Positions 1 through 64,000 of a stretch of DNA of 64,000 nucleotides are shown here, in pieces; the first letter of the stretch is position 1; each line of letters starts with the position of its first letter. This stretch comes from Somniosus microcephalus (taxonomy: Eukaryota): NCBI GenBank assembly GCA_052327205.1, contig CM126234.1, forward strand, positions 29,698,001 to 29,762,000, given 5' to 3'. The notes below the pieces were generated by a model. The model was not told the DNA's origin and made no database searches. It worked only from the letters and a program-made list of their open reading frames with translations. The translations under genes were made by a program, and so were the position numbers.

Positions 1-480
1 GAGGGAAGTGGTATTGACGCGCGCCATTTTAAAATCGGCTTTTCAGGCCGCAGTGCTATCGCCGATCTACTTACAAAATGGCGCCTGCCGCCATCTCGGA
101 TGACTGTCGGGTAGATTAGCCAATGCGGAGGGCTGCCTTTCCCGGATATTTCCGCCCAGGGTTCGGCCTTTTGTGTTGTTGAGGCCCAATACAAAGTTTA
201 TTTAATCGTCACTTTCCAAGCGCTGATTGAATTCCGCATAGTTCCTCGCTGCTAGCTGGATGTGTGGAGGTAAGATCCCGAGTTTTTTTTGTTTTCGGCC
301 AATGCCTCTGCCAAGCACAGCGGCCTGGGCGAGTGGCTCCAGCTCTTATCCTCACCGTGTAATTGCTCTTGCTCGGCAATTTGTGCGTTCGCCCAACCGG
401 GAACTGCTGCCCTGTTTCGGATGACGGAGATTTTAATCGATGTGGCTTTCACAATGCTGCCACGGCCAGTCTTCAAAAGT
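1..480. promoter_or_regulatory. CpG-island promoter, probably bidirectional, with YY1 motifs and a CCAAT box
   Basis: CpG-rich against a CpG-depleted background. YY1-type motifs GCGCCATTTT (21-30), AAAATGGCGC (75-84) and CCGCCATCT (88-96); AGCCAAT (118-124). Donor-like GAG|GTAAGA on + (GT at 270) and TTT|GTAAGT on - (GT at 74-73). Confidence 0.7.
75..94 (-). CDS. Candidate first coding exon (MAAGAI[F/L]) of a divergent gene running out of the window to the left
   Basis: The minus strand reads ccgagATGGCGGCAGGCGCCATTTT|GTAAGTAG: good Kozak context (G at -3, G at +4) followed by a perfect intronic donor hexamer. Gene not identifiable. Confidence 0.35.
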
Positions 481-2159
481 CCTTCTCAAAATTAGTAACT
501 GAATATAGTAGAGTATTTCAATAGGTCTGCCCAGTGACCAGCACGTTTTATTGGGAAAGCAATCTTATTCATAAACAAATTGACCAGCAAGTGATGCGGA
601 CCCCTGAGTGAATAAATGTTCTACATGCTATAGATCGATTAATAACAAAATTCTGAAATCTATAATCCAAACTTTTAGATTAATGTATGAATCGAACAGT
701 TCAGTTATAATCTGATTTAACAATGAGCGCATCTGACGCCAAATCAAAGGTGCTAATTCACAATGCAGAGATGAATAGGTTGTTGCAGATTAGCTAATTT
801 GAAAGCTACTGTATATTTTTATAACGTTACAATTTCCTGTTGAAATTTATTGGAAATCTAGTTTTGTAACCAGTTAGCAGATGGGATTCTATAGAGCACA
901 AATGTATTAAAATCTCAATAATTTATGTATTTAAAAATGTTACTTAATGCCAGAACATTGACCATGTTGCCAGCAGTATTGAAGTGTGTTCTGGTGCATG
1001 CTGAGAGTTAAGATTACTCTGATCTGTTAATGCAGATAAAGCGAAAAAAGAGTAAAATTGGTGAATTGAGTCCTACAGACGAGAAGGTCCCGGTCCTGAT
1101 TACTGAACTGAATGAGCTGATCTCAGTTGGGGGTCACACATTAAGGGCGTTTAGCACCCCATGGCTACGTAGGAGGAAAAGCAGACAGGGCCCCCAGTAC
1201 TGATTGTTATCCAGTGACCCCTTTCAGAAGGTGGATGTACATCTGGTGAGAGGAATGGACTCGGCTGCGGTCTGGTCCTGATGGTATCCTACCCATCATT
1301 CTTAAGATATATGCCACTAAATTTGCCTGTGTTGTGCTCACTCTTCCATCTTGCTCCCAGTCTGCCTTAGTTTCTCCTTGGAAATTTGCTGTGTTCACCC
1401 TACCTTAAATGTGAACCCTCTTGCATAAATTGCCATTTGTTGCCTGTACATTGGTATTTTATAAAGTTATGGAAGCTAATATTAACTCTGAAATGACCTG
1501 TTGACTTGAAAGTTTTGGCCTGATTGTTTTCCTTGCATTCACTCTACAAAAATTTAGTGTTAAGAATTTGAGCATAGTTGTGACATGTGATTTTTGCACT
1601 GTCCATTTGGTACTTGGAGAAAGATAGGGAAGTAATTATCGATATTTTCCTTCCAAACTTTGTGTGTACAGAGAGCATTTTGAGCTTTATAACGTAGGGT
1701 AACAGTGTTTGGACCACTTTGTGGTGATGAATTAAGAGAAGTACACAAGAAGCATATTGGCTTCTATTTTATTTTTTCCTTGGCCCATGTACTTTTCCAA
1801 ATGTATAAATTGGTAGCATTCCATTTAATAGAACGGACAGGGGCAATTTTCAATCTCTTGGATTTTCTGATCTCGTGCTAGGGTAAACCGAGCTTGTCCC
1901 TGCCAAACCTAATGCTGGCTTTTTTCTCCTCCTCATGGCTCTGCTGCCGTCCAGACCTCTACACTGCCTTTGTGCTATCCTGTTCACACTGATAATTTCT
2001 TCATGAATTGACAAATCTCCTGTGGATTGTGCAATAATTATTTTGTGAAGAATTTGCAACCGCACTCCTCAAATTGTGCTTAATTTGGTTGATGGGCTTC
2101 CTGATAGCAAGGGTGGAGAGGTACACCAGGAATGGAAGCTAATGACTTCAATCTGTATA

Positions 2160-2415
2160 GTTTTGAGCCATACGGTCTAGTTCAGCATCCTTGATGAGGG
2201 AAAATAAATCAGCCAGGGTTCATGCTCTTCTACAAAATACGTATATGGGGACATTGGGAGAAGGCAAAATCGAGCTTGACTGATATCTTTACACTATTAA
2301 GTTTTCACATGAAGAATAGCTGCTTGGTGAAGATACTGGATGAGGGCTGCTGTCACCTATAAAACTGTACCACAAGATGAGCCACTTCTCATCAGGAGAG
2401 AGGTGATGAGGAAAT
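2160..2415 (+). repeat. Degraded SINE-like interspersed repeat
   Basis: Shares blocks with other copies in the window: ~1040-1300 (+), and 3520-3890, 14520-14790, 21945-22130, 42680-43200, 50030-50290 and 62540-62740 (all -). A tRNA-like head (TGGCTCAGTGGG) is visible on - at ~62730. Confidence 0.55.
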
Positions 2416-3937
2416 ACAGACTGAGAATGTTTCAGTGAAAAGTTGTATTTACTGTACTGGGTTAAGGTTTTTATAAGTACTTGCCAGCGCTTTCTCTGTT
2501 TGTGTGTGTGTGTGTATATAGTGCATCATCCATGCCATTTCTGACTTTAAAAAAATTGAATACATAAATGAAGTGATGTCCCTTGCCAATCTCGTGCCTT
2601 TGTACAGTCCCAAGTATGCCTCTGTACAGTCTATTTTTGTTCAATCAAAATTATTTTGTGTGATAAAATAACACAGCAAAGTGGGAATTTAATGCTAAAA
2701 GTCATTTACTTCAAATCTTCTGCTAATTCAGAGTAGACTGCATTGGGCTCCTCCCAATAGATCCCCAGACCTCTGGAGGTTTATGCCTCTCTACATCAGT
2801 CTCCTGATTACATTGAGCTACAGATTTGCCCAGGCCTATATTTCACCAATAACCATCAAATCTATCCGAATCCAATTGGCCTCAGAATTCACGTTTTAAA
2901 ATGATAAAAGCCACCCCATTGTTTCCTCTGAGCCTGGGTGAGGTCTGTCACAGTGGTTGAATTTATTTTTGATAGTATGCGATTTCTTTTATTTTTGTAG
3001 ATTTTTATTTTATGACAGTGTGGTTTAGTAAGATAACTAAAACAAGAAAATGACTAATCAGAAAATCAGAGATATACACAGTAAATATGATCACTTTTTC
3101 AGCTGTTACATATTGTAAAGGCATTTATTTTTTGAAAATTAAGTACGTGAAGTTTTAAAGGTGGTAATTTCATCTTGTCACTGTTCTAGAACATGGTTAC
3201 TTTTGAAGGGTGGGGTGAATAGTTTGCAAGTAGTAATCACAGGGATCTTGCAAATCTTCAATGCCATGTAGTTTTTTCACACCACTATCCACAGTAACTA
3301 CTAAACATTTTTTCTGACTATCTGCCATACTAGACACTGGTGAAAATGGACTGATACATGGTTTTTATTTTTTTTTTAATAATAATTCTGGCAGCCCAAA
3401 AGTTCTGAATACTTTTTCTTTCAATTTTTAACTTTTTTCAAGGTGGATTACATTCATGTGTAAATCAGAACCGTTTATCCTGCTTCGTAAATTAATTGCC
3501 AATTTTCCTATCCCATTTCTTTCCTCTCCCCCGCCACCACGCGCACACACACTGGGATATTGCTATCTGGGCATGGTTATCTTCTCGTACCTCATCCAAG
3601 CAACCATTATTGATGTGAACCTCAACGGTGAGTGTTGGTAAGCTATCCAACTGGAAGTTGTCATAGCACAGACCCAATGCTGTCCTCGCATGACATTCAC
3701 ACACACGCACTTCCAGTATGAGTTGCTGTGTAGTAATTGGCAGTGGAAATCCTGGCTGATTGTTCAGTTCCTAATCTGGGGCAGTATAGCCATTTGTAGT
3801 GCCTTTATTTCCCAGGGTCGAGATCACCTAACTTCACAAAAAATAGGATCTAACCTGAGATCCTCCTGGTCTGCATGACTCAGACTTTACCTCTGCTATT
3901 TGGATGGTTTAAGCAGCATTTGAATTTTTAAAATATA

Positions 3938-4274
3938 CAGGAAACTTTCGTTTAACCGGAGGTTAAATGTCCAGAAAGCTCTATCTACCGGCAAAATTCA
4001 GGAGCCGTTTCCTATAAGTTTTTTTTTTACTTCTCGTTGCTTTTTTTTCCCCAGTCAGGCTCTGCAAGGTCTAGCTGAAGCTGTTGCTTAGCTACAGAGA
4101 CGCTTTTAAGCTGCGGCTGACTGTTTTGGAGCTGTTGCTAAGCAACAGGGTTTGTTGATTCACACGGCGCTCAAAAGCTCCGTATGTTTTAACATTAGCG
4201 CTGGTTTCTACGGCAGTTTTGATGGTACGGCACCAGCTCGGTCCCGTCAGTGCCGGATACCAGAAAGTTTCCTG
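3938..4274. mobile_element. Tc1/mariner (Tigger/pogo-like) MITE, copy 1
   Basis: TA|CAGGAAACTTTC ... GAAAGTTTCCTG|TA: terminal inverted repeats with TA target duplication. Homologous to 50406-50707. Confidence 0.8.
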
Positions 4275-4394
4275 TACTTTTAGGGTGCTGAATTTAAAAA
4301 CTGCCAATGATTGATTGGGAGTAGCACCCAATGCTCAAACGGATGCCAATTCCTTCTGCTTTATCGCGCCATTGTCAGACTGATCATTTACTGA

Positions 4395-4500
4395 AAAATA
4401 AACAAAGTGCTGGAAATACTCAGCAGGCCAGGCAGCATCTGCGGAGAGAGAAACCGAATGTTACATTTCAGATTTCCAGCATCTGTAGTGTTTTGGCTTT
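4395..4500. mobile_element. Short Penelope-derived insertion with 14-bp target duplication
   Basis: Two oppositely oriented pieces of Penelope terminal sequence (cf. 15780-15827, 52670-52770), flanked by the direct repeat TGATCATTTACTGA at 4381-4394 and 4501-4514. Confidence 0.65.
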
Positions 4501-5267
4501 TGATCATTTACTGATCAGAGCTGAAATATTAAGTCAATATGAGCCTGTTGGTGAGGCATTCCTAAGTCCAATTTCTTTAGTTGAAGACCCACTGATCTTA
4601 CATTTGATAATTTTGGTGAATTTTTCTGCATCTCAAAGTGAGGGATATTGGTGCTGGTAACATTTTCTCTTACTCGACACCAAAAATTTAAAACTTGTTA
4701 TAACCATTTCATACAATTTAGTGCTATTATGTGGGCAGATTTTTCTAAAGTATGTATATAATATATATACACATACGTGTTTTTTTGTGGCCATCAATGT
4801 GAGGAATGCAAGTGCTAAGAAATATAACACCGTATCCATATTTGACACTCGAGCTGGGGTTCTCCGCTTCTGTCCTTGCTGCTCGGTGTTCCCCCCCCCC
4901 CCCCCCCCATTAAAGAAAATTGGCAGAAAATCACAGGCTGTTGAGTGCAGAATCCCAGCGCCAGGTGCTCTGAAGAGAGTTGATGCATGGTTTAGATATT
5001 AAATATAACTACACTGCTCCCAACAATATGCCTTAACCCCAACCTCAAATGATTCCTCTGCTGCACCAGTGTAAATGTTTCCATTCCTCATACCAGCCAT
5101 TTTATGTCCTTTAGGTCATACTGCCAGATTATGGGCACTTTTGTGCTATGCACCCATACCTACTTGAAACTGGTTTGCGGCTGCCTACACTAATTTAACT
5201 TGGTATAGTTCAGAGACACAAGTAGTTGCTATGAGCTGCATTTCAAATTCCACTCCCGAGATGAAAT

Positions 5268-6085
5268 AGAAACCTAGAAGATAGGAGCAGGAGTAGGCCA
5301 TTCGGCCCCTCGAGTCTGCTCCGCCATTTAATGTGATCATGGCTGATCATCCAAACTCAGTACCCTGTCCCTGCTTTCTCCCCATATCCCTTGATCCCTT
5401 TAGCCTTTAAGAAATATATCGAACTCCTTCTTGAATATATTTAATGAATTGGCCTCAACTGCCTTCTGTGGTAGAGAATTCCACAGGTTCACCACTCTCT
5501 GGGTGAAGAAATTCCTCCTCATCTCAGTCCTAAATGGCTTACCCCTTATCTTTAGACTGTGACCCCTGGTTCTGGACTCCCCCGTCATCAGGAACACCTT
5601 TCCTGCATCTAGTCTGTCTAGTCCTGTTAGAATTTTATAAGTTTCAATGAGATCCCCTCTCATTCTTCTAAACTCCAGCGAGTACAAGCCCAATCGACCC
5701 AATCTCTCCTCATACGTCATTCCTGCCATCCCAGGTATCAGTCTGGTGAATCTTCGCTGCACTCCTTCCATGGCAAGAACATCCTTCCTCAGTTAAGGCG
5801 ACCAAAACTGCACACAATACTCAAGGTGTGGTCTCACCAAGGCCCTGTACAACTGCAGCAAGACATCCTTGCTCCTGTCCGCGAATCCTCTCGCTACGAA
5901 GGCCAACATACCATTTGCCGCCTTAACCGCCTGCTGCACCTGCATGCTTACCTTCAGTGACTGGTGCACAAGAACACCCAGGTCTCGTTGCACTTCCCCC
6001 TTCTCCCAATCTATTGCCGTTCAGATAATCTGCCTTCCTGTTTTTGCCACCGAAGTGGATAACCTCGCATTTATCCACATTATAG
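5268..6085 (-). mobile_element. CR1 LINE, 5'-truncated
   Basis: ORFs 5400-5771 and 5793-5993 give the CR1 ORF2 C-terminus (RPHLEYCVQFWSP, LEFRRMRGDLIETYKI), followed by the 3'UTR. Near-identical to 20228-21030. Confidence 0.95.
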
Positions 6086-6164
6086 TGCGAATGGGGACGT
6101 GCTAGCCACTATGATGCTGACCCTAGACTCGCCAGCTTTGAAAAGAGGCCGACCGGCGTTTTGT

Positions 6165-6895
6165 CCTTGGAGGGAATTCAAAGGAGGGCAACTAAGCTGG
6201 TGTGCTAAGCTGTGAGGAAAGACGGGGGTTACTAGGGATGCTTGTGTTGGAAAAAGATGGCTTTGAGTTGATAGTGAGGCATTTGAGATTTTAATTGGCT
6301 AACTTTCCTACATTACAACAGTGACGACACTTCAAAAGTTCTTCATTGGCTGTAAAGCGCTTTGGGACGTCCTGAGATCGTGAAAGGTGCTATATAAATG
6401 CAAGTTTTTCTTCTTTTAAAGGAGAGATACTGAATCCCTAATCGTTAATATAAGGAAATATGGATGCAAGCTTAGATAAGAAAAGGTGAATACACAGTTG
6501 AGCTGCAATGTTGTGAAAAAGTGGAATAGCCTACCAGAGGCGATGGAGTGTGTTACAAGTTTCAATTGCATGATTGATACATTTTTGGAAGAAAGGTCTA
6601 CTGAAGGGTGTTAAGTCTGTGACCTTGGGGACTAGCTTATGGACAGAAATACTGTTTTCTGGCACTGTTCACAGTATGATGTTCCGAAGGACATATCTGA
6701 GGTGGGGTGGTAGGTGGTAATGCATCATGGGTAACAATGGATCTTGCTTGGGGAGCCATGGAGAAACTTACCAGAGTTTTCCCTGAAATTAGCCACACGT
6801 TTTTGTGTCTCCCAGCCAATTGGGGAAGTTTTGTGTATTAGGATGCACCATGGAAAGGATAGGGTGATTACAGATGGGCCTTTCCTTTCATATAC
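6165..6895 (+). mobile_element. Old degraded CR1 3' fragment interrupted by a SacSINE1 tail (6295-6415)
   Basis: Decayed CR1 C-terminal and 3'UTR words. Includes a degenerate copy of the U-rich module seen at 55540-55660. Confidence 0.5.
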
Positions 6896-7837
6896 TTGTG
6901 AATGGCTTTAAACAGGAGATTAATTCAAATGACTGAACAATAATGTTCCCATTTTATGTTTGTGAATTTAATGGCAATCACAGCATTGTCAAATTGTTCC
7001 TTTTTTAATGGTTGAAGTGAAATACCAGTGGGAAATGATAACTAGTCCACAGTTTAGTATTGTGGAAAGGTAGCGGTCCATAAAAAGAGGGCATAGTTTG
7101 AGCCTTTGATGGGGTCCTGTTCATTTCACTTGCATTTAGGCGCAGCATATAGGAGGACCAGTTTGTTGTCCTGTGGCACTGAGGGAATAGGTTTAACTTT
7201 CCCCATGCCACTGTGTTCTTGCCTGCACTGCTGTGTGAAGGCTAAGCTCCTACAGGAGGTTAGATAAATCAGTGAGCCATCCTTGGATCACTTGCCAGCT
7301 CAAGGAGGCCTAGGAGTAAGTTGCCTGCCTGCTTTGGCCAGAGATGGCATGTGGCCCTAAGACACCTTGGGGACTGGATTTTAAAAAGTGATTTAAGCTT
7401 TTCATTCCACTTATATTCAAATAGTGGAGCAGGAAACCTGCTTTGTTTTTAAACCCTACAATTTAACTGCCAAAAGTATGTTCTTAAAATAAAATTCAGT
7501 GTTTCCAATTTCATATTTAATGCTGTGAAAGAATTAGATATGAACTTATGATTACTAAATATTCAGAGAAAACATCAACCCTCCAGACACACTCCAAACG
7601 CTTGTTCAGGTATCAGACCTGTTAAAAGTAGCCAATTCTAATTGCAAAACCATTTATATGGAGTGCTGTGTTTTCTAAAGTGACGTCTGTCAAAATGTCA
7701 CATTTAAAATCAAAATTAGGGATTGCCATTTGGCAAATCATGTTTGGTGTTTACTAGCAACCGACTGGGCCTTTTAGCATTGTCTGCTGCGGTGGAAGGC
7801 GCTTGTGTTGCGCTGCGCCTCTTCAGCCTGGAGTTGC

Positions 7838-8520
7838 TCTTGGCTGGGAGGACCTGGTTGGATGCTCTTTGTCGTGAAGTTACCCTTGACTGGGAGGACC
7901 TGCGTTGAGCCTCTTTGTGTCGGAGCTGTGAGGGAAGGAGCGGAGTCGAGCGGTGCTGTGCTGTATAGGCAAACCCATCCCTGGTTTGTGAGTTTTGATA
8001 CCGGTTAAAGTTTCGAGCTCGGTGAGATGAGTCGAAGATTTTCATGTGTACACACTGTGCGGAGAAGATTGGGGTTTGTTTGTGGGCCGGGGGTCATTTT
8101 AATTTGTAACAGGAAGTCGAGGCCTAAAGGCGCCATTACAGCCTGAAATCCAGGGAGCGCGTTTGAGAGCTTCCCGGTACAACTGCAATCGGCTGGGGCT
8201 GCGGTCGCCGAATCATTTAGCTGGAAAATTTGATTAAAGGTGGATTTAAGACAAAAGTAATCGTCGAATAAAGTGCGTTAGTTGGATGCGTGGCACGCAG
8301 GATAAAACCAGCCGCTTGTGTGGGGGAGGGGTGGGGAGGAGAATTCTGTTTAAAATTTTTTTTATTTTTTTTTACACATTGAAATAATACAATTAATTGC
8401 CGATATTTAAACGGTAATTTTTCTCACACATTTTTGGAATGAGTTTAATCTTGTTTGAGAGACGGCTAGAATTGCCGTTTTTTGGCGCTATGTCGCTCGT
8501 GTATGGGAGGACCTGTTTGC
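7838..8520 (+). promoter_or_regulatory. CpG-rich promoter or 5'UTR exon block of ZC3H10-like copy A
   Basis: CpG-rich. 7838-8230 aligns with 22971-23330, and 8420-8510 with ~28570-28740. Conserved ETS-like CAGGAAGT; donor-like TTT|GTGAGT at ~7988. Confidence 0.6.
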
Positions 8521-9940
8521 TCGTGCTATTTGGAGGAGTGCGTAAAAGAGCTGAACCGTGTATGAACCTGTGTTTTTTCTATCTTTTGTAACCGTTCTGA
8601 CTGTTGATTACTCCGACAGTTTAAATGTTCAGAGTGAAGGTTTAATTCTGTGTTCGTGTGTGTCATGCAGCAGAATGTTGAGGCCTAGCAGTCTTGTGAT
8701 CTGGAAAGCTGTGTCGAAAATGATTGTGTACATTACCGGAAGTGTAAAAATTACTAGAACTCGTATGGCAAGTACAGGAATTGATGAAACTGTCACATAC
8801 ACTGAAGAGTAAAATACATTTTTAGGATGGCAATATGAGTCAGTAAAATATGATAAATCCCCCATTTGTAGAACAAAATAGTGTGCAGAATTAAACTTGG
8901 TAAAAAGCCAAATTTCTTGCAAGCATGGTGACCCGAGCCTGCTGTTGCAGTACTCTGACTATAGGAAAGAGAAGAATCCATGATTTCAGACCTGTCTGCG
9001 CAGCCTGATAAGGAAACTTTGCGATCGGTTGGGAACTCTGCATCCCCAGATTTCTGAGGTCAGGTGCCTCTTGGGCCAGCAGGCCCAAGTCATGCCTACT
9101 GCTGATTCCCATGGAATCACACAAGATATTCCCAATTATTATCACTAGAGCAACTTGACACAGCGAGGGAGACCTGGATTTGAGGGTCTTCACGCTGATC
9201 GGATACTTTACCTTTTTACTAAAATGTTGATTTTTGCAAAACTTATAAAGTGGGTAGTGCTTTAAACGGACTTCTCATTTACGGCTACGTTACTTGTTTT
9301 CTTTTTAATTGTTCTGCCCTGTAAGTTTTTAAAAGAAAAAAAATCATGCAGTATTGGGAGGTCCATGTGCTTCCTGGGCTCATTGATGTTTTTGAGAAGT
9401 TAGTTGTGAGTTGGAGAATGATGGCCATGGGTGACTTCACAGTTTTCCTTTCTAGAGGTGTTGTGCCTACCTGCTGTACAGTGGTACAGCTGAGGTTGGT
9501 AACTTGTGTGGAGGACTGCCATTATGAACTCGTCTAGCACCATTTGTTTGGTGATCTACATATTACATTATTTTTGAGTGCGTTTTAGTGTTTTACCTGT
9601 TATAAGCTTTTCCTTTTGAAAGGAGTGCCAGAAATGATCTGTTCTGGCATGGCCCACATAATTAAATACAATGCTATAAATTGGAAGACTTCATGGACAA
9701 TCTCAAAATACAGAGCAGTGTGCATTTGTTTTTTGCGCACACTATACTTGTGGATCTGACTGATTCATTTGAGAGTTCTGTATTTTTTCACTTGTGCAAA
9801 CAAAAATACAATTGCACAGACTTCTTCGATGCTAATTGTCACTTGATAATGTTGCTACTGCGACTACTCTGAATTCAATGTTTTATGGAATGCGCAACAG
9901 TTACTTTGTAAATGAATCGCTCATTCTCTATAAAGACCTG

Positions 9941-10008
9941 CCTTTTTTTTTCTTTTGCAGTTGCTTGTGTAGCGCCTTGGCTAAACAGCGCAGAAATAAT
10001 CTATAAAA
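9941..10008 (+). other. Splice acceptor (AG 9959-9960) and 5'UTR part of the coding exon, copy A
   Basis: Polypyrimidine tract then TTTTGCAG|TTG. The same acceptor and the CAGCGCAGAAATAATC leader occur in copy B. Confidence 0.8.
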
Positions 10009-10680
10009 ATGCCAGATAACGGCACCGAGGAGGCTGGCCCCAGTACAGATGATATTTGCCGCGACTTCCTGCGCAACGTCTGCAACCGCGGTAAGCGCTG
10101 CAAGTTCCGCCACCCAGACGCTAATGAGATGTCCACCCTTGGCCTTTTATCTTCTGATCTACCCGTTAATAAAGGTGAGATTCCGATCTGCCACGACTAT
10201 CAGAAGGGTGACTGTCAAAGAGGGCCCAAATGTAAGTTCCTGCACGTAAAGCGCGACGAGTATGGTTATGAAAACCAAGGTATGGCGCACAGCCAGGTGT
10301 TTTCCCCCTTGGCACGCAGATATGATCGCTATGATGACCTCTACTCTAGAGGTTATGATGCTGACCACTACGATGGCTACGACACCCACCTGAAGAGGAG
10401 AAGGATGGAGGGCATGGGGTTTGAAGTGTACGACTACGGCATGCAGAATTCAGGCGCAGCTGACTACCGGTTTCTGAAGGAAGAGAATCTCATGCTGCAA
10501 AAGCGCGTTGAGGATCTCCAAAAACAGGTGTCAAACCTGATGGCCACCAATGAGCTCCTCCTGGAGCAGAATGCAAATCTCCGCAACCAAGTGAAGATGG
10601 GAATGATGGCTCCCATGACCCCCATGACCTCTATGACCCCCACACCCAGTGCAGCAGCTGGGAGATTCGCCACCCAGTGA
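10009..10680 (+). CDS. ZC3H10: ZC3H10-like CCCH zinc-finger protein, copy A (two fingers, 223 aa)
   Basis: CRDFLRNVCNRGKRCKFRH (C-x7-C-x5-C-x3-H) matches ZC3H10 finger 1; second finger CHDYQKGDCQRGPKCKFLH; basic LKRRR motif; coiled coil EENLMLQKRVEDLQKQVSNLMATNELLLEQN typical of ZC3H10. Paralog or ortholog status unresolved. Confidence 0.93.
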   Translation: MPDNGTEEAGPSTDDICRDFLRNVCNRGKRCKFRHPDANEMSTLGLLSSDLPVNKGEIPICHDYQKGDCQRGPKCKFLHVKRDEYGYENQGMAHSQVFSPLARRYDRYDDLYSRGYDADHYDGYDTHLKRRRMEGMGFEVYDYGMQNSGAADYRFLKEENLMLQKRVEDLQKQVSNLMATNELLLEQNANLRNQVKMGMMAPMTPMTSMTPTPSAAAGRFATQ

Positions 10681-13600
10681 CATTCGAGTTGATCACCTGA
10701 AAGAGGTGTGACTCAACTCCTTAAATATTTGTTTGTCACTTCAGTATACTAATAAAGAAACCTATGTAGTTTGTCAGATCTGAGAAGGTTGTGCTGGGAC
10801 TCTGCTTTACAGATGCAAATTTACAATTGACCTATAAAAGACCACAAGCTCCATTAATACAAGGCAGTTTTACCATACCACTACCTTGAATTTATAAAAG
10901 TGGGGGGGGGGGGGGTGGAAAGGTGGTTATCAGTAGCGTGAGTACCTTCAGGTCAAGTTGCTGTGATACCCTTTCTAACATTGGGATGGGGGTGAAGTAA
11001 GAGAAAAATATAATAAAAAAAATTCTGATATTTGTTCATGATTATACTTGGCTTCCCTGTGGTGAACACTTAAGCCACTTTGTATAATTTGATTTTCTCT
11101 CTTCTTTCTCTTTCCCCTTGCGCCCACCCACCCTCCTCTCCCATTAAAAAAAAAAGTAATAATGGGAGCACCTTGAAAATATTTAACCAATATGTGGGGG
11201 GAAGTTGAGTTATAATCCAGTATTGGGTTTAGGCAATTTTCCAAGTGACCTATTGTGAAAATTTTAGGTCCATTGACTGGATTATGGCCATATATGCGCA
11301 GATTTGCGCGTCGCCTCTCACTGTTTCACGCATTTTGCTCCTCTGAAAACCTACTTGTGTTGCAAGACTTAGACACATGCTCGATTTGTCTTTGGCAAAA
11401 CATAGTGGCAGAAACAGATGTGAATTAAGTGGCAAAATTGGCCACTAATTGAGCCACCTGTACTGCAAAGCTTTCCAGTGTGTCTGTGTGTATATTGTGA
11501 GATGCCTTGGTATGTGTTGCAAGCTGTAACAGTCTTGGGTGCTGAAGGACTGTCTAAGTCTAGATCAATTTTATTGTCCTGATTTATTTTGTCATCTAAA
11601 TGCGACTAATGGAGTACAGCCTTTAATATACCCTAATCATAATAAATGTAGCTGCCTCCTATGTATCTGTTATTCTGTATGTGACTGACTTTTGCGAGAA
11701 CTAAGTCAATCATTTGCAAGCCAGCTGACTCTTGACTCAATGTGGCTCTAAAGCCACAGGAAACGAGCATTTTTAATGCTGTGCGTACTGGGTATTGTTG
11801 GGTTGGTGGTCCTTTGGTCTATGGAAATCTGTATTGTAGTGGGGTTTTTTTTTTTTTGTTGCATTGGTGGGAACCCAGGACCACTGCATGATGCCTCATG
11901 CAGTTTTTCCTGTTACTTTTCTTGCATTGCTTTCTACTTTAAAACTCAATTTAAAATAGTTGAATGAGTGTAGTTATTAGTTGCCATGTTTTCATTGGAC
12001 TCCGGTGAACAGAGAATTCTGCCCGCTTTTAGTAATTCTCCAGCTACTGTGCATCAATTTTAACTTTTTCTCCTCGCTCTACTGTTCCTGTTGGAGGGCA
12101 GGCATTTTGGTCCCAAGCCTCTGAAAATCCTGATCTTGCACTGGCTATTGGTTGCAGAAAATAAAGCCTACATAACCTTCTGATTCTCTTCTCTTCCCCT
12201 GTTTGAAGAAACACCTGGTCTTCACTCAGCAGGTCCAACTGGGAATAGTGGACACAGACTAGCCCCTACTGCTACTGTATTTCTAATTCCCTCTTGTCCA
12301 CACACTTCCCCATCCCCTTTATATGCCTTCTCTCGAGCTCAAGGGATATAATTCAGCATTGTGTTGCAAAATGCAATTCAGTGCACTACCACTAGGTATT
12401 AGCGATGATGGCTATCAAGCTAATACTGCAGCTACCAGATACTTTTGGAATTCCTTTCTTATAATCCAGGAATAATATTAATTACTTTAGTTATAACTGG
12501 TACACAGGGATGGATGAATCGTAGTTCAGTGTACAGTAGAATCCTGTTTGTGGTAGGTGGGACAAGATAAAATAGCTTATTCATCAGACTTGCATAAAAG
12601 ACTGCTTAAGTCGGTAATGATTTGTAACAGCAGGACTTTGACAAGGATTTGCTTATTGTTGTATCTGATTTAAATTTGCATGGATTTGACTGTACAGCCC
12701 CCTTTCAGTTCCTTAAACCACAGTGCTTGAGCTTCATTGTTGCTCTTGTAGTTTTTTTTAGATTCTTGCACTGAAACATTGAGACTATTTATAGTCATAT
12801 CTGGCATCGGTGGTTTAGGATTCTGGTATCCATCTATCCCTTGTTCTGGTATTTTTACATACTACGGGAGTTTAGTTCTTTTCAAGTTAAAGCTTGGGGT
12901 CAGTATTTTAACAGTTAACAATTCCCCCTCTTCTCCCCCCCACCCCATATTTACCTACATTTTTGGGAACCACCCAAGCTAAAGTTAACTGTCTGTGGGG
13001 CAGGGGCAGTTATTTGTCTATAGATATTCATCAGTTATTGTTAACCCTTTCCAGTCAAGAAACCATACATGCGACAAACAATGGGTTTTTTTTCTGGTTA
13101 AAACTTCCAGACTAGAATGGTTGCACCTCGACGTGTTTAAAGATCTAGAAGGAAGGAAGCAAGCGGTCAGGTTTCTTGGAGTAGTAACACAGTGAGATTG
13201 TTTCTTCACAACATACACAGACCCAGTCATAATCATTCACACTCTTTTTGTACAAGGGAATTGTGATTGAAGTAGGTTTAATGTGGCCATAGTGAGGTCT
13301 GTGCACCTGGAGAATGTCGATGCTCCAGGACAACACATGGGATTATCTTTCAGTACTGCAATAGTTAATAGTGTTCTCCTTCTGTCTGCCATTGATTGGA
13401 ACTACATTTTTTGTTCCTTCAATTTGAATTCTGGCTTTTACTACTAGTCTTGCTAACTAGTTTTAATTTTTTATTTCAGAATTTAATGTTTTGATTTATT
13501 ACTATGCTACCAAAATACATTTTGTTTCCTACATTGGACTTAATTTGCAGTGAAGTGGTTATTAAAATGGAGCAATGAACACTTCAGTTGTCTATCTGGG

Positions 13601-13889
13601 CATGCCAATAAAATGGGAAACCATCACTGCTATAGTTGCATCTTATGGGCTGGAAAGGTTTAATGGTACAGTATATGTATAATGTGTATATATTGATTGC
13701 TACATAGTTCTTTGCTATGGTTAATGCTTTTCTATGCGATTACATGTAGAATGTTCTTTCCCATGATTAATCGTTCCACTGATGCAGACCTCCAGGACAG
13801 CAGAACCTATACAGTCCTAAACTAAGTGTACTTTGTTTAATTGTAGACCTTTTAAAGCAAAAATGTGTTCACCTTCATTTCTATGGAAG

Positions 13890-13950
13890 TCTGTTGAGTG
13901 TATAACAATAAAGCAAATTTTCATTTGTGTATTGTTTTGTATTCCTTGTG
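13890..13950 (+). terminator. Distal polyadenylation site of copy A
   Basis: TGTA upstream, AATAAA at 13907-13912, GT/T-rich downstream; context conserved at 39341. Additional AATAAA at 10751, 11641 and 13607. Confidence 0.75.
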
Positions 13951-13984
13951 TTTATAGTGCACACTTAAATAGATTGCCTGTTTT

Positions 13985-14080
13985 GGGACTAGATGGTGCA
14001 ATGAGTTAAAACACTATCCTTTACCTCTAGGACATGAGTTTAAACTCAACTCGGCCTAAGCTAACGATATTAGAAAGTGG
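13985..14080 (+). repeat. LF-SINE-like tRNA-derived head, degraded
   Basis: GGGACTAGATGG...CCTTTACCTCTAGG...GTTTAAACTC resembles the LF-SINE 5' end as I recall it. Confidence 0.4.
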
Positions 14081-14844
14081 TTCTGAACATATGGAGGTGC
14101 TAGCTCCTATTGGTAAACCTGCCAGTTTATGCTGTTGAGCTGTTTAACTAGCGGGAGGGAGAAAATGGCTGTGGCAGTGACTTAAGAAAGGGCTGCCACC
14201 TACTTTCCACCTTCCCTGCTACCTCTACCCTGACTGCAGTCAGTGATTTGATATATTTTTGTGACCTACCTAGGATGTCGTCATCTGTTATTTTTAAAAC
14301 ATAGGTTTTAACATACATGGTTTTAAAAAAAAATGAAACTATATGAAGAGATGTTCAGGAAGGTCCTATCTTGAAAAAGCATGGAACAGAAGCAGGTGAG
14401 TTGCCTGTTCTTAGCCTGTGAATTTAAACTGGGGCAGTATCTTAAATATAAGTTCTATTTATTCAAATACAGGTTGCGCCAGAGGACTAGAAGATCGCAA
14501 ATGTGATTCCATTATTGTAAAAAAAAAAAAAATACATGTTCAGCCACTCGATGCAGGAGGATTCACCGTGAAATATGATCTGGTCCTTTCTTGACATCTA
14601 TATACTCACTTCTAGCAGGGGTCATGGGATAGTGCTCGGGAGTGGGAACCCTGGCTTTTCTTTGCCCTTGCCTGGGATGCTGAGGCCAATTGGGGAGGGC
14701 CTGCACTCTATCTAAAATGAGCGAACTCCGTATGGCCTGAGCCTCTTACCTGGGATCTCCGTAGTCTATATGGCTCCATAGATAAACTAGTTGAATTATC
14801 GGGGAGCCTGATTGTAACCTTTATTAAAAACATAATAAGGGAAT

Positions 14845-15827
14845 ATGACAAGGTTCCCCTTGTCCTCACCTTTCATCCCACCAGCCTCCACATTCAACGG
14901 ATCATCCTCCGCCATTTCCGCTACCTCCAAAGTGATCCCACCACCAAACGCATCTTCCCCTCCCCTTTTAGCATTCTGTAGGGACCGCTCCCTCCAAGAC
15001 ACCCTAGTCCACTCCTCTATCACCCCAAACAGCCCTTCCCCTTCGCCTGGCACCTTCCCGTGCAAGTGCAGGAGATGTAACACCTGCGCCTATACCTTCC
15101 CACTGTCCAGGGCCCCAAACACACCTTCCAGGTGAAACAGCGATTTACTTGTACTTCTTGCAATCTAGTATACTGTATTCGCTGCTCACGATGCGGTCTC
15201 CTCTACATTGGGGAGACCAAACGCAGATTGGGTGACCGCTTTGCGGAACACCTCCGTTCAGTCCGTAAGGGTGACCCAGAGCTTCCGGTCGCCTGTCATT
15301 TTAATTCACCGCTCCATTCCCACTCTGACCTCACCGTCCTTGGCCTCTTGTATTGTTCCACGGAAGCTCAACGTAAACTCGAGGAACTGCACCTCTTCTG
15401 ATTAGGCACTTTGCAGCCTTCCGGACTCAATATAGAGTTCAACAATTTCAGATCATAACCTCGGCCCCTATTACTTTTTTACTTATTTTTTCCACCCCTT
15501 TGTTTTGGGTCCTCCTTTTCTCTTCCCCCCCCCCCCCCCCCCCCCCCCTTTTTCCTTTTGTTTCTCTCTCCCACCTGGCAGCTGTCTCTTATCCTGCCAG
15601 TACACTTCACACCTAATCTCAGCTGTCTTTTGTCTCCACTGGCCTATTACCATCTCGTCTGGTTTCGAATACCTTTTTATTGTCTCTTTTACTTTTGTTT
15701 GATCGCAGCCCTGCCTTCGATCTATTTTCTTTCCAGTTTTGAAGAAGGGTTTTGACCCGAAACGTCAACTCAAATTTCTCCACGGATGTTGCCTGACCTG
15801 AGTTTTTCCAGCATTTTCTGTTGTTAT
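14845..15827 (+). mobile_element. Penelope-like element 3' portion (GIY-YIG endonuclease, frameshifted) with terminal repeat
   Basis: FPCKCRRCNTC, then FTCTSCNLVYCIRCSRCGLLYIGETKRRLGDRFAEH...VACHFN, which is the Penelope GIY-YIG domain. Confidence 0.9.
15735..15770 (+). ncRNA. Minimal type I hammerhead ribozyme of the Penelope element (core C3 changed to T)
   Basis: AGTT-[T]TGAAGA-A-GGGT-TTTG-ACCC-GAAAC-GTC-AACT: stem I AGTT/AACT, stem II GGGT/ACCC, GAAA core, palindromic ACGT stem III. Confidence 0.7.
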
Positions 15828-16218
15828 ATGGGAATTTAAGCCCTGTTAGCTATTTTCCCAATTATACATGCTAATCTGAGTTTTATCTTAAGGGAAGAAA
15901 TTTAGTAGCAATAAATCTCTAGGCAGACAGGTTTGTAAAAAGGTAGATCATGCCTGGTAAATTTGTTGTAATTTCTTTCAGTGGGTAGCAGAAGGTTTGG
16001 ATATTTGACTTGTGGAAAGCATTTGAGACATCAGAGAAGCCTTGATGCTAAGGGCAGTGTTAAGTAATGGGTGGTGCAGTAGGTTAGATACAGCCTTTTT
16101 ATCTGTGGGACTTGGGCTGCTTGACTGAAGTCCCTTCGAGCTGCTGGGTGTGAGGGTCAGTTACGAATTTTTTGTTGTGGGTGTCGCTGGCAAGGCTAGC
16201 ATTTATTGCCCATCCTTG

Positions 16219-17205
16219 CATAGAATATACAGCACAGAAACAGGCCATTTGGTCCAACTAGTCTGTGCTGGTGTTTATGCTCCACACTAGTCTCCTCCCA
16301 TTCCATCTACCTCATCTCAGCCTTTCAGCATATTTTTCTATTCCCTTTTATCTCCTGTACTTGTCTAGTTTCCATTTGAAAGCAACTAAGCTATTTGCCT
16401 CAAGCACTTCCTGTGGTAGTGAGTTCCACATTCTAACCACTCAAATTTCTCCTTATTTCCCTATTGGATTTATTAGTAACTATCTTGTATTTATGGATTC
16501 TTCCACAAGTGGAAACATTCTCTCCACAGTTACCCTGTCCAGCCCATTCATAATTTTAAAGACCTCTATATCAGGACTTCTCTTTTCTAAAGAAAAGAAA
16601 AGCCCCAACCTGTTCCAATTTTTCCCTATAGCTGTAATCTCTCTGTTGTGGTACCATCCTTGTAATTCTTTTTTGCACTTTCTCCAGTGCTTCTATGTCC
16701 TTTTGTTATAGTGTGGAGACCAGAACTATGCACACTACAGCTTGACCAGGGTCATAAACAAGTTTAACATAACTTCACTACTTTTGAATTCTATACCCCA
16801 TGAAATAAATCCCAGTGCTTTGTCGGCATTTTTAATTGGGTTGCTGCTTTTAATGATTTGTTCACTATCCCTAGATCCCTTTGCTCTTCTACCCCATTCA
16901 GCTTCTTATTTTCTAAGGTGTAGGTGATGTTTCTTGTTTTCCTACCAAAGTGCATCACCTCGCGTTTATTTGTTAAAGTTCATTTGCCACTTGACTGCAA
17001 GTTTTCTAATGTCTTGTATTATGGTTCCGTGTTAGCTATACTACCCTTTGTATCATCTGCAAATTTTGACAGTTACTTATTCATATTCCAAATCATTAAT
17101 GTGAATTATGAATAACAGTGGTCCAAACCCTTATCTTTGTGGAACACTGCTTTCTAGTTTCATACAATCTGAATAACTACCCTTTACCCCATCACTCTGC
17201 TTTCT
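16219..17205 (-). mobile_element. Degraded CR1 LINE
   Basis: CR1 3' end (CATAGAATATACAGCACAGAAACAGGCC) and decayed RT words (TCATCTGCAAA, the FADD motif on -). Confidence 0.8.
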
Positions 17206-18719
17206 TGAGAATGGGGGTAAAGGGTAGTTGTCCTGAGATGTTAACTGAGTGCCCTGCCCGGCCACTTTGGAGGGCAGTTAAGAGTCAACTATGTTGGTGT
17301 GGGACTGGAGTCACATAGGCCAGACCGGGTAAGGATGACCAGTTTCTTTCAAAGGCCATTAATAAACCAGTTGGGTTTTTACAGCTATCTGACAATTTCA
17401 TACCAACTTTTAATTTCTAGATTTTCTAAAACTGAATTTAAATTTTCAGTGCCATGGTGGGATTTGAATTCTAATTCTCTAGATTATTAGTTCAGGCCTC
17501 TGTATTTCTAGTCCAGTAATATAATCACTATGCTATTGTACCCACTTTATGAAATTAATATCAGTAGTCTGCTACCAATTTGCAGCAGGAGTAGACCCAC
17601 AGCATAACCTGCCCCAAATTCAGCACTTAAATGAATAATCTCAGAGGCTACAGGATGTCTGGTGTGGGAGATGGAAAATGTTACGCTGGTACAGTCAAGG
17701 GTACTAAAGATTGCTTTGGACAGAGAAGGGGGAGCTTTGCTCTATCTCACCATGCTGTATCTGACCTGGAAGTGCTCAATGAACTGAAATGGAAAGTTAC
17801 ATTCCCCAGCACACATCCCTCATCTTGATGAGCACAAAACTCACAATCAATAAATAAAATAGGAACGTTTGTAAAACAGCAAGTGCCGCTGTAGTTAACA
17901 TTTCTGAATGGAATTTTTCGAACAAAACCAAAGAAGCGGAGTAATATTAACTGGGTGACCGGATGTGTGTGATAGAAATTGCTTGAGCGGGTCCTGTTCA
18001 TGTAGCTGAACCAGTGTTTTTTTGCTCCTCCTTTCAGTGTACTGAGAGTTACACAAAAAGGTGGAATACAGTTCAGTTTCTAATTTCATTTTGACATGCA
18101 TAGCAGAAATGTATGTGTATGTAGTGTCATAAATTGCTAATGGCAATCCAGCTATTGATGCTGTGCCACAGACGGGTAAGATGTGGGATCGTCTGCTCCA
18201 ACTTTGCTTTTTCAACTTGGGAAGTTTTTCTTGGCAACTGAAAAGTGGCTCCCTTTTTCTCCTTGCCTCTAAACGTTTGCTAGGTTGCAGTTCTACAAGT
18301 GGCAATCGCCTTTCAATACATCTCCCAAGTGGTGCGCGACTCAACAGTGGCCTGTAAACCTCAGTTGCTGATTGGATAAACTTACTTGACCAATGGGAAA
18401 TCAAAAAATGGCTGTTGCCTGGCATCAAAATAAGAGTTTGGAAGAATATGAAGCTTGTTTCCATTGCTCCAGCTCTTGTTCTAAAATATTAGTGTTAATC
18501 GGCACCAAGGACTACATTACTGCTGAAGCCTTAAAAGTTCTCTGATGGGAAGGGCATAGGTGTCTTGGGCTTCTTCCTACTGCTGATGCAGGAATTGCTG
18601 ACCTTAACCTGTAGCTTAGCCTGCAGTTGCCCCTCCTGATTCCAGGTAGGTCCATGAGTTGGAGGGTGATACCTCTACTCTGGCTGGCCAGTAACAGTTG
18701 ATGTTGGTATGGTCCAAAA

Positions 18720-19600
18720 TTCACCATTTCTGAGTTTTCCAGCTGAAGATACTTGTGGTTGGGCAGTCATCACATCTACAGAGCATCACTGCAAGAGTTC
18801 TTGAGTGAAGTGTCCTCGGCCCAATTATCTTCAGCTGCTTAATCAATTACCTTCCCTCAGTTAAGGCCAGGAGTGGAGTTGTTTGCTGATTATTGCAATG
18901 TTCAGCTCCATTCAGAGCTCCTGATAATGAAGTAGCCCATGCCAGCCTACAGATAATATCTAGGTGTAGGCTGACAAGTGGTAGGTAATGGCCATCTTAA
19001 CCAGAGAAGCCTTGCCTTATCCCCCTGACCGCCAATGATATTGGCCTAGTCACCTATCATGAACATCTTGGTGTCATTGTTGACCAGAAGCTGAAGTAGA
19101 CCAGTTATAGTTGCAAGAGTGGCTAACCACCTGACCACTCAAAGCCTCGCCACCATCTACAAGGCCCAAGTCAGGCATGTGATGGAATACTCGCCACTGG
19201 GTGATAATGATAGGTCTAGCCGCAATAAAGTTCGCACCATCCACCACAGCAGTTCATTTAATCGGTGCCCTTGCCACTGCTCTCTATATTCACCACTGGC
19301 TGCAGTATGTACGATCTACAGGAGGCACTGAACACCTCCCTCCCCTGGCACCTCCACCAATGAAAAGGATAAGAACATCAATGTAATGGAGATAACATTC
19401 ACTTTCAAGTTCCCCTCCAAGATGCGCACTAGTCTGACTTGGACATGTATTGTCTCTGGGTCCACATCCTGGAATTTCCTATGTAACATTGTGGGAGATT
19501 TAATACCGCAAGCATTGCAGCAGTTCAAGGCGGCCCACCACCTCCGGGCAACTAGCGATGGGCAATAAATGCTACTGTACTAGCGTTGCCCATAATTACA
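18720..19600 (+). mobile_element. Degraded non-LTR retrotransposon (RT C-terminus and 3' tail)
   Basis: LATIYKAQVRHVMEYSPL. The tail GATGGGCAATAAATGCT is also seen at ~27720 (+) and ~16200 (-). Probably the same family as 63510-64000. Confidence 0.7.
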
Positions 19601-20227
19601 CTTTTTTTAAAAATTAAAGCATTTTAGGAAACCACTGTAGCATCTAGTTCTGAAAGCTGTTGACCATCCACCTTCTAAGGTAAAACAGATTTTGGTGTGG
19701 AGGCAATGAGGCTCTCGTTTATATAAAAAGAACACATACAGGTATACATTTATTGAGCAACCAAGGTGAAGGGTAGTTGAATCCACTTGTTGGCGAGGAA
19801 AAGAGTCAATAAGTAGTGATTAGGTTGATACCAAGCTTGGGATTTAAAAGCCTTTAGATGTAAGAAAAAGGAACAAATGTGGCCCTGGGAAGGAATGAGG
19901 AGCCTTGATGTGCAGGGTTACATCAATGGAACAAGCGATGAAGGTGAAAGTAGTAAGATTATGACAACAAAATAAAGTAACTGAAGAGACCAGAAGGAAC
20001 TTTTTATAAAGAAGATTTTCATTGCTCCATTAAAGAATATGAAGATCAAGATATAGTGGTTGCGCAATGAGGACATGCATCTGAAAGAAGTTGAGTGTTG
20101 AATGGAATATTCAGTCATGGATAAGATTGAATGTTGAGTGGAAGAGGCCTTTAATGTGGGGGGAAGAGAGTGGGAGGGGAAAAAAGGTTTAAATCACTGA
20201 AGATATGAAACTAGTAAGGCAGTAAGA

Positions 20228-21408
20228 GAAACATAGAAGATGGGAGTAGGCCATTCAGCCCCTCGAGCCTGCTCCGCCATTTAATGAGATCATGGCTGAT
20301 CATCCAAATTCAGTACCCTGTCCCTGCTTTCTCCCCATATCCCTTGATCCCTTTAGCCTTAAGAAATATATCTAACTCCTTCTTGAATATATTTAATGAA
20401 TTGGCCTCCACTGCCTTCTGTGGTAGAGAATTCCACAGGTTCACCACTCTCTGGGTGAAGAAATTCCTCCTCATCTCAGTCCTAAATGGCTTACCCCGTG
20501 TCCTTAGACTGTGACCCCTGGTTCTGGACTCCCCCGCCATTGGGAACATCCTGCATCTAGTCTGTCTAGTCCTGTTAGAATTTTATAAGTTTCAATGAGA
20601 TCCCCTCTCATTCTTCTAAACTCTAGTGAATATAAGCCTAATCGACCCAATCTCTCCTCGTACGTCATTTCTGCCATCCCAGGTATCAGTCTGGTGAATC
20701 TTCGCTGCAATCTCTTCATGGCAAGAACATCCTTCCTCAGATAAGGCGACCAAAACTGCACACAATAGTCAAGGTGTGGCCTCACCAAGGCCCTGTACAA
20801 CTGCAGCAAGACATCCTTGCTCCTGTACTCGAATCCTCTCGCTATGAAGGCCAGCATACTATTTGCCGCCTTAACCGCCTGCTGCACCTGCATGCTTACC
20901 TTCAGCGACTGGTGCACAAGGACACCAAGGTCTCGTTGCACTTCCCCTTCTCCCAATCTATTGCCGTTCAGATAATCTGTCTTCCTGTTTTTGCCACCAA
21001 AGTGGATAATCTCCCATTTATCCACATTATACTGCATCTGCCCAATTGCCCAACCTGTCCAAATCGTACTGGAGTTTCTCTGCATCCTCCTCACAGCACA
21101 CACGCCCACCCAGCTTTGTGTTGTCTGCAAACTTGGAGATATTATATCGAGTTCCCTCATCTAGATCATTAATATATATTGTGAATAGCTGGGGTCCTAG
21201 CACCGATCCCTGCGGTACCCCACTAGTCACTGCCTGCCACTCGGAAAAAGACCCGTTTATTCCAACTCTGCTTCCTGTCTGCCAACCAGTTCTCTATCCA
21301 AGTCAGTACCTTACCCCCAATCCCATGTGCTTTAACTTTGCACGCCAATCTCTTATGCGGGACCTTATCGAAAGCCTTCTGAAAGTCCAAATACACCACA
21401 TCCACTGT
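20228..21408 (-). mobile_element. CR1 LINE, 5'-truncated
   Basis: [37 protein letters not shown] and KFADNTK RT motifs, with frameshifts. Confidence 0.95.
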
Positions 21409-22970
21409 GGTGTATAACCTTGTATGTTAGATTAGTTGGAGGAACGAGAGAAAATATACTGAACAATTTTGTTTTTGTGTAGCATTAGGTTGTATATTTT
21501 CATTTGCTTTGTACTCCAGTGAAGTTTCTTTCTACAGAGGAAGGAAGAAACTGGAAAACTACGCGTCAAGCCCTTCTTGGATATCAAAAATGTTGATGTT
21601 CCTCTGAAACCTATTATGTTTTTGCATGCAATCCTCTCCTATGAGAGTCTGTTGCGCTGCTGCTTCTAAACAATTTTCCAGTGTATAGGCTCTTCTGATG
21701 GCCACAGTTTTGCTAATCTCTGTTACATTCAACCAGAGCTAGGTTTGAAGCCATAGGGAGCAAGGAGTTGGTGTCATTGGTCCAGAAGCTTGAATCTTGA
21801 GTTTAGTTGTTGCCTTTTGAAGTAGACATTGGGGTCTTCAAGTCTAAGTTCCTGGTGAGAAATACAGCAGACCGTGGTCAAGTTTTCAGCTGTGAGATGG
21901 AAGTATAGAAAACGGGAGTGTTTTTTTGTGTTTCTGCATTATTTTTCTATACCCTTCCTCTCCTGAATGTGAGCTTAGGCATGTGTTGATCAGCTATTGA
22001 ATCATGAGGGCATCGCCTGTTCTTGTATGCTTACAGTAGATGACAATCGGGAGTGGAAACCCAGATCAGATTTTAATTTCCCTAGCCTGAGAACTGGGGC
22101 TCATGTTAGCACCTGCAGCGGCACAGCAACAGAGATTGGTTAGGATTGCAACATTTTGGAAAATCTAAGACTGGACAGGCTAAAAGTGGGATCCTGGCTC
22201 GAGTTCTTATGTTTGTTTTGCTGCTGATAAATTCATTGAAAATCTTAGTAACCATAATAACTAATGCCTCCACATCAGAAGACACGCATGAGTAAAAGTA
22301 GGGGACTGTGCAATGAGTCTTGATTTTAACACTTTGGGGATGCAAGGCGGGGAAGAACATGTAGAACGGAGTATCTGACTGTAGAATTAAGTTGCGAGGC
22401 ATACTGACCATATCAATAAAATAGAGAAAGGTAAGGAAACTTGCAACAGAGAGGGTGAGATTGGAGGCTACAGGTGAGAGTGAGATCACCTATCCAATGA
22501 CCATCTTCAGACTTTTTAAACCTAAGCTTAGTATCAACTCATCACTACCCCCTGATTTAGCTCGATTTTTCTTTACAACCTTGCTGGTAGCCCCAGTTTG
22601 GTCTTGGCCCCTTTACTGTAGTTTCTCATTTTAGAAAAAGTAATGGGGGGGGGGGGGGGGGGTGGAATTGACTTTGACCTCAAGTTTTCACTTTTAGAAA
22701 GCACCAGAAACACCATTCAAAAAATGGATCGGTCTAAAACCTAGGTGAAGTATTGGAGGGTGCTCCCTGCTCATAGAACCATCCCCCAATGAATCAGCTT
22801 TAGAAGAGAAGGGAAGAAAATTGAGTTTTTAACTTTTACCTTCAAAATTCACATATCTTGGTGCTTCTATTTAGCTGCATAATTTTTAATTGTTTTTGAA
22901 TTCACAAAGAAATTACATACTTTGCATAAAATATAAGATTTTAAATTAATGGTGAGTGATTTTAACAGTT

Positions 22971-23330
22971 TCTTGTGGTTGGGAGGAGCTCGTTAATGCC
23001 ATTTGTGAAATTACCTTTGACTGGGAGGACCTCCATTGAGCCTCTTCGTGTTGGAGCATCTTCGAGTTGGAGCTACGAGGGAAGGAGCTGAGCTATGTTG
23101 GTAATCCCATCCCTGGTTTGTTAATGTTAAAGTTCTGGGCTCTGGGATTATTTTAAGATTTTATTGTACACACACTGAATGCAATAAGTGTGGGTTAGTT
23201 TGGCTGGCAGTCACTTTAATTTGTAGCAGGAAGTCGAAGACTTAAAAGGCCTGGGAGAATGCTGGAGCGGTTCCTTGTACAGTATGTAAAGTGGAACGAC
23301 TGGTGCTGCAATCACCCAGGCTCATTGGAA
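22971..23330 (+). promoter_or_regulatory. Paralogous upstream block of ZC3H10-like copy B
   Basis: Aligns with 7838-8230 (TTGACTGGGAGGACCT, CCCATCCCTGGTTTGT, TTTAATTTGTA.CAGGAAGTCGA). Confidence 0.65.
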
Positions 23331-23879
23331 AAACAAACCATGAAGTTAATTCACAAAATAATAAACAATGATGTTTTGGTTCACTACAATTGGATTATTA
23401 AATTAATGGCTTTTGAAAACACTTTCTCCTGGTCAGTTTTTTGTGATAATTAAGGGTTCAGTCACTTTTAAGGAAAGATCTTATGGCAGTACATCTGTAA
23501 ATAAATGTTTGTAATTATTGGAGTACAATGGACTACAGCCCTGCCTAGTTATACATACTCTCAAGTTACAGATTTACCAAATTGATGTGCACATAGGCTG
23601 CACCTCCACCCTGCCAAGTTATCCCATGAAAATAATAAACCCTGCAAAACACATTTACAATTTTAAACATAACTTTAATAATTGCAATGACAAACTGGAA
23701 ACCATACCATAAACAACACGCTCCATTACAGCTGTCAGGAAAAATCAAAATGCAGTACTGCTACTGAGGGGGAGAAATGTACCCATGTACATGAATAGGG
23801 TCCTACTTTACCAGAAAGGAAAAGCAGGCAACAGTTATGGCCGTATTCATTGGAGCTGTAGTCTTGAGTTACTAACTAG

Positions 23880-24550
23880 AATCAAGCAGAGAATCACTTC
23901 CATCCATGCTATTGGGGATACAGAAACTTTTAAATCCTTGCTTAAAGGATTTCAGTTTGGCCTGTTGCCACACATCCAGGTATCTGAAGCTGCACAGGCT
24001 TCTTCAGCTGTTCTTTTGGTGTCCCTATTATTTCACATGTAAAGCCAGTTGTGGTACTTGTTTTGCAAAACATGCTTCAATGTTTTATTTACAGCCACAT
24101 TCACGACTTTCAGTTGCCTAGTGGTCCCTCCTGGTGTGGCTGTGTCAGTTTTGCATCGATGAATTGGCTCTTAAACAGCTAACTTTAAATGACCACAGAG
24201 AGCATCCATTCCCCGGCACCCGGACTTCGATTTCATGCAGTTCTTATCAATTCCCCCCGCCAAACCATATAAGTAAGTCCGGTGGAGTTTTATCCTTGGG
24301 TAAAAGTGTTTTTCATTTCATTATCACAAATGGCAGGTAGCTTCCTGCCATCTGGCATGACTTCCAGCAAAACTAAATAGCTGTTTTTCATTGCCTGTTC
24401 AAATGGAAATAGTAGGGTCTGCCATTTGCATTCACTGGTGCTGCTAGGCATAGCATATGACATGGGAATTTCATCTATATTGACCATTAGGTCTAAGATT
24501 TATCAATCATACCGTTTACACAGCTTTATGATGTAGCCCTGGTATTTCAT
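23880..24550 (-). mobile_element. Fossil pogo/Tigger-type DDE transposase
   Basis: Minus-strand remnants NIDEIPMSYAMPS, MPDGRKLP and TPGGTTRQLKVVNVAVNKTLK match the pogo motifs NxDETP, ADGxKLP and IPGGxTxxLQPLDVxVNKPFK. Confidence 0.7.
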
Positions 24551-24569
24551 TAACCGATGACCCTAACTA

Positions 24570-25570
24570 CTTCACTCTGCTTTTTCCCCCTTTTCGTATC
24601 CACCCCTTGGTTTCTTGATTTCCTCCCCACCCAACTCCTGATCACTCAACTACTTTCCTTGCCCCAGTGCTCACTGGCAATATTGATGGCTCCCTTTTCT
24701 ATAGGCACTGTTCCTTCGTGTCCTCTCAAGTTACTGCTGCATAGCTAGTTTCCCTTTCCTCTCCAAGGCCCTTGAATACATCGCTGCCACCTAGCTTCGC
24801 ACTTGCCCCTCCCACAGTTCCCTATTTGAATCCTTTCAGTCCAGCTTTTGTCCTCCTAGCATTGAAATCTCTGTTCAAAGTCAATAACATCACTTGTGTC
24901 TATAACATCTCTTCTTGTCCTTCTCAAACTCTAATGTTCCTTGTTTTTCTACATCTTGCCCTTCCATAAGCATGGGTTCAGGTCCATATGTGTGTTGATG
25001 GCACCCCGCTCTACCTCTCCACCACCACCGTTGACTTAAAAACCATTTCTGTGTTGTGGGACTGCTTGTCTGACATCCAGTCATGCATAAGCCTAAACCT
25101 CCTATTCAAAATTGGGAAGATCAATGCCAACTTATTCAGTGCCCGCCAAAGACTTTTACCTTGCCCCCTGACTTCATTCCCCTCTCCAGCTGCAAGCTCA
25201 AGTTGAACTATAAGATGCATAATGTCTGTGGCCTGTTTGACCATGAGCTTCGGCTATATAGTATGCATCACTATGGCTATTTACTTCCAGCGCCACAACT
25301 TTGCCCACCTCTGCTCTTTCTCTCTTTCTCCCCTCCCCCCCCCCCCCATGGTCGCTGAAATTTTTGTCTGCACTTTCACTATCTTTGGACTCGACTTCAC
25401 CAATTCTCTCCTGCCAGCCTTTTGCAATCCACCCTGCATAAACTCTCTGCCAAAACTCTGCAGCTTGCACCCTATTCCATACCAAGTGCCACTCGTTACC
25501 CCTTCAACGCCTTGCCCATCCTATCTCTGCAACCTCCTCCAGCCCTTGGGTGCTTTTGTCTGAACAGCCT
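24570..25570 (+). mobile_element. Degraded L2 LINE
   Basis: C/T-rich sequence collinear with the better-preserved L2 at 60490-61760. Confidence 0.7.
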
Positions 25571-26099
25571 CGATTGTCACTGCATAGCCATTTTTTCACA
25601 TCTCTTGCACAAAATGCTGCACCTTGCATATACTTTCTTGGTGGGCCTCATACTTTCCATCGTGAAGAGCTTATCTTTCAGCTTTCTCCAACTGCATTTT
25701 TCTCATGCGCAGCAACACAATTAACTTTATTTTCTGCAGAATCTGCAATGTTCTCACTTAGTATACGTCTGATGCTTCTTCTACTAATACCAATTTTACC
25801 AGTTCTGTTGCAGGTCTCCTGGTACCAATTTTAGCATCTCCATTCATACTGATCATGTCTTGCCATTGCTAGTAGGTGCTCGTGGTAAGTTGGAGAAGCC
25901 ACCAAGGTTTTCAGACAGATAAGTCCTTGTTTATAGACAGACCCAGAATGCCAAACAACTTTTGTAGTCTGTGGGTGTTGATGATATTTGATAGTGTGAT
26001 GATTTAAGCTTGGGGAGAGAGCGTAGGAAGGGAGCCCACCCCATTAGTTGGCATGATAAAACTCATCCATCATGGAGGGAGTACTCTCCAACAGTCTCA

Positions 26100-27230
26100 A
26101 CAACAACTTGCATTTATAGAGTGCCTTTAACTTAGGAAAATGTTGCAAAGCGCTTCACAGATGTAATCAAAAAAATTGGTCAACTAGGACTTGGTGCGGG
26201 ATAGAAAGCAGGAAGTAGAGTTTTGGATAAGCAGGTTTACTGAGCGTGGAGGATGGGAACCCAACCAGGAGAGTAGTGGAATAATGGAGTCCGAAGATGA
26301 CGAGGTATGGATGAAGGTGGTCGGGGCAGAGATGGGCGATCTTATGGAGGTGGAAGTCAGCAATCATTTTGATGGAGAGCATATGAGGTCAGAAGCTCAG
26401 CTCGGGTTGAATTGGATGCTGAGGCTGCAAACAGTGTAGGGGTAGAAAGAGAAGATATTTCTGTAGATGCTCTGGCTACAGTGGATAGGTAAGAGCGGAA
26501 CCAAGCAGGGCAATCCCACTAAACTGGACAACAGTGAGGCATTGGAGAAGGATGGTATAGTTGATTACCAGAGGATGAGGAGGGATAATGCACCAACGGT
26601 CACAGTCACAGAGAATGTTGCTCGTAACTGGTTGGGGCCATTTCGGTGCTGTGGGAGCAGCCAAATCTATTTGGAGAGATTCAGATGGACTTGCAGCAGA
26701 AATGGGCACTGATTTGGGAGGTGACAACACATTCAAGGGGTTTGGAGAGAATAGGTTGGAGATAGGGTGGTAGTTTTCAAGGACACAGGTTGAGGATAGT
26801 TTTTTTGAGGGGGGGGGTGATGACAACAGTTTTAAAAGGGAGGGAGACAGTATCTGAGGAGAGGGAACCAGTTACAATGTCAACTAGCGTGGAGCCAGGA
26901 AGGGAAGTTTTGTGGAAATGTCTGTTATCCTCCCAAGCTCCACTCTACATAAACTGAAGTTTTGCTGTCCGCATCCTATTCATCACTAAGTCCAACTCAC
27001 AAATCGGCTACAGCTCTGTCACAGACTGCATCCTCCACTCTTCTGACTCTGGCCTACTGTACGTTCTTCCCCACCCCTCATCCTTTCCCTCATTGGTAGC
27101 AGAATTCTCTGGTCACTGCCCTGCACTTTGGAAGTCCGTTTCCCCACTTGCTACATCTCCCCATTTTTAAAAGCCACATAATCACCCTCTTCAACCATAC
27201 CTTTTACCACCTCTCTTAACTCTTCTCCAT
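26100..27230. mobile_element. Degraded L2 LINE pieces (26100-26910 on -, 26920-27230 on +)
   Basis: LENYHPISNL and NILCDCD on -; L2-type tail at 26100-26165. Confidence 0.7.
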
Positions 27231-30194
27231 AACTTGCATCATTGAACAGCTAAAGCAGGGAAGGAAACCCAAAATGACGGGTCTTGAAGCTGCTGCAACA
27301 AAATTGAACAGAAATTATTTTTTCTCCACCCTCCCAACAGATTTTTCTTTGCCTTCAGCATATATACTGTGGGACATGGGTTAATCTAGGTTTAGGAAAT
27401 ACCAAGGTTATAACAGTGAATAATTCAGATAATTAAATTCTAATGTCATATGATATTCAGCTCAGCAGTTATATAAGCAGGGTATGCTGGGAGGTCCAGC
27501 CAGTTCAGTTAAGTGGTGTTTGGATAAGGGGTGTCCCTTGGTACAGACAGTAATTTAAAAAAAATGAAATTGCTAATTTGAAAGGTATTTAAAGTTGCTA
27601 CTCTTTCGAGCACTGTGTAGTGCTTTTTACTAATAGAAACTAAAGCGTAGGAGTATTTAAAAAAAACAAACAAACCCTGCATAAACTGGAAGACTACAGT
27701 GCCCTTCTCCAGGGCAATTAGGGATGGGCAATAAATGCTGGTCTTGCCAACAACGCCCACATGACTGAATTTTTTTTTTAAAGTGCCCACCTTTTAGTGT
27801 CTTGCATCTGAAAGACAAGTTAGCTTGTAACAGGGCCTGGCATATGAGATTCACTGCAAATGCAGGCTTGATGACTTGAAACACTGATATTTAACTGAGG
27901 TGAGTCTTGGAAATTAGAGGATGGATTACCTTGCAAAAACAGATGGAAAAACTATCTTCTGCTAAGCCCATTCACTTTGAATGAGGCATCAGATAGGAAG
28001 GGATGGTGTACCAATATAATGTGCCATGAAATGATGGAACTTTGGTTCATGCATAGGGCCCCCACAATGAAGATTTCTAAATTAATGCCCCTTTATGTAC
28101 AGAAGCACTTCACGTAGAAGTGGTTTTCTAATATGTTGAGGCTGCTAGTACTGTAGTGGCAACACAAAAACTGTCTTGAAATCCTAATTGCAGCTTGGAT
28201 GCCAAATCTTTTCCAGTGGTTCCCGGTCTCGGAAGGAAAATCGGAAGTGCAGATCAATCTGTACGCACACTTCCTAGTATTTGGTCAGAGAGCTATGTTT
28301 GGCAGTGATTCATCCAGCTTTTTGACCATTGAATGCAGAGCAATTCTGGCTGACACCCCACCCCCATCCCCTTGCTAGCTGATGGAGATGCAGCTAGTTG
28401 TAGTGCTCTCTCTACCAGTCTAATTGATTGACTAACAGTACAAACCAGGGGTAAATCTACTTCCTGGCCTGTAAAGCTTAGTGCAATACTATACTGTGTA
28501 TTTACTCACTTGGGAGCTGCTATTGTGTCTGAAGTTACATTCTGGCAATTTATATTTCAGACCTTAAGAAAACTTTTCACACAAATTTGGATAGGTTTGA
28601 TTATCAATTTATATCTTAAAAGTATTTTTAATATAACATTTTTAGGTCTGGTTTCACTTCGTACGTTGAGCTGCAGGCACAAGTCAATTGAAACAAAATC
28701 GTTCAACACGTGGCGCAATATTGTGGGTAGATTGGGAAAGGAAGTTTCAATACATTGGTAGGGGTAGGCCAGATTTTTCTTCTCCTGTAGCAGAGAGAAA
28801 TCCTGCGAGTTTACATTTTATTGAACTATACCTTTTTTTAATTGGAACATATTCTAGACTTTGTTCATAGGACAGCTGCACAGTTTGACGAGTCTGTCTC
28901 ATTCAGCATCATTGCACACAGTAGGAATAAGTCCAGATTATCAACCAAGGAAAACGATTATGGATATACATTTTAAGAAAATGTTGGCACCTGCTTCAGG
29001 AATACCATGCTTGAGATGCTCTTTTCCTGTACTGTATAAGGGCGTCTTCTTCCCATTACTAATGTGCCAGTTATTTTTCATTGTTGCACAGAGTGGTGCT
29101 GCTGTTCAGTAGGGCTGAATTCTTCATCTTTGGATTTTCCCTCTTGCAAAACTGTTTTCACTTTGACCGAGAATGTCTCCTTGCACTAAGTATTTTGTGA
29201 AATGTGATCAGGTATTTATGATGGCCACTCCTCATGCTTGCAGCGCTTATTGTTGAAATACCATAAAACGAACCGTCATTATGTACCATGTGTTTGTGTT
29301 TCCATACAAAACAACGGCATATTAATATTGTGCTGTCATGTATTACGCTTTGTTCTGCTTGCTGTGGAAAATGTATGCATCAAATGAATGATGTCACTAT
29401 AGGGTACTGGAAGGGCAAAGCTCATGGGCAACATCATCAAAGTGAAACGTCCGAAGGGATTGTGTCCATGTAGGTAACCTGGACTCACTCCTGAGGTATA
29501 TGAAGGATACTTTTATTTGAAGAATGAGAAAGACCATACAATGTAGGTAATGTTACTTCTTTGATTATATTCTGGATTGTGCCATACTATGTTTCAAGTG
29601 GATTATTAACGCTGTATGTTACACACCTAGGTGGTATAACATGCCTTTTTATTACTATAAAAATTAGGTCCAATGGAGCATCCCCAGAGCAGTTCTCAGA
29701 ACTCTGTAATAAAAAAGTAAGTGGATTTTTCAGTTTTGTGGCTCTGCATTCAAGTCGCTAAGCGGTTCATATGCTTATGTCTCATTCAACCTTTATTTTG
29801 ATTATTCTGGTCACCTTGCTTTTTGATTCTGGTTTGCCTAGCTGGCGCAGAATGAGGAATACTGGCAACAGGTGGTGAGTCCTACAGGTTCTTAAACTGT
29901 CTAGAATGCTGTGTTGCTTTGTCATTAAAAAATATAGTGTGACTTAAGCAAATTCTGTTTAAAAAGAAAATGTGGTTGATATATTTTACAAATTTGATAG
30001 TTTGTGTTTATAGTAGTACATATGATTATTATTGATTCTGCAAATTCCAATATCGCCAGTCATTTAAAAAACATATCACTGTATTTCAACCAAATTTCAG
30101 AAGCATTCTCTTGTCCTCAAGTGCTGTGTTCCTTCAAATAATGGGCCTGTTTGGAACTCTAGAATTCTCCAAATTGCATCTCTTCAGTAACCGA

Positions 30195-31035
30195 TGGCGA
30201 AAGACTACAGGAGGACATAGGCTAAAAGATGGGCAGACAAGTGGCAGATGCAGTTTAGTGTAGAAAAATATGAAATATTACATACTGAAACTAAGAATAG
30301 GGGAAAGGAAATACACCGTAAATATTAAAATTCAAAAGGGAGTAGAGGAGCAATGGGACCTTGATTGTGTGAATACATAAGTCATTGAAGGTGGCAGTGC
30401 AAGTGAATAAGGCCTTAAAAGGGCAAACAATCCTTGGGTTTTTTTTATCTAGAGGTACAGAGTTTAGAGAGTGATGTTGAACTTGTACAAGGCCTCAGTC
30501 AGGCTGCAGCTGGAGTATTCTGTACAATTATGGACATCCTGTTAGAGGAAGGATATGAAAGCAATGGAAAAGGTGCAGCGTAGATTCACTAGAATGTTAC
30601 CAGGGCTGAGGAGATACGGTTATCAAGAGAGACTTGAGAAGTTAAAGCTGTTTTTCACAAGTTGAGAAAATTAAGGGGTAACCTGATAAGAGGTCATCAA
30701 GATTATGACGGTAATGGGAGAGCACAAAGTTAAGATAATCACAGAAATAAAGAGGGGGTTGAAACATTTCAGTGTAGTTAGAATGTTGAATTTTCTGCCA
30801 CAGTCTATTGTTGAAGCAGAGTACATAAATTGTTTTAAAAGAAAATGAGATCGTTGCTTGAAAAAGGGGAATATTAAAAGGTGATATGGGGTGCAAGCAG
30901 GCGAGTGGGATTAAGCTCGGTGAGATATTAAAGGGTTTGGAGAACGAGCAAGAAAGTGGGATTAGACTAGGTGGCTTGAGAAAAACGTGGGCGCAGACTT
31001 GATGGAACAAATGGCCTGTTTCTGTGCTGATTCTA
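30195..31035 (+). mobile_element. Degraded CR1 LINE 3' fragment
   Basis: Decayed WADKWQMQF, LYKASVRLQLEYS and KVQRRFTRM words; CR1 3' end ATGGCCTGTTTCTGTGCTG. Confidence 0.8.
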
Positions 31036-32228
31036 TAGGCAAACACCTGGAATTTCTTTTGCACCAGTTTATCACCAAAGTAACAAAACTTCAAACTTGC
31101 TGAGAGATTTTTAGCAGACTCTTGGCTCCTTCTGATACTAGGCAAGCTGGAAGGTGCACATGCTGCATTTGTGTATCAAAAACACTAAAGTAAGTTGAGG
31201 ATTTCAGTATTAACAACAAAATAATCATGGTGTAAACTTTCCATTTGTGCATGATTACTAGCATAACCCACAAGGCATTACTCAGAACTATATGTATATT
31301 TGGCATGTTACCAAAACAGGGCTGAAATATTCCACATACTGACTAGCCTGAGACAAATTACTTACCAGCTTTGGTGAGCTGAATACTCAGCAGCTTGCAA
31401 ATAATTCTGCTCTTGTTTTTCTCTCAGTACACCTGATCCTTTATGGCCAGTTGCAGCTTTTTGCCTTCCATAAAAACATATGGGACTTTGTCTCATCGGA
31501 CGCTGGTGGGTTCCTTTTAGTATTATTTACATTGAAAGCCATACTTGATGCTGTAATAGACACTGACTAATGATCTCAAGGAGTTAACATTTTTTACTTT
31601 TGTCAAAATGCAATTTCCAATACAAGTGAACATAATACAAGTGTTGAATTGTGTCTTTGTGCTTAATAACATAACCTCCTAAGCAGTCTACCAAATCTGT
31701 GGTCTCATTTTTTTGGCATCCCATTTGAGCGAGATCAATCTGTCATAAGCTCTCATTTGAATCCCTGCTTGCATTTGCGCTAAATTTTTGCGCTAACGTA
31801 GCAAACGGAGAAAAATGCATCTAATTCTAGCCAGCTCCTCTGCTGCTGATTGCTGCCTTCATTGCCGCTTGTGCATGGTGTTCGTGGGGCTCCTTCAGAT
31901 TCTTGTTATGAAAAGCCTTAAGCCTGGCTCCCAGTGTTACTAGAAACTACCCTCCCTGCCAATTGCCACTGTCCTGTGCCTTTTATTTGCTGTATGATGT
32001 TCACTTCAGCCTTTGAACATCAGTTACTAACTTTCTTCAAGGATAAAGATGCTAGCTTTAAATATGCATCTGGCGCATAATGGGAAACTTTCAGACTCTC
32101 ACTGGTATGAAACCTGCAGGAAGAGAGCAGTTGAGGAGGATTTTCATAATGCTGAATTTTTGGAGTTGCGGCTTTTATTTCACGATCATACTGCTACTTA
32201 TACTGGATGCAATGCTTTTTTTTCTGGT

Positions 32229-32545
32229 GGCAAACAACTAACAGATCTGTGTCCGTGACTATAAGCAAAATCAGTGCCAGTTCTGGATAGCACTAGCCAT
32301 GCGCAAAAAAAAAAAAATGGAATAATTATAGCAATATCTTGGCAAGCAACCAACTAACAGATCTGTGCCAGTTCTGGATAGCACTAGCCATGCGCAAAAA
32401 AAAAATGGAATAATTATAGCAATATCCTGGCAAGCAACCAACAGATCTGTGTCAGCGGCTATGAGCAAGAGCAGTGCCAGTTCTGGAGATAGCACGAGTC
32501 ATGCGCAAAATAAAAATGGAATAATTATAGCAATATCCTGGCAGC
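32229..32545 (+). repeat. Three-copy tandem repeat (~85-110 bp units)
   Basis: Core GTGCCAGTTCTGGATAGCACTAGCCATGCGC(A)nTGGAATAATTATAGCAATATC[CT]TGGCA three times, each preceded by AACAGATCTGTG. Confidence 0.9.
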
Positions 32546-33097
32546 TATGAGATCGAGTCCCTTCTATAAACATGCTTGCTAATCCACCAGTTATTGGCAA
32601 AATAAAAGCAATACCTTAGTCCAGTGGTGTCGGTGTTTGAGTGACCTCACAAGACAGTTTACTGTGTGTTATTTCTGAGTGAGTGAGTAAGTGCCTGGTC
32701 AGATCACTCAAGACATTTACACCACTGGCACTGAAATATGAGAGTAAGTTCAGTGCTCTCGGCAGGGGACCACGTTCAAAAGAAGCGCAGGTTGCAGCTG
32801 TATAGTACTGATTCTTGAACCTAAGCTTCCTTGGAACAGGAGGTTGTGAATTTATCCCATGGTTTTTATGTGCAATAAATCAAGACACATGTGAATGTTA
32901 ATGCATTTATTTCTATTTGGATTATCACCATATATAATCTGCAATAAGATATGCTGCTGCCCTGAAACATGCTCCACAGAGTGCTGGTCTGGGTAATTTA
33001 CAGAAACTTGGTGATTTCTTATTGTTTCACGACCTTTCTTTTGCTGTTGGGTTGTTCTGGCACTGCAGGTGATCAAATCATGTGACATGGTGGGCCC

Positions 33098-33512
33098 ATG
33101 AGTCAGAGGTTGTGGGTTTGAGCCCCACTCTCTGGCTTGAGCACATAATCTAATCTGACACTTTAGTGCAGTGCTGAGGGAGTGCTACATTGTCAGAAAT
33201 GGCATCGTTTGGATGAGATAAACTGAGGCCACAGCTGCCTGTTCAAGCGGGTGTAAACGACTCTATTGCATAATTTGAAGAGATGGGGATTTATCCCAGT
33301 GTCGTGGCCAACATTTATCCCTCATCAAACACCACCAAAAACAGATTATCTGGCCATTTGCTGTTTGTGAGACTTTGCTGTGCGCAAATTGGCTGCAGTG
33401 TTTGCCTACAAAACAACAGTGACTACAACTTCAAAAGCAATTCATTGGCTGTAAAGCGCTTTGGGACATCCTGAAAGCATGAAAAGCGCTATATAAATGC
33501 AAGTTTTCTTTC
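33098..33512 (+). mobile_element. SacSINE1-like (Deu-domain) SINE
   Basis: Collinear with the full copy at 61776-62277; tail GCGCTATATAAATGCAAG. Confidence 0.85.
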
Positions 33513-35527
33513 AATGGTGTTATATCACATGATTTGGAGAATTATTTCACCAACCAGGTTACAGGAGAATATTGTTGCTTCTGTGTATATTGTGATATTT
33601 TACACACTTTGTGTCAGATGATAAGAATAATTGTCATTTTTTCAACTGAGAAATAAAAGGAAAATCAACTTTTCAACTTAAAATATCACGATCACAGTGT
33701 ATCGAAATGTCCGCCTGCAGAAAGGGGTCAACGCCTCCTGCTGCTTTCCCAGTTCCACGTACAGGCATTTATCATTCACTCAGGTCACCAAAGTTTAAAC
33801 AATTTAAATAACTACTCTTAAAAATGATGATAGGTATAAGACAATAATTCAATTGAGCAGATCTTCTGTTATAATAAACCAGCAGAGATAATGTAAGAGT
33901 TGTTGACTGCCAGAAGAACCCCCAAGGTTGAGTGGAAGTCTTAAAGTTGTCATCAATTCTTTGCAGTAACTCCTCATAACTGAGTGACACAGTGCATTGG
34001 TATCATCTATGAGGCACTGCCTCTGGACAGCCATGCAAGCCACAAACCTCTTACCTTGGAGTTGAGAGATGGAGGTGGTATGGTCTAGGTGAAAATATAA
34101 TGCCACTGCATTGTACAGAGGAACAGTAGGTAATGAATTTAGTCCCATGTTTTTTGAGGTGTTTTCCTTACAGAGAGGCGTGAGAGCTATCCTTCTCTGT
34201 GAGGAAATGGTGCATGGGGGAGGGAGAAAGGAAATCAAATTGGTGATGACATAGGACCTAGAATTAGATGGCTTTGTTCAAAAGATTCCATTATAATTAT
34301 TATTTTTGTGTGTTTTGCAGTTTCCATCTCGGCTGCATGCCCTCTGTTACCTCAAACTGGGAAAACAGTTCAAATTGCAGCCTTAATTATTAATAGTTTG
34401 TCTTCCTCTGGGTGCTGTGTTGTGGCCCGTTTTGAGGGTAAGCTGTGAATCTTTCCCATACTTCTTAAGTGCGCCTCCTGGCGGCTCCACTGAAGAATGG
34501 CATTGATTCTGCTGATAAAGTAGTGCATAGGCTTGATCCTCCAAACTCCAAGAGAATAACATGCTCAGCGGAGGAGAAGGAACACCGTCCAAAATACATC
34601 TCTATAAATAGGGCAGTGTGTCATTTTTAGTTGATAGAGAAGTGTTTTTACTTTTTTCATACTTTCAGGCTGCCTAGGCTAACCACATCCTTTTACGTTT
34701 TCAGCCTGTATATTATGATGCTGAACCAAACCCTAATATTACAATAATAAGGATAATTAAATGTCATTTTATGAACTTAGAAAAATAAATGCCTAAAACA
34801 ATTTAAAATAAAATATTTATAAAAAAAAACTTCTGCCCAACCTGTCTTTGATTTTTAGCTCCTTTTTTTCTTTGACCCTTTCTCCCTCAGTCTGCTATTT
34901 TCATTATTTTTATTTGAATTATTTTTCCATCTAATCCAACCCAATCTTAAAAATGAAAGTATTGCGCTTAAAACGTATTTAACTTCTGTCTCACACAGAA
35001 TCACAGAAACCCCACAGTGCAGATAGAGGCCATTTCCTGGGTCTCGCCACCCGCTTGGGAAGTGGGAGCCAAATCCCAATAAAATGGTCCTTGGCTAAGA
35101 ACAGGATTCAGTGGCTGTTTTTTCAGCCAGTTGAGGGTCATAAATATCACCATGTGCATTTTTGCTACAATTTTCTTGTGTCAAATACAGGAGCCCACTG
35201 CTCGATTAAATTATACCAACAGCTGGGAAGTGAGATCACACCCTGATGAGACAACTTGGCACCACACAAAATGGCTAATATTGACGTTATTGAAGCCTCA
35301 TGCAAACACCTTTCTTAATGCTATCGCTTTTACAAAACAAGGCAACTAATATACATAAAAAGAGTGCTTACAATTTGGTAGGAGATCTTTCACACTCTTG
35401 GGATAAACTTGTCACCCACTCCTCGTTGTGTATCCTCGATTAAGTCACCTTTGGGTGGGATTTTTTGGGGGTGGAGCGAAGATGACCCACGCTTACTTTG
35501 TGGTCGGTCCCTTTTTCTCTGACATGA

Positions 35528-35580
35528 TTCATTCTTCTTTTGCAGTTGTTTGTTGAGCAGCGCAGAAATAATCGGTAAAA
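35528..35580 (+). other. Splice acceptor (AG 35544-35545) and 5'UTR part of the coding exon, copy B
   Basis: TTCTTCTTTTGCAG|TTG, homologous to the copy A acceptor; contains GCAGCGC at 35557-35563. Confidence 0.8.
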
Positions 35581-36420
35581 ATGGCAGACAATAATGTTGT
35601 TAACAATGGCAAAGACGGGGCTGGCCAGAGCACGGAAGACGTTTGCCGGGACTACCTGCGCAATGTCTGCTATCGCGGCAAGACCTGCAAGTACCTCCAC
35701 CCGGACATAAATGAGGTACATGACCTAGGCGTGAAAAAGAATGAGTTTGTCTTCTGTCATTACTTTATGAATAATGTTTGTACCCGTGCAAAGTGCACAT
35801 TCATACACGGGACAGCAGAGGATGAGGAATACTACAAAAAAACAGGGGAGCTTCCCCTGCACTTGCGCTCCAAGGTGGCTGAAACCTACGGTCTGTCAGT
35901 TTCTGACCTACCTGCTGATAAAGGTGAGATTCCAGTATGCCGTGACTACCTTAAAGGTGACTGTCAAAGAGGCTCAAAATGTAGATTCCGGCACTTCAAA
36001 CGTGACAATTCAGAACATGAAATCAGACTGTCACGAGACCCCCCACTTTCTCAGCCATTGCGTAAATCTGATCGAGTGGATAATGACAGTGGCATCAATT
36101 GTTATGAGTATGACCACCGCTTGAAGAGGAGAAAGTTGGAAGGGTTTGAGTTTGAAGTGTACGAGTACGATCTCACAAGTCGACGGCCAGTTGACTCCGG
36201 ATACCTGGAGGAGGAGAACCTTATGCTGCGAAACCGGAATGAGGAACTCAAAAAGCAGGTGTCCAATTTGATGGGCAACAATGAGGTGCTTCTGGAGCAG
36301 AATGCGTTTCTCCGCAACCAAATAAAGACAGCAATGGTGAACTCCTTGCCCACAACGACAACTGGGAGATTCAGCCACTGCACTTCCCCAGGGGTTAAGA
36401 CCAGGGGACTTTGGGAGTAA
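35581..36420 (+). CDS. ZC3H10: ZC3H10-like CCCH zinc-finger protein, copy B (three fingers, 279 aa)
   Basis: Three CCCH fingers with ZC3H10 linkers (LGVKKNEFVFCH, EDEEYYKKTGELP, DLP..KGEIPVCRDYLKGDCQRG); LKRRK; coiled coil LEEENLMLRNRNEELKKQVSNLMGNNEVLLEQN. Confidence 0.95.
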   Translation: MADNNVVNNGKDGAGQSTEDVCRDYLRNVCYRGKTCKYLHPDINEVHDLGVKKNEFVFCHYFMNNVCTRAKCTFIHGTAEDEEYYKKTGELPLHLRSKVAETYGLSVSDLPADKGEIPVCRDYLKGDCQRGSKCRFRHFKRDNSEHEIRLSRDPPLSQPLRKSDRVDNDSGINCYEYDHRLKRRKLEGFEFEVYEYDLTSRRPVDSGYLEEENLMLRNRNEELKKQVSNLMGNNEVLLEQNAFLRNQIKTAMVNSLPTTTTGRFSHCTSPGVKTRGLWE

Positions 36421-39324
36421 AACACTTCCAAACATTGCAAAATCTGAAAATTAATCCAATAGTTCTAATGGGCTGACTTCCAAAATTCTCAACATCTCAG
36501 CAGTGACCCTATATGTTTAAATGCATCAGAGTCTCTGCTCCCTGTGACATTGGGTGGGAGGGAGGGGGGTGCTATCCTTGAGGAATACTATTCAAGTCCT
36601 GAAACGTACTGTTTATTGCTTCAGTCTATTCAATCAAGGAACATACCAAGCTTCTTGACAATTTGAAAAGGCCCTGCAGAAAGCATCTATGGATTTTAGC
36701 TGGAATAGCTTTTGCTTGATGCTGGCAGCAATGGCTAAGTGAAGTCATAGTGGGAAAAGTTGTTACTTGGAAGAGGCGTTGAAAGCTTGCACAAATGGTA
36801 GTCGCCCAAAGTAGGGTCAGCATCATAGGAAATGCAAATCTTTTGCAAACTTTGTTGAAATACAGCTTGTGTCTTAACACCATACCTAGTGCAAAAAGCA
36901 ATGTATAAAACAACAGGTTACTTTCAAGGCCGTACTCACTGTGTGTGGAGGAGTGCTACCACAGACTTCGAATGGTGATCTGGGTTACAATGTATTTGGG
37001 ACCAGAATGGTGGTGGCCATGCTGCCTTTGGACTGAGCTGAGCCAGACTGAAGTATACCAACATCAGTGTTCCAAAACCTCTCTAATTGAGTGATCTGGA
37101 ACAGCTTCTAACATGTCTGAGACAAAAATGTAAACCATTGCAAAGGAACTCTGATAACGTTACAATACCATTCAAGTTAGTACCCTGAAATCCAATGACA
37201 CAATAAAGCTGCAATGCTTTTTTTTCTCCTAAGATGTGCTGCCTTGCAAACCGAACCGTGCGGCTGGCATGTAATGAAAGAAAGCAAATTATGTGGGTTA
37301 TCCCTATGTTGTCCAAAATGGACACACTTTTTTAAATAGAAAATGTATAATGGTAGTGTAGATACCGCACCCATTTTGACTTTTTGGCAATCTGCACATC
37401 TTGACTCACATTGAGCAATTCCCTCCCAACCCCTTGAAACAATAGAAACCCTCATTATACTTATTCTCTTTCTCCCCCCCCCCAAAACACACACACATCT
37501 GAGAACTTGTAATATCATAAACGACAGTAATACTGGGTAATGGTCACATTGGATATCAGCAGTTAAATGCGCAGGTACCAGATGCTATGGAATTCCTTTC
37601 TATCCTGTTATTCCAAAAAGTCATGAGAATTTGCAGTTCTAAGGGTGCATAGGAATAAATGTAAGTATTCAGTGAAGGAGGCTGTGTAACTGAAATCTGG
37701 TGTTATTTCTATTCAGTTACTCTAATATTGTGTACATTGTACTTGTAATCTAATAATGTTTCATAAAATGGTATCTGGTATTCACAGTTTGACGACACAA
37801 GATACTGGATCAGCGCATGGCGGTATCAGTATGTCCCCAGTTCTGTTATACTAACCAATCTCTCAGCCTCAGTAAGAAAATGCCAGACTTGGGACAGGAG
37901 CGGAACTTGTATGCAAGGAGGCGCATAATGTCACTGCTTGAGAGGTACGCTTTCAGAACTGAAACGTTCTTTGGGTCTTATAGATGCCTTTGGCAGTTTT
38001 GAATGTCACGTGTTCAGCTTACTGCTACTTAACATCAGTATGCTGAAAATGCTCTCTTTCCCTCCCCCAAATATATTTAGTATTACACAACCCTGTGTGA
38101 ACTTGCTGAATGAGCTTAGTTGTTTGCCTGTGAATATTCGGGAATAATATTATTAACCCTTTCCAGCCAAGAAAGCCAGGCCCAGCCTTCGAATATAAAG
38201 ACCAGCAGCTCCAAAATATTATATTTTTATGATGATGTGTTTATACTATAATGGCTGTAAGCTCTCCAGACACATTTTATGTCTTTGGCAGATGTCAGTC
38301 AACTTAGTATGGACACTAGTATACCCAAGGTGCCCTGGAACTCCACTAGGATTAGTTTCACAAGGCATTTACCAAAACACCCACAATGCAGTTTCTTAAA
38401 TATGCTTGGTGGGTTTAAGAGACATTAGACTTCTAGTGAGAAAATGGCTGTGATGCTCAATTATTAGGACCATGTGTTTGTGCTATACATAGTCTCAATA
38501 ATAGTCTTTTTCTTTCTCTTGCAGCTCTCAGTCACAGTAGTTGTAAAGCGTGAAGTTGATACAATTTTTGTACTTTTGTTTTACACCATACTAATTGTGG
38601 TATATTAATGCAAAAGGAGTTGAGGTCCATAGGGCTCGGCACTTGGGCAAAAGTGCTTTTAAGTTCCATTTTAAAAAATAATGGACTTCCATAATAGTGA
38701 TTTGCTAATCTCGAATACATATGAGTTATGACAATTAAGCCACATTTATATCCCTTTTTAGAGTTCCGTTTTTCAGTAGTTTGAGTTCATTATCCCATAA
38801 ACATTGTACAGTATTAGACATTGTTGCATTGAATTTAAATTCTTTGAAATGGTTAGTAGATTAATAGATGCTGCAGATGACGAATAGTCTGGATATTAGA
38901 GGCCATAAAATTACTGATCTGCACTTTCATGCCTTTATTTTGTGGGCTGGAAAGGTTTAATGATGCAGTATATATGGTAATTTATTATATATACTGATTG
39001 CTACGGTATTTGTTACCGTCAGTGCTTTTCTTTGCGATTACGTCAATGTTCTTTCTCAAGGTTAATCTTTCCACTGATAGAAAGACCTTCAGGATTGCAG
39101 ATACTTAGTTTAAATCAACAGAGATTCCTCCAGTATGTAGGGGAACCTACATTGAGATCACAGGCCCCTACATTGAAAATTGGCCACATCTTAAAAAACA
39201 TAAAAGATACCTTTTTTAATTTGTTAATACCTGCCATCTATTAAATCCTACATTGATACCTAACCCCCTCCATTTACTGTTTAATTGTGCGCCTTTTAAA
39301 AGTAGAAATTTCTGAAAGCCTATT

Positions 39325-39390
39325 GGTGAGTGTATTTAACAATAAAGTAATTTTTCACTTATTAAGTGCATTGTCTTTTTATTCTTGCAC
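39325..39390 (+). terminator. Distal polyadenylation site of copy B
   Basis: TGAGTGTATTTAACAATAAAG (AATAAA 39341-39346) matches TGAGTGTATAACAATAAAG in copy A; T-rich downstream. Confidence 0.75.
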
Positions 39391-40092
39391 AATGTGCACA
39401 GATCAGAGCAGGGTAGAATTGGTGTTCAGCTCACCCAGAGCTACTCATGTGCAGAATTGGCAGGAACCTGAGTGCAGATCTGCCCTTTTGGCTGAGAAAT
39501 GCCTAGGGACATTTTCAGGTAGGGGAAGACAAGAAATTTCACTGAAATTAATTTGTTTCACATGTCTGATTCGAAAGGAGACGCTACATAAACTACCTGT
39601 CCTACGTAATCAAGAGATCAACAGGTGATTCTGAGAGTCACTTTTACTTGAAGATTCTTGTATGATTTAAATATATTTGAGACTAGTCAAATATTCAGGA
39701 TGTTGGGTGTGTTTGAAAATATTGCCTTGATTGACATGTCTTACATGTGACTTTTTGTACTCATCAAGGTGGGAGATGTTAGGATTAAAGATTGAAACAA
39801 TCCCATTCTAGGCACCCAGTGTCTCAAAATCAAGCAAGCCCCTTGTCAGGTACAGCTACAGAGTAAAGCTTTTTCTACTCGAGGTTTTCAAACTTTTCAA
39901 TGTAGCAAAGTGTTGCAAATATTGACATACCCAAGGACCACCGGCCCCAAACCTAGCATCCAAAAGAGTGTCAGCTACCCAAAGGAAATGGTTATCATTG
40001 TAGCAAATGCACTTATTAGTGTTCAGTGACACAAATAATGTGCTAGTAAGTCACAAATAGAGAAATCTGATGACCTTGTGGGCCCTGGTATT

Positions 40093-42320
40093 GGGCCAGA
40101 AATTCCAGGCCAGAAGCGTGAGTACGGTCGGGTTACTCACGCATCTGGCCGTTGGAAATGCCGGCGTTCAGCAGGAACAGCGCATGCGGGGAACGCTGGC
40201 ATTTCCAGACCCGAGGTCTATTCACAGCGCGTGCGACTGCACAGGCAGCGCTTGCGCAGTGAACTTTGTAGATTTCACTGATGGATTCAGTGAGGGTAAG
40301 TCCCTAGAACTTACACGTGAAAAAAGCAAGTGTAAAGTTGTTCATTGGCTGGGGAAGGAGATATATTTTATGGAGGAGCTTATGAAATGCAATATTTAGG
40401 TTTGGGAAAGGGAGGGAAGTTATTTTAAGAAATTTTAAGTAAGTTTTAAACTTTAATTTTTTTTTTTTTTTAAACGGATTTTCAGAACGGTAGGTAGAAG
40501 GAGCAATTGTGGCTGTGTGAATGGAATGTGAGAATGAGTTATGTATGTATGTCCACATATATTCCTTTACGTATATGTATGTATGTTTTATATTCCTTTA
40601 CTAATGTGTATGAATGTATGTTTTTAATTATGATTTTCCAATAAGTTACTTTCTCTGAAAGTCATAATTAAATAATACATTCATACACATAAGTAAAGGA
40701 ATATATACATAACACGCAAAGGAATATATACAGACATACATACTTTCAGAAGCTCCACGATAATAAATATCTTCCTCTGGAGCAACTGTACCCATGCTTT
40801 TTGCATGTGTAACTTGTAATGACTTGACCTCACTGAAAGCATTAATGAAAGCGGCGAATTATACTGCGCACGCAGAGGACAGGAAATGCCGGTTTTCCCC
40901 ACATGCACTGTGCATGCTGAAAACCGGCATTTCATCCAGCCAGATGCGTAAGTACCCCGACTGTACTCGCGCATTTGGAAGGGAATTACTGGGCCAACAT
41001 TTTACATGTCAATAAAATGAAAAATTTAACAATTGCACGACTTGCCCCCTCGCATCTGCGACTGAGGGTCCAAGGAGGTGCATTGCGCAAGAGGTCATCA
41101 TCGTACGTATCCTCACACTGTTCCCTTTGGGGAACTGTATGAAGTGGTGGAAGGATTTATGGCCGTGATTAACGCTCATTCCGTGACCGTAACCATCTTT
41201 GAACCAGCCATTAGGGTGGTTAGTCCTATGGCGGGAGGGTTTTACGGGCTCCCACAACCCATCTGAGGGGGGGGGGGGCCACCAACACCCACGGACGCAA
41301 GTATCCCGCTGGATGTCCACCCAGAATTTAAAGTTGGAACTCCGACTCCACTTGCCGGGACTGTCTGGAGTGGGGTTCAAAACCCTACTCCTTCTGGCCC
41401 AGCGGCGGGGATGCTTACTGCTACGCAAAAGGCCCACTCCGCACAAAAGGTGACACCCATACGTTTCCTGCGCCTTTTCCCTCCCCGTGACTGGAGCCCT
41501 ATGCTGCCATTTCACGTTGCTAATCGGATTGGGCCTTTGTCATAGCGGTAGGATCCCCGCCGCTGGGCCAGATCAGGGTAGGGTTTCGAACCCCGCTCCA
41601 GACAGTCCCGGCAAGTGGAGTCGGAGCTCCGGCTCTAAATTCTGGGTTGACATCCAGTGGGATATTTGCGTCCGTGGGTGTGGGTGGCCCCCCCTCCTTG
41701 TATAGCTTGTGGGAGCCCGTAAAACCCTCCCGCCATAGGACTAACCGCCCTAATGCCTGGTTCAAAGATGGTTACGGTCACGGAATGAGCGTTAATCATG
41801 GCCATAAATCCTTCCACCACTTCATACAGTTCCCCAAAGGGAACAGTGTGAAGACACGTATGACGACGACATTGCTAAATAAATAAATGGAATTTAAAAA
41901 ATTCTTTTAGGGCTTTTAAAAGTCTTTAAATTGCTTTAATTCTGTTTAAAACTACTTCAGATTACTCAAAATAATGTAAACATTTTAAAAAGTTTATGAA
42001 AGTTACCAAAATCTTCAGAAAACTTCCAAAAACCTATTTAAACTGCTGCTTTGCATGTAAAAATGGTTAGCAGCTTGACAGAAACATTGGGGGCGTGTCC
42101 AGTGAAACTGAGACCTCAAGGGGCGTGTCTCACTTGCACTGCACGCTCCTGACTTCGCGCTGGCTGCACTCCTGGGCGGCGTGACGTCATACGCTGCCCG
42201 GGATTCTTCTTCTGGAAACACCAATTCCAGGCGTCCCTGGAGCTGATCGGCAGTAGCGCGGGGTAAGTGTAAATACGGGGCTTGCACACGCTGCAAGCCC
42301 CGTTCTGGAATTTCTGGGCC
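40093..42320. mobile_element. Composite non-autonomous TIR element (possibly PIF/Harbinger group) with foldback structure
   Basis: ATT|GGGCCAGAAATTCCAG ... CTGGAATTTCTGGGCC|ATT: TIRs match at 15/16 with a 3-bp ATT duplication. An internal third end lies at 40995, whose ~250 bp arm is the inverted homolog of 40093-40390. No transposase. Confidence 0.75.
41094..41870. repeat. Long near-perfect inverted repeat (arms 41094-41441 and 41525-41870, 83-nt spacer)
   Basis: Direct reverse-complement comparison of the arms; 41113-41207 pairs with only one G-T opposition. Confidence 0.95.
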
Positions 42321-42379
42321 ATTACCTTGCAGGCCTCTCAGATAGAGGCTGATCAGAGGTTGGGGCTAATGAGTATCCA

Positions 42380-42580
42380 TTTCTCACGCCCAGCCAGCCT
42401 TTGCATCTCACTGAGTAAGATTGCCATTTAATACTAAACTAGAGGCGGCTTGTGCTGTAGATCCACACCAATTATAATCTGAGCTGAGACGGGCCAAAGT
42501 TACTTCACGTAGAACCCTCGAGAGAAAAGACTTTCATTCCATCAACCTGAACTGGATTTAAAACTGGTTCCTGATCCCAG
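42380..42580 (-). repeat. LF-SINE-like fragment
   Basis: CTGAGAC...TTCACGTAG...GACTTTC...ACCTGAACTGGATTTAAA resembles the reverse complement of the LF-SINE 5' region as I recall it. Confidence 0.45.
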
Positions 42581-45500
42581 TCCTGCCAAGATCAGAAGCT
42601 CCTCACCTGGGGAATCAGGGGTGAGAACCTGCCTCTGAAGACTCCATAGTATAACATGATAGTGTAATTGAGAGATTTAAGGAAACTTTATTTTTCTCTG
42701 CCAATTTTCTTCTCTTGCTTCCTGAAGCATTGACTCCTTGTTCGGGTGCAGTTCCAGATGCACCAGGTGCCCTCCGATACTTTACAAGGTGTCCATTATT
42801 CATGTGTGAGCCTAGACAGTGAGTGTTAGGCAGGGTATTTAACCGTGGGGAGTATCACAGCCAGACCCAATCAAATCAACTTTTATTGTCATTGTTAGTG
42901 CACAAGTGCAGTACAACGAAATGTAGGCTTGCGGCTCCCGAGAGTGTACATTTAGATTAAGACATTTAAACATTCAACATACATTTGGCTTGTAATACAT
43001 TAACATAACCATATCCTACCTGCACCCAACGTCCACGTATGCACATTTCAACCAGTTATCTCTGGATAGTGAACAGCAGCCCTAGCTGGCATTCCCCTCC
43101 TCAACAAAGACATGCAGAGGCCAACTGCAACCCCCAAACCACTCCGCAGACTGGGATCAGCTCACGCAACAAAGGGCAGGGAACAAACCTGAGAAATGTT
43201 TTCTCCCAACAAAAACACAATCTGCCTCAGTGCTGCCTGATGGTCCCGTGCTTAGGGGTGGTTTCAGATCTCAGTAACTCCCTAATATTTTGAGATATTT
43301 TACTCCCAATTAAATTTTTAAATCAAAATAGCTGAGTCAGACCATGGTTGCTATTTTGTTTTGTAAATATGTAACGAATCAAATTCCTCATTCTGTTTTG
43401 GTAGTGATTTCTTGCTTGACACTGTCAAATCTATATAAAAATTCTGCATCTCACGGAAAGTCTGACGTGTCTAAGATTCCAAAGCGTGGCTCAAATTTCA
43501 CATTCACTAAAAAGCAGCAGTCATAAACACATGAATACTGACAAACAAATACATCGAACTTCACTGTCTCCAAAAAAATTCCCATTTTGAAAAAAGGGAA
43601 CCAAGCACATCCCACAAAAAATGAGAAACTCAATGGATGTTATGAGAGTTTTCCCATTTCTTCTCTTAATTCTCGCCCCAACACACACACGTGCCATTTT
43701 AGAGACTTCTGGCATGGAAACATTGATTCCTCAACTTGCGCCATCTCCTCCTGTGCACTACTATCCTATTTTTCAGAAGCCTCGTTGGCTTTACCCCTGT
43801 CACACGCCTTTCCTCTTTTACCAATCTCTGCCTTTGTTTTGCTTCGCAGAACTCCCATTGTTTTCTTAGGCCTCCATTTGCGATATTTTTGGGGCCTCGC
43901 GTGTTTATCTTTGTGTGTCATGCATATGTGCAATTTTGCCAGGCCAGGAGGCTTTTGCATCCCAGTGGCAGATCTGGTAATGTGCTTTTGAGGTGGAGGA
44001 GACAAGAAGATAATCAGGTCACACAGCAAATAAAACAGAAGCAGCAGGACTGAAGAGGAAAAAAAAGAGCAAAAAGGTAGAGAAGAAAAAGTGAGTAGAC
44101 GTGAGAATTCAGAGAGCCAAATTGAAGATTTAAAAAGGAGAAAAACGTAGCGACAGCAGGAAAAGAAAATCGAGGAACACTGAGCTAAAAAACAGCAAAG
44201 TAAGAAACACTAGGATTAAGGAAGGAAGAGTGGGAAGCAGTAGTAGACTGGCATGTCAAAAATAAGGCTGAACTTATACTGTCACTTGATAATGCATTGA
44301 TTTTGGGTACACAATGACGTGAAAAGTGCCAGTATAACTCAAAGTCAGGTCCTGAACTCTAGGATGGAAATAGGAATTGTCTGAATTTTATATGATTTTA
44401 GATAAGGTAAATGGGATTTTAAAATCGCATTAGCCAGCTGTGGTTCTGGGGTGACTGAAACATCCTTTTATTCTGTGGCCAGTACACGTGGATAGCTGCA
44501 TGCAATCGGCCTTCTTCAACTTAGTTAATGCAAATATATTTTTTCTGCTTGTTTCATATCTATATCTGGCTGGCAAAACACAGTCCATTATTTATGGTGG
44601 GATCTTTCATGGTCTACATTTGTGAATTCATCTCCGTACTAGCTGTCAAATAATGTAATTTCCTCTGTTATTGAGTGTTAAAACCTGGTCTAGCTGGGAG
44701 AGTGAAGACCATCGAGAGGAAATACAATTCCAAGCTGTTAACTTGTTAATAATGTATTTTTAAGTCTGCTTGAATCTTCTTTGTTGAAGCCAATCTTCAG
44801 AGCAACTGCTTCTACATCAACGGAAAAGACCTTATAATTCAGGAACTTTCTTGTGGTCTTCTCTTCAGTCTTCTATTTGCCACATCTCTCTATATGAAGG
44901 GGGTAATAAAGGCTCAAAGAATAATCCTACGTATTTACTGCCAATGGCTGTGTTTCTAAGGACTTTCTGAGAGGAGCTGTAAGAATAATGGACGCTGTCT
45001 TTTCAAGGAGTCAACCCCCCTCCCCATTTGGCTGTGGTGTAAGTTTGATTATTGTGCTGTATTGTATCTTGCCAATCTTTTTGCTTCTGTATTACTTTGT
45101 CTTGAAATAAATCTGGACAAATTGTTTTTGCTCATATGCAGTGGTCTGGTATTGTTCTACGTTCTGACGTCACCAGGGAATGTGGTAGCTAACTCGTGTA
45201 TTCTCCAGTAAATGATTTACTATGATCAGGGTTAATAGTTAGACCTGGGCTATGCTAATTCGCACAAGGCAGAGCATAAAGATACAGGACTGGATTCACA
45301 AGAGACTTGGTTCGCTTATGGAGATTGTAGTCCAGCCATAAAGACAAGAAAAGGTGTTGGGATAAAAATACAACCTGTAGCAACCACCTCCAGGGGCCAT
45401 CTTAAACTGCCTGGGCTTGGCAACAGATGGAGTATAAATCCGGCCCATGATTGTGTCTATTAAACATCCATCAATTTTTTTTTCTTTGAACATGTTAGTT

Positions 45501-47532
45501 TTGTTTTTACTCATTGGTTGTCTTGGAGTGGGAACAAGAAGTCTCGGAGCAGGGCTGCGGTAAAAATAAGAAACCGCGCTGCAGATTCCAAACTGCCCAT
45601 TAGCATCTCCACCAGATATCTCCCAATATTTTTTTTAAAAATCTGGGTGAGATGAATTAAAACTTAACTTCCTTACCCTGCTACTAGCTTGTCATCATAG
45701 ACATGTAAGATTTCACAAGAATGAAAAAGCTACAGATCCCCTAATCTGGTGTTCCTTTTACGGATACAGATATATTTTTCTATGCACACAGATTAACTGT
45801 TTAATTGATTTTGTTTTTTAATTACCATACTAAAGTTTTTCCCCCTTTAGCTACTCCCAGGCCACCGTGCATACTATCCCTGACCACACAGGCACGCCTG
45901 TGATCAGCTTCCAGTCCTCTGCTATTGCATTTCTGTAACTGAAAGTGGGAGAGTCATTGGAGTTGAGTTGCATTGTTTTTTTTTAAATGTCTTCTCCTGG
46001 GAAAGCCTCAGTTGAGATCAAGAGTCGCAGATTAACTAAAACTGGAACTTGTGATCTTTGTTACCATTCATGAAATCATGTCCCTGTTTACACTGTCACT
46101 TATTTTGAGGGTTGAATACATTTCCCTTTCAGTTAACAAAAAATGCTGTGGGAAAATTAAACTACATAATCACCAGACAGGATTGTGTTGAAACAGGATC
46201 TCTCCATAATATCAGTGCAGTCCCAGGATGAGCAATCTTTCATCTTCAAGTGTGGTGTAACTAAAGCAGGAATGTGCCAAGTTTTTTTTATTACCTTTTG
46301 TGAGCTACATCTGGATACCATTGAGCCTCGGGGCTCTGTATAAAGTTTAAACTCATGTTTGCATTAATTTGCAGATGTATCATGTTGCTGATACTAACAG
46401 ATTTTGGTGTTCTGATTTAGGATTTATCCACCATTGAGGTAACAGCGCTGAAAACGGCACTTTCTAAATCTCCAGGTATCCAAAATTCAAGCAGGACAAA
46501 CCCAACAAGTAAGAAATATTAGCGCAAATAGAGCTGAATTTTGAGGTCGGACTACCGGGGCTCGGTAGTTGCAATTGACCCACTTGCCATAATTTGTACA
46601 TCTCAACATTAAGAGCTGCTATGATGTTTCTGTTCCAAAAGCAAAAAAATCGGCTGGATTTTTATGAACTTACATGATTCGGTAAGGACAAAAGTCTTTG
46701 TGTCATGTACTGAAAGTAACCAATTATCTCAATTTAAATTATATATAGGCGTCTTCTACCCTCCGCCCCCCCCCCCCCCCTTCCTTTTTAGGTTCCCAGG
46801 CCAAGATGACGGGCAGGCACTGGTCCCTGGCCTCTGCTAATGTTAATAAGCGGCTACTAGGAAGTGCGCCAAAACAGGAGGATTCGCTTAATTTGTTTTC
46901 TTTCTCTCTTCCCACCACCCCTCCCCCTGCCCAGCTTCAGTTCAGTGCCTCGCCCCATGAACCCAACTGAGATTGTGGGCATTCTTCACATTGTTCTAAT
47001 TATATTTGCTAATGTGCTTTGCTCTAATTATATTTTATAATGATGCTTTAAGTGATTTCAGCTGTGGAAAAGGTTGCTTATGTTTCAACATTTGTCATAC
47101 AAATACATTGGACGGTATGTGACCTATCAAGCCCTCCAGTAATGCTGTTCCATAACAAGCCACTGGGGGGAGCAGGTTAACTATTGCTCCAAATTTTCCT
47201 TCCCTTTTCAGGGCAAAAGGCTTGCCTGCTCAGGTAGCCTGACTGCGATCAACAACTTAACTGTAGAAAATTGAACTGTGGACCCTACCCCTCTTTTTAT
47301 ATAGAGTGGCAGCACAGCACTATGCAGTACCATCTCATTTCTGTATATTTTTAATATTCTGAAAAGATTTTGTATTTATACTTTTAAGGACGTGCAACAC
47401 CACTCGAGATATGAATATTTTATTTCTCCAAGGTGCCAATGCTGCAGCTATTTACAGATGAAGGTATGAACTGGATAAAGGACTTCCAAGTGGTGGATTA
47501 CTGAGCATACCTTTTCAGGTTAAAGCATTATG

Positions 47533-47892
47533 GGTCAGCTTGGATCAGCTGGTAGCACTTTAGCCTGAGTCAGAAGGTTGGCGGTTTGAGCCCAACTCCA
47601 GTGCAGTACAGAGGGGGTGCTGCATTGTTGGGGGTGCTGTCCTTTTGATGAGTGGATATTGAAGATCCCATGGCACTATTTGAAGAAGAGTAGGGAGATG
47701 GCCAGGCCAACGTTCCTCTCTCCGCCAACACCACCAAAAAAAAAAATCAACTGGTCATTCATCTCATTGCTGTTTATGTAATCTTGCTGTGTGCAAAATG
47801 GCTGCTGCATTTGCCTACATAATAACAATCACTGCTGTTCAGAGTAATTCATCGTATGAGGCGTTGGCGCTATATAAAATGCAACTCTTTAT
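47533..47892 (+). mobile_element. SacSINE1-like SINE, internally deleted
   Basis: tRNA-like head, GATCCCATGGCACTATTTGAAGAAGAG core, and tail. Confidence 0.85.
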
Positions 47893-50405
47893 TTCAGCTG
47901 ATACACTGAGGTTTAAAAATCACCTCATTACATAGAATATTACATAGAACGTTCAGCACAGAAACATTGCTGAGATCTCCAGTATATTATCTAATAATAC
48001 TATATAACATTAATATATATTAAACCATTATGAAACTGTTACTCTGTGCTGTCTTGTCTTTTTCCTCCCCATATTCTCCATATTATCTTTAATTTATATA
48101 TTGTCTTTCTATTTTATCATTTAGTTTTGTATAAACTGCAATAAAACAGAATATAGATATAAGAAAGAATTGTCTAGTTTTATCTAGTAAATGTACCTGT
48201 TTTCCTGTGGCTCTGTGACTTGTCTATTTTGGAGCAGGCACCACACTGTTTAAAATCCATCCTAAGGCTGATTTTTTTAGCAGAGTGGGAGACAGATCGT
48301 TGGAGTCTGATCTGACCGGGTCTGAGTGAAGGATCAAAATTTTGATGTTTTTCAGCTGACTGCTTACGCCAATAATTGCAAAGCTCCCAGCAAGATAATT
48401 ATTAGCAGCCAAGGTAAGAGCATGCGCAGAAAGAAAATATTTGATCATTGGAATTCTGAGGGTTAAGCACAAAAACTGAAACTCTCATACCTTATTTATA
48501 GTCACAAATGGAAGACAAATTGCCAGAAAAGGGGATTAAGTGGCTCCTGTTTGCAGCTGTCTAGCAAATTTAGTGCATTCATTGGCGGCATTGAATTTAA
48601 ATAAATAGAACATGGCATGTTGCAAGCTGTTCTGCATAGATCCTTTCACCAAACTAATAGCGATGAGGAAGCTCTGAATCTTTAAGAGCTGCTGGAAGGC
48701 ATTACCTGGAGCAAGTATGAGAACATGCACTCATATCCAAGGCTCAGTGCCTACCATGATTGGGTTGTAGAGAGACAGGTGGCTGCTGCTGACGCTCTGC
48801 AGCCCCAACTGGTGGAACCACCATTTAATGGGACATGATGTGTGCTCATGCTATGGTCCGGAGAATTGTGGGAATGCACTAATACAACTTGTACTGAATT
48901 ATGCTGCTCACCACATTGCTTGTGAGGAGTTACTGGTACTTGCTATCTGCCTTGTGAAGGCTTATCAGTTGCTTATTGCCCAACCAGTGACTTCTATTTG
49001 GGGAGGGAGGGAGGGAGGAAGGTAAGCAGGGTCTCCTTGTGGACTGAGTTGGCTCCAAGATAACATGCCTGATGATGGAAGATTGGAACCAAGTCAGTCA
49101 TCTGGTGGATACCTTTGCCAGGCTGGCCCACAGTGCTCCAGGGCACTAATGGTGATTGACCAGCCAGTCTGGCTCATTAATGGGACCTGTAGGGGTTGGC
49201 CTCTCATTCGGGTCTGGGATGCTTCCCATCCAGCTCCTACAAGTAAATGGCTTAATGGGTAGGGTGGTCCCTGCTGGTAAGGCAATGGAAAGCTTACTAG
49301 TGTTCTGTTCTAGTAAACTGTGCAGTTTTAGCTGGTTAAAATCCAACTGCCTTGCATGCACTAAGGGTTGCTAAGCATTGGCTCTTGCCAACCTGTGCCT
49401 AAGCTCTTTGGATGTAGGTAAGTGGGATGTATCCTCGGATTTTACAGAAAAGCAAATTAGAGAGGCGTGTTCGATTACCTGCATGAAGACAAAAAGTGAT
49501 TGTAACAATTATCATTTGATAACTTACTATTTTAGAATTAATTGAATAACTACTTTTAGAACTGAGGGATCATTCTCCACAATATCTCATCAGTGATGGT
49601 AAGACCCAGAACATTATTTGACGTCCAAAAAAGTGTTTAACCCTTGCAAGGCTCAGGAGTTACGGGATTTTTACATATACATGAAAACGCATGGACAACT
49701 TGCTCTCTTTGGTGTTTTTCTAATTAATAATTTATGTCCCAGATAAGTGATTGAGTTTGTTTTCCCAGTGGAACTGCTTTTTAACCGCCTGTATGCACTT
49801 GCTTGGTTTGTCAGCTCATAAAGCCTGCCCAATATAAGCTCGCCTCATCTGTTTTGCTCGTATTGTTCTGTTCTCTGTCTTTGGTTTTCTGCGTTCTCTT
49901 TTCAGCCCTCTATTTGATTATCCACCTCATTCTGCTCTTTCCTATCAACTTAAAGTATACTCTTTCCTTGCTACGCTACCATTTATCTGCTTCTTGCCAC
50001 TTTCTTGTACATATGCCTCTGTGTATGAATCTTATTTTTCTTTTCCAGGGCCTTGACTCCTGCTGGGATACAACTCCATGGCCACCACCGGCTCTCCAGT
50101 ATCTTGCCCAAATGAGAATTGTCCATGTATGAGACGGTGAGTATTGGCAGGCTGTTTGAACTTGGGATAGCACAGCACAAACCGATCCTGTCCTAACCCA
50201 ATATTCACCGCAAGCACATACCTGCAGGGTTATGGATATCGATAAGAAGCCAGAACCCTGACTCTTATCTCACCCCTCCTTAATGCATATTGTGTAAGTT
50301 GGCTGTTGTGTTTGCCTATATAACAGTGACTGCACTTCAAAAGTGATCCATTGGTTGTAAAGGTCTTTGGGAGGTCCTGAGGACGTGATAATAAGGTGCT
50401 ATATA

Positions 50406-63509: not shown

Positions 63510-64000
63510 GAAACTGCTTAAACCATTGAGAAATGATCCATATCGGCCTACTCCTGAGGTCCCCACCATCACAGAAGTCAGTCTTCAGCCAATTCGATTC
63601 ACTCCACATGATATCAAGAAACGGCTGAGCGCACTGGATACAGCAAAGACTATGGGCCCTGACAACATCCCGGCTATCGTGCTGAAGACTTGTGCTCCAG
63701 AACTAGCCACGCCTCTAGCCAAGCTGTTACAGTACAACTACAACACTGGCATCTATCCGACAATGTGGAAAACTGCCCAGGTATGTCCTGTCCACAAAAA
63801 GCAGGACAAATCCGACCCGGCCAATTACCGCCCCATCAGTCTACTCTCAATCATCAGCAAAGTGATGGAAGGTGTCGTCGACAGTGCTATCAAGCGGCAC
63901 TTACCAATAACCTGCTCGCTGATGCCCAGTTTGGGTTCCGCCAAGACCACTCGGCTGCCGACCTCATTACAGCCTTGGTCCAAACATGGACAAAGGAGCT
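63510..64000 (+). mobile_element. Non-LTR retrotransposon RT N-terminal region, runs off the window
   Basis: Translates as MGPDNIPAIVLKTCAPELATPLAKL...WKTAQVCPVHKKQDKSDPANYRPISLLSIISKVMEG. Confidence 0.85.

Follow-up and report, generated by a model that had tools for sequence, protein, structure and literature searches.

Two intact ZC3H10-type open reading frames (ORFs), here called A and B, lie in tandem in a 64-kb stretch of Somniosus microcephalus DNA (the window), and we found that they behave as alternative last coding exons. Two non-coding exons upstream, P1 and P2, can each be joined to A or bypass A and be joined to B, and this architecture is very likely correct. Furthermore, A lacks the second of the three zinc fingers of B. 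In our view, the locus is probably part of an ancient group of clustered ZC3H10 copies in cartilaginous fishes, which together function as a single transcription unit with several ORFs. The features of the window are listed below.

243-275, + strand: P1, 3′ end of an upstream non-coding exon (ends at 269), GT donor at 270, CpG island
7792-8020 (start approximate), + strand: P2, second non-coding first exon, donors after 7968, 7987 and 8020
8021-8519, + strand: extension of P2, running into C-type sequence in run X4 (one run only)
9961-13930, + strand: terminal exon A, with acceptor at 9960, ORF, 3′ UTR of ~3.2 kb and AATAAA at 13907
10009-10680, + strand: ORF A, 223 aa, intact, the coding sequence of terminal exon A
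10057-10113, + strand: finger 1 of ORF A
~10138-10146, + strand: deletion junction in the 25-aa linker of ORF A
10189-10245, + strand: finger 3 of ORF A
10393-10404, + strand: KRRR of ORF A
10474-10593, + strand: zipper of ORF A, followed by a short tail
22967-23250, + strand: P3, paralogue of the P2 region (71% identical, by self-comparison), intact GT donor at 23101
29668-29716, + strand: small exon candidate with GTAAGT donor (acceptor placed by eye), which would add 26 aa in frame before B
35546-39365 (end approximate), + strand: terminal exon B, with acceptor at 35545, ORF, 3′ UTR and AATAAA at 39341
35581-36420, + strand: ORF B, 279 aa, intact, the coding sequence of terminal exon B
35644-35700, 35755-35808 and 35938-35994, + strand: the three fingers of ORF B
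35731-35892, + strand: the 54 aa missing from A, comprising finger 2 and the two helices after it
36238-36240, + strand: Asn220 in the zipper of ORF B, which also has KRRK and a short tail

An earlier note on this DNA had described both ORFs as intact, finger 2 with its linker as removed from A in frame, and the basic KRR motif and coiled coil as kept in both copies, and our results agree with it on these points. There are two CCCH motifs in A (Cys17 and Cys61) and three in B (Cys22, Cys59 and Cys120), so B has the three-finger layout of ZC3H10 and A does not. Residues V51-G104 of B (54 aa, 162 nt) have no equivalent in A at either the protein or the DNA level. The basic motif and the zipper are present in A and B alike; KRRR and KRRK align with the ZC3H10 region mapped as nuclear localization signal (NLS, 205-213), and the zipper aligns with 234-280. 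AlphaFold predicted one long helix in each protein (A 148-198, B 206-254) and, in B, the helices 79-88 and 93-102 after finger 2; the pTM of 0.27-0.28 for A and B carries no information on finger packing. The likeness of A to B is not due to chance (A against B, tblastn E ~1e-50), and the tblastn matches within the 64-kb window included no third copy.

In addition, the predicted proteins A and B both differ from canonical ZC3H10 in having neither the long tail nor the p38 Ser-Pro site. The C-terminal low-complexity, proline-rich tail is missing from both: only 31 and 34 aa follow the zipper anchor in A and B, versus 149 aa in the canonical shark protein, and a tblastn search for a tail remnant found none for A or B. 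The Ser-Pro site (S126-Pro) was present in all 14 sequences of the full-length copy C, in 0/14 of A and in 0/16 of B. It should be noted that this site is not universal, since just 67 of the 152 other homologues with three fingers have it at that offset.

The evidence for splicing consists of joints in assembled contigs, not long reads, from runs that are not registered as RNA; X17 carries the flag 'probably DNA', yet has a GT-AG joint. Copy A was joined to an upstream exon in 4/4 runs, and the exon A contigs of all four begin at the acceptor and end at 13848-13929. P2 was joined from 7968, 7987 and 8020 to 9961 of exon A in runs X4, X17 and X21; the donor after 7968 is GC here and GT in two relatives. 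B-type contigs were found through loose ends in at least X4, X12 and X21, and the B and P1 junctions were read from 12-30 loose letters matched by hand. In X21, a second joint from 7968 leads into exon B, whose initial 12 nt were matched. Meanwhile, in X12 the P1 sequence, placed by a single exact match at 243-267, precedes both exon A and exon B at loose contig ends. Thus there are two forks, P1 to A and B in X12 and P2 to A and B in X21, and both contigs of each fork begin with the same 30 letters; the B contig of X12 (1936 nt) starts with the end of P1 and that of X21 with P2. These two runs represent two species with two different shared exons. X12 uses P1, with P2 almost without cover, and the other three runs use P2. 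Promoter activity at P1 and P2 is suggested by exon position and CpG content. The 3′ UTR of exon B carries patches homologous to the 3′ end of A, and self-comparison gave no third first-exon or 3′-end paralogue in the window. Contig depth in the runs was higher for A than for B, C and D, which is no measure of expression rank.

The best matches of A and B in the homology search were all named ZC3H10 or ZC3H10-like. The two-finger layout was seen in 39 of the 309 proteins retrieved, and the named two-finger proteins all come from chondrichthyans, apart from a pigeon gene model in which half of finger 2 is still present. Copies A, B, C and D (the last an unlinked fourth copy with two fingers) grouped with jawed-vertebrate ZC3H10 against invertebrate outgroups (100/99, core columns), and the tree gave no firm order of branching among the four. 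The idea of a tandem ZC3H10 pair in the earlier note is correct as to the ORFs, but the first exons are shared, the family has four members, and B is not the canonical three-finger protein.

C is fairly likely to sit at the A/B locus, beyond the window, as part of the same transcription unit. In run X4, one contig covers 7940-8519, then 121 unplaced letters, then C-type (canonical full-length three-finger) coding sequence. Furthermore, A, B and C are on same-size contigs in several species, and the chimaera accessions of A, X (a chimaera copy) and C are consecutive. The accession order is C, A, B in two species, which fits C upstream, and C, B, A in others, which fits C downstream. In Chiloscyllium punctatum, the source names B isoform X1 and A isoform X2. 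ESYT1 is presumably a neighbour of ZC3H10; the C2/SMP part of the fused gene model P0191 had no match within the window.

We propose that the ZC3H10 coding exon, with its acceptor, 3′ end and first exon, would have been duplicated in tandem before the split of chimaeras and elasmobranchs. Transcripts would begin at P1 or P2 and splice to one terminal exon, namely A, B (skipping A) or probably C downstream, each of which would carry a complete ORF and a separate poly(A) signal. The terminal exons A and B are based on junction-spanning contigs and C on one run. As counterpoints to a shared unit we note that P3 and the exon at 29.7 kb may be starts on the B side, and that the P2-C link is one contig with the 121 unplaced letters. 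The variants are modular in sequence: of the three, C alone has the p38 site and the tail, and it shares the three-finger layout with B; B has a re-keyed zipper, and A combines fingers 1 and 3 with a C-compatible zipper. A would lose the finger-2-dependent activities of ZC3H10 (pri-miRNA binding and ISRE repression), keep nuclear import and the zipper, and work as a dimer whose two fingers give it a specificity of its own. It could also pair with C and so damp or redirect it, while B would mostly pair with itself, and the ratio of the variants would depend on which acceptor and poly(A) site are used. This functional model is plausible, with chances somewhat short of even.

The most serious rival is that the variants do not mix and are independent homodimers or monomers with split or new jobs, the shared promoter only co-ordinating their expression; we consider this rather unlikely. 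The zippers have indeed diverged. All d positions are Leu in A and B, and position a2 is Val in 14/14 A, Val or Met in 14/14 C and Asn in 16/16 B. At two e positions, Gln has replaced Arg/Lys in A (fixed, 14/14), and D has Ala at a3 (14/14). However, the a and d core of A equals that of C at most positions, and the counted g-e charges would seem to give no clear barrier to A-C pairing.

A second rival, put forward in the earlier note, is that A and B form heterodimers in which A is a dominant-negative partner of B. A parallel zipper is structurally possible: the predicted A-B coiled coil scored 0.63 versus 0.02 for the best of three controls, the prediction runs agreed in at least 82% of contacts with a partner pLDDT of at least 68, and the helices were parallel and in register. 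The mark reached by this score was also reached by 51/78 solved complexes and 2/108 mismatched pairs in microbes, and by 39/65 and 2/126 in eukaryotes. However, close relatives and textbook folds pass complex prediction from likeness, so the score cannot separate a heterodimer from a homodimer. A and B sequences also occur in the same runs, which does not mean the same cell because the samples are bulk. Against this rival, Asn220 of B faces Val167 of A at a core a position, and Asn facing Val in a zipper core is destabilising and rare in binders (PMC4335062). Thus A-B pairing should be disfavoured, and C is the likelier partner of A. Furthermore, if A were purely a poison subunit, the near-invariance of its two fingers and new linker would be left unexplained. 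On balance, this second rival is improbable. Our literature search found no paper showing ZC3H10 dimerisation.

It is also possible, with a smaller probability still, that A and B are ordinary tandem genes with their own promoters, and that the shared-exon junctions are minor read-through splicing of no regulatory meaning. P3, with its intact donor, lies upstream of B and could possibly be a private first exon of B. In addition, a zebra-shark model of a B isoform (P0221) includes the exon at 29.7 kb on the B side: its N-terminal extension matched 29668-29716 best, with a score of 46 versus 24 for the next match. The chimaera A, X and C also carry no isoform labels. However, the assembly kept a shared exon as the upstream link of B, both in X12 with P1 and in X21 with P2, and we prefer the shared transcription unit.

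Decay of a duplicate or an error in assembly is practically dismissed as an explanation of A, as no point was found in its support, while the same deletion junction occurs in named sharks, rays and chimaera, a spliced contig spans this junction with 1 difference in 1979 letters, and conservation is strong. The earlier note had named an assembly error, disruption in related species, lack of expression and a dN/dS near 1 as reasons to doubt A. We found instead that A is spliced in 4/4 of the runs (not on record as RNA), and that dN/dS between the paralogues A and B is 0.27 (139 codons). Core identity between sharks and rays is 94-98% for A, 96% for C and 92% for B. The linker of A is identical in 12/12 non-chimaera sequences examined and at 22/25 residues in chimaera. 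The data support that A is expressed, as conserved as canonical ZC3H10, and under purifying selection.

As for how finger 2 was lost, LG stands at both ends of the segment in a mammalian protein, as had been claimed before, and also in the shark full-length protein; the right end in B is YG. The earlier note suggested a microhomology-mediated deletion, which calls for a several-base direct repeat at the two parental breakpoints; the breakpoint ends in B DNA have only GG in common. The LG at both ends in C and mammals would permit a few bases of direct repeat. Loss of finger 2 by splicing out was rejected for B, since its right end has no AG. In the free tree, A+X (94/94) and D (98/97) stand apart. 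The AU test did not reject a single clade of A+X+D (p-AU 0.093), nor A+X+B (0.36) or X+B (0.35). The linker of D equals that of A in length, 25 residues, in the majority of named sharks and rays; it measures 27 in Heptranchias, 31 in chimaera and 20-23 in others.

Vertebrate ZC3H10 has three CCCH fingers, an NLS, a coiled coil and a proline-rich tail (PMC6911170, PMC13375009). A and B resemble it in fingers 1 and 3, the NLS-like basic motif, the zipper and a whole ORF in one exon. However, A is without finger 2, both are without the tail and S126-Pro, and the full-length form is the third copy C. In the human protein, deletion of ZF2 or R89A abolishes repression of ISGs (PMC13375009), and B retains finger 2 including the R89 equivalent; UCP1 binding needs the zipper, not the fingers (PMC6911170).

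With regard to gene arrangement, ANG/RNASE4 and other promoter-sharing pairs likewise have tandem paralogous single-exon ORFs, two promoters and common non-coding 5′ exons (PMC2568002, PMC12602997). As in such pairs, the shark ORFs each have their own acceptor and 3′ end, and one 5′ exon leads to either ORF. In contrast, the shark locus probably has three ORFs, P3 is a third first-exon copy between the ORFs, and the nuclear zipper proteins that it encodes are unlike in domain content and could affect one another. No paper on this ZC3H10 arrangement in sharks was found in our search of an open library.

Foldseek gave no match at E 0.001, the best being fingers 3-4 of MBNL1 (E 0.006). Residues 18-77 of B (fingers 1-2) match the finger pair of MBNL1/MBNL2 as one stretch, weakly (E 0.002). 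However, MBNL has two pairs and no zipper, and the pair is broken in A, where 25 residues separate fingers 1 and 3, versus 18 in the native 1-2 pair. The bZIP transcription factors have truncated inhibitory partners such as ICER and LIP. A and B are like them in Leu at d, Asn at several a positions and the parallel in-register model, but their basic motif is ~24 residues before the zipper and outside the predicted helix, and no bZIP family was matched in a Pfam search to E 0.1.

More tentatively, and as a reading that is more likely wrong than right, we suggest that for ~400 million years cartilaginous fishes may have retained three complete ZC3H10 proteins that share promoters and are selected by splicing, along with a fourth that is unlinked. 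These proteins would combine finger number, zipper key, tail and phospho-site in different ways, the choice of last exon would set the dimers (A-A, A-C, B-B, C-C) and the RNA or DNA bound, and finger 2 would have been lost more than once. If true, nature would have provided a series of deletion variants of a protein that regulates thermogenesis, miRNA processing and interferon genes. The proteins are already public as 'ZC3H10-like', and what is new is the architecture and pattern, not the sequences. ZC3H10 has been credited with binding RNA through fingers 1-2, binding DNA through the zipper and repressing interferon genes through all fingers and the zipper, and these roles are hard to reconcile. 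A is a natural and strongly conserved deletion of finger 2, a form inactive in one human assay. Thus A offers a direct test of which activities need finger 2 and whether ZC3H10 dimerises. Furthermore, the locus is a further example from vertebrates of complete paralogous ORFs that serve as alternative last exons, here with differing domain content, and one locus choosing between differently equipped proteins could tune the RNA- and DNA-binding regulator ZC3H10.

The window DNA is elasmobranch, with abundant LINE and SINE remnants, and contains two intact ORFs:

10009-10680, plus strand: ORF A, intact, ZC3H10-like, 223 aa
35581-36420, plus strand: ORF B, intact, ZC3H10-like, 279 aa

A pyrimidine tract and AG lie upstream of each ORF. 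A has two CCCH fingers and B has three, and residues 51-104 of B (54 aa at 35731..35892, covering finger 2 and two predicted helices) are missing in frame from A. Thus, the comparison of ORFs, fingers and segment confirmed the first description of this pair in the earlier note. Neither a third ZC3H10-like copy nor a remnant of the long tail of C, the canonical full-length copy outside the window, was found in the 64 kb. In addition, reverse-transcriptase LINE remnants occur at 5265-6088, 20224-21407 and 54331-57902 (longest ORF 397 aa, 55850-57043, minus strand), and downstream of B there are two long inverted-repeat elements, probably transposon-derived, at about 40090-41000 and 41100-41880 (the second read by eye).

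To relate A and B to transcripts, contigs of four sequencing runs from four organisms (of 23 runs matching) were compared with 7400-14600. In all four runs, A begins at the acceptor at 9961 with an upstream exon joined in front of it, and its cover stops at 13848-13929, beside AATAAA at 13907. The main contig of run X21 (1 of 1979 letters different from the window) splices from 8020, the last of the alternative donor ends of the non-coding exon P2 (about 7792..8020), to 9961. In a second X21 contig, 7968 is followed directly by the opening 12 letters of exon B and then by the B coding sequence, so that A is skipped and the intron measures 27.6 kb. The window has GC at the donor of this junction (7969-7970), where X4 and X17, runs of two related organisms, have GT. 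P3 (22967..23250), the paralogue of P2 located 5′ of B, was rejected as the source of the X21 match because it is too different from P2 there. Run X12 has one and the same upstream sequence in front of A and of B; it maps to 243-269, the 3′ end of the non-coding exon P1, in a CpG island, and a consensus donor follows. The A and B contigs of X12, and likewise those of X21, open on the same 30 letters, which is what an assembly fork should give. A 1924-nt contig of X4 matches 7940-8519 at about 94%; 121 unplaced letters and then C-type coding sequence follow, so that, given splicing in cis, C should be located downstream of the window. Altogether, shared-exon links reach B in at least two of the four runs and C in at least one. 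Furthermore, the Chiloscyllium punctatum annotation calls B 'isoform X1' and A 'isoform X2', although a single gene record was not confirmed. These contigs show A and B to be alternative last exons, each a whole ORF, that follow the same first exons, probably under shared promoters.

Transcription of B from private exons, rather than the shared ones joined to it in X21 and X12, is a less likely alternative. Several points speak against the shared-exon reading: B has candidate private exons at 23.0 and 29.7 kb, the junctions come from contigs rather than long reads, the runs are not on record as RNA, and accessions run C, A, B in two species but C, B, A in others. A small exon candidate at 29668-29716 has an ATG in frame with B, would add 26 residues and matches a zebra-shark isoform model. 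In the CpG island 5′ of P1 (1-130), there are two CGCCAT-type motifs in opposite orientation, which we take to be YY1-like. The closest parallel to shared promoters with alternative last exons is ANG/RNASE4, a locus of two paralogues with common 5′ UTRs, four exons and two promoters (excerpt of PMC12602997), and one of 24 human promoter-sharing pairs (excerpt of PMC2568002). The interpretation in the earlier note is partly supported, and a richer shared-promoter reading replaces it.

The chondrichthyan ZC3H10 family has four members, not two. C (about 400 aa, three fingers, full tail) is present in sharks, rays and chimaera, on contigs equal in size to those bearing A and B. D (about 290-330 aa, two fingers and the tail) occurs in the same three lineages on contigs other than those of A, B and C. 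The chimaera also has X (248 aa, two fingers), with an accession falling between A and C; a B form was not found in chimaera among the homologues fetched, and one chimaera two-finger entry looks like a gapped gene model of C. After the zipper anchor, there are 31-34 residues in A and B and 149 in C, and a Ser-Pro site, the one p38 phosphorylates in mouse, is found in 14/14 C, 0/14 A and 0/16 B. With this short end and no Ser-Pro site, as in A, B is not the canonical three-finger ZC3H10 either; that form is C. Both ORFs of the window derive from ZC3H10 as paralogues and do not count as ZC3H10 proper. All these proteins are publicly annotated 'ZC3H10-like'. A search of the open literature, judged from list entries and the openings of abstracts, found no publication about duplicated ZC3H10 in cartilaginous fishes; supplements of genome papers could list the genes.

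Among 309 proteins fetched (the best 120 matches per search within length limits, not a census), 241 have at least three fingers, 39 have fingers 1 and 3 only, and 29 are fragments or other; the named two-finger proteins are all chondrichthyan, bar one pigeon gene model retaining half of finger 2. The trees recovered A, B and D each as a clade and joined X to A (94/94), but did not settle the branching order among family members. One origin for all two-finger forms was not rejected (p-AU 0.093), and by these sequences finger 2 would have been lost once to three times.

Other copies were also seen. Finger number also varies upward: a Heptranchias perlo protein (P0256, 548 aa), on a contig equal in size to that of this species' A, B and C, has six fingers, with finger 1 repeated four times. 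Rhinoraja longicauda has two near-identical full-length C-type copies (P0125, P0126) on contigs of one size. In carpet sharks, 358-aa 'isoform X2' models of C (P0229, P0232, P0235, P0237) begin in a different reading frame and join within finger 2, so that only finger 3 is left; this suggests that several species share a splice inside the C coding exon. Salamanders have extra three-finger copies (P0046, P0167, P0195, P0306), some with shortened tails and the axolotl ones with adjacent accessions, a possible parallel tandem expansion.

P2 and P3 are 71% identical and the 3′ ends of A and B 77%, so the duplicated unit comprised first exon, coding exon and 3′ end. Two 3′ UTR patches, 77% identical (13640-13804 with 38937-39101; 13008-13062 with 38118-38174), are candidate conserved elements, similar despite the ancient copies. 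In C and in one mammal protein, the finger-2 segment has LG at either end, but in the DNA of B the two ends of the segment have only GG in common (C was compared at the protein level alone); microhomology-mediated loss is plausible.

Copy A is real and ancient. The 90% cluster of its closest match has 13 members, of which the 10 named are all sharks and rays, and a 215-aa A form with the same deletion junction is present in the chimaera Callorhinchus milii; the chimaera split is about 400 million years old. The new 25-residue linker of A is identical in 12/12 non-chimaera sequences examined, and 22 of 25 positions are kept in chimaera. On columns common to all forms, A shares 94.2-98.8% of core residues with three elasmobranchs and 76.2% with chimaera; the corresponding values for C are 95.3-95.9% and 74.3%, and identity is 87.3-91.6% for B and 68-79% for D. 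A is not disrupted in relatives, a possibility that the earlier note had allowed for, nor is dN/dS near 1: between A and B, over 139 codons, dN is 0.21, dS 0.76 and the ratio 0.27.

The zippers of A and B both have Leu at d1-d6. At core position a2, there is Val in 14/14 A, Val or Met in 14/14 C and Asn in 16/16 B, and among bZIP proteins, non-binders often have Asn-Val pairs at a-a′ and binders seldom do (excerpt of PMC4335062). Together these point to A pairing with C or with itself, and B with B. Even so, a predicted A-B zipper complex passed (0.63 vs 0.02 for the best of three controls; contacts agreeing at least 82%, partner pLDDT at least 68). The score mark was reached by 51/78 solved vs 2/108 mismatched microbial pairs, and by 39/65 vs 2/126 in eukaryotes. 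Since likeness lets close relatives and textbook folds pass, the model indicates that a parallel in-register A-B zipper is possible; it does not indicate that this pairing is preferred. The proposed heterodimer is structurally possible in the model, and the a2 mismatch should disfavour it.

Interferon-stimulated genes are no longer repressed in human cells when ZF2 is deleted or carries R89A, and the same holds when the NLS or the coiled coil is lost (excerpt of PMC13375009). The reported pri-miRNA-binding fingers are ZF1 and ZF2 (PMC6911170, citing Treiber 2017), and UCP1 promoter binding depends on the zipper, not on fingers (same excerpt); the part of PMC7661038 available does not map Zc3h10 domains. 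From these data, A should lack finger-2 functions but would still have its zipper and enter the nucleus. The first two fingers of B resemble an MBNL tandem pair (E 0.002; Foldseek E 0.006), whereas in A this pair is broken and the model predicts two folded fingers with no confident packing. A had also been proposed as a dominant-negative partner. A pure poison role fits poorly with its near-invariant fingers and linker, which argue that A may have its own ligand.

What the first reader, a model, noticed from the sequence alone, without database searches (positions are those of the whole stretch)
35546..35583. ZC3H10's own RNA motif lies in a conserved 5'UTR block of both paralogs: possible autoregulation
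Seen: CAGCGCAGAAATAATC is identical in both leaders while the flanks diverge. Copy B has exact GCAGCGC (35557-35563); copy A has ACAGCGC (9985-9991) plus GTAGCGC (9969-9975). The CpG is kept in a CpG-depleted genome, and the block lies between the 3' splice site and the ATG. Known: human ZC3H10 binds GCAGCGC (the pri-miR-143 site). Inference: auto- or cross-regulation of splicing or translation. The motif variant in A parallels its changed fingers.
Basis: partly seen in the sequence, partly recalled or inferred. Interest (0 to 1): 0.7.

Follow-up and report, generated by a model that had tools for sequence, protein, structure and literature searches.

The report
Conserved exon start of shark ZC3H10s
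The short stretch between the splice site and the start codon is strongly conserved across five neighbouring ZC3H10 gene copies of a shark and likely helps choose which coding exon is spliced in; the protein's own binding word is exact in only one copy, so self-regulation is unlikely as a general rule.

Summary
A 16-nt block is identical in both leaders, beyond neutral drift (leader 30/35 identical, fourfold sites 22/41), and copy B's 35-nt leader shows no change in four other organisms. The genome has a five-copy tandem cluster, and GCAGCGC is exact in 1 of 5. The canonical copy, with the most vertebrate-like fingers, reads GAAGCAC and lacks the CpG. Copy A lacks finger 2 altogether; B's two RNA-binding fingers have each changed 5 conserved residues. 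Read-through peptides exclude GCAGCGC from the last 18 codons of 39 of 40 non-shark leader strings, human included. The invariant core is CAGAAATA, downstream of the motif, and conservation runs on into a branch-point-like intron word. In other organisms B's acceptor is spliced to first exons whose homologues lie upstream of copy A, so the two acceptors probably compete. Best reading: an old acceptor-to-start element, likely a splicing enhancer read by general factors (0.45). Cross-regulation of B by canonical ZC3H10 stays possible (0.18). The scan had noted this cluster in other genomes, not this block.

The parts
35546..35580 (+). Copy B: untranslated 35-nt start of the coding exon; 13 nt shorter than the other copies
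   Evidence: no difference in contigs of 4 of 4 runs laid
35557..35563 (+). Exact GCAGCGC, the only exact site among the five leaders
35558..35573 (+). 16-nt block identical to copy A; holds the core CAGAAATA invariant in 4 of 4 intact copies
35562..35567 (+). GCAGAA, a hexamer of the INT3 splice-enhancer set; the canonical copy has ACAGAA, also INT3, in register
   Evidence: PMC4054783 supplement 1, compared by eye
35492..35545 (+). Copy B intron end: branch-point-like word CTTACTTTG (label from recalled consensus), pyrimidine tract, acceptor AG
   Evidence: word found 34-61 nt upstream of the acceptor in 5 of 5 copies; junction seen in 3 of 4 runs
35581..36420 (+). ZC3H10 copy B coding sequence, 279 aa, three CCCH fingers with diverged fingers 1 and 2, no C-terminal tail
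   Evidence: cluster of 16 shark and ray orthologues
9961..10008 (+). Copy A: untranslated 48-nt start of the coding exon (acceptor inferred by homology to B; not seen spliced here)
9985..10001 (+). Copy A: ACAGCGC plus the shared 16-nt block
9900..9960 (+). Copy A intron end with GTTACTTTG word, pyrimidine tract and AG
10009..10680 (+). ZC3H10 copy A coding sequence, 223 aa, two fingers (finger 2 deleted)
   Evidence: 74% identical relative in Callorhinchus
243..269 (+). 3' end of an upstream non-coding exon (followed by GTAAGA) whose 27 nt equal the sequence joined to B's acceptor in run X9
7953..7968 (+). Exon end at copy A's CpG island; its 16 nt equal the end of the sequence joined to B's acceptor in run X10 (a 98% copy lies 28 kb upstream of it, so the source is ambiguous)

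Best explanation
The block is part of an old, conserved stretch from the intron end to the start codon that all five copies of a shark ZC3H10 cluster share, and it likely works as a splicing enhancer read by general splicing factors rather than by ZC3H10. Shown: shared ancestry, purifying selection, position just after the acceptor, several upstream exons joined to B's acceptor. Inferred: A and B are alternative coding last exons on shared first exons, so their acceptors compete and need exon-start signals; the purine-rich CAGAAATA core supplies one; B's exact GCAGCGC is one variant of a slot that differs in every copy.
For: Leader identity between copies is 62-86% against 40-54% at fourfold sites. 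B's leader has 0 of 35 differences in 4 of 4 runs, while listed 3' pieces differ by 11% (X10) and 14% (X17); P(0 of 35)=0.016 and 0.006. Among the 4 intact copies 4 of 7 motif positions but all 8 of CAGAAATA are invariant. Conservation crosses the acceptor: a TTA[C/T]TTTG word precedes it in 5 of 5 copies. An INT3 enhancer hexamer sits in register in 4 of 4 intact copies and not in the pseudogene, and the canonical G-to-A change spoils the ZC3H10 word but keeps the hexamer. B's acceptor takes three different upstream sequences in three runs; two have homologues upstream of copy A. Database names call B-type protein isoform X1 and A-type isoform X2 in Chiloscyllium.
Against: No splicing assay. 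INT3 density is not raised in A, B or the six-finger copy (1 hexamer each, about what 84 of 4096 gives by chance; only the canonical leader has 6; by eye), and INT3 is a human set. The caecilian leader does not keep the hexamer. The block is also within 25 nt of the ATG, so a translation role fits as well. The joins were seen in other organisms, whose gene order was not checked, and no join of the same first exon to A was tested. The coding bases next to B's leader are also nearly unchanged (0-1 of 102).
Confidence: 0.45

Rival explanations
1. The block tunes translation initiation: a fixed context in the last 25 nt before the ATG, with a guard stop in frame.
For: A at -3 and an in-frame TAA/TAG four codons before the ATG in 5 of 5 copies; the best-kept columns lie within 22 nt of the ATG.
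Against: The zebra shark B and caecilian leaders read through in frame, so the stop is not kept. No conserved RNA fold: 0 of 14 predicted pairs covary. Does not explain the conserved intron word.
Confidence: 0.22
2. Canonical ZC3H10 binds GCAGCGC in copy B's pre-mRNA and regulates this paralogue (cross-regulation, not self-regulation), for example by shifting acceptor choice between A and B.
For: Exact motif in a 35-nt leader is rare (2 of 1828 tiles); kept in 4 of 4 runs and compatible in zebra shark; the column-wise majority of the five copies spells GCAGCGC; canonical fingers 1 and 2 depart at only 1 of 19 and 1 of 15 conserved columns; ZC3H10 is nuclear (PMC13375009 passage).
Against: The whole leader is invariant, so the 7-mer needs no reason of its own (P of no change in 7 nt is 0.36-0.44). 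Over about 15 kb of coding exon plus downstream DNA of the five copies there are 2 exact sites, one in the pseudogene, against about 1 expected. An independent selection gave AGUGCAG, and attributes the last G of GCAGCG to library design (PMC11612968 passage). No binding data.
Confidence: 0.18
3. Each copy binds its own leader variant.
For: Every copy has its own heptamer and its own fingers, each stable across species: B fingers 1-2 identical in 13 of 14 orthologues; six-finger leader matches ours in the loose ends of 3 of 4 runs.
Against: A has no finger 2; B departs at 5 of 19 and 5 of 15 columns yet carries the human word; the canonical copy has the human-like fingers and a two-mismatch word; the word is excluded in 39 of 40 non-shark leader strings.
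Confidence: 0.06
4. The identity comes from gene conversion or slow change among tandem copies, with no function.
For: Conversion or recent duplication does occur here: the promoter of A and that of the pseudogene are 98% identical over 481-611 nt.
Against: The longest identical runs between A and B are 16 and 14 nt, with a 13-nt deletion between them; A has a chimaera relative, so the split is old; B orthologues are invariant.
Confidence: 0.05
5. The block is the end of a conserved upstream ORF that stops 2 nt before the main ATG.
For: The canonical copy has an ATG at exon position 1 opening 14 codons that end TGA 2 nt before the main ATG; A and B have TAA at that place.
Against: The ATG is TT(G/C) in the other 4 copies, the six-finger copy lacks the stop, phases differ between A and B, and the zebra shark leader is shifted by one base. 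No ZC3H10 uORF in the supplements searched.
Confidence: 0.04

Closest known systems
Exonic splice enhancers near exon ends (INT3 set, Caceres and Hurst 2013, PMC4054783; abstract and supplement 1 seen)
   Same: Purine-rich, close to an exon boundary, slow evolving; GCAGAA and ACAGAA are INT3 hexamers.
   Different: Lies in an untranslated exon start of a shark; hexamer density is not above chance in 3 of 4 intact copies; no assay.
ZC3H10 site in pri-miR-143 (motif table in PMC6321451; review passage in PMC8268830; original paper not seen)
   Same: The same seven letters, on the sense strand of a nuclear precursor RNA, in copy B.
   Different: Exact in 1 of 5 copies, absent from the canonical gene and from mammalian leaders; an mRNA leader, not a microRNA stem.
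RNA-binding proteins that autoregulate through conserved sites in their own pre-mRNA (SR proteins, hnRNPs; recalled, not looked up)
   Same: A conserved non-coding element at a splice decision of an RNA-binding protein gene.
   Different: Those sites are usually multiple and kept across orthologues; here there is one site in one shark-and-ray paralogue.
Genes with alternative last exons from tandem duplication (general class, recalled)
   Same: Shared upstream exons can be joined to a distant duplicated exon, skipping a nearer one.
   Different: Here each alternative exon would hold a whole coding sequence, so the splice choice would pick the protein.

Membership tests
Autoregulatory RBP site (ZC3H10) | Cognate motif present in the transcript of the protein that binds it | tested here: not met
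   Canonical leader reads GAAGCAC; no GCAGCGC in its coding exon plus 2 kb.
Autoregulatory RBP site (ZC3H10) | Motif kept in orthologous leaders | tested here: not met
   Not encodable in the last 18 codons of 33 of 34 strings and 6 of 6 further ones incl. human; indirect, via peptides. Met only within B orthologues.
Autoregulatory RBP site (ZC3H10) | Encoded protein keeps the RNA-binding fingers 1 and 2 | tested here: not met
   A lacks finger 2; B departs at 5 of 19 and 5 of 15 conserved columns. Altered specificity is inferred, not measured.
Autoregulatory RBP site (ZC3H10) | Motif is the conserved core or is enriched | tested here: not met
   4 of 7 motif columns invariant against 8 of 8 next to it; 2 sites in about 15 kb, about 1 expected.
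Autoregulatory RBP site (ZC3H10) | Binding and an effect on expression | not testable with these tools
   No CLIP, binding or reporter data; none seen in the listing.
Exonic splice enhancer | Close to an exon boundary | tested here: met
   12-40 nt after the acceptor; junction seen for B in 3 of 4 runs.
Exonic splice enhancer | Slow evolving | tested here: met
Exonic splice enhancer | Known enhancer hexamers above chance | tested here: inconclusive
   One INT3 hexamer in register in 4 of 4 intact copies, none in the pseudogene; density raised only in the canonical leader (by eye).
Exonic splice enhancer | Mutation lowers use of the splice site | not testable with these tools
   Needs a minigene.
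Conserved upstream ORF | Start, frame and stop kept across homologues | tested here: not met
   ATG in 1 of 5 copies; frame and stop not kept.
Structured RNA element | Covarying base pairs or an Rfam match | tested here: not met
   0 of 14 pairs with a two-sided change; one sub-threshold intron hit outside the block.

The most novel reading that the evidence does not exclude
Sharks and rays pick between whole ZC3H10 proteins by splicing shared first exons to alternative coding exons, and canonical ZC3H10 steers that choice by binding the GCAGCGC kept only at the start of copy B's exon: a parent protein controlling which daughter paralogue is made.
Probability: 0.1. Interest if true: 0.65.

Novelty: new member of a known kind. 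Interest (0 to 1): 0.28.

Why it matters
As it stands it is a well-conserved exon start of an unstudied shark gene cluster, of modest interest. It matters more for what it uncovered: copies A and B may be alternative coding exons of one transcription unit, kept across sharks and rays. If ZC3H10 steered that choice, it would be a compact natural test of a motif known mainly from in vitro work and one microRNA, and a case of a gene regulating its own duplicates.

Tried and rejected
No RNA holder was on record; the runs used are guessed RNA. The first read-laying over 15 kb was swamped by repeats and its tables were cut. Metagenome scan with the canonical protein gave 1 locus, an intron-rich distant relative with no useful leader. 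Genome-wide pattern counts (15 hits of the 14-mer; 3 hits with the acceptor, 2 of them A and B) show no spread of the element to other genes but are lower bounds. uORF idea rejected (see rivals); supplements of PMC10032668 (6 files, 0 hits), PMC11685710 (8 files, 1 unreadable, 0 hits) and PMC4568590 (16 files, 7 not searched, 1 hit that is a truncated main ORF) held no ZC3H10 uORF; the supplement of PMC7530721 could not be read and the GENCODE Ribo-seq ORF paper is not held, so these may bear on the uORF question. RNA structure rejected. My early idea that B's motif was created by its 13-nt deletion is not shown: the deletion lies between repeats and the G may be inherited. Peptide-level comparison of tetrapod and shark leaders was uninformative (1 of 25 pairs near 0.01); the nucleotide-level one gave a weak signal for caecilian only (0-8 of 150 shuffles for 5 leaders; human and turtle 37-100 of 150 for the 2 leaders tried). 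The sequence joined to B in run X14 was not found in the 152 kb examined. No structure or complex prediction was run, since RNA binding cannot be scored.

Full report
Observation. The window holds two CCCH zinc-finger genes, A (10009-10680, 223 aa) and B (35581-36420, 279 aa). Each block lies between a TTTTGCAG acceptor and the ATG. The A and B leaders match at 30 of 35 aligned sites, their fourfold-degenerate sites at 22 of 41; a 16-nt run has P=0.0007 at 55% identity and 0.022 at 70% (post hoc). The block is real and more than drift would leave.

Setting. The 6.4-Gb genome is that of a shark by its relatives (B is 96% identical to a sawshark protein). A search of the own genome shows more copies. 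On contig C33 lie the canonical 400-aa gene, a six-finger gene, a pseudogene, A and B; a sixth, two-finger copy on C32 has an unrelated leader. B has a cluster of 16 shark and ray relatives, A a cluster of 13 and a 74% identical chimaera relative, so the duplications are old.

The motif across copies. The heptamer slot reads GAAGCAC (canonical), GTAGCGC (six-finger), ACAGCAC (pseudogene), ACAGCGC (A) and GCAGCGC (B): exact in 1 of 5, CpG in 3 of 5. Among the 4 intact copies 4 of 7 motif columns are invariant, against 8 of 8 for CAGAAATA, which overlaps its last base. Against, the coding exons plus 2 kb of the five copies hold 2 exact sites in about 15 kb, where the regional rate predicts about 1.

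The fingers. GCAGCGC is listed as the ZC3H10 motif (PMC6321451, table passage). Another selection gave AGUGCAG and traces the last G of GCAGCG to library design (PMC11612968, passages). Fingers 1 and 2 are the RNA-binding ones and loss of either blocks binding (PMC6911170, passages citing Treiber 2017, which I did not see). Against 111 three-finger proteins from the 120 listed (8 elasmobranch rows removed, 1 without three matched fingers), canonical fingers 1 and 2 depart at 1 of 19 and 1 of 15 conserved columns, B's at 5 of 19 and 5 of 15, and A has no finger 2. The copy most able to bind the human word has the worst word; the copy with the word has the most changed fingers. That is the reverse of simple autoregulation.

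Orthologues of B. Contigs from four runs of four other organisms and four studies show no difference in 35546-35583, while the listed 3' pieces differ by 59 of 526 (X10) and 37 of 272 (X17); P(0 of 35) is 0.016 and 0.006, but P(0 of 7) is 0.44 and 0.36. The adjoining 102 coding bases differ at 0-1 sites, so the quiet zone is wider than the leader. A zebra shark B isoform is annotated as reading through its leader as CLLSSAEIFGK, against CLLSSAEIIGK for ours, which fits retention of the site. Six-finger contigs laid on the same stretch match our six-finger leader in their loose ends (21 of 21 in 3 runs, one change in the fourth) and differ from B at 4 of 30 sites, as ours does. Whole leaders are thus held fixed, whichever heptamer they carry.

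Other vertebrates. No vertebrate DNA could be fetched, so I used database proteins that read in frame through the leader. Of 273 proteins then held, 45 had such an extension, giving 34 distinct strings: 31 mammal-type, 1 gecko, 2 unnamed. GCAGCGC cannot be encoded in the last 18 codons of 33 of 34; over 40 codons it is possible in 3 of 34. Six more (human, caecilian, three turtles, buzzard) exclude it in the last 18 codons; one allows it further up. The test rests on annotation, sees only leaders without an in-frame stop, and includes no bony fish leader. The caecilian leader resembles all five shark leaders weakly at nucleotide level (0-8 of 150 shuffles); if homologous, its slot would read ACNGCNC, like A or the pseudogene.

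What the constraint most likely serves. Conservation crosses the splice site: a TTA[C/T]TTTG word lies 34-61 nt upstream of the acceptor in 5 of 5 copies ('branch-point-like' is from recalled consensus), and 14 identical bases span the A and B acceptors. B's acceptor is joined to three different sequences in three runs. One equals window 243-269 at 27 of 27 bases, followed by GTAAGA, 35 kb upstream and beyond copy A; another ends like 7953-7968 at A's CpG island; the third was not found. Database names call B-type protein isoform X1 and A-type isoform X2 in Chiloscyllium. I infer that A and B are alternative coding last exons with competing acceptors. The INT3 enhancer set contains both GCAGAA (A, B, six-finger) and ACAGAA (canonical), in register, and the pseudogene has neither (PMC4054783, supplement 1 read whole and compared by eye). 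This is weak: one hexamer per leader is near chance, the set is human, and the caecilian does not keep it. A translation role cannot be separated from a splicing role by sequence.

Rejected. A conserved uORF (ATG in 1 of 5 copies, frame not kept), an RNA structure and gene conversion (no long tract; old split).

Literature. Six searches: ZC3H10 with GCAGCGC (3 papers), uORF (1; passages unrelated), RNA-binding motif (44, 25 listed), autoregulat (4), shark (3), pri-miR-143 (3). By listing, none describes ZC3H10 autoregulation or the shark cluster; most subscription papers are outside the library. PMC13375009 and PMC8268830 were seen as passages.

Verdict. Observation confirmed; interpretation partly supported. 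An old, constrained acceptor-to-start segment, likely a splicing enhancer (0.45); translation context (0.22); cross-regulation of B by canonical ZC3H10 (0.18); autoregulation with co-evolving fingers (0.06); conversion or drift (0.05); uORF (0.04). New member of a known kind, interest 0.28.

Noticed in passing
window 243-269, 7953-7968, 9961, 35546: Copy B's acceptor is joined, in other organisms, to first exons whose homologues lie upstream of copy A; A and B may be alternative whole-protein last exons of one transcription unit.
   Followed up: partly
window 10009-10680: Copy A lacks finger 2 and the C-terminal tail yet is kept in sharks, rays and chimaera (74%); with its coiled coil it could act as a partner or competitor of the canonical protein.
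   Followed up: partly
L003 (G000:C33:29650827 onward): Six-finger ZC3H10 copy with finger 1 repeated four times, head to head with the canonical gene across one CpG island (L014:5750-6500).
   Followed up: partly
L011:4252-4850 (G000:C33:29687252 onward): Pseudogene of A type with a stop in finger 1 and frameshifts; its promoter region is 98% identical to window 7750-8230, much closer than the genes themselves.
   Followed up: partly
L002 (canonical leader, G000:C33:29638789-29638835, minus strand): ATG at the first base of the coding exon opens a 14-codon ORF ending 2 nt before the main ATG; absent from the four paralogues; not checked in other sharks.
   Followed up: partly
L005/L008 (G000:C32:20937k): A further two-finger ZC3H10 copy on another contig with an unrelated, AT-rich leader; it lost finger 2 too, perhaps independently of A.
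   Followed up: no
window 35530-35685: B's first 100 coding bases are nearly unchanged in four other organisms (0-1 differences), less than the rest of the gene; a wider nucleotide-level constraint is possible.
   Followed up: partly
window 13640-13944 and 38937-39384: A and B share non-coding similarity 3.4-3.9 kb after their start codons (77% over 171 nt), probably conserved 3' UTR elements.
   Followed up: no
proteins P0041, P0048, P0050-P0052, P0325: Many mammalian ZC3H10 leaders are open in frame with an upstream Met and a well-kept peptide, which hints at an N-terminally extended isoform or a purine-rich exon start.
   Followed up: no

Follow-up and report, generated by a model that had tools for sequence, protein, structure and literature searches.

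A long inverted repeat in Somniosus microcephalus very probably consists of two tRNA-headed SINEs lying head-to-head in an older MITE

What is the long hairpin that lies downstream of a ZC3H10-like gene in Somniosus microcephalus? It is found in a 64,000 nt stretch of contig CM126234.1 (assembly GCA_052327205.1, positions 29,698,001 to 29,762,000), here called the window, and a first-pass annotation had described it as a near-perfect, CpG-rich inverted repeat inside an element with terminal inverted repeats (TIRs), with arms of ~350 bp and an 83 nt spacer. This geometry was borne out: the arms are 41094–41441 (348 nt) and 41525–41870 (346 nt), the spacer is 41442–41524 (83 nt), and the whole is enclosed by TIR ends, 40093 on the left and 42320 on the right, with ATT/ATT flanks. 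The predicted fold has a minimum free energy of -672 kcal/mol, and 0/20 shuffles were as stable. In the alignment of the arms, 314/344 paired columns (91%) are identical, 30 are mismatched and a further 6 columns are gaps. With 34 difference events in 350 columns, 4 of them indels, the hairpin is not near-perfect. A ~95 bp stretch reported to contain a single G-T opposition is present (41113–41207, with the G-T at 41165/41799), and the arms are, as had been stated, more alike than those of the host element, which are 78% (197/254) and 66% (102/154) identical.

Of the 30 substitutions between the arms, 21 are transitions and 11 of these are of the CpG type (7 decayed in the left arm, L, and 4 in the right arm, R); 13 CpGs are intact in both arms. 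As decay has occurred in both L and R, it points to the ageing of methylated genomic DNA and not to an assembly palindrome. The CpG content, which had been singled out as high, is not exceptional here. The observed/expected ratios of the arms (0.63 and 0.74) are under those of the host MITE parts (0.87 and 0.78) and of 777 nt windows in the most CpG-dense zone of the window, 7600–8900 (0.81–1.12), with three older SINE copies at 0.32–0.54.

The features described below led us to conclude that the hairpin is very probably made up of two separate ~347 nt SINEs, each having a head derived from a tRNA plus a bipartite RTE-type tail, that sit head-to-head in one arm of an older MITE (Table 1). Such a pair would most likely correspond, in a fish, to the inverted Alu pairs of human DNA, and so be mostly ordinary.

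Table 1. Coordinates of the hairpin components and host element, as interpreted here
Feature	Position	Strand	Remarks
Putative SINE copy L	41094–41441	-	~348 nt; 5′ head at inner end, tail at outer end
Putative SINE copy R	41524–41870	+	347 nt; 5′ head at inner end
Outer candidate target-site duplication, copy L	41086–41093		pairs with 41442–41449, 6/8; extended 9/11
Inner candidate target-site duplication, copy L	41442–41449		partner of 41086–41093
Inner candidate target-site duplication, copy R	41516–41523		pairs with 41871–41878, 7/8; extended 9/10
Outer candidate target-site duplication, copy R	41871–41878		partner of 41516–41523
Probable tRNA-derived head, copy L	41358–41428	-	A box 41428–41418, B box 41383–41373; 2+2 mismatches to consensus
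Probable tRNA-derived head, copy R	41538–41608	+	A box 41538–41548, B box 41583–41593; 1+1 mismatches to consensus
RTE 5′-UTR-like core, copy L	41156–41187	-	motif match
RTE 5′-UTR-like core, copy R	41777–41808	+	motif match
3′ stem-loop (8+6 bp), copy L	41111–41144	-	followed by trinucleotide tail ending 41094
3′ stem-loop (8+6 bp), copy R	41820–41853	+	followed by trinucleotide tail ending 41870
Near-identical block	41113–41257		145 nt; 3 differences from partner 41707–41851; spans RTE-like part
Spacer core	41450–41515		probably host MITE left arm; first 45 nt also resemble copy L tail
Host composite non-autonomous TIR element(s), tentatively PIF/Harbinger-like	40093–42320		left end 40093; right ends 40995 and 42320; ATT on outer sides
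Right arm of second MITE unit	41983–42320		partner of SINE-bearing arm

The inner ends of the arms resemble the heads of other SINEs in the window. When a profile of the four SINE heads found elsewhere was run over the 64 kb, the next matches after its four training copies were the two inner ends, both read outward (copy L: E 0.0014, 0/1000 shuffles; copy R: E 0.45, 3/1000 shuffles). Pairwise scores between arms and SINE heads were higher outward than inward in 8/8 comparisons, and copy L read outward is identical to the SINE head at 61779 at 41/67 ungapped positions. The reverse search, using a profile of the two arms, returned no window SINE head at E<10. In both copies the best matches to the A- and B-box consensus fall at nt 15 and 60; in a joint test of the two boxes, 3/300 shuffles equalled copy R and 131/300 equalled copy L, which is not significant. 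A profile of 21 short-arm tRNAs picked from two named records matched three of the four window SINE heads (E 1e-4, 0.014 and 0.41), scored copy R weakly (equalled by 15/500 and 13/500 shuffles) and missed copy L, and neither Rfam nor default ARAGORN found a tRNA in the arms. The tRNA origin of the heads is therefore argued in two steps, via the window's other SINEs. A cloverleaf reading inward in copy R, obtained with relaxed ARAGORN settings, was dropped, having been equalled by 20–38/1000 shuffles. The earlier statement that the hairpin matches nothing else in the window thus holds for blastn and fails for profile searches.

These other SINEs, at 33060–33515, 47530–47900, 53695–54135 and 61775–62280, are SacSINE1-like copies with tRNA heads that are 75–82% identical to one another and older than the pair studied here; headless pieces are also present. 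By eye, the one that starts with the head at 61777 corresponds to the SacSINE1 sequence given in the PMC5786205 supplement. Together with the LINE fragments, the four copies suggest a cartilaginous-fish genome. SacSINE1, a shark Deu-SINE (PMC5499810, in part), has a homologous tRNA-derived head, but its body and L2-type tail are unlike the arms. With an arm profile, the body and tail of the arms had no match elsewhere in the window, including the SacSINE1-like copies, and no Deu body or L2-type tail was seen in them. The element is therefore not SacSINE1, and an assignment to the Deu-SINEs was rejected.

At the outer ends, both copies share a 14 bp stem-loop that was equalled by 4 and 0 of 1000 mononucleotide shuffles, respectively. 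Three motifs from hagfish RTE-2/RTE-4 and their SINEs each have two matches in the window, solely in the arms and on the outward strand, with the 5′-UTR motifs preceding the 3′-end motif in each arm. The 3′-end 15-mer, lying 24 nt from the terminus, agrees with the end of hagfish RTE-2 at 12/15 positions. Chance expectations were 0.94 for this 15-mer, 0.17 for a 9-mer and 0.00 for the gapped 5′-UTR core (0 in 100 shuffles), but as the motifs were picked by eye from some forty published families and the gaps of the core pattern were fitted, these values are optimistic and the match is a lead, not proof. Judged on these tails, the SINE pair was probably mobilised by an RTE element.

Elements of comparable architecture are known. 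tRNA-headed SINEs that end in pieces of an RTE 5′-UTR and 3′-end include SINE2-1_EBu, SINE2-9_EBu and SINE2-10_EBu of hagfish, CoeSINE4 of the coelacanth and HaSE1 (PMC7245038 and PMC5786205, in the parts covered). They share with the arms the tRNA head, the 5′-UTR-like and 3′-end-like pieces, the stem-loop and the trinucleotide tail, but just short motifs agree, and the middle ~110 nt of the arms has no UCON3, Deu, Meta or CORE domain that is clear by eye. In the same sources, many duplications around hagfish RTE-SINEs start with the same two bases, overlapping the tail, which is possible in both copies here; they are ~17 bp long, compared with 8–11 bp in the hairpin. The repeat unit of the tails is absent from the covered portions of the Kojima supplements (PMC5786205 and PMC7245038).

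The differences between the copies are unevenly spread. A 145 nt outer block has 3 differences, compared with 34 in 350 columns overall (p 0.00035 by permutation), and this contrast led us to weigh whether the outer 145 nt had been homogenised later by gene conversion between the arms, an event compatible with two insertions. The duplications, with 3 changes in 16 nt, also lie nearer to the rate of the 5′ part than to that of the block. However, the block coincides with the RTE-like part, which is nearly unchanged among related hagfish SINE families while their heads differ. In addition, two of its three differences are CpG decays, and the differences outside it are clustered like subfamily marks. 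We therefore favour shared constraint, and the block is most likely a constrained RTE-derived part carried by two subfamilies. Gene conversion, which the first-pass annotation had proposed for the arms as a whole, is a less likely though sizeable possibility for the block and does not account for the remainder of the arms.

If the copies inserted separately, each should be bounded by its own target-site duplication. The direct repeats around L and R are unlike in sequence, and both are in register with the ends of the alignment. Compared with random 8-mer pairs from the window, the chances of repeats this good are 0.0056 for L and 0.0006 for R at the exact register, 0.027 and 0.003 when a shift of +-2 is allowed, and 9e-5 jointly. 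In a free scan of 5776 combinations of boundary and length neither duplication reached significance by itself (best nominal p 1e-4 and 3e-5), and their weight as evidence comes from a register that was fixed by the alignment ends.

An empty site was then modelled by deleting both arms and one copy of each direct repeat from the stretch 41073–41951. The product is collinear with the reverse complement of the host right arm, 41983–42150, with a score of 58 that was reached in 0/2000 target shuffles. The score fell to 35.5 when the spacer was also deleted and to 37.5 when it was reversed. Under stricter controls, 97/3000 constructs with the spacer shuffled in place, 64/3000 with random 74-mers and 150/3000 with the left flank shuffled did as well; leaving copy L in gave a score of 60, compared with 58 when both copies were removed, and alignment across either insertion junction alone was not significant. 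These data weakly suggest that deletion of both arms restores the symmetry of the host MITE, and modestly favour a spacer composed of host DNA, better backed on the right than on the left.

Given the marginal evidence at the left junction, and given that the copies are separated by 83 nt and that the 64 kb holds no others, a single SINE insertion might have been followed by a local inverted duplication, via template switching or break repair, with the second direct repeat arising by chance. The duplicated segment would then have had to match the SINE ends exactly, with no flank, and the direct repeats of the two arms differ; we consider this improbable. The overall geometry also recalls a single foldback DNA element, i.e. 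a MITE with ~350 bp TIRs nested in the host, and a 6/6 direct repeat (41081–41086 and 41870–41875) does surround the whole hairpin. This repeat, one among the 5776 combinations, puts the left end 7 nt beyond the arm, the arms end in trinucleotide tails and not in transposon termini, and SINE heads and separate duplications lie inside, making such an origin very improbable.

A captured viral or coding fragment that then underwent inverted duplication was suggested by two antiparallel frames that are nearly open across an arm. However, open frames of such length are present elsewhere in the window, and no match was found in Pfam, the PDB, 1.84 billion representatives, a word-indexed set, phages or plasmids. 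Three frames or frame parts were put to the large searches or to Pfam in full. For the inward frame, 41057–41545 (stops read as X), Pfam gave 0 matches, 0/429 longer candidates matched, there were 0 matches among the 1.84 billion representatives, and the PDB returned a low-complexity match alone (best E 0.012); a coding origin was rejected. For the outward frame, 41524–41883, 0/11 candidates matched. A control frame from the commoner window SINE was also without match (0/2 candidates), so the protein negatives say nothing about copy number. Searches of phages and plasmids with blastn found just 27–28 nt AT-rich matches outside the arms. A captured fragment is thus scarcely credible. Of the first-pass proposal of a young captured foreign sequence, the transposon derivation survives; both arms are full SINE-like units, each bounded by a duplication of its own, and no viral or coding homology was found for them in the collections searched.

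Long hairpins are prone to assembly and library artefacts, but the 9% difference between the arms, the CpG decay on both, the four indel events and the separate duplications leave a palindromic artefact with almost no credence. Hence neither of the mundane readings that the first-pass annotation had set against its own, a foldback MITE or an assembly artefact, holds, and another ordinary explanation does.

Other element classes were also considered and rejected. Rfam gave 0 matches at gathering score in the window; the 14 and 2 weak matches at E<=10 included no tRNA and no ribozyme, and a retroelement bearing a hammerhead or HDV-like ribozyme was dropped. In DIRS-like elements an internal region is closely complementary to the element ends; here the spacer repeats the left end directly (64%), with less similarity to the right end. 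On their general features, DIRS, Helitron, hAT and Vingi elements were set aside, as no matching termini were present. The portion of PMC13708176 covered holds nothing on duplications.

Two SINE copies thus remain the preferred reading. Considered as SINE2 elements, each has a tRNA-related head whose A and B boxes are spaced as in tRNA, direct resemblance to tRNA being weak, its own target-site duplication (6/8 and 7/8) and a structured 3′ tail ending in a simple repeat, with neither TIRs nor coding capacity. The window contains two copies of the family, both in this hairpin. Following established SINE biology (in part PMC3747384), a master copy elsewhere would have been transcribed by Pol III from the A and B boxes, and the protein of an RTE-clade LINE would have recognised the 3′ stem-loop, each copy then being integrated by target-primed reverse transcription. 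Each insertion would have left an 8–11 bp duplication, the two lying ~75 bp apart in opposite orientation, and both copies would then have been methylated and lost CpGs. The hairpin would be a by-product of the two retropositions.

The host itself is tentatively a PIF/Harbinger-type MITE. Elements of this superfamily have short TIRs and a 3 bp duplication (PMC9179366, in part), and the host has short TIRs and flanking ATT/ATT at 40090–40092 and 42321–42323. It differs in having three TIR ends and no transposase nearby, and its better-matching right end, 40995, is followed by AAC. As Harbinger was not detected in the elephant shark according to the covered portion of the same source (PMC9179366), the label remains tentative. 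The arms of the unit 40093–40995 are 78% identical and enclose an AT-rich inner palindrome (40543–40743) with sub-threshold matches to miRNA-type Rfam families, and a degenerate TIR start is possibly located just left of 40093.

The last 43 nt of copy L (41097–41139) match the upstream flank of its target (41453–41495) at 25/43 positions without gaps (p 3e-5 by shuffling). Of 127,920 positions, three unrelated ones equalled this score, and with the duplication included 0/2000 shuffles did so. Chance is an unlikely source of this likeness, even allowing for the several junctions inspected; a remnant of an older, related tail, coincidence and a preference for certain targets are all conceivable sources. 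A shark SINE family not yet described, together with its RTE partner, might prefer this MITE family and so produce head-to-head hairpins, with the likeness between RNA tail and upstream DNA aiding target choice. The copy L match and the location of both copies in one MITE arm speak for such targeting; against it, no such likeness was found between the copy R tail and its own flank, and a stable RNA–DNA hybrid would require more than 58% identity. We regard targeting as a doubtful proposition. A matching shark SINE or a SINE that targets MITEs was not found in the limited literature covered. If the family does target MITEs, the locus would gain in importance as an example, open to test, of a SINE for which a different transposon serves as a safe haven.

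In the human genome, head-to-head Alu pairs have been described as a class and are enriched at spacers of 24–36 bp, and inverted pairs less than ~100 bp apart are prone to form hairpins (PMC3215922 and PMC5080714, in the parts covered). The pair described here likewise has two full-length SINEs with outward tails and a short spacer, from which read-through RNA would form a long duplex. It differs in SINE family and LINE partner, in its 83 nt spacer, in being nested in a MITE and in its position past a likely polyA site. In mammalian 3′ UTR reporters, inverted SINEs were edited and lowered expression independently of ADAR and Dicer, according to the covered part of PMC5080714.

The first-pass annotation had anticipated long dsRNA from the hairpin, through read-through past a polyA site at 39341. 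The gene at 35581–36420 is ZC3H10-like (CCCH fingers; nearest Atlas cluster ZC3H10, score 0.96). An AATAAA is indeed present at 39341, 1753 nt upstream of the hairpin; of the eight such hexamers that follow the stop codon it is number four, and another four lie between it and the hairpin. The segment around 39341 resembles that containing hexamer 13907 of a second ZC3H10-like gene, copy A (E 2e-4), and it is therefore a plausible polyA signal. The 3′ regions of the two genes (10000–10680 and 35572–36420) share four similar segments extending to 3 kb past the stops and including the signals at 13907 and 39341, and neither protein has an exact-sequence entry in the protein collection. To give dsRNA, Pol II would have to read through 1.75–2.5 kb past the polyA signal and four further hexamers. 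Such read-through RNA would be nuclear and short-lived.

Copy R, which has no internal T4 run and a first downstream T4 at 41905, could be transcribed outward by Pol III; copy L contains two T4 runs, one of them in the B box. The putative Pol III promoters of the copies diverge, and their RNAs would be of the same sense and carry one arm each, so these RNAs could not pair. Long dsRNA is thus to be expected if one transcript spans both arms, and not from separate Pol III transcripts. ZC3H10 has a role in pri-miRNA processing, and the first-pass annotation had connected the hairpin, via Dicer or ADAR, to its ZC3H10-like neighbour. We found nothing beyond proximity to recommend this link, as four hexamers intervene and the SINE promoters diverge.

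The locus serves as a worked case: what looks like a clean long hairpin in a fish may turn out to be a pair of retroposons. It points to a SINE mobilised by RTE in a cartilaginous fish; in the literature covered, shark SINEs carry L2 or CR1 tails. Retroposition is known to yield inverted SINE pairs as a by-product, and the hairpin has little import as it stands; evidence of editing at this locus in read-through RNA from the ZC3H10-like gene would raise its importance.

Some further features of the window were noted. The most CpG-rich stretch, 7600–8900 (observed/expected ratio to 1.12), lies upstream of copy A of the ZC3H10-like genes and is possibly a promoter. Within it, 7832–8131 is 71% identical to 22967–23250, possibly a duplicated remnant. 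LINE fragments, which we take to be CR1-like, are present at 5265–6088, 20224–21035 and 55850–57142; the first pair share 93% identity, and a 430 aa open frame persists in the third. An 88 bp tandem duplication is located at 32270–32442, with 94% matches.
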